DNA from: Candidatus Saccharimonadota bacterium | GTDB taxonomy: Archaea > Nanohalarchaeota > Nanosalinia > Nanosalinales > Nanosalinaceae | Direction of reading: 5' to 3' | Assembly (NCBI RefSeq): GCF_047555085.1 | Contig: NZ_CP180230.1 | Location: forward strand, 300,001 to 332,000 | DNA length: 32,000 nt | In this document: positions 1-32,000 of the stretch, in pieces | How positions within the stretch are numbered: position 1 is the stretch's first letter | Layout: every line of letters starts with the position of its first letter | The notes under the pieces: generated by a model | What the model saw: the letters and a program-made list of their open reading frames with translations, nothing else | Databases searched by the model: none | Told to the model about the DNA's origin: nothing | Program-made: the position numbers and the translations under genes

Positions 1-1522
1 TTTAGATACTAAAGATACTTTAGTTGCTCTGGAATTTCTCGCTCTATTCTACAATAGTCAAAAAGAGCTTATAAGAAAAATTATAGTTTCCGAAAACAAA
101 GAGCTATTCGTTAAGTCCCTCAAGATGTTTGATGAACATAATAGTAAGCTAGATCGAATCAAATCGGATATTAATTTCCGAGATATTTCGGATAACTCCG
201 AACCTCAAAAAGAAGATTCTGATATACTCGATAAGATAGATGATCTAAATCAAGAATTGGAAGAAACTCCTTTTGGGGTAGGTGCCTGGGTGTTTAGAGA
301 ATATGAGAACGGTAATCTTGACGAAGATTTCTTTAATAATGTAAGAGAGGAGGTAATAGGGAAATTTGAAAACAAATCTATCGGCGAAATCTCTAGTATC
401 TACTTTGAAATTCTAGAAAGCACTCCCTCTTACTGGAATAGTTGGCAAATGTCAGAGGAATTAGATGTTTTTGAAGGCGCAACTTCCATGGGAAGCCCTG
501 CTGCAGTTTCATGGATTCAAAATTTCTACTGCGGTCTAATGATTAGGAATATTAGCGACGATAAAATAGAGGAAATCTTAGAAAGAGAAGAAGAGTTCTC
601 AAATCCGATATCAGTAAGAAAATCAATCAAAGATAATATTGAAAGTCTCAAAGAACAAACTCAGAATTTTTCAACAGAAGAATCTCTAATGAGAGATATA
701 GAGGATATCCGGTCAAGAAAAGAAGCAGTAAGCAAAATTTTCGAAAATATTAAATCTGAGATAGAGACGGACGAAAGACAGGAAATAATCAATTCAGAAG
801 TGTCCGACTCTTTGGTTTCTGAGTTCAAAACAGGGCTTAGAGATAGTTGGGAGTCAAATGCTGATTTCAGGAAACTCTATAATGACTTGGGCAGATTTGA
901 AGAAAATTCATCAGAAGCTCCTGAAGAAGCTAGAGAGCTAGGGCTGAACAGAGTTTTCTACCGCAGTTATTTTGTGGAAGATTCTCCCAGAAACTGGGTT
1001 AGAAATGTAGATGATAACTGGGGTAGAGCTATAGCAAAAAAGGAAAATGAAGTGATTTTTGAGGAACTATTCGGCTCTATTGAGTTCCAGAAAATTTCAT
1101 GGGAAGAAATAGATTCCAGAATGTTAGATGCTGATATAAGCGGATTTGAGGATTCTCAGCCAATAATGCTTGTAGGAAATAGCCCTCGACTAAAATATAG
1201 AGCTAAAAATATAGAGAGATTAGAAATCAATGAAGAGAAAGGAAAATATCTCTATAACAACAAAGAAGTACCTATATACCATATCAACCATCTTAGAGAT
1301 AAATTAATAATCACAACCGCAGAGAGACTAGGAAGACTTCTCCAGTATTCAGAAGGAGAAAATCTATCAATAGAATTTAGTGAAAATATTCCTTCAGATG
1401 TCTCTAAAAACTTGGAATTAGAAGATCCCGAAACTAGAGTCTTGATTAAAGCATCAGAATCCTTTGAGGTTAAAGAAATACAGCAGGATAGTTCAACCAT
1501 CAGTTATGAAATCCAGGAATAA
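1..1522 (+). CDS. Hypothetical acidic protein, 5' end outside the window. The frame is open from nt 2, so the ORF-track Met at 125 is probably internal.
   Basis: There is no stop codon in this frame between nt 2 and 1522. The 465+ aa product is very D/E/N/S-rich, and I recognise no family motif. The DNA is clearly more AT-rich than the rest of the window and has no AGGCCT copy. Confidence 0.6.
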   Translation, partial: LDTKDTLVALEFLALFYNSQKELIRKIIVSENKELFVKSLKMFDEHNSKLDRIKSDINFRDISDNSEPQKEDSDILDKIDDLNQELEETPFGVGAWVFREYENGNLDEDFFNNVREEVIGKFENKSIGEISSIYFEILESTPSYWNSWQMSEELDVFEGATSMGSPAAVSWIQNFYCGLMIRNISDDKIEEILEREEEFSNPISVRKSIKDNIESLKEQTQNFSTEESLMRDIEDIRSRKEAVSKIFENIKSEIETDERQEIINSEVSDSLVSEFKTGLRDSWESNADFRKLYNDLGRFEENSSEAPEEARELGLNRVFYRSYFVEDSPRNWVRNVDDNWGRAIAKKENEVIFEELFGSIEFQKISWEEIDSRMLDADISGFEDSQPIMLVGNSPRLKYRAKNIERLEINEEKGKYLYNNKEVPIYHINHLRDKLIITTAERLGRLLQYSEGENLSIEFSENIPSDVSKNLELEDPETRVLIKASESFEVKEIQQDSSTISYEIQE

Positions 1523-1696
1523 ACACCTAATTATAAGATCAAATTTCCAATAGGTCTCATATTTGCTGAAGCTACTGAAAAGGAGTTACTGATTAAACTT
1601 TCTGGGCCTCTAATCAATTTTGTGAGTTATTCCAGTCCGGAAAAATCCTTGTATCGAAGATTCTTGATAGAGGCCTCTAGGGAGATGTTCTTGTAG

Positions 1697-2419
1697 ATGG
1701 GAAGGGCGAATAATTGGCGGAAGGAGTCTGAGGATGGCGAGAGTATTGTCTGGCTTCATGAGGGCGGATATGATTTCAGGCTTCGTGCGGATAAGGATGA
1801 GGATAAGAAGTGGGCCTTGAGTTTGTCCAGTGATATTTTGCCGGAGAAGTATGATAAAGAAGTTTTGACGATGGATACGAAGAAAAAGGCCCGGAGTATT
1901 GCTTTTGACTGGAGGAAGTCTCATACAGAATCCAGTGATTTACTGAAGGAAGTAGGCCTTTCTATGAGCAGTTCGAGGAACGTGTTCAATCCTTTCAACA
2001 TGAGTCTGGCGATGATGAATATTTTCTTGTTTCTTGCTTTGCTTCAGACGTGGAAGTTCATTGATCCGATCTTCGGGGAAATTTTTATCGGGATTGTTAT
2101 GGGAGCTGGAGGCCTGATTTTTCTTGTAGAGGCCTTTTACAAAGACGGCTTATTTAATTTGACAGCTCCGTTGCACAACGCGGATGAAGCTGTTTCTTTA
2201 CTTACAGGAACTTTCGCAGTCCTGGCCTCTTACGGCTATATAACTCAGTCAGAATTTTATTTGACGCATTTTTCAGGTGTTCAGGGAGGTATACTGGCCT
2301 ACATGGTCGCATACCTGATGCTACACTGGCTGAAGACAAGATTTATCGGATACACTCGTGTAACAGCTAGAGCGACAAAGAAAAAGGCCTTTAACTGGAA
2401 GAATGACTTGATGAAGTAG
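1697..2419 (+). CDS. Hypothetical membrane protein with a ~95-aa soluble N-terminal domain and about 4 predicted TM helices
   Basis: 240-aa ORF with an ATG start. It has hydrophobic stretches (MNIFLFLALLQ, IFIGIVMGAGGLIFLV, LLTGTFAVLASYGYI, GGILAYMVAYLML). I recognise no family. Confidence 0.6.
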   Translation: MGRANNWRKESEDGESIVWLHEGGYDFRLRADKDEDKKWALSLSSDILPEKYDKEVLTMDTKKKARSIAFDWRKSHTESSDLLKEVGLSMSSSRNVFNPFNMSLAMMNIFLFLALLQTWKFIDPIFGEIFIGIVMGAGGLIFLVEAFYKDGLFNLTAPLHNADEAVSLLTGTFAVLASYGYITQSEFYLTHFSGVQGGILAYMVAYLMLHWLKTRFIGYTRVTARATKKKAFNWKNDLMK

Positions 2420-2476
2420 ATTTTCGGATTTCTGATTTAGACAGGAATTTTATTCAGGCCTCTGTATAGAATTGTT

Positions 2477-2848
2477 ATGGATATCTATCTGGCCCATTCC
2501 TCGAGTATGGATTTTAGAGAAGATTTTTACAGGCCTGTAAAGGAAAGCAGCATAAGTGACGAGCATTCAGTCGTCTTCCCTCACGAAGATGAAGGCCTCT
2601 TCGATTCCAGAGAATTCTTCAGGGAAAAATGCGATCTAGTTGTAGCAGAAGTTTCAGAGGCCTCCACTGGCGCAGGTATAGAGCTTGGCTGGGCGGATGA
2701 AAAATCAGTTCCCATCCTGTGCATCCATCGGGAAGAAGGAAATCCCTCCTCCGCGATCAAAGCCGTCATGGAAAACATAGTCTCTTACTCAAGGCCCGAA
2801 GAAATCCCAGAGATAATCGAAGAGAAAATTAAAGAAATCAAAATTTAG
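2477..2848 (+). CDS. Nucleoside 2-deoxyribosyltransferase-like (Rossmannoid NDT/SLOG-class) small protein
   Basis: 123 aa. The core DLVVAEVSEASTGAGIELGWA matches the S/T-G-x-x-E-x-G-x-A catalytic-Glu signature typical of the nucleoside 2-deoxyribosyltransferase-like superfamily. Recognised by eye only. Confidence 0.5.
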   Translation: MDIYLAHSSSMDFREDFYRPVKESSISDEHSVVFPHEDEGLFDSREFFREKCDLVVAEVSEASTGAGIELGWADEKSVPILCIHREEGNPSSAIKAVMENIVSYSRPEEIPEIIEEKIKEIKI

Positions 2849-3447
2849 GCCTCAAAAATCTCTTCCCCAGCTCTACGCCAGTTCCTGTCCTCCTTTTTCG
2901 GATAGCCGATCGGTATCAAGAGTACAGGCCTCTCAGAATCCTTCAAGTCGAGTTTCTCAGAAAGTTTTGGCTGGCTGAATCCTCTTACCGGGCAGCTACC
3001 AATCCCAAAGTTTCTGCAGGCCAGCATGAAGAACGTCGCCGGGATCATCGTGTTTCTCGTTAGCCAGCCTGTCATGAATTCTTCGTCGCGGGCCTTGTAC
3101 CTCTCGTACATGTCTCGAAGATTCTCTGCTTTTTCCTCGTCGATCTTGCCCTCCTCAAGTTTATGGCTGAGGACTTCGTCGGCGTTGACATCTATCTCTT
3201 CATCTCCAACTAGAACTACTATTTTATCGGCGTACTGGATCCACCTGTTGACCGGTATCGCAGAATCTACGGCCTTTTCTTTGGCCTCTTGTGAATCCAG
3301 GACGATGAATCTGTACGGCTGTAAATTGAAGGCTGTCGGCGCCTTTGTCGTCAAGTCGAAAATTTTCTCCAGCGTTTCCTCTTTGACTTCTTCATCTGTG
3401 AACTTCTTGACGGATGACCAGTTTTCCATCGCGTCTTCGAGATCCAT
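2845..3447 (-). CDS. Nitroreductase-family (FMN-dependent) oxidoreductase
   Basis: 200 aa. The N-terminal SVKKFTDEEVKEETLEKIFDLTTKAPTAFNLQPYRFIVL is the classic nitroreductase-fold start. Its start abuts the stop of the upstream nth-like gene with no gap. Confidence 0.8.
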   Translation of the reverse strand: MDLEDAMENWSSVKKFTDEEVKEETLEKIFDLTTKAPTAFNLQPYRFIVLDSQEAKEKAVDSAIPVNRWIQYADKIVVLVGDEEIDVNADEVLSHKLEEGKIDEEKAENLRDMYERYKARDEEFMTGWLTRNTMIPATFFMLACRNFGIGSCPVRGFSQPKLSEKLDLKDSERPVLLIPIGYPKKEDRNWRRAGEEIFEA

Positions 3448-4170
3448 TTATTCCCAGGCCTCCGGAGGATACTCTTCAGGACTCAAATCGCCTTTGATAA
3501 CTTTTTCGTAGTAGCTGCAGTACTTTTTCAGCTTTGTATTTTCGCATGTAGGATTTCTGGCGGTGCAGTTGTTCTTCCCGTGCTCAATCATCAGCATATG
3601 GAAGCTGTTCTTGATCTCGTGAGGAACTGCTTCATTCAGAAGTTCATGCGCTTTTCCATTCGAAGCTGAGAAAGGAATCAGCCTGAATCTCTTGGCCAGC
3701 CTCTCCACGTGCGTATCGACGGGCATAACGTTGGCATCAAAGTGAAAATTCAGTAGAACACTTGCTGTCTTCGGGCCTATTCCTTTGATCTCTTCAAGCC
3801 AGGCCTGTGCCTCGGAGTCTTCCATCTCGCCGAGGAAATCCACAGAGTAATCCTCAGAATCTCCATGATCTCTCAAGGCCTTCAAAGTTCTCTGGATTCT
3901 TTTCGCTTTTGTCTCTGGAAGGCCTGCTGGATTGATGGAGTCTGCTAGTTTTTCGATAGAGGCCTCTTCGATTTCTCTGTAGTCTTTGGAGTCGTTGAAT
4001 AAGTTTTCAGCGGCTCTGGCAGTGTTTGTATCTGCTACGTTCTGTGAGAGGATCGTTATGAGAAGCTGTCTGACTCCGTCGTCGTTGTCATGCCAGTTCT
4101 GTTCTCCATACACATCTAGGAGGTCCTGATGAATGTTCCTGATTCTTTCCTCTGAGTTGTCGATTTCCAT
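3448..4170 (-). CDS. nth: Endonuclease III-like HhH-GPD DNA glycosylase/lyase
   Basis: The HhH motif IKGIGPKTASVLL carries the catalytic Lys, and VDTHVERLAKR carries the Asp. The C-terminal Cys region has only three Cys (C-x6-C-x8-C), not the canonical C-x6-C-x2-C-x5-C. Confidence 0.8.
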   Translation of the reverse strand: MEIDNSEERIRNIHQDLLDVYGEQNWHDNDDGVRQLLITILSQNVADTNTARAAENLFNDSKDYREIEEASIEKLADSINPAGLPETKAKRIQRTLKALRDHGDSEDYSVDFLGEMEDSEAQAWLEEIKGIGPKTASVLLNFHFDANVMPVDTHVERLAKRFRLIPFSASNGKAHELLNEAVPHEIKNSFHMLMIEHGKNNCTARNPTCENTKLKKYCSYYEKVIKGDLSPEEYPPEAWE

Positions 4171-4201
4171 GTCTCTGAGTTATACGCCAGTTCTGAAGTA
4201 T

Positions 4202-4612
4202 CTACGGTTTTTCGACTTCTATTTCTCCGCTCTGGATATCCTGGAGTGTTGAGCCGTAGAAAAGTGTGATCATCAATGTCACGAATACTGTGATTGTGGA
4301 TATCTCCGCGAGAGCTCTTGGGAAGCCTGTTTCTATCGTCTGGGCGTACATGCTCATCATGAATGCGAGGATTCCTGAAAATGCTCCAGCCCACCAGTTC
4401 CAGCCTTCACTTCTCTTGAAGAAAAGTTTAACATCGAACTGTTCTCTGAATTTTTTCGAGGCGTAGACTGTTGCCAGCAGAGAGATCACAGTGAAAAGAT
4501 AGATCATAGGCGTCTGTGAAACCTGATTTATGGCTGTAACAAGTATAAGAGCTGAAAATCCTGTGATCTCTATGCTTCTTCTCTCCCAGAGATTTCTTGC
4601 ATCCATATTCAT
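4202..4612 (-). CDS. Hypothetical membrane protein (about 4 TM)
   Basis: The ORF-track start at 4636 is a TTG that overlaps the upstream gene. The in-frame ATG at 4612 sits 7 nt after the upstream stop. The product has hydrophobic helices and no recognisable family. Confidence 0.55.
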   Translation of the reverse strand: MNMDARNLWERRSIEITGFSALILVTAINQVSQTPMIYLFTVISLLATVYASKKFREQFDVKLFFKRSEGWNWWAGAFSGILAFMMSMYAQTIETGFPRALAEISTITVFVTLMITLFYGSTLQDIQSGEIEVEKP

Positions 4613-4619
4613 AACTTGC

Positions 4620-5486
4620 TTACCTGATTTTTTCAATCTGTCTCTCTAGTGACGGCGCCCGGGCCTCTGTCCAGTAAGTACTGTCTCTGTAGCTTACGAT
4701 CCATGTGCCTGTCCTGAACTCTTTCTTGAAAGGCCTTCCCTTTTTCAGGGCCTCTACAACTCTCTTCATTTCCTCTGTTTCGTCGCCGTAATATGTTTCA
4801 TCGATCGCCTTCTGAAGGAACTGTTCTGAGAGATTTGAAGTATCCAGTTCAAACAGGTATCTGTCTCTGAGTTCGGAGCTGTATTCTGAAAGATTTTCGG
4901 CGACTTTACGGGCTGTGTAGTTGTAAACTTTTGTTGTTGTGTTCTCCTCGCTGTTTTTCGTGACTAGTATGCTGGAGTCTCCTCTTGTGATAACTGTTTC
5001 ATTTCTATCTGCGAGAACAGATTCTTCTTTTTCCTGTAGAGTATACGTTCTGTAGTACTTTATCCTGCTTATATTGCTGCCTGCACTGGCCTGATCAAAT
5101 ATCGAGTCCACAAAATCTTTTTCACCATCTGTCAGATTCACTTCGCTGCTCTGACTGTCCTGAACTCTTTCAGCGCTGTAAGTTACTCCGATCCTGTCCT
5201 CTGTACCTGCAACTGTCCGATTCAGGGAGTAAAGACTGCCTTTGTACAGCACAGGGACGCCATGATCCAGTACATCACTGGGAGGATTCTCTGTAGTCAG
5301 GAAACTTCCATTATCAGCTACTTTCCTGAAATCCGCATGCATATCCGATATATTCACTGAGGCCTTCTCCCCGAGTTCGGCACCTTCAACTTTTTCCATG
5401 CGCAGAGAGGCCTCTGCATCGATACAGCCGCTGGAGACTGCCACAAAAGCCAAAAGACCCAGCAAGAGAGCTTTATTCCGATTCAT
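4620..5486 (-). CDS. Secreted or lipid-anchored hypothetical protein
   Basis: The internal ATG at 5486 gives MNRNKALLLGLLAFVAVSSGC, a signal peptide with a lipobox-like SSGC. The remainder is hydrophilic with several N-x-S/T sequons. Confidence 0.6.
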   Translation of the reverse strand: MNRNKALLLGLLAFVAVSSGCIDAEASLRMEKVEGAELGEKASVNISDMHADFRKVADNGSFLTTENPPSDVLDHGVPVLYKGSLYSLNRTVAGTEDRIGVTYSAERVQDSQSSEVNLTDGEKDFVDSIFDQASAGSNISRIKYYRTYTLQEKEESVLADRNETVITRGDSSILVTKNSEENTTTKVYNYTARKVAENLSEYSSELRDRYLFELDTSNLSEQFLQKAIDETYYGDETEEMKRVVEALKKGRPFKKEFRTGTWIVSYRDSTYWTEARAPSLERQIEKIR

Positions 5487-5578
5487 TATGCCAGAAATCA
5501 GGCCTGGATTTTTATAGTATTCATCGTTTCTAATCCTCAAAATCTTTAAGCAACACAGTCGAATCCTTTGATAGTTCT

Positions 5579-7000
5579 ATGGCCTCGATAATCCTTCCCA
5601 ATCAGCTCTTCCCGGAACCCGTAGAAGAAGGGAAAAGATACCTTGTAGAACATCCGAAATACTTCACCGGGAAAAACTTCCATAAACAGAAAATACTTCT
5701 TCACAGGGCCTCAATGAAGGCCTACAACGAGGAAATCGATGCCGAGTACGTCGAGTTTTCCGAGGCCTCTGAAAAGTTTGAGGAAATTTTCCAGGAACAC
5801 GACGAGATCAGGATGTACGATCCCGTGGATCATGAAATACGGGAAAACTTTGAGACATTGGCGGAAAAATTTGATGCCGAGCTCAAGTTCCTGAAAAATC
5901 CTGGTTTCATGGCCTCAAGAAGTTTCAACGAAAAATACTTCGAAGAACACGAGTACTTCCAGCTCAGCTACTACAAGAGAATGAGAAAAAAGTTCGATGT
6001 ACTGATAGATGAAAGCGGAGGCCCTGTAGGCGGAAAATGGAGCTTCGATCCGGAGAACAGGAAGAAGATGCCACAGGATCTGGAAACACCGGAGATCCCG
6101 AAGTTTTTCTCGGATAAAGTAGAGGAAGCGAAGAAATACGTGGAGAAAAACTTTTCTGAGAATCCCGGCGATTTAGATGATTTTTTCTGGCCGACGACAC
6201 GTGAACAGGCCCTGGAAAATCTGGAGGATTTCCTGGAAAATCGGCTGGAAAAGTTCGGGGATTATCAGGATGCTATAGACTCGGATCTGAAGTTCGGCTT
6301 TCATTCACTGCTTTCCTCATCGATCAACATAGGCCTCTTGACTCCTGAAGAAGTCGTGGAGAAGACTCTGGAGAAGCATGAGGAGAAGGATTATCCTATG
6401 AACTCTCTGGAGGGATTTCTGCGTCAGATCATCGGCTGGCGAGAATTCATCCGGGCAACGTACATGCTGGAGCCAGAAATGAGAGACGCGAACTTCTGGA
6501 ACGCAGACAATAAACTTCCTGAAGAGTTCTACAACGCTGAGACAGGCCTTCCGCCGGTCGATGATTCTATACAACATGCTCTGGATAACGCTTACGCACA
6601 TCATATCGAGCGTTTGATGGTTCTCGGCAACGTGATGCTGTTGCTGGAGATCGACCCTGACGAAGTGTATGACTGGTTCATGGAGATGTTCATCGACAGC
6701 TATGAGTGGGTGATGGTGCCGAATATCTACGGCATGAGCCAGTACAGCTGGGAGAACATGATGACAAAGCCGTATATCTCATCTTCAAACTATATCAACA
6801 AGATGTCTCATTACGACGGCGGCGACTGGGAAGATGACTGGACAGGCCTTTACTGGAATTTTATCAAGAAGCATGAAGAGAAGATTGGAAATATTCAGAG
6901 GATGAGCTTCATGACTTCCACGCTAAACAGGATGAGTGAGGAGACTGTGGAGGAGCATTTGGAGAATGCCGAGGCCTTTAAGGAGAGTTTAGGCCTCTGA
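5579..7000 (+). CDS. Cryptochrome/photolyase-related protein of the PhrB/CryB (FeS-BCP, COG3046-like) class, containing no cysteine
   Basis: The blocks GFLRQIIGWREFIR, AHHIERLMVLGN, FIDSYEWVMVPNIYGMSQY and KPYISSSNYINKMS match the conserved C-terminal core of COG3046/FeS-BCP proteins. The 473-aa translation has zero Cys. Confidence 0.8.
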   Translation: MASIILPNQLFPEPVEEGKRYLVEHPKYFTGKNFHKQKILLHRASMKAYNEEIDAEYVEFSEASEKFEEIFQEHDEIRMYDPVDHEIRENFETLAEKFDAELKFLKNPGFMASRSFNEKYFEEHEYFQLSYYKRMRKKFDVLIDESGGPVGGKWSFDPENRKKMPQDLETPEIPKFFSDKVEEAKKYVEKNFSENPGDLDDFFWPTTREQALENLEDFLENRLEKFGDYQDAIDSDLKFGFHSLLSSSINIGLLTPEEVVEKTLEKHEEKDYPMNSLEGFLRQIIGWREFIRATYMLEPEMRDANFWNADNKLPEEFYNAETGLPPVDDSIQHALDNAYAHHIERLMVLGNVMLLLEIDPDEVYDWFMEMFIDSYEWVMVPNIYGMSQYSWENMMTKPYISSSNYINKMSHYDGGDWEDDWTGLYWNFIKKHEEKIGNIQRMSFMTSTLNRMSEETVEEHLENAEAFKESLGL

Positions 7001-7152
7001 TTTCTCCATCCGTCTTTTTATGATCCAGAGTGTCAGTGATACAAGGAAGATTAATGCTGCTTCTTTCCAGCTTACTGAGAAAGGTAGTGGGATGATCATA
7101 GATTGGTTCTACTCCTGTTGATTGAAAAAGAAATTAGAGGCCTTTTTTGGCC

Positions 7153-7332
7153 TTACTCGGTCTGAAGTGTTGAGAAGAATCCTGAGAAGAAGCTTGCGAA
7201 CGCTACAGCTATCAAAGCCCACTGAAGATCAGAGGACGGATATGCAAGTGAGACTGCGTAAGTTACAGCTACTGCGATTACGAGGCTGATTGCTCCGCTT
7301 GTGAACTCTTCTCTGTACTCGTCAATTTCCAT
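7153..7332 (-). CDS. Small hypothetical membrane protein (2 TM)
   Basis: 59-62 aa ORF with an acidic N-terminus (MEIDEYREEF) followed by two hydrophobic segments. No homology is recognisable. Confidence 0.35.
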   Translation of the reverse strand: MEIDEYREEFTSGAISLVIAVAVTYAVSLAYPSSDLQWALIAVAFASFFSGFFSTLQTE

Positions 7333-7415
7333 GAATATCAACTGAGGCCTCTTGATTGAAATTTCTGGTGGTGTCGAACGTTACAGCTAAAAATCTGGCG
7401 GCAGAAACACATGAC

Positions 7416-7910
7416 ATGGCGTTGACTCAGGCCCTGATTGCAAGCGTTTCGATCCAGATAATGACTGCAGCAGCCTTTCTTCTAGTTGCAGCATTCGGGA
7501 TAGGATACGCAGGGAGAGCTGTACGCAAAGCTCTTTCACACAAGTTTGAGGAGGAAACAATACTTGATCTCCTTGAAAGCATAACTAGAGGCCTTCTATG
7601 GTTCGCGGCTGTACTTGTTGCCTTAAGTATTCTCGGATTCGAAGGTATAGCAGCTTCACTCGGCACAGCAGCAGGATTTGTAGCGCTTGGAGTCTCATTC
7701 GCCCTGAAAAATGTTCTATCCGATACAGTAGCAGGGATATATCTTGCTAAAGATCCGGATTTCAACAATGGCGACACTGTAGAAGTAGACGGCTCCAAAG
7801 GAGAAGTTACTGAAGTAGGCCTCAGAAAATCACGTTTAAGGCTTGAAGACGGTAACTTGAGAGTTATTAACAACAGCGATGTAGAGAAGAAATGGACGTT
7901 AATAGAATAA
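7416..7910 (+). CDS. Small-conductance mechanosensitive channel (MscS-family), short form
   Basis: The pore-helix and beta-domain signature is GVSFALKNVLSDTVAGIYLAKDPDFNNGDTVEVDGSKGEVTEVGLRKSRLRLEDG. The ORF-track start at 7356 is a TTG, and the first ATG is at 7416. Confidence 0.7.
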   Translation: MALTQALIASVSIQIMTAAAFLLVAAFGIGYAGRAVRKALSHKFEEETILDLLESITRGLLWFAAVLVALSILGFEGIAASLGTAAGFVALGVSFALKNVLSDTVAGIYLAKDPDFNNGDTVEVDGSKGEVTEVGLRKSRLRLEDGNLRVINNSDVEKKWTLIE

Positions 7911-7927
7911 TTTTTCAGAAATTATTT

Positions 7928-8329
7928 TTATCCGTCCTGGCTTTTCAGCATCAAGTATCCAAGCACTAGCGTAGATATTACTCCGAGTAGAGGCCTCAAG
8001 GGATCGACATATGCCATTATTGCTGATGTTGACAGGAATGCAAGCAGTAAGCCATTGCAGATCGGACAGCTGAATGCGAGGAATCCTGTGACTCCGCCTA
8101 GCGCTGAAAGCCTTGAATCAGTTACAGTGCATTTTTCTTTGCCGAAGTAGATCCCTGCCAGGATTGAAGTCGTGAACAGGAAAGTATAGTCCAGAAATGT
8201 GATTGGTACCATCCTGACGTAGAAAGGAGTCGGTATGAGGCCTGTAACTACGCCCGTAACTGTGAAGAAAAATGTAGAGGCGGCTACAGACTTTTTCACG
8301 TCATAGCCCTTTACTTCTTCAATTTTCAT
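7928..8329 (-). CDS. Membrane protein with an intramembrane CxxC (FSCPICNG), paralogous to the upstream gene
   Basis: 133 aa with about 4 TM. It shares the block LG-x3-GFLA-x2-C-x2-C-x4-L with the 176-aa neighbour. It is the third gene of the DsbA-like operon, with a 16-nt gap. Confidence 0.6.
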   Translation of the reverse strand: MKIEEVKGYDVKKSVAASTFFFTVTGVVTGLIPTPFYVRMVPITFLDYTFLFTTSILAGIYFGKEKCTVTDSRLSALGGVTGFLAFSCPICNGLLLAFLSTSAIMAYVDPLRPLLGVISTLVLGYLMLKSQDG

Positions 8330-8345
8330 AATGAGATGTTCTTTT

Positions 8346-8876
8346 CTATATTTTGCATGTATCAGGATCCCCGTTACGGACTATCAGCGCCGCCAGGATG
8401 GATATGCCGGCTAGACGAAATATGTTGCCTCCGAAAGGCATAGAGGCCAGTACTCCTCCGAAGCCGAGGAGGCTTAATACTCCCAGTCCGCATGATGCGC
8501 ATCCACCTGCCAAGAATCCCGGTAAAGCACCAAGACTGCTCAGATCCATCCTGTTCATACGTAACTGGATGACTGTATTCGTCATCGTTACGCCGACCAT
8601 GAAAGCGAATACAAGAGTCAGGAAGAGGCCTGTGTATCCTGATTCCATAAATATGCCGGAAAGACGTGTGATGAATGCTATCGGCCAGTGCTGTAGGCCT
8701 GAACTCAGCATCTGGAAGGAGTAGACAGGCCTTGTGGAGAAGATCACCAGTGAAAAAGTTATTACTGTCCCCAGCAACGTACCTGTAGCTCTGGATCTGC
8801 TGGAGACTGCGCCTTTGATTCCCTGGAAGAATTCCTGTTTCCAGGCCTTGGGACTGATTTTTACTTCAACTGTCAC
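8346..8876 (-). CDS. Membrane protein with an intramembrane CxxC (GGCASCGLG), paralogous to the downstream gene
   Basis: 176 aa with multiple TM helices. The GTG start lies 6 nt after the DsbA-like stop. It carries the motif LGALPGFLAGGCASCGLGVLSLLGF. Confidence 0.6.
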   Translation of the reverse strand: MTVEVKISPKAWKQEFFQGIKGAVSSRSRATGTLLGTVITFSLVIFSTRPVYSFQMLSSGLQHWPIAFITRLSGIFMESGYTGLFLTLVFAFMVGVTMTNTVIQLRMNRMDLSSLGALPGFLAGGCASCGLGVLSLLGFGGVLASMPFGGNIFRLAGISILAALIVRNGDPDTCKI

Positions 8877-8882
8877 AGGTCT

Positions 8883-9701
8883 TCACTGGCTTTTTATCGT
8901 GTTGATTGCCTGTTCGAATCTTGAGATCGGCTGTGCTCCTGATATCTCGACGAAGCCTGTCTCTTTGTTCCCTACGAAGAATGCAGGGGTTCCCAGCCTT
9001 CCAAGATTTCTGAGTGCGTTGCTTTTGTCCTGATCTGCCTCGGAGTTGTTCGAGTTCTGGTAACACTCCATAACTTTGTCGGTGTCAAGGCCTAGATCAT
9101 CGGAAATACCTCTGAACGTCTCTTCTGGCCCCGGACTGCCTCCCTGCATCCAGCTGTCTCTTCTCTCGAAGATTTCATCGTGGAAGTCCCAGTAACTTTC
9201 TTCCTCGTTCTCGTAGACACAGTTCGCCACTTTATGAGCCTCAGGCCCGTTAGGATGAAGATTTGGAACAGGATAATCCTTCATGATGAACTCTACTTCA
9301 CCGGTATCCACGTACTGGTTTTTGAGAGAGTCACCGATATTCATCTGATCTATAGGAATCCTTCCGGAAGCATCAATGCCCTGCCATTCCGCACAGAAAG
9401 GACATCCAAAGTCTGTGTACTCCACTACCTTTATCGGAGCATCACTTTCCCCCATACTTGGCTCGCCTTCAAGCTCGATACCGTCAAGACTCACTAACTC
9501 AGTGCCTGAATCATCTGAACTATCTGAACCGTCACCGGAGTTAGTATTCTGTGAGTCAGGAGAATCCTGGGCATCAGAAGTGCTTAGAGCAGTTCCGGCA
9601 GCCAGGCCTCCAAGCCCTCCGATCAAAAGTCCAAGTACAAGAGAAGCCACAGCCGCCTGCTTCACAGTGAACTCCAGCTTCAGGCCTTCAGAATCACTCA
9701 T
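8883..9701 (-). CDS. Membrane-anchored DsbA/thioredoxin-fold thiol:disulfide oxidoreductase
   Basis: It has an N-terminal TM anchor (AAVASLVLGLLIGGLGGLAAG), then a D/S-rich linker, then a Trx fold with FGCPFCAEW (CPFC) and a GTPAFFV cis-Pro-type block. Confidence 0.75.
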   Translation of the reverse strand: MSDSEGLKLEFTVKQAAVASLVLGLLIGGLGGLAAGTALSTSDAQDSPDSQNTNSGDGSDSSDDSGTELVSLDGIELEGEPSMGESDAPIKVVEYTDFGCPFCAEWQGIDASGRIPIDQMNIGDSLKNQYVDTGEVEFIMKDYPVPNLHPNGPEAHKVANCVYENEEESYWDFHDEIFERRDSWMQGGSPGPEETFRGISDDLGLDTDKVMECYQNSNNSEADQDKSNALRNLGRLGTPAFFVGNKETGFVEISGAQPISRFEQAINTIKSQ

Positions 9702-9853
9702 TGAGATCCCTCTTGAAGGCCTGTTCTCTGATTTTGGAAAAGTAGTGCAGGTGAATTCTCAAGAACATTTGATTTCATATAGATACAAGGTATCCATACG
9801 ATATTAAAGGCCTGAGTGTAATCTCTGAAACATGGTTTCGAGGTCGATACCAC

Positions 9854-10228
9854 ATGTCTGAAAAGGAGGATAAGATTCCGGTATGGTGTAAAAGCGAGGA
9901 CTGGTGTGCACTGAAATCTACTTCAAAGATTCTGGGTCATAAATGGGTGCCGGTCATCACTTATCACATCCACGACAACACTCCAGCAAGATTTTCCGAG
10001 ATAAAACAGGAGATAGGTGATATAACGAATAAGACTCTGAGCAATAACCTGGACAGGATGGAGGAACAGGGCGTAGTGGACAGAAAAGTTGAGAAAGAAA
10101 AACCTGTCAAGATAACTTATGAGCTTACTGATTTTGGCGAAAGCCTGATCCCGCTTGTTGAAGACATGATTTCATGGGGACAGGAAAATCTGAGGGAGGG
10201 AGAAAAGGAAGAGGCCTGGATAACTTGA
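9854..10228 (+). CDS. HxlR-family winged-helix transcriptional regulator
   Basis: The stretch CALKSTSKILGHKWVPVITYHI...RFSEIKQEIGDITNKTLSNNLDRMEEQGVVDRKV...ITYELTDFG is the typical HxlR/DUF24 layout. Confidence 0.8.
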   Translation: MSEKEDKIPVWCKSEDWCALKSTSKILGHKWVPVITYHIHDNTPARFSEIKQEIGDITNKTLSNNLDRMEEQGVVDRKVEKEKPVKITYELTDFGESLIPLVEDMISWGQENLREGEKEEAWIT

Positions 10229-10273
10229 CCGCTATACAGTATATTTTTACGCAGTGAGGCCTAAATTTTTTCT

Positions 10274-10498
10274 ATGGAAGAAAATGTAGGAGATACGGAC
10301 AGGATTGTAAGGATCGTGCTTGGAGCAGTAGCCGGATTACTATCACTTGGTACGCTGGCTGATGTACTGCCTTCCAGTCTGGCGTTGCCTGAGATCGCAT
10401 CGCCGATCCTTGGAGTCCTAGCGATCGCACTGCTGGGAACAGCATTCACAAGCAAGTGCGGGCTATACTCTGCACTAGGCCTCAATACCAAAGAATAG
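10274..10498 (+). CDS. DUF2892 / YgaP-like small membrane protein
   Basis: 74 aa. It has an N-terminal D-R-I-V-R-I-V-L-G stretch, two TM helices, and a C-terminal conserved Cys context (FTSKCGLYSALGLNT). Confidence 0.5.
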   Translation: MEENVGDTDRIVRIVLGAVAGLLSLGTLADVLPSSLALPEIASPILGVLAIALLGTAFTSKCGLYSALGLNTKE

Positions 10499-10575
10499 GC
10501 CTCCACAATTTCTTTTTTCCAATTTTTTGAGAAAATATCGATCAAAAAGAAGAAATTCGGGATTTTTCCAGCTTT

Positions 10576-10830
10576 TTAGTTGATTTCCAGGCCTTCGTTC
10601 TGACTGTCTTTCGCCCACTCCACTTCGATCTCGATCGAGATATCTCCATCTGATTCTTCTTCGACTTCTATCTCGAACTCTACACGTTCAGAAGGCGTTA
10701 ACTCGATACTATCTTCTCCGGCCTTGAGTTCAACTTTGCCGTCTCCGATCTTGTCCGCCAGTTCATGGATTTTCTCCGCTGCCTCCTCTCTTCCCATCAT
10801 ACTTTCCGTACGCAGAAGTTTTCGTGACAT
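10576..10830 (-). CDS. Amphi-Trp-domain-like small acidic protein
   Basis: 84 aa. The pattern REEAAEKIHELADKI...GKVELKAG...IELTP...VEFEIEVEEE...ISIEIEVEW resembles the amphi-Trp domain. Recognised by eye only. Confidence 0.45.
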   Translation of the reverse strand: MSRKLLRTESMMGREEAAEKIHELADKIGDGKVELKAGEDSIELTPSERVEFEIEVEEESDGDISIEIEVEWAKDSQNEGLEIN

Positions 10831-10913
10831 AATCCAAATAGAGCCCTCAAGAGACTTATCTCTTTCGATCAGAGGCCTTATTTGAGAAAAAAGAGAAAAA
10901 GAAGAGAGAATTT

Positions 10914-11099
10914 TTATCCTGAAAGGAATCTATCGTAGAATTTTTCAGGAGGGCAGAACCCTGTAAAGGAACTCTGTAAGAGATTGAGGCCTGCGAACAG
11001 CGTTATCAGGTAGAAGTATTCATGGATGAGCCATCCCCCCATAAAAGCTGCTGTTATCACGAGGCCTGCGAATCTGCGTACGAACTGTTTCTTCTTCAC
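10914..11099 (-). CDS. DUF2892 / YgaP-like small membrane protein
   Basis: 61 aa. The stretch GLNLLQSSFTGFCPPEKFY matches the DUF2892 N-x-x-Q-x-x-x-T-G-x-C-P signature. Its GTG start overlaps the upstream stop (GTGA). Confidence 0.5.
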   Translation of the reverse strand: MKKKQFVRRFAGLVITAAFMGGWLIHEYFYLITLFAGLNLLQSSFTGFCPPEKFYDRFLSG

Positions 11100-12394
11100 T
11101 CGAGATCACCTCCGTCTTCTTTTCCTTCAGATTTTCCGGATCTGTAACGGTAGAGGAATGTGCTTATGAGGATTAAGGCTGCGAGGCCTCCGATGTAGAT
11201 CAGTGGGGACTGTGTTCTTCCTTTTAATTCCACTTCCGTCTGCTCTGTGAAGGTGTATACTGAATGATCGCCTTCCTCACTGTCTCCGTTCGCACGGAAC
11301 TGTAACTTGATGTTGTGGGTCTTCAGGGCTGCAGCTCTGTCAGATGAGATAGTCATCACTGCTTCGCCTGTTTCACCTGATTCTATCTCGCCTATGTAGT
11401 TCGAGCGATCCTCCAGCGTGAATGGCTGAGTTCTCTCTGCGAGTACACGGGCTGTCACCGATTCTGCGTCCTGCTCCCCGTTGTTTTCCACGGCGATCCT
11501 GAGCTCTGATGTCGCTCCAGCCTTCATCTCCATGTCTGAGTTAACGATCTCAAGATCAGGCCTCCCCTCAACTCTAAGCGGTATATCCATGTCTTCCGTG
11601 TAACTGTTCCCGGATTCGTCCTCGTAAGTCCCAGAAAGAGTTACAGTATGGAGACCTGGCTCTATATCCTCCTCAAGATTAAAGGAGACTGTTTTCCCTA
11701 CTGAATCTCCCTCTACAAGCTTGTTGATGTAGAATTTTTCATCGCTGGAGTAAGAAGGCTGTATGCCTTCAGGAGCCGAAGGCCTGATATCGATATCCTC
11801 TAAAGGCTTGTTCCCAGTGTTCGTGAATCTTACACGGGTTTCAACGTAGTCATCTCCAGGCCTTGGAACAGAAGGTTCTGTCGAGACGACGTTGCTGGAG
11901 AGATCGACTCCTTCATTGTCTACAGGCATAGAGAAATCCCTGATAACTGTGAAGTTGTACTCTCCTGTTTCCGTCTGAATCTCAACAGGTTCACCGTCCT
12001 CAAGATACCGGATATGTAGCTCGAAGTCGTACATTCCTGTAGGTGCGCCTGAATCCACTTTGACCTGGTAGCGCTGGTTCCATACGCCGTTCGGATACAG
12101 GAAGCCTAATGACTGATCTCTATCGTCCTCTATAGTGACGTACTCTCTGGTTAAACGGTTCCCCGGCTTCAGCACGACTTCAAGTTTCTTGTCTTCATCC
12201 CATGTTCTGTCGGGGAAATCTGCCTCGTGCATATTAGCAGAGATATTTACTCTGTCGCCTGCCGATATGAAGCCTGGATCAAAACTTACGCCGTCAAGTT
12301 TAGGCGCAGATGAGGCTGCACCTATCGAAACTGCAAGGATTGAAATAGCTAATGCGAATTTAAACGTCGTTGAATGTGTTGTTGTTCGTTTCAT
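11096..12394 (-). CDS. Secreted surface protein with a C-terminal TM anchor (COG1361-like, S-layer-domain type)
   Basis: The ATG at 12394 gives the signal peptide MKRTTTHSTTFKFALAISILAVSIGAASS. The body is beta-rich and repetitive, and the C-terminus has a TM helix (LIYIGGLAALILISTFLY) and a charged tail. It lies directly downstream of the RND-type exporter genes, a pairing common in archaea. Confidence 0.5.
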   Translation of the reverse strand: MKRTTTHSTTFKFALAISILAVSIGAASSAPKLDGVSFDPGFISAGDRVNISANMHEADFPDRTWDEDKKLEVVLKPGNRLTREYVTIEDDRDQSLGFLYPNGVWNQRYQVKVDSGAPTGMYDFELHIRYLEDGEPVEIQTETGEYNFTVIRDFSMPVDNEGVDLSSNVVSTEPSVPRPGDDYVETRVRFTNTGNKPLEDIDIRPSAPEGIQPSYSSDEKFYINKLVEGDSVGKTVSFNLEEDIEPGLHTVTLSGTYEDESGNSYTEDMDIPLRVEGRPDLEIVNSDMEMKAGATSELRIAVENNGEQDAESVTARVLAERTQPFTLEDRSNYIGEIESGETGEAVMTISSDRAAALKTHNIKLQFRANGDSEEGDHSVYTFTEQTEVELKGRTQSPLIYIGGLAALILISTFLYRYRSGKSEGKEDGGDLE

Positions 12395-12404
12395 AGTATC
12401 ATTT

Positions 12405-13514
12405 TTATACAATTGATTCTTTGCCATCGAAGATGATTATCAGGGTTGGAAGCAGGAACACTGCGCCGATATAGGCCGATATAATCCCTGTAAACAGGAA
12501 GATTCCAAGTGCGTGCATACCTGTGAGATTGGCGGCGAGTAAGGCAAGAAATCCGACGCCTGTAGTCATTGAACCGCCCAGGAGGCCTCTTGAAAGCTCT
12601 GTCATTGTCTCGGAGAGGCCTTCTGCTCCCCTTCTCGTGTTGAAGTATTTTTTCGTGACGTGGATCCCGAAATCGATGCCGAGGCCCATTATCATCGCAG
12701 CAGACACCATCGAAATTATCGTGAGGTTTGCTCCAAGGTAGCCTCCGAGGCCCAGCATCCATACAAGGCCGAACATAACAGGTACGATAGGATACATCAT
12801 CCTCTTGATGTCACGGAACACCAGGAAGAGTACGCCGAGAACTGCCGCGAAAGAGACAGCTGTTATCGTCATGAAATCTGAGATAATCACCTGGAAAGTC
12901 GCCAGATCGATCATATTGTATCCTGTCAGATAGTAGTCCTCCGTTGTCTCTGCCTGTACTGTTGTGTGTATGTCGTTGTACAGTTCCCGTATCTCATCTG
13001 AGTTCGCCTGTGTATCAGATCTTACGGCTATGAGGCCTGTCCTGTAGTTCTCAGACACTGTGCTCCTGTAGTTGAACTCCTCTAATCTGTCTCTGTCATC
13101 CGGTATCTGTCCGTATCTCTGGATCAGCATCGAGGCCGGTGACTCTGTCGAATGCACGTTTTCAGATCTCTGAACTCTGTTCTCTATACGATGCATTTCC
13201 TCCAGTAGCTCAGTATTTCTTATGTCTCGATCGGCCTCGAAAACGATGTACGTGGTATCGCCCGAGAACTTCGCCCTCAAGGTGTCAAGTGATTCAACAG
13301 TGGAATCGTCCTCTGGCAGGATGGCCTCTGTACTCGGCTTGACCTCAAGATTTAGAGCGCCGGGAAGTACAACTGCTGTAAGCAGACCCATAATGATCAG
13401 AACTTTCTTTGGATCTTCAACTTGGTATCCAACCAGTCTGGATGCAAGCTCCTCGATTATCACGCTATTAACCTCCGGGCCATCAGAAGTCGTGCCTCCA
13501 GTTGATCGATTCAT
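12405..13514 (-). CDS. RND/MMPL-superfamily exporter, C-terminal half (extracytoplasmic domain plus about 6 TM)
   Basis: It has a TM helix, then a soluble domain, then a TM bundle with GLGIDFGIH, the counterpart of GIGIDYSVH in the upstream half. The likely ATG at 13514 (MNRSTGG...) overlaps the upstream ORF by 32 nt in a different frame. Confidence 0.7.
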   Translation of the reverse strand: MNRSTGGTTSDGPEVNSVIIEELASRLVGYQVEDPKKVLIIMGLLTAVVLPGALNLEVKPSTEAILPEDDSTVESLDTLRAKFSGDTTYIVFEADRDIRNTELLEEMHRIENRVQRSENVHSTESPASMLIQRYGQIPDDRDRLEEFNYRSTVSENYRTGLIAVRSDTQANSDEIRELYNDIHTTVQAETTEDYYLTGYNMIDLATFQVIISDFMTITAVSFAAVLGVLFLVFRDIKRMMYPIVPVMFGLVWMLGLGGYLGANLTIISMVSAAMIMGLGIDFGIHVTKKYFNTRRGAEGLSETMTELSRGLLGGSMTTGVGFLALLAANLTGMHALGIFLFTGIISAYIGAVFLLPTLIIIFDGKESIV

Positions 13515-14550
13515 GGATTTTCTGCATAGTTTTCTCCTCAAGGACAAAAACGCTCGGAAGCAAAAAGAAACTGAAAAGCAAAGCATAGCCTATACCTATC
13601 GACATTATAAGGCCGAAACGATGCATCTCAGGCATCATACCGGAAAGAAACGCCATAAAAGCGCTGATAGTAGTTACAGAAGTTGCTATGATCGCAACAC
13701 CTGTCTCACCGACTGCCTCAGACAGGGCCTCTCCGATAGTATTTTCTCTGCGGTGGAACCTGTAAGTATTCAGTATATGCACGGAGTAATCGATCCCGAT
13801 TCCTATAACGAGAGCTGCAACGCTTCCGGCCAGTGTAGAAAGCGGGATGCCCAGATAGCCCATCGTTCCGTAAAGCCAGACTACTGAAAGGCCTACAACG
13901 ATCAGAGGCATCAATGCAGATGAGAAACTTCCCTGGAAAAGCCCAAGAGTTATCAGGAAAACAAGACCTAGCGAAATCATAGTTGTAACATTTTTATCGC
14001 GGGAAACCATGGAAGAAAGGCGCTGCTGGACTGCAGGAACTCCCGAGATCTCCGTCTCTACCCCTTCAGGCCTCTCGAAACCTGCCTCTGTCTGTATCTC
14101 ATTGAATATCCTGTCCATCTCGCCTCCGGAGTCTCCGACAAACGTGTACGCCGTTATGACTGCGTTCTGATTTCTTTCGTCCACGAGGCCTTCTCTCTGG
14201 AGTGGAGACATCACCTGCGTCACTCCGTGTATCGACCTGATATCATTCGAAAGATCTTCGATGTAGGCCTCTGTCCTGTTATCGTGGATTGACTGGACGC
14301 CTTCCTCTGTACGGCCCGTGGAAATCTTCACGGCTATGGAATCTTTCCCGAGGCCTTCAGCTCTCAGGTCGTTGAATCCCTCGACAGGAGTCGAAGATGA
14401 AGGCATCATGTTTTCAAGAGCTACAATAGTCTCAACTCTCGCCATCCCCGGTATCATCGCAACAGATAGGAAAAGAAACAGCAGAACAACTTCTACGGCA
14501 TGATCTTCCTGGAATTCTGTGAGTTTCTCCAGCCATTTACTCTGTTGCAT
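13483..14550 (-). CDS. RND/MMPL-superfamily exporter, N-terminal half
   Basis: 355 aa with the same architecture as the downstream half. The GIGIDYSVHILN block is typical of COG1033-type exporters, which are normally one polypeptide of about 700-800 aa. Confidence 0.7.
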   Translation of the reverse strand: MQQSKWLEKLTEFQEDHAVEVVLLFLFLSVAMIPGMARVETIVALENMMPSSSTPVEGFNDLRAEGLGKDSIAVKISTGRTEEGVQSIHDNRTEAYIEDLSNDIRSIHGVTQVMSPLQREGLVDERNQNAVITAYTFVGDSGGEMDRIFNEIQTEAGFERPEGVETEISGVPAVQQRLSSMVSRDKNVTTMISLGLVFLITLGLFQGSFSSALMPLIVVGLSVVWLYGTMGYLGIPLSTLAGSVAALVIGIGIDYSVHILNTYRFHRRENTIGEALSEAVGETGVAIIATSVTTISAFMAFLSGMMPEMHRFGLIMSIGIGYALLFSFFLLPSVFVLEEKTMQKIHESINWRHDF

Positions 14551-14552
14551 TT

Positions 14553-14575
14553 AGTTCAACTTTATTACACAAACT
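14553..14575. promoter_or_regulatory. 23-nt operator-like element, copy 1 (AGTTCAACTTTATTACACAAACT), between the RND exporter start and the HTH regulator gene
   Basis: It is 21/23 identical to 15012-15034. It lies 2 nt from the exporter ATG (14550, minus strand), between that ATG and an AT-rich TATA-like run at about 14576-14590. Confidence 0.6.
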
Positions 14576-14628
14576 TTTTATTTTGTTTTATCCGAGAAGT
14601 TTTACATCTTGCCGTGAAAAGAAATATC

Positions 14629-14958
14629 ATGGAGTGCCCGACAGAGATCAAGCAACTTCTGAAAGTCCTGTACAATCTATCCAGCTCTGAAACAGAGGTA
14701 CTTTACTTCCTGTGTGATGCGGAGGCAAGGGCCTCAGAGATAGCTGAAAAACTTGGGAAGGATCGCTCCACAGTCCAGAGATATCTCTCCAAGCTCAGGA
14801 CTACAGGCCTCGTTGAACGCGAAAGCAAAGTAGAGGAGGGAAAAAGAGGCCGCTACTACGTCTATTCGGTGCCGGACAAGGACAAGATGAAGCACAAGAT
14901 CAGAGAAAGAATGGACGAATGGGAGGATGAAAAACTCCAGGTACTGGACGAAATATAG
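14629..14958 (+). CDS. Small winged-helix HTH transcriptional regulator (TrmB/ArsR/MarR-like)
   Basis: The stretch LSSSETEVLYFLCDAEARASEIAEKLGKDRSTVQRYLSKLRTTGLVERE...RYYVYS is an HTH plus wing. The ATG at 14629 is preferred over the ORF-track start at 14500, which overlaps the divergent gene. Confidence 0.7.
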   Translation: MECPTEIKQLLKVLYNLSSSETEVLYFLCDAEARASEIAEKLGKDRSTVQRYLSKLRTTGLVERESKVEEGKRGRYYVYSVPDKDKMKHKIRERMDEWEDEKLQVLDEI

Positions 14959-15011
14959 GCCTCCGGGAAATATGGCCGGGATTACTTATCCGACACCATA
15001 AAGTGTTTAAG

Positions 15012-15034
15012 AGTTCAACTTCTTTACACAAACT
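15012..15034 (+). promoter_or_regulatory. 23-nt operator-like element, copy 2 (AGTTCAACTTCTTTACACAAACT), immediately upstream of the glutaredoxin ATG
   Basis: It is 21/23 identical to 14553-14575. It ends at position -1 relative to the ATG at 15035 and sits downstream of the TATA-like GTGTTTAAG at about 15003-15011. Confidence 0.6.
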
Positions 15035-15274
15035 ATGTCAGATCAAATCGAAGTATTCGCGACACCGACATGTCCTTACTGTATCAAACTCAAGGAGTGG
15101 CTGGATGAAAAAGGATACAGCTACGAGGAATACAATGTAGGCAACGACAGAGATGCAGCCAAGAGGATGATAGAGAGAACAGGCCAGAGAGGAGTCCCTC
15201 AGACATTCATAGGAGATAAAGAGATCATAGGATTCCAGCCTGAGAAAGTTGAGGAAGCAATAGAAGAGGCCTGA
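15035..15274 (+). CDS. Glutaredoxin-like protein (CPYC active site)
   Basis: 79 aa with VFATPTCPYCIKLKEWL and GVPQTFIGDKEIIGF, which are glutaredoxin/NrdH-fold hallmarks. Confidence 0.85.
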   Translation: MSDQIEVFATPTCPYCIKLKEWLDEKGYSYEEYNVGNDRDAAKRMIERTGQRGVPQTFIGDKEIIGFQPEKVEEAIEEA

Positions 15275-15287
15275 CTCTGAGGCCTCT
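15265..15287 (+). terminator. Hairpin made from two AGGCCT copies (AGAGGCCT-gactctg-AGGCCTCT) followed by a T-rich tract, at the 3' end of the glutaredoxin gene
   Basis: It has a perfect 8-bp stem and a 7-nt loop. The stop codon at 15272-15274 is the last base of the 5' stem arm plus the first two loop bases. The downstream sequence is CCATTTATTTTAT. Confidence 0.45.
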
Positions 15288-15296
15288 GTCCCATTT

Positions 15297-15306
15297 ATTT
15301 TATAGA
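15297..15306 (+). promoter_or_regulatory. TATA-like box upstream of gltX
   Basis: The run TTTATTTTATAGAAA is centred about 28 nt upstream of the ATG at 15330. This implies a leaderless or near-leaderless mRNA. Confidence 0.5.
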
Positions 15307-15329
15307 AATTTTCTACCAAACAGTATTTC

Positions 15330-17003
15330 ATGGAATTAGAAGAGATAGCTCGGAAATACGCTTTGAGGAACGCTGTTGAACACGGCGGCGAATGCAACCC
15401 TGGTGCAGTAATAGGAAAAATTTTCGCTGAAGAAGAATTTGAAAATAAAGGCGAAGTCACGCAAAAAGCCCAGGAAGTATGCAGGGAAGTCAACGAGCTA
15501 TCTCTGGAGGAGCAGGAATCAGAGCTCGAAAACTATGAATTCGATATACCTGAGAAAGAAGAGCACGATCCGATTCCGGATCTTGACGTTGACGAAGAAG
15601 AGGAAGTAGTTGTAAGATTTGCTCCGAACCCTAACGGCCCGCCACACATCGGCCACGCGAGAGGTATGACGATAAACGGAGAGCTACGGGACAAGTATGA
15701 TGGAAAACTAATTTTGAGGTACGATGATACCGATCCTGTGACTAAAAGGCCTATGAAGGAGGCCTACGAGATGTACAGAGAGGACTACGAGTGGCTTGGC
15801 TACGAACCGGATGAAGTAAGATATTCTTCGAAAAACTTTGATACTTACATAGAGTACGCTGAGAAACTGATTGAAATGGGTGAGGCCTATGTCTCCAAGG
15901 CTTCTCAGGAGGAGATGCAGAAGCATCGTAGAGAAGGAACCGCATCCAAGTACCGGGATCAGAGCCCGGAGAGAAACATGAAGTTATGGAACAAGATGCG
16001 GAACGGAGAACTGGATGAGGGAGAGGCCGTTCTGAAGGTAAAAACTGACTTGGACCACAAGAATCCAGCTGTCAGAGACTTCGTCGCTTTCAGAATCATC
16101 GATGAGCCAGATCATCCTATTACAGGTGACGAGTACCGTGTCTGGCCGCTGCTTGATTTCCAGGGAGCGATCGAAGACCACGTCATGGGTACGACGCACA
16201 TCGTCCGTGGGAAAGATCTGCGAGCGTCTACAAAGAGGCAGAAATACATCTACGACTACCTAGGCTGGGAGTACCCGGATATCATGTACTGGGGTAACGT
16301 CCAGATCTCCGGCTTCGACGCACCGGTCTCCGGCTCCACGATCTCGAAGATGATCGACGAGGGAGAACTCGATGGCTGGGACGATCCACGAGCTCCAACC
16401 CTCCGGGCGCTGAAGAGAAGAGGCTTCCAGCCGGAAGCACTTCAGGAATTCTTCATAGAGATGGGAGTAACAGAAAACGACATCGAGGCCTCGATCGAAG
16501 GCCTTGAGAAAGCTAATACACGTGAAGTCGACGATGAAGCGGATCGCTACTTCTTTGTCGCCCAGCCTGAGAAGCTTAAGATTGCAGGCCTCCCGGAAGA
16601 TCTCGAGGCAGATATGCAGGTGCATCCCGAGCATCCTGAGAGAGGAACAAGAAGTCCGGAGCTTGAAATCGAAGACGGCGAGCTGGAAATTTTCATAGAC
16701 GAGGACGACTTCCAAGACGGGTTCTACAGATTGAAAGGCCTCTGCAACATCGAAATTGAAGGAGATTCGGCAGAGTACAGGGAAGGAGATCACAAAGTAG
16801 CACTTGAAAAAGACGCTGACTTCATCCACTGGACACCTAGCTACGCGGACACAGCAACTGTTAAGATGCCGGATGGAAGAGATATAGAAGGCAGGATCGA
16901 GCCGAACAGTATTGAAGAAGGTGAAATAGTGCAGTTCGAAAGATTTGGATTTGTCCGATGTGATTCAGAAGAGGAAAAAGTCTTTTACTACGCGCATAAC
17001 TAG
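15330..17003 (+). CDS. gltX: Glutamyl-tRNA synthetase, archaeal type
   Basis: It has the HIGH motif (PPHIGHARG), the class-I core (LRYDDTDP, HIVRGKDL) and the archaeal/eukaryal-type C-terminal anticodon-binding region. Confidence 0.95.
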   Translation: MELEEIARKYALRNAVEHGGECNPGAVIGKIFAEEEFENKGEVTQKAQEVCREVNELSLEEQESELENYEFDIPEKEEHDPIPDLDVDEEEEVVVRFAPNPNGPPHIGHARGMTINGELRDKYDGKLILRYDDTDPVTKRPMKEAYEMYREDYEWLGYEPDEVRYSSKNFDTYIEYAEKLIEMGEAYVSKASQEEMQKHRREGTASKYRDQSPERNMKLWNKMRNGELDEGEAVLKVKTDLDHKNPAVRDFVAFRIIDEPDHPITGDEYRVWPLLDFQGAIEDHVMGTTHIVRGKDLRASTKRQKYIYDYLGWEYPDIMYWGNVQISGFDAPVSGSTISKMIDEGELDGWDDPRAPTLRALKRRGFQPEALQEFFIEMGVTENDIEASIEGLEKANTREVDDEADRYFFVAQPEKLKIAGLPEDLEADMQVHPEHPERGTRSPELEIEDGELEIFIDEDDFQDGFYRLKGLCNIEIEGDSAEYREGDHKVALEKDADFIHWTPSYADTATVKMPDGRDIEGRIEPNSIEEGEIVQFERFGFVRCDSEEEKVFYYAHN

Positions 17004-17152
17004 CTGAAGGCCTGGAAAAAGTTTCTGAATTTTTCAGGAGGCCTCAGCAAGTTTTTCAATTCTTTTTTCTCCTGTTTTGTTGAGGCCTGTTACATCAATC
17101 TATTTTATACTGGATATGTATGACTATCATCCTTTGGGAGGGGTCTGATAAC

Positions 17153-17299
17153 TTGAACTTGATCTCGCATCGACTTGGAAACTGCGTTGTCTGCGGCGAA
17201 AGAATCTACTCTGATAAAGAATACGTAAGATCGTCTGACGGATTCTGCTGTAAAGAATGCCTTAGAGAAGATAAAAGTGAAGCCGTCGCTGCAGCCTGA
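17153..17299 (+). CDS. Small Cys-rich zinc-finger protein (TRASH-like C-x2-C-x17-C-x3-C); not in the supplied ORF track
   Basis: I read this ORF manually. It has a TTG start 9 nt after a GGAGGGG Shine-Dalgarno-like run and translates to (M)NLISHRLGNCVVCGERIYSDKEYVRSSDGFCCKECLREDKSEAVAAA. The competing antisense ORF 17105..17314 has an implausible composition. Confidence 0.4.
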   Translation: MNLISHRLGNCVVCGERIYSDKEYVRSSDGFCCKECLREDKSEAVAAA

Positions 17300-17518
17300 A
17301 ATCCACAAATCCAATTTTTTCTTCTTTTTTAGAAGTTCAAAAATAAGTTTGAAAGGTTAGGGCAGTTAAAGGGAAAATTTGGGATCGAATTTTTACTGCC
17401 TGAAATAAAAAACTTCAGATAAAGAATAGGACGGTAATTTACCACGTTTAATTTTGTAATAATTGGTGTCATATTAAATAGATTTAAAAGATTTGTTTTA
17501 GAATGGTTAGATGTTAAT

Positions 17519-17908
17519 ATGAGCCTGGAAGATAAGATACGTAATGAACTTGTGAAAGAAGATCCAAAATACCTTGAAGAGCATCTTCAGGACGCGAAAA
17601 AAATATTCTCTTTAACAGATTCTGGAGATATTAACATAGAAGTGAATAATCCTTCTCAGAAGGACAGAATTTTAATACATTTTATAGGTTTGAAATATGC
17701 TCATGAAGGCGGTATGAGAGACAGCTGTAGCCAACACTACAAGGATCTTTGTGGAGAACTAGGTCTGAATCAAAGCTCAGCTAGAGTGGCATTAAGCAAC
17801 TGGAAATCAAAAGGATTTATCAAACAGCCAGATACCGGGGTATATGAACTTGATGCAAGTTCTCTAGGTGAGATAATAGAGTTCATGGAGGACAAATATG
17901 AGAAATGA
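17519..17908 (+). CDS. Hypothetical protein with a possible C-terminal winged-helix, inside the AT-rich islet
   Basis: 129 aa. The stretch SSARVALSNWKSKGFIKQPDTGVYEL looks like a recognition helix plus wing. It sits in AT-rich DNA with no AGGCCT. Confidence 0.5.
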   Translation: MSLEDKIRNELVKEDPKYLEEHLQDAKKIFSLTDSGDINIEVNNPSQKDRILIHFIGLKYAHEGGMRDSCSQHYKDLCGELGLNQSSARVALSNWKSKGFIKQPDTGVYELDASSLGEIIEFMEDKYEK

Positions 17909-18068
17909 TATTAGCATAGATGCGACTGAGGTGCACATACATAATTCGAGCGAGGAAACGAAAAAACAAGAAGAGGAACACGAAGAAACTGCAGAAGATT
18001 ATTTAAACACTCTGACTGCCACTATAGGTTTATCGGCTCTAAGAGAAATATTTGGTAAGTTGCTATGA
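17898..18068 (+). CDS. Small hypothetical ORF (56 aa) overlapping the previous stop; not in the ORF track
   Basis: I read this ORF manually as MRNDISIDATEVHIHNSSEETKKQEEEHEETAEDYLNTLTATIGLSALREIFGKLL. Its ATG overlaps the upstream stop (ATGAGAAATGA). It ends 5 nt from the 3' end of tRNA-Met. Confidence 0.3.
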   Translation: MRNDISIDATEVHIHNSSEETKKQEEEHEETAEDYLNTLTATIGLSALREIFGKLL

Positions 18069-18072
18069 GTGA

Positions 18073-18228
18073 TGGGAAAGCCGGGAATCGAACCCGGGAC
18101 CTCTGCGTATCTCACATTCCAGAAAATTTGTTTTAATCATTGGAACTTGCCTATTCTGGATCAGCAAGTTCCTCATCGCTCATAAAGTTGTTATGAGCGC
18201 AGCGCTCTAACCCCTGAGCTACTTTCCC
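18073..18228 (-). tRNA. tRNA-Met/Ile2 (anticodon CAU; elongator-type) with an ~83-nt intron at the canonical 37/38 position
   Basis: The minus-strand fold is GGGAAAG-TA-GCTC-AGGGGTTA-GAGC-G-CTGCG-CTCATA[intron]A-CGCAG-AGGTC-CCGGG-TTCGATT-CCCGG-CTTTCCC-A. The intron spans about 18109-18191 and contains TTATGAGCG, which is complementary to the anticodon region, as expected for a bulge-helix-bulge splice motif. No CCA is encoded. Confidence 0.85.
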
Positions 18229-18358
18229 AGCGTGTTACGGTACGCCAACCCAATAGAGCATTCAGCAAGGCTGAACGCACTTTACCAATTGAGATATCCT
18301 TCTTATGAGCCATTCGAGAGAATGGCTCGTTCCGTATGGATCGAGCGTAACCACTCCA

Positions 18359-18433
18359 TGGGTTCGCCCAGATTTGAACTGGGGATCTCCTCCACGTCAA
18401 GGAGGTGTCATAACCAAGCTAGACCACGAACCC
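18359..18433 (-). tRNA. tRNA-Val (anticodon GAC)
   Basis: The minus-strand fold is GGGTTCG-TG-GTCT-AGCTTGGTTAT-GAC(A)-CCTCC-TTGACGT-GGAGG-AGATC-CCCAG-TTCAAAT-CTGGG-CGAACCC-A. It forms a clean cloverleaf with no intron and no encoded CCA. Confidence 0.9.
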
Positions 18434-18530
18434 GTGCTGTGTAAAGAACTTTTAGGTGGATACTTTTTTGTACTTTAGAATAGAGGAGTGTTGTTTGAAT
18501 GAAGAAAAATTGATATGTGAGTGGAATTTT

Positions 18531-18719
18531 TTATTTGGCGTTTTTGTTTACCGAGATCAGCCTGATCATGGATACGTTGGTGATGTGGCCGCATTCGCTG
18601 CAGACTACTTTTACCCAGTCCACGTTCGGTTTATCAACGCTGTTGACATGGAGATCGTTCCCGCATTCTTCACATTCTGGAGCCATTTTTTGGAATCCTC
18701 TAACCTTGTTTATTCTCAC
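18531..18719 (-). CDS. Small zinc-ribbon protein (C-x2-C ... C-x2-C)
   Basis: The stretch MAPECEECGNDLH...VVCSECGH gives two CxxC knuckles. The ORF-track start is a GTG, and an ATG 33 nt downstream at 18686 is equally plausible. The two + strand ORFs covering the same DNA are F/L-rich and look like shadows. Confidence 0.5.
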   Translation of the reverse strand: MRINKVRGFQKMAPECEECGNDLHVNSVDKPNVDWVKVVCSECGHITNVSMIRLISVNKNAK

Positions 18720-18805
18720 CCTGCTATTTAAGCCTATCTTCTAGCTCAAGGCCTCAAGAAGTAAGTTTTCAAAGGAGTTAAAAATTTTGCGGTGAGGAAA
18801 AAGTT

Positions 18806-19339
18806 ATGGTTAACAAGTGGCAGGACTATGAAACAGGTCCGGATGCACCGGACGTAATCAATGCAGTAATCGAAAACCCTTCAGGTGAACAGAACAAGTA
18901 CGAATACGATAAGGAAAAAGAAAGCGTCGTACTTGACAGAGTTCTTTACTCTTCTATCCAGTACCCTGGTGACTACGGATTCATCCCGAAGGCCTACTAC
19001 GAAGACGAAGATCCTATGGATATTCTAGTCTTGACAACACACAGTACTTTCCCTGGATGTGTTATCGAAGTCAGGCCTGTAGGAATCCTTTACATGGACG
19101 ACGGCGGAGAGCAGGACGACAACATCATCGCAGTCCCTACAGAGGATCCAAGATGGAACAACGTAGAAGACTTGGACGACGTCAACGAGCACAAGAAGAA
19201 GGAGATCTCCGAGTTCTTCAAGACATACAAGAACCTCGAGCCTAAGAAAGAAGTCGAGATCGAAGGCTGGGGCGACGCAGAAGAAGCCAAGGAAGCCATA
19301 GAGAGAAGTCAGGAACTTTACAGAGAAGAAGTCGAATAA
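18806..19339 (+). CDS. ppa: Inorganic pyrophosphatase, family I
   Basis: It has ENPSGEQNKYEYDKE, YPGDYGFIP, DEDPMDILVL and DDGGEQDDNIIAV, which are canonical family I PPase motifs. Confidence 0.95.
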   Translation: MVNKWQDYETGPDAPDVINAVIENPSGEQNKYEYDKEKESVVLDRVLYSSIQYPGDYGFIPKAYYEDEDPMDILVLTTHSTFPGCVIEVRPVGILYMDDGGEQDDNIIAVPTEDPRWNNVEDLDDVNEHKKKEISEFFKTYKNLEPKKEVEIEGWGDAEEAKEAIERSQELYREEVE

Positions 19340-19385
19340 CTTCTCTGAGAGGCCTAGAGGCCTCTACATAATTTTTTCTCTTTTT

Positions 19386-20012
19386 CTAATTTTCCAGTTG
19401 TGCTGTCCAGAAGCTTTCACTCAGCCAGTTTCCAAGTTCGTTTCTATCTGATGGAACAACGTTACTTCTTGAGAACTGGGTGTAGAAAGCTGATTCTACG
19501 TAAGTTCCGGGATTTACGTAGACAAGCTCTTCGTTATCAATATCGACTATAACATCTTCATTTTCTCTGTACCTGGGATAGATTATCCTGTTGGATGAGG
19601 AAAGTCTTTTGCCTTCCGAGTTCATCTCATCGAATCTCTCCCACCAGTCATCTTCATCTATAAGATCATCGAAATCTGAAAGAGGCCTTCCTTCAGGCCT
19701 CTCCATGACAGTGTAAGGCATTGCTTCTTCCTGGATTCGGACTCCTGTCTCGAACTCGGGAACATTTACTTCAGAATCTTGAAGCGCCGAAAGATTTACT
19801 GCATAGGCCACATGATGTTTTACAGCGTCTGAAAAATCTTCCTCCGGAGAAACGATTCTGATGTACTCATCTGAGACGAGATGTGTGTTCTCGTAACAGT
19901 CCTTTCGCCAGTATGAGAAGTCCTGTTCCGTTAAACTGAAATCCTGTAAAGGATCTGAAATTATAATGGAGGCCTCTGAGTTTTTCTCCTGTAGCTGTGG
20001 GCCTCCTTCCAT
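19386..20012 (-). CDS. Hypothetical acidic cytoplasmic protein
   Basis: 208-aa ORF, the last gene of a co-directional array, 37 nt after the permease stop. I recognise no motif. Confidence 0.5.
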   Translation of the reverse strand: MEGGPQLQEKNSEASIIISDPLQDFSLTEQDFSYWRKDCYENTHLVSDEYIRIVSPEEDFSDAVKHHVAYAVNLSALQDSEVNVPEFETGVRIQEEAMPYTVMERPEGRPLSDFDDLIDEDDWWERFDEMNSEGKRLSSSNRIIYPRYRENEDVIVDIDNEELVYVNPGTYVESAFYTQFSRSNVVPSDRNELGNWLSESFWTAQLEN

Positions 20013-20049
20013 TGAGTAAACTAATGGACTGTAAAACTGAAAAATGTAT

Positions 20050-20889
20050 TTAGCTTCCTGTGCTGCTGTATCTTGAGAGTCCGAACTTCCAGAACTGGTA
20101 TGCTCCGAAGTACAGTACAGGACCTATGACAAGTGTGGCGATCTGCCATGGCCTCCACTGTTCCATCCCGAGGAGGAATGTTGTCGGGAAGAAGCTTGTG
20201 AATGCTATAGGCACTATCGTGATCAGAATTATCTTGATCGGCTGTGAGAAGATGTTGTACGGGTATCTTCTGAAGTCGCTGATACGGAAGAAAAGCCAGA
20301 AGATGGCCTGGCTTCTCCCTGTCCAGAAAGCTGTTGTGCCGAAAGTTACGAATATCGATCCGAGTACCATGACTCCTGATATTATCGCCATTAATCCGTA
20401 CAGGATTTTAACAGGTCCGAGTGTGAGGCCTAGCTGGTTCCATGCGTAAACTATTATCGCGATGTTGGCCAGGAACTTCGAGATATTGTCGTCGGCGATG
20501 TAACGTGCGAACACCTGGAAAAGCATGTTGAGAGGCCTGACGAAGTATCTGTCCATTCTTCCGGAGATTATGTAGTCTTCGCCGAGTCTGTACGGCGCGA
20601 AGAAGAATATGTGGTGCAGGTTAAGTATCAGGCCTGAGAATCCTGCAAGTAAAAGTATCTCGTTGAAGCTCCATCCCTGTATGTTCTCTACCTGTGTGAA
20701 GAGTAGTGTCAGGAATGCTACTGAGAAGATCAGGCTGATTAACTGGCTTGTGAAGCCCAGTACGAAGTCGGCCTTGTAGATGAGCCTTGACTTCATGTAC
20801 ATTGCAAAGAACTTTTTGTAGACGCTCCAGTGCTTCTTGATGCTTCTTATCCGGGATTCTTCTCCCCTGTAGTCATCTGATTCACTCAT
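20050..20889 (-). CDS. ABC-2-type transporter permease
   Basis: 279 aa with about 6 TM. It lies 3 nt downstream of the paralogous permease. The arrangement of ATPase plus two ABC-2 permeases is typical of the uncharacterised COG4586/4587/3694-type system. Confidence 0.7.
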   Translation of the reverse strand: MSESDDYRGEESRIRSIKKHWSVYKKFFAMYMKSRLIYKADFVLGFTSQLISLIFSVAFLTLLFTQVENIQGWSFNEILLLAGFSGLILNLHHIFFFAPYRLGEDYIISGRMDRYFVRPLNMLFQVFARYIADDNISKFLANIAIIVYAWNQLGLTLGPVKILYGLMAIISGVMVLGSIFVTFGTTAFWTGRSQAIFWLFFRISDFRRYPYNIFSQPIKIILITIVPIAFTSFFPTTFLLGMEQWRPWQIATLVIGPVLYFGAYQFWKFGLSRYSSTGS

Positions 20890-20892
20890 TTT

Positions 20893-21681
20893 CTATCCAC
20901 CTTGCACCGTCAATCGCGTCTTGGCTTTTCTCCACATTAGATGTGCAACTATGAACATTATGACTATCCAGAAAATCTGGAGTCCAAAGATTCCAAGCAC
21001 CTGGCTGCCAGAGGCCTGTCCCGTGAAGATCTGTATCGGTGCATCAGCCATCGCCCTGAAAGGCAGAACATTGAATATATCAGAGAGGCCTGCCGGAAGC
21101 AGATAAAGAGGGAACAGCACTCCCGAGAAAAGATTGGTGACGGTATTCCTGGTCATCCTGATACTCCAGTCAACTTTCGTCCAGAACACCAGCATAGAGT
21201 TAGCATAGGCCAGGAGGAACACCAGGTTGAAAGCAAGGAAAGTACTCAACGCAAAATAGAGGCTGTTCAAGAGGCCTGGAAGAGGGATATTCAGGAAGAT
21301 TACTCCAAGAGCAGCTATAGGAAGTGCTTTCGTCAAAGTATTGAATACAACCCATCCAAGTTCATGGAAGTAGACATGGCTCATCAAGCTCAGAGGCCTC
21401 TTCAGTTCATTGACTATGGTTCCTTGCCGTACCCTGTAGCCGATAAATTGCTCTGTCTGAAGAAAGGCTGCGTTAGAAACGATCTGACCTGCCACCAGAT
21501 AGGTCATAACTTGCTGGAGGCCTCCCTGAATGTTTCCGGAAGCGTCTATCGCACTCCAGACAGCGTAGTATAATGTCAGGAAGACTACTGAGGAAAGCAG
21601 TGTCGTAACTGCATCAAGCCTGTAGGCTGTCGCCTGCTTGAATGCGTTCCTGGCCACTGCATAATACTTTTTCAGATTCAT
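20893..21681 (-). CDS. ABC-2-type transporter permease
   Basis: 262 aa with about 6 TM. It lies 4 nt downstream of the ATPase gene. Confidence 0.7.
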   Translation of the reverse strand: MNLKKYYAVARNAFKQATAYRLDAVTTLLSSVVFLTLYYAVWSAIDASGNIQGGLQQVMTYLVAGQIVSNAAFLQTEQFIGYRVRQGTIVNELKRPLSLMSHVYFHELGWVVFNTLTKALPIAALGVIFLNIPLPGLLNSLYFALSTFLAFNLVFLLAYANSMLVFWTKVDWSIRMTRNTVTNLFSGVLFPLYLLPAGLSDIFNVLPFRAMADAPIQIFTGQASGSQVLGIFGLQIFWIVIMFIVAHLMWRKAKTRLTVQGG

Positions 21682-21685
21682 CCGT

Positions 21686-22675
21686 TCATTCTTCCTCTAG
21701 GCCTTCATTGTAGATTTTCTTCACTACAGATTCAATATCAGGCTCCTTGATCTGGAAATCCAGTACATCGTATCGCTCAAGCACTTCGCGCATCAAATCA
21801 CTGGCGGATATGATTTCTCTGTCAAATACGATCTCTATATGTCCATCTTCCTGCTCAATCTCGTTTATTCCCTCAAGATCAAGATCTATAGACTCTGTGC
21901 TCCGTGTATCCATCACAAGCCTTCTGGAGGTGAAACGGTTCACAAGAGAATCCAATTCACCGTCGTAAATCTTCTTACCTTCATCAAGTACAATTATGCG
22001 TTCACAGAGATCTTCTATATCATCGATATCATGCGTTGTCAGCATCACCGTGATATCCTCTTCCCTGTTCATCCTCTTGATGAACTCTCTGATACGCTCT
22101 TTTACAGCAACATCAAGGCCTATAGTAGGCTCATCAAGATACACGATCTTTGGATGATGGAGGAAAGAAGCTGCTAGTTCACATCTCATTTTCTGTCCCA
22201 GTGAAAGCTTTCTGACAGGCTGATCCCAGAACTCTGAAAGCTGTAAGACTTCATCGAACTCTTCAATCCTTTGATCGTAGGCCTCGTCAGAGACTTCGTA
22301 AATTTCTTTCAGCAATCTGAAAGACTCCTTTACGGGCAGATCCCACCACAGCTGAGTCTTCTGGCCGAATACAACTCCGATGTTCATCGCGTTCTTTTTC
22401 CGCTGCCTGTTAGGATTCCGGCCGTCGACCTCTATATTTCCGCCGGAAGGCTCCAGAATCCCTGTCAACATCTTCACTGTAGTAGATTTTCCTGCGCCGT
22501 TAGCTCCGATATAACCGATTATCTCACCTTCATCTATTTCAAGATTCAAGTCCTCTACGGCGTGTACCTCCCGGTAATCACGGGATACAAAGCTTTTCAG
22601 GTATCCTTTGATGCCTTCGCCCTGATTGTAAATTTTGAAGGTCTTCTGTAAGTCTTCTGCTTTTATGAGAGCCAT
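21686..22675 (-). CDS. ABC transporter ATP-binding protein
   Basis: It has Walker A (GANGAGKSTT), the signature motif (LSLGQKMR), Walker B (VYLDEPTIGLD), the H-loop (TTHD), and a C-terminal extension of about 90 aa. Confidence 0.9.
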   Translation of the reverse strand: MALIKAEDLQKTFKIYNQGEGIKGYLKSFVSRDYREVHAVEDLNLEIDEGEIIGYIGANGAGKSTTVKMLTGILEPSGGNIEVDGRNPNRQRKKNAMNIGVVFGQKTQLWWDLPVKESFRLLKEIYEVSDEAYDQRIEEFDEVLQLSEFWDQPVRKLSLGQKMRCELAASFLHHPKIVYLDEPTIGLDVAVKERIREFIKRMNREEDITVMLTTHDIDDIEDLCERIIVLDEGKKIYDGELDSLVNRFTSRRLVMDTRSTESIDLDLEGINEIEQEDGHIEIVFDREIISASDLMREVLERYDVLDFQIKEPDIESVVKKIYNEGLEEE

Positions 22676-22713
22676 ACATTAGAGAAAGTCAGTTATTTTT
22701 AAAACAAATACCA

Positions 22714-23067
22714 TCAGGGAAGCAACGCATCGATAGCAGAAACAACACGGACACCGTTCTTCTTCTCCAGATCGTACTGTGTTGCCGCAATATCGTACCC
22801 GAGATCTGGATCCTCCGATACAAGTATATTAGCGGAATGTCTGACAAGATCCGAGTAACCTGCGACCTCTACAGAACCTTCATCTCTGGCTGCGAAGACA
22901 TCCTCGCCGTAACGGGATATAGCCGAGTAAAACTCGTCCTCTACCTCCCCTGTCACGTCCCTGGCGATCTCATCGTAGAAATCTCCGAGAGCGCTCCAGT
23001 TCTCATCCCTGACTTCAGAGGCCTCAAAACTTGTCCTGTGCTGCGCCAGATCTTCAAGCAATCCCAT
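22714..23067 (-). CDS. Hypothetical small acidic protein (117 aa)
   Basis: The ORF starts 1 nt after the upstream stop. I recognise no family. Confidence 0.5.
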   Translation of the reverse strand: MGLLEDLAQHRTSFEASEVRDENWSALGDFYDEIARDVTGEVEDEFYSAISRYGEDVFAARDEGSVEVAGYSDLVRHSANILVSEDPDLGYDIAATQYDLEKKNGVRVVSAIDALLP

Positions 23068-23068
23068 T

Positions 23069-23482
23069 CTATCCTCCTAATCTGTTGGCTACTCCTTTCA
23101 GGCCTTGATCGATTTTATGGTGTAAAAGCTTCTTTGTTTTCCGTGAGCCAGGATTTTCTGAGTCCAGTATCTCTCTGGCATCCTCCAGGTATCGCCCTTC
23201 ACCAGAGACAACTACTTCATCACCGATATCATAGAACTCCACAACTTCTGATCTGGTGTCAGGCCCTACTCCTACATGGCTGTAGTTGATTATGTAACTC
23301 CTTGCAGAGTTCAGTAAATCTGCTTCAAGAACCTTTTCAGGCACTTCACGCATATCGGAATCGAAATCATCCTCATCCAGAGGCCTGCTGTCATACGCTA
23401 TCTCATCCAGATAAGCCTGAACATGATAGAATGCTACAGGATTACCTATATCCTCCAGTTCAAAGGCAACAGTTTCTCTCAA
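23069..23482 (-). CDS. Hypothetical small acidic protein (137 aa)
   Basis: The ORF starts 2 nt after the XPB stop. I recognise no family. Confidence 0.5.
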   Translation of the reverse strand: MRETVAFELEDIGNPVAFYHVQAYLDEIAYDSRPLDEDDFDSDMREVPEKVLEADLLNSARSYIINYSHVGVGPDTRSEVVEFYDIGDEVVVSGEGRYLEDAREILDSENPGSRKTKKLLHHKIDQGLKGVANRLGG

Positions 23483-23484
23483 GT

Positions 23485-25134
23485 CTACTCCGTCACCTTT
23501 ACAGGAACTCCTTTCTCCTTCAACAGTTCCACCTGACGCTTCACGAAGTCCTCTTCATTAGAGCCTTTCGTTGCTATCATGTAGACCTGTGCATCGCCAA
23601 AAGGCCTCATAACTCTTCCAGCTCTCTGAGTTGCCTGCCTTCTTGATCCTCCCTGGCCTGACATTATGATACCGACTTCGGTGTCCGGAAGATCAAGGCC
23701 TTCATCGCCGATCCTTGAAACGATGATAGTATTCATCTCATCGTTCCTGAAGTCCTCAAAGTACTCTTCTCTCTCCTCAAACTCTGTCTCACCTGAAATA
23801 AACGGCACATCGAACTGGTCTGAGAGATCTTCTCCCTGATCGATCCAGTCGCAGAAAATAATTGTCTTCTCGCCGTCGTGTTCTTCAAGAAGCTGTTCAA
23901 GATTCTTTTTCTTCGCTGGATTCTTCGAGGCGATAATCGCCTTCTTGATACCGGAGGCCTGCTCGTATTCATGCCTGTGATAATCAGAGGCCCACTCCAC
24001 AAGCTGGATCTCCACATCGGGCTTCACAACATGGCCTTCACGGAAAAATCTGGCCCAGTCACTTCCGATCTCAGGCCCAATCAAGGCGAAAATCTCCCGC
24101 TCTTTACTGTCCTCTCTGACAGGAGAAGCGGAGAGGCCTATCCTTCTCGTTGACTGAAGTGAAGCTGTCTTCCTGAAAAGCTTGGAAGGAATATGGTGTA
24201 CTTCGTCGAAAATTATCAGGCCCCACTCGTTTCTGAAAAGCTTTGTCTTGTTCGCAGCCATGTGATAAGTCGCGATAGTGACGTCCTTCATCTGCTTTGT
24301 ATCGCCGTGATACTCTCCGATCTGATCCTCTGTCAAAGCAGTTTTGTCAAGTATCTCACGCTTCCACTGATTGACAAGAGAACGCTGAGGCACAAGGACG
24401 AGCGTCGGACTGTCGATCTTCGACATCAATCCGATAGAAGTAACTGTCTTCCCTGATCCAGCCGGATTCGCAAGTACAGCTGCTCTCTCCTCGTAAGCTC
24501 TTTCAACGTACTCTTTCTGATAATCTCTCAATTCAATGTTGAGATCTGCCCCGATCTTTTTGTCGGATTCACGGAACTTCGAATTGTCCTCTACAGGATA
24601 GCCTTTCTTCAGAAGAGCTTTCTTGATCTCGGCTCTTGACTTGGCTCCCATAGCGATCCTTGACTTTGTATCGGAAAGATCGACGGAAAGATTGTCTCTG
24701 ACATCGTCAAGGCCTCTTGCCCACTCCATCCTCTCAGGATCAGTGGATACAAGCGCGTGATATCTTCCTTCGTGCTCGATCGAGAAGATCTCCTGCTTCT
24801 CGTAAGTCCTCTGAAGCCATTCCAGAAAATGCGGATAATTCCCGACTAATCTAGTATATTTTTCCTTCAACTCTTCCAGAGAAAGATTCGAATTCCATAT
24901 ATCCATCTCCTGGACCTGGAACTTGTAGTGATCTTCACTACTCGTCTCCATATGAGCAATATTCGAGAACTCGTTCAAAGTTTCTTCAGTAGGATTCGTC
25001 AGTATAATTTCTCTCTGAGGCTCGAAGAACACCACCTGATCCTCGTTAGAGGCCTTCAGTCCATCGATAAGTTCTTCCTTAGAAAGTTCTTCAAGTTCAT
25101 CACGCGACATATCATCCAAGTTTCGGCTCGTCAT
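23485..25134 (-). CDS. xpb: XPB/Rad25 (SSL2)-type SF2 DNA repair helicase
   Basis: It has LRDYQKEYV (Q/motif I region), NPAGSGKT (Walker A), IIFDEVHH (DEVH), GLSASPVRED (motif III with the XPB-specific RED motif) and QRAGRVMR (motif VI). The ORF-track start at 25155 is a TTG, and the first ATG is at 25134. Confidence 0.85.
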   Translation of the reverse strand: MTSRNLDDMSRDELEELSKEELIDGLKASNEDQVVFFEPQREIILTNPTEETLNEFSNIAHMETSSEDHYKFQVQEMDIWNSNLSLEELKEKYTRLVGNYPHFLEWLQRTYEKQEIFSIEHEGRYHALVSTDPERMEWARGLDDVRDNLSVDLSDTKSRIAMGAKSRAEIKKALLKKGYPVEDNSKFRESDKKIGADLNIELRDYQKEYVERAYEERAAVLANPAGSGKTVTSIGLMSKIDSPTLVLVPQRSLVNQWKREILDKTALTEDQIGEYHGDTKQMKDVTIATYHMAANKTKLFRNEWGLIIFDEVHHIPSKLFRKTASLQSTRRIGLSASPVREDSKEREIFALIGPEIGSDWARFFREGHVVKPDVEIQLVEWASDYHRHEYEQASGIKKAIIASKNPAKKKNLEQLLEEHDGEKTIIFCDWIDQGEDLSDQFDVPFISGETEFEEREEYFEDFRNDEMNTIIVSRIGDEGLDLPDTEVGIIMSGQGGSRRQATQRAGRVMRPFGDAQVYMIATKGSNEEDFVKRQVELLKEKGVPVKVTE

Positions 25135-25232
25135 GCCTTCACACGTTACAGCCAAAGCTTTTTATCTCTGCACACCGATTTTTCCTCGCCATACCTTTGA
25201 AACTGGAAAAATTCTATCAAATCGGACTTGCT

Positions 25233-25243
25233 GTTATAAAATT
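25233..25243 (+). promoter_or_regulatory. TATA-like box upstream of the methyltransferase/rpoL pair
   Basis: The run GTTATAAAATT is centred about 29 nt upstream of the ATG at 25267. Confidence 0.5.
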
Positions 25244-25266
25244 CTAGAGGCCTCTCTAAAACTTGT

Positions 25267-25860
25267 ATGAAGGCTCAGCTGAAGCGGAAGCTTTCGCAGG
25301 TAGAAGACTTTGAAGATCCAAAGATCTCGATGGAGCAGTACGTCACACCTCCGCATCTCGCCGCAGATCTTGTTTTCACAGCTCACATGCAGGGCGATCT
25401 TGAAGGAAAAGTAGTTGATCTCGGCACAGGTACGGGAATACTTGCTATAGGAGCTGCACTTATGGGATCAAAAGTTATAGCAGTTGAAAAAGATGAAGAA
25501 GCCCTGAAAATCGCCAGAGAAAATGCAAAGAATCTTGGTGTATCTGAAGAAATCGAATTTGTACATTCTGGTGTTGAAGAATTTTCTGAGGCCTGTAATA
25601 CTGTTTTGATGAATCCTCCTTTCTCACAACACAGTGAAGAAGGATTAAAGTTCTGGGAGGCTGCAACGATGATTTCTGAGAAAGTTTACGGTATCTCCCC
25701 TGAGTCCAGCCGTGAAGGTATTAAAAGTTTCATCGAGTCTTCAAGACATAGAGTGGTCGAACAGCTGGAGTATCAGATTGATCTCCCGGCGACTTACGGT
25801 TTCCATACAAAGGAAAGCCGTGAGACACTGGTCGACCTCATAATCACGGAGAAAAGATAA
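25267..25860 (+). CDS. SAM-dependent N6-adenine-type methyltransferase (COG2263 / METTL5-like putative RNA methylase)
   Basis: It has the SAM motif I VVDLGTGTGILAIGAAL, an acidic loop AVEKD, and the catalytic NPPF (VLMNPPF). Confidence 0.8.
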   Translation: MKAQLKRKLSQVEDFEDPKISMEQYVTPPHLAADLVFTAHMQGDLEGKVVDLGTGTGILAIGAALMGSKVIAVEKDEEALKIARENAKNLGVSEEIEFVHSGVEEFSEACNTVLMNPPFSQHSEEGLKFWEAATMISEKVYGISPESSREGIKSFIESSRHRVVEQLEYQIDLPATYGFHTKESRETLVDLIITEKR

Positions 25861-25862
25861 TA

Positions 25863-26105
25863 ATGGAATATGAAGCATTCGAGAAAGAGGACAGACTGAT
25901 CATCGACATGAAGCAAAATCATGCACTGGCGAATCTCATCAGAAAGAAGGTCTGGGAAAACGACGGCGAAGCAGGATACGACAAAGGACACCCACTGGGA
26001 GACGAATCCAACCTTGTAATCAAGTCGGACAATCCTAAAGAAGTTCTCCAGGAAGCAGTAGAATCCGCAAAAGAGAACTTCACAGAGCTAGAAGCACAGC
26101 TCTAA
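25863..26105 (+). CDS. rpoL: DNA-directed RNA polymerase subunit L (Rpo11)
   Basis: 80 aa. The stretch NHALANLIRKKV...AGYDKGHPL aligns with the H-T-L-G-N-L-L-R ... Y-x-x-x-H-P-L core of archaeal RpoL. It starts 2 nt after the methyltransferase stop. Confidence 0.7.
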   Translation: MEYEAFEKEDRLIIDMKQNHALANLIRKKVWENDGEAGYDKGHPLGDESNLVIKSDNPKEVLQEAVESAKENFTELEAQL

Positions 26106-26216
26106 AAATTTTCCCTCATTTTCTATAGAGGCCTCTCAAAAATACGCGTAAAAAAGGCCTCAACTACGTTTCCGTTCTGCAGAAATATCCGGTCCAAAAT
26201 TTTCACTGTATTCAGG

Positions 26217-26225
26217 TATATAAAA
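26217..26225 (+). promoter_or_regulatory. TATA box of the 5S rRNA gene (TATATAAAA)
   Basis: Its centre lies about 25 nt upstream of the predicted 5S 5' end at 26246, which is the usual archaeal TATA-to-TSS spacing. Confidence 0.6.
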
Positions 26226-26245
26226 TTTACACCCTCTTTCTACTT

Positions 26246-26364
26246 TACTGGCGACCACAGCGAGGGGGTTTTACACCCGTACCCATTCCGAACACGGAAG
26301 TTAAGTCCCTCAGCGATTTGACCGGTACTGCCTTTCGGCGGGAGAGTCAAGACGTTGCCGGTAC
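26246..26364 (+). rRNA. 5S ribosomal RNA, not adjacent to 16S/23S within this window
   Basis: Helix I forms between TACTGGCGAC (26246-26255) and GTTGCCGGTA (26354-26363). The conserved loop sequence CCCATTCCGAACACGGAAGTTAAG is present. A TATA box lies about 25 nt upstream and a T-run lies immediately downstream. Confidence 0.9.
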
Positions 26365-26372
26365 TATTTTTC
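26365..26372 (+). terminator. Oligo-T tract immediately after the 5S rRNA
   Basis: The sequence CTATTTTTCC directly follows helix I of the 5S rRNA. Archaeal RNAP terminates at T-runs. Confidence 0.5.
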
Positions 26373-26403
26373 CTCATTTATCTTCATATCCAGAAATTCT
26401 ATT

Positions 26404-27132
26404 TCACTGCTTCAGGCTGTTGTACATAAGATTCAGGGCCTCATCAAACTTCTGCTGATAATTTTTTCCTGATCCGTCAAGAGTTCTGCCCAGTCCGTCA
26501 AAGATTACTAAGGGTTCGTTCAGCACAGATAGTTCTGCAGAGTTCTTTCTGTCGACATTTTCGATACCGGAGGCCTCAAGTTCTGTTCTATATCCTTCTC
26601 TGAAGTTTTCGATGAAGGCCTCGTATTTTTCAGGAGCCATGTTTCTGCTGTCGGCCTCTATTATCCGTATATCATCCGCTATATCTGCTGCAGTTGCGTT
26701 GTTCGAGTAAAATTCGTGATCTATCGAGAATATTTCTCCATCTCTGTACATGAAGTTTCCGAGGCCTGGATCTCCATGTGTTCCGAATCTATGGATGTCT
26801 GCGATCAGATGTCCCATGCTCTCTCCTATGTCTGAGACTTCGTGTATGTCAGCTTCTTCCAGATATTTTTTGACAAGTACTGCATCTTCTATCTCTTCTG
26901 TAACAACTACACCATCCTCTTCTGAGTAATCAAGTACTTCGTGATGTGAGATGTATTTTTCAGTCAGCTTCTGATCTGCCTCTACCTCACTCTGTACTTT
27001 TTCATGAGCCTTCGGTGGAAAAATATTTCCACGCATCAGATTTTTGATTGGAGGATCTAGAAGGTTCAAACTGTCTCTATACTCGCTGACGTAGTTCCCT
27101 TCCCCATCTCTGGAGACAGAGTGAGCACCCAT
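26404..27132 (-). CDS. Atypical protein-kinase-like fold protein (Bud32/RIO/Kdo-kinase-like)
   Basis: The catalytic-loop-like stretch is IHRFGTHGDPGLGNFMY...IFSIDHEF (HGD...N...D). The N-lobe is divergent. The ATG at 27132 is preferred, because the ORF-track start is a TTG. Confidence 0.5.
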   Translation of the reverse strand: MGAHSVSRDGEGNYVSEYRDSLNLLDPPIKNLMRGNIFPPKAHEKVQSEVEADQKLTEKYISHHEVLDYSEEDGVVVTEEIEDAVLVKKYLEEADIHEVSDIGESMGHLIADIHRFGTHGDPGLGNFMYRDGEIFSIDHEFYSNNATAADIADDIRIIEADSRNMAPEKYEAFIENFREGYRTELEASGIENVDRKNSAELSVLNEPLVIFDGLGRTLDGSGKNYQQKFDEALNLMYNSLKQ

Positions 27133-27222
27133 ATTGTAACTATTAAGGAGTAACAATTATATGTTTTCTCTGATTCTATCGAAAGTTCAGAGATTTAAAT
27201 CCCGATATAATAAAATCGCTTT

Positions 27223-27651
27223 ATGGGCCTGACTTCATGGATTCTCTGGCACGGCGAAAAAATTGGATCAAGTATATTATCCAGATTTTTCTGGCCTCCA
27301 GCCAGCGCCTCGGCAGTTATTCTTGACGGCGAGGAGATCCTTGTAGTCGATAAAAGTGATTACCTGATGCTTCCGGGAGGCCTCCTGGAGAGAGGAGAAA
27401 ACTTTGAACAGGCAGTCGAGAGAGAAGTACGTGAAGAGACAGGCCTTGAAGTAGAAGTTTTGGAGGAGATCGACGAGTTCGTTAAAGACTTCGCAGGCGT
27501 GGAAAAAATATTCACGGCCACTGTCAAAGATGGAGAACTAGAGTCTTCATGGGAAGGCACTCCGAAGTATATTTCGCTGGGAGAGGCCTCTGATAGGAGA
27601 TGGCGTTGGAATCGTGATATAAAGGATCTGATCGAAAAAGCCCAACGCTAA
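27223..27651 (+). CDS. NUDIX hydrolase
   Basis: It has the Nudix box GGLLERGENFEQAVEREVREETGL (G-x5-E-x7-R-E-x2-E-E-x-G). Confidence 0.9.
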   Translation: MGLTSWILWHGEKIGSSILSRFFWPPASASAVILDGEEILVVDKSDYLMLPGGLLERGENFEQAVEREVREETGLEVEVLEEIDEFVKDFAGVEKIFTATVKDGELESSWEGTPKYISLGEASDRRWRWNRDIKDLIEKAQR

Positions 27652-27677
27652 ATAAATTTGCCGATAACTTTCTCTGT

Positions 27678-28538
27678 ATGATAGGACAAAACTTGAAAAC
27701 TAATTTCAGGATTTTCACACTGTTAAGCGTTCTTACAGGCCTCTTCATAGGAGCCGGATACATTATCGGCGGCCGTGGAGGAATGATTCTAGGCCTATTC
27801 TTCGCAGGAATAATGAATTTTGCATCGTACTGGTACTCGGATAAAATAGTTCTGAAGATGTACGGCGCAGAAAAAATTTCAGAGGAAGAAAATCCGGATC
27901 TACACAAGATGGTAGAGAGACTGGCTGAAGACGCTGGAATCCCGAAGCCGAAAGTTTACATGAACGATATGGAGGTGCCGAACGCATTCGCCACAGGAAG
28001 AAATCCTGAGAAAGGTGTAGTCTGTGTCACGAAAGGCCTTATGAATACTCTGAACGATGAGGAAATCGAAGGAGTCATAGCACACGAACTGGCGCACATA
28101 AAGAATAGAGATACTTTGATCAATGCAGTCGTCGCCACGATAGCGGGAGCTGTTGGAATACTGGCCGAGATGGCTTTCTGGGGAGCAATGTTCGGAGGAA
28201 GAGAAGAGGAAAGCGATATGATCTCCGCACTCGTCCTCATGATCCTCACACCGCTGATAGCAACAATCATCAGGATGGCAGTATCAAGAAGCATGGAGTT
28301 CCGCGCCGATAGAGACGCCGTAAAAATCTCTGGCAACAGAAAAGGCCTCTCATCCGCACTTGAAAAAATCAGCGAGGCCTCATCCAGGCCTCTGAAAGGC
28401 CATGCATCAAGAAGTCAAGAGGCAGGTGCAAATCTTTTCATCTCGAATCCGTTCTCCGGCGACAAGATCACTAAATACTTTTCAACTCATCCTCCGCTGG
28501 ATGAACGACTTGAAAACATCGAGTCGACAGAGCTATGA
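27678..28538 (+). CDS. htpX: HtpX-type M48 membrane zinc metalloprotease
   Basis: It has N-terminal TM helices, NAFATG, HELAHIKNRD (HExxH), a second TM pair, and the C-terminal EFRADR and THPP blocks. Confidence 0.9.
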   Translation: MIGQNLKTNFRIFTLLSVLTGLFIGAGYIIGGRGGMILGLFFAGIMNFASYWYSDKIVLKMYGAEKISEEENPDLHKMVERLAEDAGIPKPKVYMNDMEVPNAFATGRNPEKGVVCVTKGLMNTLNDEEIEGVIAHELAHIKNRDTLINAVVATIAGAVGILAEMAFWGAMFGGREEESDMISALVLMILTPLIATIIRMAVSRSMEFRADRDAVKISGNRKGLSSALEKISEASSRPLKGHASRSQEAGANLFISNPFSGDKITKYFSTHPPLDERLENIESTEL

Positions 28539-29227
28539 ATCCGGAAATTAACTCGAAAAACTCTGATTCCGGGCCTGTAGATCCTTTCAGGCCTGAGCTT
28601 CTGGACGAAGTACAGGGACCGAGCTACGGCCAGGATCCGGTACTTGATGAGCTGGAGGCCTCTATGGGGGAAGTGGAAGATTTTTCAGGCCTAAGCTTTG
28701 ATGTATTCGATGAAGTTTCTGTAGAAAATCTTCCAGAAGGTGTTCCGGCAGCTACACGGAACGAAAAATACAGGGCGCCGCTTGTAGGAAATATTTACGA
28801 CAGTACTGTTCTCGTGGCTGATCCGGAGCTTTTACAGATGCCAAAAGCTGAGAGAAATCACGCGCTCCTGCATGAAAACGTTCACGGCCACTACTTCAGA
28901 GGGGAGGAACAGAGGCCTCTGGAAAAGGCGGGAGTCGAAGACGAAGATAAAGAAAAACTGTACAGGATGTTGAACTACGGCGACGAATCAGCTTTCGAAG
29001 GAGCTACAGAGTTCATCACGCACATGCTTGATCCGGAGAGCAGGAGAGTAGGGAAGAAATTCTATCCAGAAGAACTGGAAGCAGTTGAACAGGAACTCGA
29101 TGCCGACTCCCAGCTAGTGGAAGATATTCAAGGCCTGAAAAACAAACTTATCGATAATTACCGAGAATTTATGATGTACAGGCCTCTGAAGGAGTGTACA
29201 TGGAGTCAGGGAATTTTGCCGGTGTAG
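28535..29227 (+). CDS. Hypothetical acidic protein with an HExxH motif (LLHENVHGH)
   Basis: 230 aa. Its ATG overlaps the htpX stop (ATGA). A single HExxH is followed by conserved-looking acidic residues, and there is no TM segment or signal peptide. Confidence 0.55.
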   Translation: MNPEINSKNSDSGPVDPFRPELLDEVQGPSYGQDPVLDELEASMGEVEDFSGLSFDVFDEVSVENLPEGVPAATRNEKYRAPLVGNIYDSTVLVADPELLQMPKAERNHALLHENVHGHYFRGEEQRPLEKAGVEDEDKEKLYRMLNYGDESAFEGATEFITHMLDPESRRVGKKFYPEELEAVEQELDADSQLVEDIQGLKNKLIDNYREFMMYRPLKECTWSQGILPV

Positions 29228-29424
29228 ATTACAACGCTTTGGTGATTGGGGACGATGCAGAGGCCTACGGCGAAGGTGTCGTGAGAGATTATCTTGAAAA
29301 CTTTGCAGAGTACGACGAAGACGGCGTTTATGGATTAGATGAAGATTCCGGCGGAGTTATGGAAGATAACTCGATTAACTGGAGCGGCTGGGACGAGAAA
29401 CTGGACTACACTGAAGGAATGTAG
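29200..29424 (+). CDS. Hypothetical small, very acidic protein
   Basis: 74-76 aa. The ATG at 29200 overlaps the previous ORF by 28 nt in another frame. The product is extremely D/E/G-rich. Confidence 0.4.
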   Translation: MESGNFAGVDYNALVIGDDAEAYGEGVVRDYLENFAEYDEDGVYGLDEDSGGVMEDNSINWSGWDEKLDYTEGM

Positions 29425-29453
29425 AAAAATTCTATTTTTGTCTGAAAATTTTT

Positions 29454-30140
29454 TCACGAAGTTTTCTTTGAAGTTGTCTGGAGGCCTCTTTTTCCGACGT
29501 TGTAGAGGTATTGGATTTCACTTTCTGTGAGAGGCCTATTGTAGATACGGACTTCGGAGATTTTTCCTTTTGAATAGAACGAATCATTTACTCTAGAACC
29601 TATTCTCATATTGGTGCTTGAGATATTTTTCAGGCCGTTATACGTATTGTCTTGCGAAAGTGGTATTTTTGAACTATTGACATATATTTCTCCTTTAGCT
29701 CCATCAAAGTTTGCCGTAACATGATTCCATCTATCCGTCTTGAGCTGTTTACTGCTCTGTTCAGTGATACGTGTGTCGCCATTTTCATCTTTAGCCGCGA
29801 ACTGCAAATCTCCGTTACCGCTTTGACCCAACTTAAACTGTGATTCGCTTCCCCAGTTCTTGACCCGCGAAAAATAATCTTGTTCTGCATTCAGATTGAC
29901 AGGTTTAATCCATAGAGAAATGCTCAAAGTATTAGCTTTCCAAAGATCCCTGTTCAAAGATATTTCTACATAATCGTTGCTTCCGTCGAAGCTGTATGCG
30001 TTCTGGCCTAGAATTCCAGAGGCTTCTGGTACAGTTGAGTCTCCGCCGTCGTTGATTGTTCCGTGATTTTCGTTGCCTGAATGATCATAGGCCTTATCTC
30101 CACTTTCTTCGTTGAGAGGCCAGTAGCCGACAAGTGTCAC
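29454..30140 (-). CDS. LamG / concanavalin-A-like lectin domain protein with no signal peptide
   Basis: The N-terminus GYWPLNEESGDKAYDHSGNENHGTI...AYSFDGSNDYVEIS...LSISLWIKP is the stereotyped Laminin_G_3 start. The GTG start has an in-frame stop immediately upstream. Confidence 0.7.
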   Translation of the reverse strand: MTLVGYWPLNEESGDKAYDHSGNENHGTINDGGDSTVPEASGILGQNAYSFDGSNDYVEISLNRDLWKANTLSISLWIKPVNLNAEQDYFSRVKNWGSESQFKLGQSGNGDLQFAAKDENGDTRITEQSSKQLKTDRWNHVTANFDGAKGEIYVNSSKIPLSQDNTYNGLKNISSTNMRIGSRVNDSFYSKGKISEVRIYNRPLTESEIQYLYNVGKRGLQTTSKKTS

Positions 30141-30181
30141 GTATTACTGTTGATTATTGTTTGTTAAAAATTTGAGAAGTC

Positions 30182-30203
30182 AGAGGCCTTTTTTGAGGCC
30201 TCT
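30182..30203 (-). terminator. Hairpin made from two AGGCCT copies (AGAGGCCT-tttttg-AGGCCTCT) downstream of the NDP-sugar pyrophosphorylase gene
   Basis: It has a perfect 8-bp stem and a 6-nt loop, 10 nt after the stop at 30214. A T-rich run follows on the transcribed strand. Confidence 0.45.
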
Positions 30204-30213
30204 CGGAATTTTT

Positions 30214-31179
30214 TTAGAGCTGTGTGTGTTCTCCGATCAGTGCGTCGTTGAGGTTGACGTCTTTTATTTTTGCGTGCTGATCTAGGATAGAGTTTCTGAC
30301 TTCGGAGTCTATGATTTTTGCGTTGGGGAAGACGATGCTTTTCTTGACTTTGGAGTTTTTGACTTCTGCGCCTTCCATGACGATGGAGTCGTCGTCGACT
30401 TCAGAGTCCTTGACTGTTCCCTCGACGATTTTGTCGTCTGTTATGCTTGCGACTGCGTTGAGGTATCCCTGCGGTGTTCCGACGTCGAACCATTCTCCGT
30501 CGAAGCTGTAAGCGTACATCTCTCTTTCCTCGTGAGCCCATTCGATAAGCCTTCCTGGCTCATCCAGGTACTGATCCTCCGGTATATCCGTCTCTGCGAA
30601 GTGTTCCTCGTATCTGTCGAAGAGATCCAGATCTTCCTCTGGGAAGAAGTACCAGGCGATAGAGGCCAGTGTGGAAGGAGGGACATCAGGCTTCTCCTTG
30701 AATCCTACGATCCTGTCGTCGTCGACATCCACGATACCGAACTGTGAGGCCATCTCCTCGCTTTCGACATCGTAGACAACGTTCGCAGGAGCATCTTTCT
30801 CCTTCACAAATTCTATGAAGTCTGCTCCGTCAAAGCTCTGATAGTTATCTCCTCCGACGATCACGAGATCGTCTGAGAGGCCTTCGCTTTCTATCAAGTT
30901 GATTATGGCGCCGATAGTACCTGGCTTGTCGTGTTCGTTGTCCTGATCCTCTGAAACAACTCTAACATCTTCGAAGTCAGAGGCCTCGACGTATTCGTCG
31001 AAGTCGGGAGCGAACTTGTCGTTCGTCGAGATTATTACTTCGTCGACTTCGCCTTCAAGGTCGTCGAGAATGTATTCGATTATAGGTTTCTCACCGAGCG
31101 GAAGAAGTGGCTTCGCCCGATGCTTCGTAACAGGCCACAGACGTGTGGCGTGACCGCCAGCTAGAATTATCGCTTTCAT
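30214..31179 (-). CDS. NDP-sugar pyrophosphorylase (sugar-1-phosphate nucleotidyltransferase) with a C-terminal left-handed beta-helix
   Basis: It has MKAIILAGGHATRLWPVTKHRAKPLLPLG (G-x-G-x-R-L signature), then hexapeptide-like repeats at the C-terminus. The ATG at 31179 is preferred over the TTG at 31197. Confidence 0.85.
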   Translation of the reverse strand: MKAIILAGGHATRLWPVTKHRAKPLLPLGEKPIIEYILDDLEGEVDEVIISTNDKFAPDFDEYVEASDFEDVRVVSEDQDNEHDKPGTIGAIINLIESEGLSDDLVIVGGDNYQSFDGADFIEFVKEKDAPANVVYDVESEEMASQFGIVDVDDDRIVGFKEKPDVPPSTLASIAWYFFPEEDLDLFDRYEEHFAETDIPEDQYLDEPGRLIEWAHEEREMYAYSFDGEWFDVGTPQGYLNAVASITDDKIVEGTVKDSEVDDDSIVMEGAEVKNSKVKKSIVFPNAKIIDSEVRNSILDQHAKIKDVNLNDALIGEHTQL

Positions 31180-31270
31180 CGCTATCAGATAATACAAAGT
31201 AATACATCACAAGTTAAAAACTCTTACCTTCCGATGGAGATAAATCAATCAGGCCTCTCAAATAACTACG

Positions 31271-32000
31271 ATGGGAGTAATCCTTCACGTCGACATGGAT
31301 GCATTCTACGCCTCAGTAGAGGCCCAGAGAAGAAATATTTCGGGCCCGATAGTAGTCTGCGTCTACTCCGGCCGGACAGAAGACTCCGGAGCAGTATCCA
31401 CGTGCAGCTATGAGGCCCGAGAGCTTGGTATACACGCAGCGATGCCGATAAAAAACGCGAAAAAGATCGCAGATGAATCAGGTAAAGAAGTAAACTTCGT
31501 TGGAATGGACAAAGAGTACTACGATCAGTTCTCCGACGACATAAAAGAAGAGATACTTGAAAAACACACGGAAACGATTGAAAAGGCCTCTATCGACGAA
31601 TTCTATCTTGAACTGGAGACAGAAAACTTTGATGAAGCAGAAGATATAGCGAAAAAGATCCAGACCTCTGTCAATGAAGATTTCGGCGTAACATGTTCTG
31701 TAGGAGTCGCTCCGAACAAGCTAGTGGCCAAGATTGCTTCAGATCAGGAAAAGCCAGAAGGCATCACAGTAATCAGGCCTGAAGAAGTCAAAAATTTCAT
31801 GAGAGGCCTGAAAATGGATGACATACACGGTATAGGAGGAAAGACTGTGGAAAAGCTGAATGATATTGGAATAAGTTCTGTAGAGGCCTTGGCTGAGTCT
31901 GATCCTGCTTTACTGGTCAGAGAATTCGGTGAGAAGCAGGGCCTCAAGTTGAGGGAAAAAGCCAGGGGAGAAGACGATTCTGAGGTCAAGGAGACGCTTC
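31271..32000 (+). CDS. dinB: Y-family DNA polymerase IV (Dpo4/DinB), 3'-truncated by the window edge; not in the ORF track
   Basis: I read this manually as MGVILHVDMDAFYASVE...ASIDEFYLE...SVGVAPNKLVAKIASD..KP.G...IHGIGGKT. These are the canonical Y-family catalytic motifs, and the frame stays open to the end of the window. Confidence 0.9.
   Translation, partial: MGVILHVDMDAFYASVEAQRRNISGPIVVCVYSGRTEDSGAVSTCSYEARELGIHAAMPIKNAKKIADESGKEVNFVGMDKEYYDQFSDDIKEEILEKHTETIEKASIDEFYLELETENFDEAEDIAKKIQTSVNEDFGVTCSVGVAPNKLVAKIASDQEKPEGITVIRPEEVKNFMRGLKMDDIHGIGGKTVEKLNDIGISSVEALAESDPALLVREFGEKQGLKLREKARGEDDSEVKETL

Follow-up and report, generated by a model that had tools for sequence, protein, structure and literature searches.

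A hyper-abundant AGGCCT palindrome in a nanohaloarchaeal genome, with features of a highly iterated palindrome

Occurrence of AGGCCT in the window

The window, the whole 32 kb stretch of DNA analysed here, belongs to Candidatus Nanosalina sp. VS9-1 (Nanohaloarchaeota), an archaeon, as the first-pass annotation had supposed. Of roughly 40 genes, 35 carry at least one copy of the palindrome AGGCCT. The exact number of copies is 139, close to the earlier hand count of about 140, and they are dispersed from 1671-1676 (the first) to 31884-31889 (the last); the longer palindrome GAGGCCTC occurs 28 times. In 100 dinucleotide-preserving shuffles the mean was 7.26 (maximum 13), an excess of about 20-fold, and AGGCCT is the top-ranked hexamer of the window, the runners-up being words that overlap it. 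No prior report of this hyper-abundance was found in the literature.

By heuristic gene calls, 114 copies (82%) are coding and the other 25 lie between genes or at their edges, giving densities of 3.99 per kb in coding and 7.25 per kb in intergenic DNA. All three codon phases are used (24, 38 and 52 copies in phases 0, 1 and 2, with 25 not wholly within a gene), and the three examples cited previously are correct, all on the + strand: AGG-CCT (Arg-Pro, phase 0) at 2531-2536, and, in a photolyase-related gene, GAG-GCC-T (Glu-Ala-x, phase 1) at 5763-5768 and nnA-GGC-CTn (x-Gly-Leu, phase 2) at 6544-6549. Three genes had also been described as ending in a TAG stop embedded in T-AGGCCT. Those at 2846 and 14956 are upheld, but the one at 10496 is doubtful, because the + strand ORF that it ends is just 74 aa long and lies across a conserved ORF of the - strand (10261-10545). 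Copies per kb have a mean of 4.34 and a variance of 4.10, indicating Poisson-like spacing, and the median gap fits an exponential distribution.

A number of intergenic copies resemble one another in their flanks (tagAGGCCTct), and some come in pairs. Two lie 8 nt apart between convergent genes (19350-19363, AGGCCTAGAGGCCT), and another pair, 13 nt past the stop of a - strand gene (30214-31197), is able to form a hairpin (30184-30201, AGGCCTTTTTTGAGGCCT). A possible hairpin is also formed by one copy and a partial copy within a 355-nt spacer (7138-7153, AGGCCTTTTTTGGCCT).

Two low-GC stretches lack the word. The first (1-1670, GC 0.35) contains an ORFan (125-1522) for which a search for family or viral matches found none; about 3.9 copies would be expected there at the enrichment factor of the genome, and it is probably recently acquired DNA. 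The second (17261-18067, about 0.8 kb, GC 0.36-0.37) carries an ORFan at 17519-17908, adjoins the 3' end of a tRNA gene and is missing from an enriched relative (L012). It is likely to be a recent insertion over which AGGCCT has not yet been written.

Distribution among relatives

The trait is common to 13 non-redundant relative loci, at 2.6-4.6 copies per kb, and to the cultured strain BNXNv (2.4 per kb), whereas other relatives, cultured SVXNc among them, are at background level. Pooling the window with 12 enriched relative loci gave 625 copies in 174 kb against 32.5 expected. Relatives were sorted into enriched and non-enriched from fragments of 1.4-22 kb, and in a GltX tree (single-gene neighbour-joining, without support values) the two kinds of genome are intermixed. 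The word is thus present or absent by whole lineage, and close relatives differ. In one contig (L018) enriched DNA gives way abruptly to non-enriched DNA, perhaps through exchange between lineages.

Codon usage, orthologous sites and protein cost

The excess could in principle follow from base composition, from codon usage or from the favoured dipeptides of an acidic halophile (E-A, R-P, G-L), since E, A, G and L are frequent residues and a Markov model of order 4 predicts 128 copies, near the observed count. Expectations for orders 0 to 4 were 6.3, 7.2, 24, 62 and 128. The count is therefore just beyond 2-fold of the order 3 value and well inside it at order 4, and the first-pass annotation had proposed to discard the finding if the count fell within 2-fold of models of order 3 to 5; for a hexamer, however, this comparison is circular: AGGCCT itself accounts for 82% of the AGGCC pentamers in the window and for 81% of the GGCCT ones. 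When proteins and the codon usage of each gene were preserved in synonymous shuffles, 17.9 ± 3.4 coding copies were obtained (maximum 28) versus the 114 observed, a 6.4-fold excess that survives the dipeptide and codon control called for earlier. Each codon phase is enriched 6-7 fold, and among all 4096 hexamers put through repeated synonymous shuffling AGGCCT (z = 25) was the sole significant palindrome; as a control on the method, an excess of GTAC was wholly accounted for by codon usage. The word fills 112 of 145 synonymously permissive positions in the window (77%), and 24 of 26 Arg-Pro pairs are spelled AGG-CCT. In relatives without enrichment, which have the same proteins and similar GC, occupancy is mostly 0-10%, reaching about 23% in L011 and L006. 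With enrichment also highest in spacers, a compositional, codon or dipeptide cause is refuted and retains virtually no probability, and a single favoured codon pair, already dismissed in the first-pass annotation, is excluded by the shuffles and the occupancy of permissive positions.

Alignments show other synonymous codons in relatives at positions orthologous to AGGCCT, and no indels. At 6544-6549 the enriched L007 likewise has AGGCCT, while the non-enriched L010 and L013 have AAAGCT and AGGTTT. An Arg-Pro pair of gltX (15747-15752, + strand), conserved across all relatives, is AGGCCT in all three aligned enriched relatives, and 8 of 9 non-enriched ones use other synonymous codons (CGGCCC, CGGCCG, AGACCG, CGACCG and others), the exception being L011, which has AGGCCT. 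Other sites in this gene are tied to amino-acid changes. At 16499-16504 (+ strand) the window, L007 and L012 encode E-G-L and other relatives E-T-L or E-S-L (AACCCT, AAGCCT); at 16586-16591 (+ strand) x-G-L is encoded by the window, L001, L002 and L012, all four of them enriched, as opposed to E-D-V, K-D-A, S-G-V and similar in enriched L007 and in the non-enriched relatives. Word-compatible tripeptides in window proteins are 1.39 times as frequent as in non-enriched orthologues and 0.97 times as frequent as in enriched ones, so that proteins of enriched genomes are shifted towards word-compatible peptides, at a measurable amino-acid cost. AGGCCT has accordingly been gained by point substitution, in spacers, at synonymous positions in three phases and through some amino-acid changes.

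These alignments also bear on whether the copies belong to a short mobile element or repeat scattered through the genome (MITE- or REP-like), as the similar flanks and pairing of some intergenic copies might suggest. Conservation ends at ±3 nt, a repeat search yielded just families of 16-32 nt with 65-95% identity that were seeded by AGGCCT itself, and the coding majority of copies sits in frame within conserved genes that align with their orthologues free of indels. Such an origin is refuted, and we regard it as next to impossible.

Enriched genomes have 33-100% of AGGCCT sites in common, compared with 11-23% for other hexamers. Sharing is 40-83% for genomes with at least 9 aligned window sites and about 40-50% for the closest enriched pair. 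Some of this may come from the same permissive positions being saturated in each genome and not from inheritance.

Recognition symmetry and fixation bias

At synonymous positions, read in sense orientation, the base following the word is C in 41% of cases (background 18%), and the preceding base is G in 45% (background 24%) and T in only 3% (background 22%). The preference thus reaches weakly and symmetrically to GAGGCCTC, as expected for recognition of double-stranded DNA. The outer-letter variants AGGCCC and GGGCCT have an observed/expected ratio of 2.85 in enriched genomes versus 0.49 in non-enriched ones, and variants in the core letters are not elevated in enriched genomes. A search for the signature of Vsr-type repair, fewer C-to-T neighbours of AGGCCT, found no clear depletion. 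Window spacers hold 23 copies and just 6 one-off variants, although under neutrality some 18 variants would be expected for each site; the bias for creating over destroying the word is roughly 70-fold, a scaled coefficient of about 4. Across the genome, a force on double-stranded DNA thus leaves mutations that yield the exact hexamer far more likely to persist than those that destroy it.

An abundant symmetric DNA-binding protein, serving nucleoid organisation, segregation or as a self-marker in defence, could exert such a force through weak selection on each site. The palindrome with its graded tolerance at outer positions, the retention of sites above background and the small coefficient needed would all suit it. 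Spacing is random and not regular, however, permissive positions are near saturation, beyond any density requirement, and the two closest enriched genomes have no more than about half of their sites in common. Repeated complete loss in sister lineages also disfavours an essential structural role, and overall a binding protein seems improbable.

Interpretation

Our preferred explanation, advanced tentatively, is that AGGCCT is a HIP-type highly iterated palindrome, produced by a DNA-level bias from a factor prone to gain and loss, most likely methyltransferase-linked repair. A single sequence-recognising factor, easily acquired or lost, would generate the bias, and a site-specific DNA methyltransferase is the best candidate; its methyl mark could tilt mismatch or recombination repair towards the site-bearing strand, a ratchet like that proposed for HIP1. 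Once the factor was lost, the word would drift back to background. Pure T:G (Vsr-type) repair is unable to account for the fixed outer A and T. Neither the window nor about 480 kb of related loci, a small part of each genome, yielded a gene for a DNA methyltransferase, Vsr or any other candidate. Among enriched strains, a gene inventory has been published for BNXNv alone, and the sole system reported there is a type III Mod/Res pair, a type that usually recognises asymmetric sites and methylates adenine (PMC10266531); this counts against a methyltransferase.

As the chief rival, AGGCCT could serve in DNA uptake or self-recognition: conspecific DNA carrying the word would be imported by preference, or else protected and recombined, alleles with the site would spread by molecular drive, and loss of the receptor would lead to loss of the word. 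According to a recent report, HIP1 increases the efficiency of transformation, and genes for DNA uptake co-vary with it (preprint 10.64898/2026.06.24.733823). An uptake signal would fit the even spread through genes and spacers, the absence of the word from likely foreign DNA, the dialect-like presence by lineage, the strong core with a weak extended consensus, the modest fixation bias required and the switch in L018, if this was an exchange between lineages. Uptake signals known so far are asymmetric, 9-12 nt long and occur about once per kb; a 6-bp palindrome discriminates little (just about 20-fold by density), and AGGCCT, with one copy per 230 bp, is roughly five times as dense. The literature found reports no competence or uptake system for Nanohaloarchaeota, and the window encodes none. 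We judge an uptake signal possible, if on the unlikely side.

Comparison with known systems

The Haemophilus USS and Neisseria DUS are over-represented genome-wide in all frames, scarce in foreign DNA and divided into lineage dialects, reflecting drive and not function site by site. AGGCCT shares the all-frame excess, the scarcity in likely foreign DNA and the dialects, but is a 6-nt palindrome, whereas USS and DUS are asymmetric words of 9-12 nt accompanied by competence machinery and a receptor; we know of neither in nanohaloarchaea. For CCWGG in E. coli, the Dcm methyltransferase and the Vsr T:G mismatch endonuclease raise the frequency of the methylated site, an effect well under 2-fold that concerns the methylated C only and depletes the T-containing neighbour. 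AGGCCT differs in its excess of about 20-fold, in the fixation of all six positions and in C-to-T neighbours without clear depletion.

The recognition sequence of StuI-type restriction-modification is identical to AGGCCT, and in Alcanivorax borkumensis such a system methylates AgGCcT on both strands (PMC12128166). Active restriction systems, however, usually lead to avoidance of their own sites (PMC4687349), and hyper-abundance therefore makes an active cognate endonuclease in this host unlikely.

Among the alternate HIPs of cyanobacteria (CAGGCCTG, GGGATCCC and TCGATCGA), CAGGCCTG includes the AGGCCT core, with preferred flanks of C...G in place of the G...C found here. Alternate HIPs are reported alongside a methyltransferase of matching specificity (preprint 10.64898/2026.06.24.733823, citing Elhai 2015, Xu 2018); they are described as just moderately abundant, while AGGCCT is hyper-abundant.

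HIP1 (GCGATCGC) is an octamer of cyanobacteria, and AGGCCT a hexamer of different sequence in a DPANN archaeon. Unlike HIP1, AGGCCT flips on and off among close relatives, occurs about once per 230 bp and not about once per kb, is Poisson-like in spacing where HIP1 is described as quasi-periodic, and has no cognate methyltransferase found in the window and the related loci (about 480 kb). For HIP1 too, proposed causes include both a ratchet of methyltransferase-linked repair and a signal for DNA uptake (PMC4390886; preprint 10.64898/2026.06.24.733823). Both are short palindromes far above expectation in genes and spacers alike, spread by substitution rather than insertion, conserved above background and patchy across lineages, and the one-letter variants of both are skewed to the first and last letters, a pattern taken in HIP1 to indicate a methyltransferase that reads the inner letters (PMC4390886). 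The likeness to HIP1 drawn in the first-pass annotation thus holds for substitution spread, use of all phases, orthologous retention, outer-letter variants and lineage variation, and AGGCCT may be the counterpart, in a salt-loving archaeon, of the cyanobacterial HIP1 word.

Over-representation of AGGCCT

Across the 32,000 bases of the window (GC 45.2%) there are 139 copies of the palindrome AGGCCT, an excess of about 19-fold, and 28 copies of the longer palindrome GAGGCCTC, which contains it. Dinucleotide-preserving shuffles (n = 100) gave a mean of 7.26 and a maximum of 13 copies, confirming the hyper-abundance reported in the first-pass annotation (139 vs ~7.3 expected). AGGCCT is the most frequent of all hexamers in the window, and is followed by GAGGCC and GGCCTC, both of which overlap it. 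Markov models of orders 0 to 4 predicted 6.3, 7.2, 24, 62 and 128 copies, respectively. The annotation had held that the excess should be dismissed if the count lay within 2-fold of a 3rd- to 5th-order Markov expectation, and on paper it nearly or fully does so; however, the high-order test is circular for a hexamer because most of the component pentamers lie within AGGCCT (139 of 170 AGGCC and 139 of 172 GGCCT). Such a model is trained on the very signal under test, and this comparison was set aside.

About 40 genes were called heuristically by longest-ORF rules, with doubtful ones compared with relatives. They contain 114 copies of AGGCCT, and a further 25 are found in spacers or at gene edges. 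All three codon phases are occupied (24 as AGG-CCT, 38 as nAG-GCC-T and 52 as nnA-GGC-CTn), in agreement with the earlier reading, and the enrichment is 6–7 fold in each. Shuffling of synonymous codons within each gene, which retains the protein sequence, all dipeptides and the codon usage of the gene, gave 17.9 ± 3.4 copies (n = 300, maximum 28) against the 114 observed, so the excess survives the control for dipeptide and codon usage that had been proposed as a check, and whole-codon permutation gave an expectation of 8.6. When the synonymous shuffle was extended to all 4096 hexamers, AGGCCT scored z = 25, the remaining high scorers all overlapped it, and no other palindrome was significant. 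GTAC, considered as a second iterated word, served as a control of the method, its apparent 2.3-fold excess vanishing under this shuffle. Arg-Pro pairs are encoded as AGG-CCT in 24 of 26 cases in the window, and 112 of the 145 positions (77%) where the protein sequence permits AGGCCT are occupied by it. An explanation by codon usage, dipeptides or base composition is ruled out by the protein-preserving shuffles, together with the spacer density and orthologue comparison described below. Ordinary palindrome avoidance is found alongside the excess of AGGCCT: CTAG is under-represented in the window (49 vs 125 under the dinucleotide model, 44 vs 64.7 under the synonymous shuffle), and GCCGGC is rare (1 vs 7.2).

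Spacers, flanking bases and spacing

The density of AGGCCT is higher in spacers (7.25 per kb) than in genes (3.99 per kb). Fully intergenic DNA contains 23 perfect sites and only six one-letter variants, all 18 kinds pooled, whereas unbiased substitution would predict about 18 variants per site. A substitution that creates AGGCCT is therefore kept some 70-fold more often than one that destroys it (scaled coefficient near 4), a rough estimate that assumes equilibrium. At synonymous positions, and in the sense orientation, the flanking preferences are weak and symmetric, with C at +1 in 41% of cases (background 18%), G at −1 in 45% (background 24%) and T at −1 in 3% (background 22%). This symmetry fits the recognition of double-stranded DNA by a symmetric protein, and not an RNA signal.

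The number of copies per kb follows a Poisson-like pattern (mean 4.34, variance 4.10), and the gaps conform to an exponential distribution (median 152, or 0.69 of the mean); no regular spacing and no clear association with gene starts or ends was seen in the window. Six sites lie upstream of a start codon at a distance of 6–21 nt, against about 4.4 estimated by chance, and there is thus no promoter or terminator signal. A dispersed repeat or mobile element of the REP/MITE kind was also rejected, since the copies are not conserved outside the ±3 nt flanks and no repeat family exceeds ~30 nt. The symmetry of recognition agrees with the proposal that AGGCCT is the selected binding site of an abundant DNA-binding protein, but this is rather improbable, as it fits poorly with the random spacing, the near-saturation of available positions and the repeated complete loss of the word among relatives.

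One-letter variants

Variants altered in an outer base are over-represented in enriched (AGGCCT-dense) loci relative to non-enriched loci, which are near background: the observed/expected ratios are 2.85 vs 0.49 for AGGCCC/GGGCCT, 1.94 vs 1.02 for AGGCCA/TGGCCT, and 1.76 vs 1.26 for AGGCCG/CGGCCT. All six kinds of variant in the GGCC core have ratios of 0.8–1.5 in enriched loci, not above those in non-enriched loci. The pattern says that the GGCC core is strictly required or restored, with looser reading of the outer A and T. Among the core variants, the C-to-T neighbors AGGTCT/AGACCT (1.08 enriched, 1.32 non-enriched) and AGGCTT/AAGCCT (1.14 and 1.25) display only a slight relative deficit; since they are not the commonest variants, the pattern is unlike that of simple mutational decay of valueless sites. 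Pure T:G repair of the Vsr type cannot fix the outer letters of AGGCCT. A study of HIP1, the highly iterated palindrome of cyanobacteria, reports one-letter variants that are likewise outer-biased, and that pointed to a methyltransferase reading the inner letters (Elhai 2015, PMC4390886).

Distribution among Nanohaloarchaeota

An exact protein look-up assigns the window to Candidatus Nanosalina sp. VS9-1, whose genome has 1,046,238 bp, and related loci were collected by scans with its GltX protein, giving 14 genome loci and 22 metagenome loci from Nanohaloarchaeota. Classified on these short fragments, the enriched group (L001, L002 (SG9), L007, L012, L014, L015, L020, L021, L022, L024, L025, L031 and L033) carries 2.6–4.6 AGGCCT per kb, and the low or intermediate group (L003–L006, L008–L011, L013, L016, L017, L026–L028, L032 and L034–L036) carries 0.0–0.75 per kb. 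Both states are represented in culture, by Ca. Nanohalovita haloferacivicina BNXNv (enriched, 2.41 per kb) and Ca. Nanohalococcus occultus SVXNc (not enriched, 0.24 per kb); their genome accessions are CP107255.1 and CP104395.1, respectively. SG9 (CP012986.1) and the Nanohalobium genomes also count among the enriched, and CP180231.1, Nanosalina J07AB43 and NHA25 (JALDAJ01) among those at background. In enriched loci AGGCCT is usually the top hexamer, and the window pooled with twelve enriched relative loci has 625 sites in 174 kb (32.5 expected), while the pooled non-enriched loci have 61 sites in 184 kb (39 expected). Avoidance of AGGCCT in the non-enriched relatives, which would point to a circulating StuI-type restriction system, is unsupported overall (61 sites observed, 40–53 expected). 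GGATCC is almost absent from three entire non-enriched loci, L006, L009 and L011 (0–1 vs 5–12 expected), which suggests a BamHI-type restriction system in those lineages.

In a neighbor-joining tree of GltX, a single gene analyzed with no support values, the enriched and non-enriched states are interleaved. For example, L016, L017 and L018, the first two of them non-enriched, form the sister group of the enriched window and L015; L025 (enriched) is sister to L026 (non-enriched); and the non-enriched L010 lies inside an enriched clade. At least three or four switches of state are therefore implied, and the bias towards AGGCCT has been switched on and off between lineages. The metagenome contig L018 (Ga0102939_1000431, 1–15400) carries 14 copies within 1–7100 and none across the 8.3 kb that follow. 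Its left part is closest to the enriched L020, L024 and L002, and its right part to the non-enriched L016 and L017. Either natural recombination or a chimeric assembly produced this contig. AGGCCT provides a sharp signature for binning nanohaloarchaeal contigs, spotting foreign DNA and detecting chimeric or recombinant contigs.

Orthologous sites and protein composition

In codon alignments, enriched genomes use AGGCCT to encode the conserved peptides Arg-Pro, x-Gly-Leu and [E/K/Q]-Ala-x, for which non-enriched genomes have assorted synonymous codons (AGGTCT, CGGATT, CGACCG and others), with no indels. The word arises by substitution, in both genes and spacers, without indels. Some sites are accompanied by amino acid differences, as in gltX, where E-G-L replaces E-T/S-L at 16499 and x-G-L replaces E-D-V or K-D-A at 16586. 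Where codons were aligned, word-compatible tripeptides number 302 in the window and 218 in non-enriched orthologues (1.39x), and in the comparison with enriched orthologues the numbers are 270 and 277 (0.97x). A DNA-level bias has measurably shifted the proteins of a minimal 1-Mb genome, which carry 39% more word-compatible tripeptides than their non-enriched orthologues.

Between enriched genomes, 33–100% of site positions are held in common, compared with 11–23% for control hexamers, although part of this sharing may reflect saturation of the same permissive positions rather than conservation. In the closest enriched pair, the window and L015, whose GltX proteins are 89% identical, no more than 20 sites are in common (of 50 in one and 38 in the other), and sites therefore turn over. 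Taken together, a genome-wide, sequence-specific bias acting at the DNA level favors the creation and retention of AGGCCT, with force enough to saturate the codon contexts that permit the word and to alter the composition of proteins.

AGGCCT-free regions and mobile DNA

Two low-GC regions of the window are devoid of AGGCCT. Positions 1–1670 (GC 0.35) would be expected to carry 3.9 copies (P = 0.02) and positions 17089–18748 (GC 0.40) 5.6 copies (P = 0.004), as calculated from the genome enrichment factor with GC correction. The first includes an ORFan of 465–507 aa (125–1522), which had no matches in Pfam, NCBIfam or PHROG and no relative in IMG/VR. This stretch is probably a piece of a recently acquired island extending leftwards out of the window. 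Within the second is a likely insertion of ~0.8 kb (17261–18067), missing in the enriched relative L012 and lying directly beside the 3' end of a tRNA gene (18073–18228, minus strand), a placement typical of integrated elements. It carries an ORFan (17519–17908, GC 0.37) that matched no family and no viral contig. AGGCCT is under-represented in low-GC stretches that look recently acquired. The tRNA gene itself is a 156-nt Rfam match, long enough to hold an intron. ARAGORN does not call this tRNA, which adjoins tRNA-Val(GAC) at 18359–18433 (minus strand).

A pattern scan of IMG/VR for AGGCCT-dense viruses returned mostly chance matches or tandem repeats among the matches listed. One contig of 6.65 kb (L043, IMGVR_UViG_3300025172_000014, 1–6654), which resembles a virus or plasmid and has a terminal repeat, shows AGGCCT as its joint-commonest hexamer (13 copies, 10 of them unique); this mobile element may belong to an enriched nanohaloarchaeon. 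Another viral contig (L038, IMGVR_UViG_3300029432_000018, 1–3639, GC 0.36) carries a different iterated word, TTAAGGCC(T), 15–16 times in 3.6 kb.

Other genes in the window

Two overlapping ORFs on the minus strand (12405–13586 and 13483–14550) each contain an MMPL/RND transporter domain, have the same arrangement in L011, and look like a split or two-part transporter. They lie in a ~7 kb region (7928–15274) between an MscS-like gene and gltX, along with genes for a thioredoxin/DsbA-like protein, HxlR- and MarR-type regulators, a CARDB surface protein and a glutaredoxin. In BNXNv and several relatives (L159, L001 and L005 were compared) the MscS-like gene directly adjoins gltX.

The window is rich in repair genes, including an EndoIII-like HhH-GPD glycosylase (3448–4170, minus), a photolyase-related gene (5579–7000, plus), an XPB helicase (23485–25155, minus), a NUDIX hydrolase (27223–27651, plus) and a Y-family polymerase (31271–32000, plus).

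Candidate driver genes and mechanism

Pfam and NCBIfam scans of all window genes, and a Pfam scan of 44 ORFs exclusive to enriched loci, found no driver gene, and scans of all loci for C5 and N4/N6 methyltransferase and Vsr motifs gave no candidate. A [DN]PPY methyltransferase (25267–25860) was rejected because it is HemK-like and occurs in non-enriched relatives too. The HhH-GPD glycosylase shares at least 90% identity with its BNXNv counterpart, while the rest of the region has only ~75% DNA identity. Considered as a possible Mig-type T:G glycosylase, it has its nearest match in Deinococcus EndoIII-1 and shows only a weak relationship to Mig.MthI (E = 1e-5), which makes it a lead only.

A single factor prone to gain and loss would be responsible for the bias. 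Our tentative preference, held at a little under even chance, is for a site-specific methyltransferase whose mark would make mismatch or recombination repair favor the strand that carries the site, a mechanism also proposed for HIP1 (PMC4390886). Against it, neither the window (~3% of the genome) nor the related loci fetched contain a DNA methyltransferase matching AGGCCT, and BNXNv is reported with only a type III Mod/Res pair (PMC10266531). The only published methylome of Nanohaloarchaeota found GDGcHC in SVXNc (PMC10266531), the strain without an excess of AGGCCT. The main rival, that AGGCCT is a signal for DNA uptake or self-recognition, has now also been proposed for HIP1 (preprint 10.64898/2026.06.24.733823). 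It appears less probable here: a 6-bp palindrome would be an unusually weak discriminator, no competence or uptake machinery is encoded in the window, and the comparative literature searched makes no mention of such a system in Nanohaloarchaeota.

The trait is on or off in close relatives, complete genomes of both states are available, and there are co-cultures of BNXNv (on) and SVXNc (off). This natural experiment makes the cause tractable, since comparing gene content between the two states should reveal the causal gene, and whether the site is modified can be tested. We consider it reasonably probable that a subset of Nanohaloarchaeota carries the first archaeal HIP, written by one gain/loss-prone, sequence-specific factor (a methylation-directed repair ratchet or self-DNA recognition/uptake) whose force reshapes proteins, and that, with interleaved and cultured states, phylogenetic profiling could pinpoint the driver of HIP-type words, for testing in culture. 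The full-text literature searched, with incomplete coverage and hence as absence of evidence only, held no prior report of AGGCCT enrichment in Nanohaloarchaeota or of any archaeal HIP.

Comparison with known systems

StuI-type systems recognize and methylate AgGCcT in bacteria (PMC12128166). At the density of AGGCCT seen here, such enzymes would cleave unmodified DNA once per ~230 bp. The sites of active restriction systems are normally avoided by the host (PMC4687349), which is the opposite of a 19-fold excess. Vsr/Dcm repair raises the cognate site and depletes its T-neighbor; here the T-neighbor deficit is slight and relative. Uptake sequences (USS/DUS) are asymmetric motifs of 9–12 nt with a competence receptor, unlike a 6-bp palindrome with weak ±3 nt flanks, but like them AGGCCT is scarce in apparently recently acquired DNA. 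REP/MITE copies share a long unit and AGGCCT copies do not, and strand skew of the Chi/KOPS type is impossible because AGGCCT equals its own reverse complement.

HIP1 was reportedly described in 1993, and the filling of a genome by one short palindrome is said to be a long-standing puzzle, of which AGGCCT is an independent case. The likeness to HIP1 drawn in the first-pass annotation is borne out: AGGCCT is a short palindrome many-fold above composition (139 vs 7.3; pooled, 625 vs 32.5), is found in all codon phases and in non-coding DNA, spreads by substitution without indels, is kept between genomes above background (saturation may contribute), and has outer-biased one-letter variants (1.8–2.9 vs 0.8–1.5 for the core). 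The spacing of HIP1 is reported as quasi-periodic and that of AGGCCT is Poisson-like. HIP1 and the alternate cyanobacterial HIPs are the closest known phenomenon, and one of the latter, CAGGCCTG, holds the same AGGCCT core (preprint 10.64898/2026.06.24.733823). HIP1 proper is GCGATCGC in a cyanobacterium, and the nanohaloarchaeal system is independent of it, in another domain of life, with another word and at higher density.

Follow-up and report, generated by a model that had tools for sequence, protein, structure and literature searches.

Which membrane protein serves an exported DsbA-like oxidoreductase where neither DsbB nor VKOR is at hand? This question is raised by a three-gene cluster in the 32,000-nucleotide stretch of DNA analysed here (the window), in which a DsbA-like gene is followed by the genes of two small membrane proteins, memA and memB. 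The recycling of DsbA in organisms without DsbB, VKOR and quinones is a question that has been discussed for clostridia (PMC12453122). Our main reading, to which we give a probability of roughly three in four, places memA and memB, as diverged members, in a large family of four-helix proteins that is unannotated and related to MerT. By the same reading, memA, frequently accompanied by memB, would serve the exported, DsbA-like CPFC protein as its dedicated membrane partner in halophilic archaea and in some others.

The cluster lies on the minus strand. It comprises the genes for the DsbA-like thiol:disulfide oxidoreductase (8883-9701; 272 aa), memA (8346-8876; 176 aa) and memB (7928-8329; 133 aa), separated by gaps of 6 and 16 nt, exactly as an earlier note on this DNA had read them. 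The GTG start of memA is consistent with the N-termini of its homologues. A winged-helix regulator of the HxlR family, which that note had also recognised, is encoded divergently on the plus strand (9854-10228; 124 aa; Pfam HxlR, PF01638, 8.2e-25, 86.9 bits against a cut-off of 20.8), and the intergenic region at 9702-9853 presumably holds a shared promoter and operator. The regulator has two cysteines at its N-terminus (VWCKSEDWC) and weak similarity to the redox regulators RrpA/RrpB in NCBIfam. HxlR synteny is kept in nanohaloarchaeal loci, with the divergent HxlR/DsbA order in at least nine of them. Next to the regulator follow a YgaP-like TM/DUF2892 protein (10274-10498, plus strand), an Amphi-Trp protein (10576-10830, minus strand; Pfam Amphi-Trp 4.8e-18) and a second YgaP-like TM protein (10914-11099, minus strand); the two YgaP-like proteins match Pfam YgaP-like_TM at 9.6e-17 and 1.2e-7. 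In several Nanohaloarchaeota this block (10274-11099) accompanies the operon, being present in loci L001, L006 and L008 and partly in other loci, and it is uncertain whether it forms part of the DsbA-memA-memB system.

The DsbA-like protein bears out the description of a membrane-anchored thioredoxin-fold protein. It matches Pfam Thioredoxin_4 (PF13462; 2e-21, 77.4 bits) and DSBA (PF01323; 1.2e-10, 42 bits), both above the cut-offs. Its active site is C100-P-F-C103 (9393-9404). Further features are a membrane anchor at the N-terminus, an acidic linker of Ser and Asp, a cis-Pro loop (GTPAF) and another conserved pair of cysteines, which is probably structural. Among 39 orthologues the active site reads CPFC in 35 and CPYC in four. 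About 21 of the 27 haloarchaeal orthologues carry a twin-arginine (Tat) signal at the N-terminus and the nanohaloarchaeal ones a TM anchor, signals by which the protein is predicted to be exported. The closest solved relatives are BdbD (3eu3; 4.9e-11), a Wolbachia protein (3f4r) and Corynebacterium DsbA (4pwo). Hence, Pfam scores, active site, cis-Pro loop, export signals and structural relatives all place the protein in the DsbA-like/Thioredoxin_4 group.

Each of the two membrane proteins has a CxxC in a hydrophobic helix and one additional cysteine, as had been noticed from the sequence. In memA these are C126-A-S-C129 (8490-8501), within the GCASCG of TM3, and C174 (8355-8357). In memB they are C88-P-I-C91 (8057-8068), in a broken TM3, and C67 (8129-8131). 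The alignments show the CxxC to be invariant in both the memA and the memB family, and C174 to be invariant in the memA family. Applying the positive-inside rule and mapping the proteins onto MerT, we predict four helices for each protein, with the N- and C-termini inside. The mean number of lysines and arginines per sequence on the inside and outside is 9.8 versus 2.4 for memA and 7.4 versus 2.4 for memB. The CxxC would then lie within TM helix 3, and the extra cysteines (C174 of memA, and C67 in a loop of memB) would be cytoplasmic; the alignments combined with this topology reveal no outward-facing conserved cysteine in memA or memB. The AF2 model of memB (pLDDT 80.6) breaks the helix at residues 86-88, exactly at the CPxC of TM3, whereas the model of memA is unreliable in the CxxC region, with a pLDDT below 50 over residues 111-138. 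The layout of an intramembrane CxxC, a cytoplasmic cysteine and no outward cysteine argues against a re-oxidant of the DsbB/VKOR type and favours a through-membrane relay in the style of MerT or CcdA.

A re-oxidant, one of the options named in the earlier note, is nevertheless what several features of the locus bring to mind. According to this explanation, memA and memB would be de novo oxidases of the DsbB/VKOR type: they would return the DsbA-like protein to its oxidised state and deliver its electrons to quinone or to a different acceptor in the membrane. Among DsbA proteins, the present one most resembles those of the oxidase type (BdbD and actinobacterial DsbA), and it appears to have its own structural cysteine pair. 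The genes are as tightly coupled as bdbC-bdbD and dsbA-vkor, in which a small polytopic CxxC membrane protein is likewise encoded beside a DsbA-like gene, and of the solved structures BdbD comes closest to the present protein. Furthermore, haloarchaea have menaquinone. However, DsbB and VKOR have two outward-facing cysteine pairs and bind quinone, whereas the extra cysteine of memA and memB is predicted to be cytoplasmic and neither has a conserved extracytoplasmic pair. Nanohaloarchaeota also lack respiratory complexes, which leaves no obvious electron sink. Finally, similarity in sequence or fold is missing. DsbB (PF02600) gave no Pfam match to memA, memB or 69 family members, and VKOR (PF07884) was negative in Pfam as well, with no loop cysteine pair in either protein. 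The PDB profile search with memA returned no DsbB/VKOR-type structure at E<=10, and those with memB and the broad memB family returned none either. Foldseek was negative too, both with the memA model, which is poor at the CxxC, and with the memB model. We therefore regard this explanation as very improbable.

CcdA/DsbD (PF02683) showed no similarity to the memA/memB family in Pfam, PDB or Foldseek searches either, and the claim that the two proteins are not DsbB, VKOR or CcdA/DsbD thus withstood Pfam, NCBIfam, PDB profile and Foldseek comparisons. CcdA/DsbD and ScsB-ScsC would be alike in proposed function, delivering thioredoxin electrons to an exported thioredoxin-fold or DsbA-like protein without a quinone; ScsC is itself DsbA-like. 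The architectures differ, since CcdA/DsbD has one cysteine on each of two PCxxP-type inverted-repeat helices in a core of 6-8 TM helices, whereas memA and memB have both cysteines on one helix of a four-TM protein. Neither CcdA/DsbD nor ScsB resembles them in sequence or fold.

No usable Pfam or NCBIfam family exists for memA or memB, which PGAP labels as 'hypothetical'. The two are related to each other, as had been proposed, and the comparisons identify them as distant paralogues: BLASTP gave an E-value of 8e-5 with 33% identity over 81 aa, and hhalign of the memA against the memB profile 5.5e-5. Against the broad memB family the memA profile scored 42.0 (89.3%, E 2.2e-6), compared with a maximum of 23.8 for shuffles, and a bridging sequence from locus L073 matched the memA and memB profiles at 98.2% and 96.8%. 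We found 104 homologous clusters for memA, all from Nanohaloarchaeota at word-index sensitivity, and 31 for memB. The broad memB family has 654 representatives at E<=1e-3 and runs to at least 1,622 bacterial and archaeal clusters, all 'hypothetical'. Many members end in CxxC, CC-containing or zinc-ribbon-like C-termini.

The broad family could be linked to a known superfamily by profile comparison. Searches of the PDB with sequence profiles of memA, memB and the broad family returned only chance-level matches to NDUFC2, and the memB model had no PDB fold match at E<=0.001 in Foldseek, so that placement at the fold level failed. In contrast, hhalign of the broad memB family against six annotated MerT proteins gave 94.7% (E 5.7e-8, score 49.7, 74 columns), while the reversed control scored 23.0 and 120 column shuffles had means of 12-14 and a maximum of 25.1. 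The match takes in the cysteine helix, the EPxRP turn, the helix after that turn and the region of the cytoplasmic cysteine; in memB, the turn D109-P-L-R-P113 aligns with E-P-Y-R-P of MerT. These scores identify the memB family as a remote homologue of MerT at the superfamily level. The memA profile did not match MerT significantly when compared directly (hhalign 3%), and memA is linked to it only transitively, through the broad memB family. MerT models from Pfam (PF02411) and NCBIfam (NF010314 / NF033556) gave weak matches. The memB of the window matched MerTP in NCBIfam at 9.8 bits (E 0.55) and memA had no such match; among 69 broad-family members, weak matches were found in 13 with Pfam and in 18-25 with NCBIfam (best E 1.9e-6). 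Three members that we inspected scored 16-19 bits, far below the curated MerT cut-offs of 150-180. The earlier note had named MerT-like transporters among the known families that might claim the two proteins. The remote homology is real, but the proteins stay outside MerT as curated; conversely, the idea that they represent an unrelated new fold had to be given up.

The likeness to MerT has a clear outline. Uptake of mercuric ions by MerT/MerP of the Tn501/Tn21 mer operons, together with the two-helix MerF, is among the closest known counterparts; MerT is homologous to the family over the cysteine helix, the (E/D)PxRP turn, the helix after it and the stretch around the cytoplasmic cysteine. 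We propose that the two C-terminal helices of the family share a common ancestor with the TM1-TM2 hairpin of MerT, presumably in the same orientation; as in MerT, two cysteines lie within a membrane helix, and the turn and a cytoplasmic cysteine come after them. MerT/MerP also follows the same three-tier logic, with an extracytoplasmic CxxC protein, an intramembrane cysteine pair and a cytoplasmic cysteine. In contrast, MerT has three helices, whereas memA and memB have four, with an extra N-terminal hairpin that carries its own conserved loop motif (PxLIPNPxFxRM). The vicinal CC in TM1 of MerT is replaced by a CxxC (CPxC or CASC), and its loop pair C76/C82 by a single cytoplasmic cysteine or a C-terminal CxxC. 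Moreover, the partner of MerT is the HMA-fold MerP, while memA and memB accompany a thioredoxin-fold DsbA-like protein, and the mer operon context (merR, merP, merA) is absent near their loci. No mer genes were found in the window, nor among the recurrent neighbours of 42 genome loci and 80 metagenome loci. A two-TM protein encoded after memB in haloarchaea ('LSLCCL..P'), MerF-like by eye, was discarded as a relative, having no profile similarity to MerT or the family.

The link between memA and the DsbA-like gene proved to be strongly conserved. Of the 41 loci with upstream sequence, 39 have a DsbA-like gene next to memA, across Nanohaloarchaeota and Halobacteria, often with overlapping or near-overlapping reading frames. 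The adjacency is kept despite protein identities of 35-40% and otherwise unrelated neighbourhoods, and all three genes are found together in low-GC archaea that are not halophiles as well (L073 and L081). A metagenome scan with a narrower alignment again returned mostly halophiles. The linkage to a thioredoxin-fold gene on which the earlier note had made its proposal depend is thus found in two archaeal phyla and also in these low-GC archaea. The proposed heteromeric pair of CxxC proteins fared less well, for the paralogous pair exists here, but memB adjoins memA in only about half of the loci (5 of 12 nanohaloarchaeal and 14 of 27 haloarchaeal). Hence, DsbA and memA form the invariant core, and the pairing with memB is not obligatory.

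Loose association without coupling would be the simplest alternative: memA and memB, with a structural or metal-site CxxC, would have no more than the operon in common with a DsbA of general use. An adjacent DsbA-like gene is missing from two memA loci (L011 and L014), and bacterial family members manage without one, none having been found in the bacterial contexts examined. However, an adjacency that persists through such divergence in so many loci, and the matching CxxC chemistry of all three proteins, make this alternative highly improbable.

Taken together, the three proteins would form a three-tier ladder of cysteines, with CPFC outside, CxxC in the membrane and a cysteine inside. We infer the physical interaction, the species transferred and the direction of transfer. 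We tentatively favour reducing equivalents, conveyed by thiol-disulfide exchange, as the species, though at somewhat less than even odds. Cytoplasmic thioredoxin or glutaredoxin, with TrxR, would reduce C174 of memA or C67 of memB; the cytoplasmic cysteine would exchange with the CxxC of TM3, which in turn would reduce the DsbA-like protein. In this way the DsbA-like protein would be kept fit to work outside the cytoplasm as a reductase or isomerase, with the HxlR-type regulator providing thiol-stress control. The logic would be that of CcdA/DsbD or ScsB-ScsC on a MerT scaffold, with no need for a quinone.

Several observations speak for electrons as the cargo. To our knowledge, wherever a characterised DsbA-like gene stands beside the gene of a small cysteine-bearing polytopic membrane protein, the latter is its redox partner; such partners include DsbB, BdbC, VKOR, DsbI, ScsB and CcdA. 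The HxlR-type regulator bears cysteines, and genes for cytoplasmic thioredoxin recur in eight haloarchaeal loci and glutaredoxin genes in eight nanohaloarchaeal loci, along with TrxR-like genes. In Ca. Nanohalobium, the memA orthologue is LC1Nh_0813. This organism has thioredoxin, TrxR and Prx but no respiratory complexes (PMC7443923), which would make a quinone-independent, thioredoxin-fed route the feasible redox direction. Other observations count against a redox relay. Among solved structures, those closest to the DsbA-like protein are of oxidases (BdbD and actinobacterial DsbA) rather than reductases of the CcmG/ResA type, and the operon has no gene for a protein on which an extracytoplasmic reductase might act. 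Without a cavity, a thioredoxin-fold protein could hardly reach a CxxC that lies midway along a helix. Moreover, memB is dispensable in so many loci, and the topology is a prediction. Finally, we know of no member of the MerT superfamily that relays electrons.

By homology with MerT, soft-metal transfer would be the default expectation, and it is a close rival of the relay of reducing equivalents. In such a soft-metal pathway, the DsbA-like protein would take the role of MerP: its CPFC would capture Cu(I), Hg(II), Cd(II) or a similar ion and hand it to the CxxC of memA/memB, from which it would pass to the cytoplasmic cysteine and on to cytoplasmic thiols or chaperones. The family retains from MerT the TM cysteine pair, the EPxRP turn and the cytoplasmic cysteine, and the cysteine-bearing tails of many members point the same way. 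The CPxC, set within the membrane where the helix breaks, is similar to the CPx site of P1B-type heavy-metal ATPases, a transmembrane soft-metal site at which the proline likewise breaks the helix; the analogy is one of motif, without homology, and the CASC of halophile memA has no proline. Thioredoxin-fold proteins such as Sco and ScsC bind Cu(I). Among bacterial family members, five of the eight distinct contexts are copper-flavoured, with a BlaI/CopY-type repressor and M48/M56 peptidase upstream, YHS, DUF305, CsoR, cupredoxin or HMA-ATPase genes as neighbours, and the archaeal module of L073 includes a cytoplasmic HMA metallochaperone; these contexts count against the redox relay as well.

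The halophile loci tell a different story. In the 42 halophile loci, no recurrent neighbour is merA or merR or encodes an HMA protein or a metal-efflux function, and the regulator is of the HxlR type, not MerR, ArsR or CsoR. Lacking respiratory complexes, Nanohaloarchaeota would have little obvious need to import copper. An extracytoplasmic CPFC would tend to become oxidised and then bind no metal unless kept reduced, and beyond the probably structural cysteine pair the DsbA-like orthologues have no further conserved metal ligands. On balance, we consider metal transfer through the DsbA-like protein somewhat less likely than the relay of reducing equivalents.

Sulfur is the third candidate cargo. 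A relay of sulfane sulfur (persulfide/polysulfide) would take S0 from a sulfur species outside the cell and bring it as Cys-SSH into the cytoplasm, for carriers of the TusA/DsrE type or for detoxification. Haloarchaeal clusters occur in sulfur-trafficking islands with TusA, DsrE/DsrE_2, YeeE/YedE, an MBL-fold hydrolase, a CoADR-like flavoprotein, DUF302 and thioredoxin. The two YgaP-like TM (DUF2892) genes are kept beside the nanohaloarchaeal operon, and in the rhodanese YgaP it is DUF2892 that makes up the membrane domain. Regulators of the CsoR family, which include persulfide sensors, are found near bacterial family members. However, sulfur-related neighbours occur in a minority of the haloarchaeal loci (5-10 of 27), the core module has no rhodanese domain, and we know of no precedent for persulfide transfer through a membrane cysteine ladder or a DsbA-like protein. 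These objections leave the sulfur relay improbable. A YgaP-like TM domain was also observed near a bacterial family member, in L046.

Literature searches on haloarchaeal DsbA systems and on pairings of MerT-like proteins with DsbA returned nothing. Haft's selenoprotein preprint, to which an NCBIfam match to 'Rcas_1661 thioredoxin-like lipoprotein' had led, does not describe the present system. A MerT-like cysteine relay thus seems not to have been described before as a DsbA partner.

The main reading, a MerT-related family with memA as dedicated partner of the DsbA-like protein, has consequences for both the family and its hosts. A family of this size without a Pfam or NCBIfam model is now tied to the MerT superfamily and has conserved motifs, a predicted topology and a copper-flavoured context, which provide a basis to annotate thousands of 'hypothetical' membrane proteins. 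In memA, a lineage without respiratory complexes offers a concrete candidate for a DsbA partner, linked to it almost without exception. If the relay carries electrons, one cysteine-ladder architecture would serve either metal ions or reducing equivalents. More doubtfully, memA and memB may represent a third, quinone-independent class of DsbA membrane partner, to be added to DsbB and VKOR for oxidation and to CcdA/DsbD for reduction, in which a metal-relay scaffold of the MerT type was recruited for transmembrane thiol-disulfide exchange. If so, it would account for the recycling of exported DsbA-like proteins where respiratory chains are missing, as in the Nanohaloarchaeota.

The DsbA-like gene (8883-9701, 272 aa) is followed on the minus strand by genes for two CxxC-bearing membrane proteins, memA (8346-8876, 176 aa, GTG start) and memB (7928-8329, 133 aa), with intergenic gaps of 6 nt and 16 nt that reproduce the coordinates and spacing of the earlier note. 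Pfam profiles (Thioredoxin_4, 2e-21; DSBA, 1.2e-10) identify the first as a bona fide DsbA-like protein. It is anchored in the membrane by its N-terminus and further contains an acidic linker, the CxxC C100-P-F-C103 and a cis-Pro loop of sequence GTPAF. The cysteines of memA are found in G-C126-A-S-C129-G and at C174, those of memB in C88-P-I-C91 and at C67. An HxlR-family regulator (9854-10228; Pfam 8.2e-25) is encoded divergently from the operon. The window belongs to a nanohaloarchaeon; its proteins are acidic, and their closest homologues carry the names Candidatus Nanohalobium and Nanohaloarchaea.

The remainder of the window presents an ordinary chromosomal context. A stand-alone 5S rRNA gene (26247-26363, plus strand, 63.7 bits) was found with no 16S or 23S rRNA match within the window. 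Next to tRNA-Val(GAC) (18359-18433, minus strand), a full-length Rfam tRNA match spans 156 nt (18073-18228, minus strand) without an ARAGORN call, and is therefore probably an intron-containing archaeal tRNA. Two overlapping minus-strand MMPL-family ORFs (12405-13586, 393 aa; 13483-14550, 355 aa), adjoined by a CARDB/NPCBM-assoc surface protein (11096-12427, minus strand), could represent either one RND/MMPL transporter that has been split or frameshifted, or two genes of half size. GC content was lower at 1-2000 and 17001-18000 (0.36-0.38 vs ~0.46 elsewhere), and the ORFs 125-1522, 1697-2419 and 17519-17908 in these stretches had no Pfam match.

By sequence comparison, memA and memB are distant paralogues (BLASTP E 8e-5; profile vs profile in hhalign, E 5.5e-5). 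Neither matched a Pfam or NCBIfam family or a PDB sequence, and a fold search of the PDB with their AlphaFold models gave no match at E≤0.001; DsbB, VKOR, CcdA and MerF were absent from the fold-match lists of both models. The defining features of DsbB, VKOR and CcdA were tested and found in neither protein, which therefore belong to none of these systems, as the earlier note had held. Homologues of memA comprised 104 clusters, from Nanohaloarchaeota only at word-index sensitivity, and a pattern scan of GTDB genomes added 27 Halobacteria (33-42% identity), many on plasmids. For memB, an exhaustive HMM search recovered 654 cluster representatives at E≤1e-3, and a profile search at least 1,622 clusters spanning Actinobacteria, Chloroflexi, low-GC lineages and archaea, every one named 'hypothetical' and none with a Pfam domain. 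This broad family has four hydrophobic helices, motifs in loop 1 (PxLIPNPxFxRM), in helix 3 (GCPxCN(K)) and after helix 3 ((Y/F)x(E/D)PxRPxLG), and frequently a C-terminal Cys or CxxC. The memA profile matched it in hhalign (89.3%, E 2.2e-6, score 42.0; null maximum 23.8), with C174 aligned to the C-terminal Cys. Furthermore, a memA-like protein on a low-GC archaeal contig (locus L073) matched both the memA and the broad-family profiles (98.2% and 96.8%).

Single scans of 69 diverse members gave weak matches to Pfam MerT in 13 and to NCBIfam MerT/MerTP in 18-25 (best E 1.9e-6); three inspected members scored 16-19 bits vs MerT cut-offs of 150-180. In a profile-profile comparison with a MerT alignment built from six annotated plasmid genes, the broad family matched with 94.7% probability (E 5.7e-8, score 49.7, 74 columns). 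Here, S87-C88 of memB pairs with T23-C24 of MerT and D109-P-L-R-P113 with E48-P-Y-R-P52, the helix after the latter motifs is also aligned, and the C-terminal Cys of the family aligns with the cytoplasmic Cys region of MerT. The reversed MerT alignment scored 23.0 and 120 column shuffles reached a mean of 12-14 and a maximum of 25.1, which rules out a compositional artefact. memA alone did not match MerT significantly in this comparison. The chain of matches from memA through the broad family to MerT, together with this miss, indicates at the profile level that both proteins are remote MerT relatives outside the curated MerT family. Of the 'previously undescribed' family claimed before, it stands that memA and memB are unnamed in PGAP, Pfam and NCBIfam and lie outside curated MerT, but MerT ancestry is detectable, an outcome that the earlier note itself had named as counting against its claim.

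According to the positive-inside rule, all three alignments have the same four-TM, N-in/C-in topology, with K+R per sequence of 9.8 inside vs 2.4 outside in memA, 7.4 vs 2.4 in memB and 5.6 vs 2.2 in the broad family. The loop following TM1-TM2 of MerT is cytoplasmic, and the predicted orientation agrees with a mapping of helices 3-4 onto these segments. The CxxC therefore sits within helix 3, with memA C174 and memB C67 on the cytoplasmic side of the predicted topology. In the memB model, helix 3 is broken at residues 86-88, so that a half-helix has CPxC at its N-terminal end. No outward-facing conserved Cys was predicted in memA, memB or the broad family, the opposite of the pattern in DsbB and VKOR. 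This topology and the lack of a respiratory chain argue against a quinone-dependent oxidase of the DsbB/VKOR type, which we regard as highly improbable, and make the re-oxidant role suggested earlier unlikely.

A DsbA-like gene immediately adjoins memA in 39 of the 42 GTDB loci, and its ORF usually overlaps memA or stops only a few bases away from where memA starts. With the truncated L025 set aside, the proposed linkage is kept in 39 of the 41 loci that include sequence upstream; the true exceptions are L011 and L014. The 39 partners carry CPFC (35) or CPYC (4), in most cases a GTPxF cis-Pro loop, and a second conserved Cys pair. Of the 27 haloarchaeal copies, ~21 have twin-arginine signals, whereas nanohaloarchaeal copies are TM-anchored. 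In a divergent Halorubellus clade with CPYC (L037, 5736-7109; L039, 6402-7208), a second DsbA-like ORF downstream of memA replaces memB. Six-frame searches of the 12 nanohaloarchaeal loci with enough sequence downstream placed memB beside memA in 5, to which the window is added; among haloarchaeal loci the figure was 14 of 27. Hence, the core consists of DsbA and memA, often joined by memB as an accessory; the suggested heteromeric pair is not obligatory. The observation underlying the earlier proposal is confirmed, and its interpretation partly supported.

In a metagenome scan the module recurred many times, also on low-GC non-halophilic archaeal contigs. Locus L081 encodes, in this order, a DsbA-like protein (CPFC), a divergent paralogue (VCPAC) and a family member (GCPICN...NCKICKI), and L073, likewise in order, a DsbA-like protein (CPFC), the memA-like protein (ACPSC...ICKVK), a DUF3105-like protein, a cytoplasmic HMA protein and a family member. 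Adjoining the latter module is a 186-aa membrane protein (50-610, minus strand) that has ACCLHH within a TM helix; its profile resembles that of the family only weakly (27%), and Pfam gave no match. Many haloarchaeal clusters encode, directly behind memB, a two-TM protein of ~85 aa (L017 7000-7263, L018 7033-7296, L019 7012-7278, L027 6892-7206, L032 7008-7358 and others), which recurs in another 20 metagenome loci (such as L116 4454-4714); its TM1 contains an invariant LSLCCL(F/V)AxP, and a Cys usually follows TM2. It belongs to no Pfam family and appeared MerF-like by eye, but hhalign found no similarity to MerT or the memA/memB family.

Like MerT, memA and memB combine a Cys pair within a membrane helix with no conserved outward Cys. 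They differ in having four helices and CxxC rather than CC, and in that the partner of memA is a Trx-fold protein instead of MerP and mer genes are absent. We classify the module as a Cys relay of the Mer superfamily in which both the architecture and the partner are new; a pairing of a MerT-like membrane protein with DsbA was not found in the literature. With a probability of about three in four, these archaea possess a MerT-derived cysteine ladder dedicated to the exported DsbA-like protein, whose tiers would be an external CPFC, an intramembrane CxxC and a cytoplasmic Cys.

As to what this ladder would carry, we tentatively rank first a reductive thiol-disulfide relay, which would run from Trx or Grx through the cytoplasmic Cys and the CxxC and end at the DsbA-like protein, by the logic known from CcdA and ScsB. 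It is ranked first because, to our knowledge, every characterised DsbA-adjacent, Cys-bearing polytopic protein is a redox partner of that DsbA, because genes for Trx, Grx and TrxR are recurrent neighbours, because the regulator is of the HxlR type, and because Candidatus Nanohalobium is without any respiratory complexes (PMC7443923), so that the feasible redox direction would be a Trx-fed one. In Nanohaloarchaeota, the loci contain HxlR in divergent orientation, a pair of YgaP-like TM (DUF2892) genes and one gene for Amphi-Trp, and eight also have glutaredoxin and ArsR-type HTH genes, sometimes with a TrxR-like gene. In the window, the YgaP-like genes (10274-10498, plus strand; 10914-11099, minus strand) flank Amphi-Trp (10576-10830, minus strand); several Nanohaloarchaeota keep these genes in synteny with the operon (also L001, L006 and L008). 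Neighbours in Halobacteria are thioredoxin, DUF302, TusA, DsrE, YeeE/YedE, an MBL-fold hydrolase, a CoADR-like flavoprotein and Usp. A sulfane-sulfur relay, suggested by these sulfur islands of Halobacteria and by the nearby DUF2892 genes, seems improbable.

In bacteria, none of eight distinct contexts of the family adjoins DsbA, and five are copper-flavoured, with neighbours including a BlaI/CopY-type repressor and an M48/M56 peptidase as well as YHS, DUF305, CsoR, cupredoxin and HMA-ATPase. Together with the MerT homology, the CPxC inside the membrane and the HMA gene in L073, these copper contexts favour a soft-metal relay in the style of MerP/MerT, a possible though somewhat doubtful reading and a close rival of the reductive relay. 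In three actinobacterial loci (L043 3508-5453, L061 1751-4489, L062 2657-4489), a BlaI/CopY-type repressor and an M48/M56 membrane peptidase lie, in this order, directly upstream of the family gene, with a methyltransferase after the peptidase in L061 and with YHS-guanylate cyclase, DUF305/DUF4142 and Lgt in the vicinity in L043 and L062; the arrangement looks like an undescribed copper-responsive module. A cupredoxin-YgaP_TM fusion occurs near a further bacterial member (L046 3053-3661).

The module matters because orphan DsbAs in quinone-less organisms remain an acknowledged open problem (PMC12453122), and the analysis provides an anchor for a very large family of membrane proteins so far named hypothetical.
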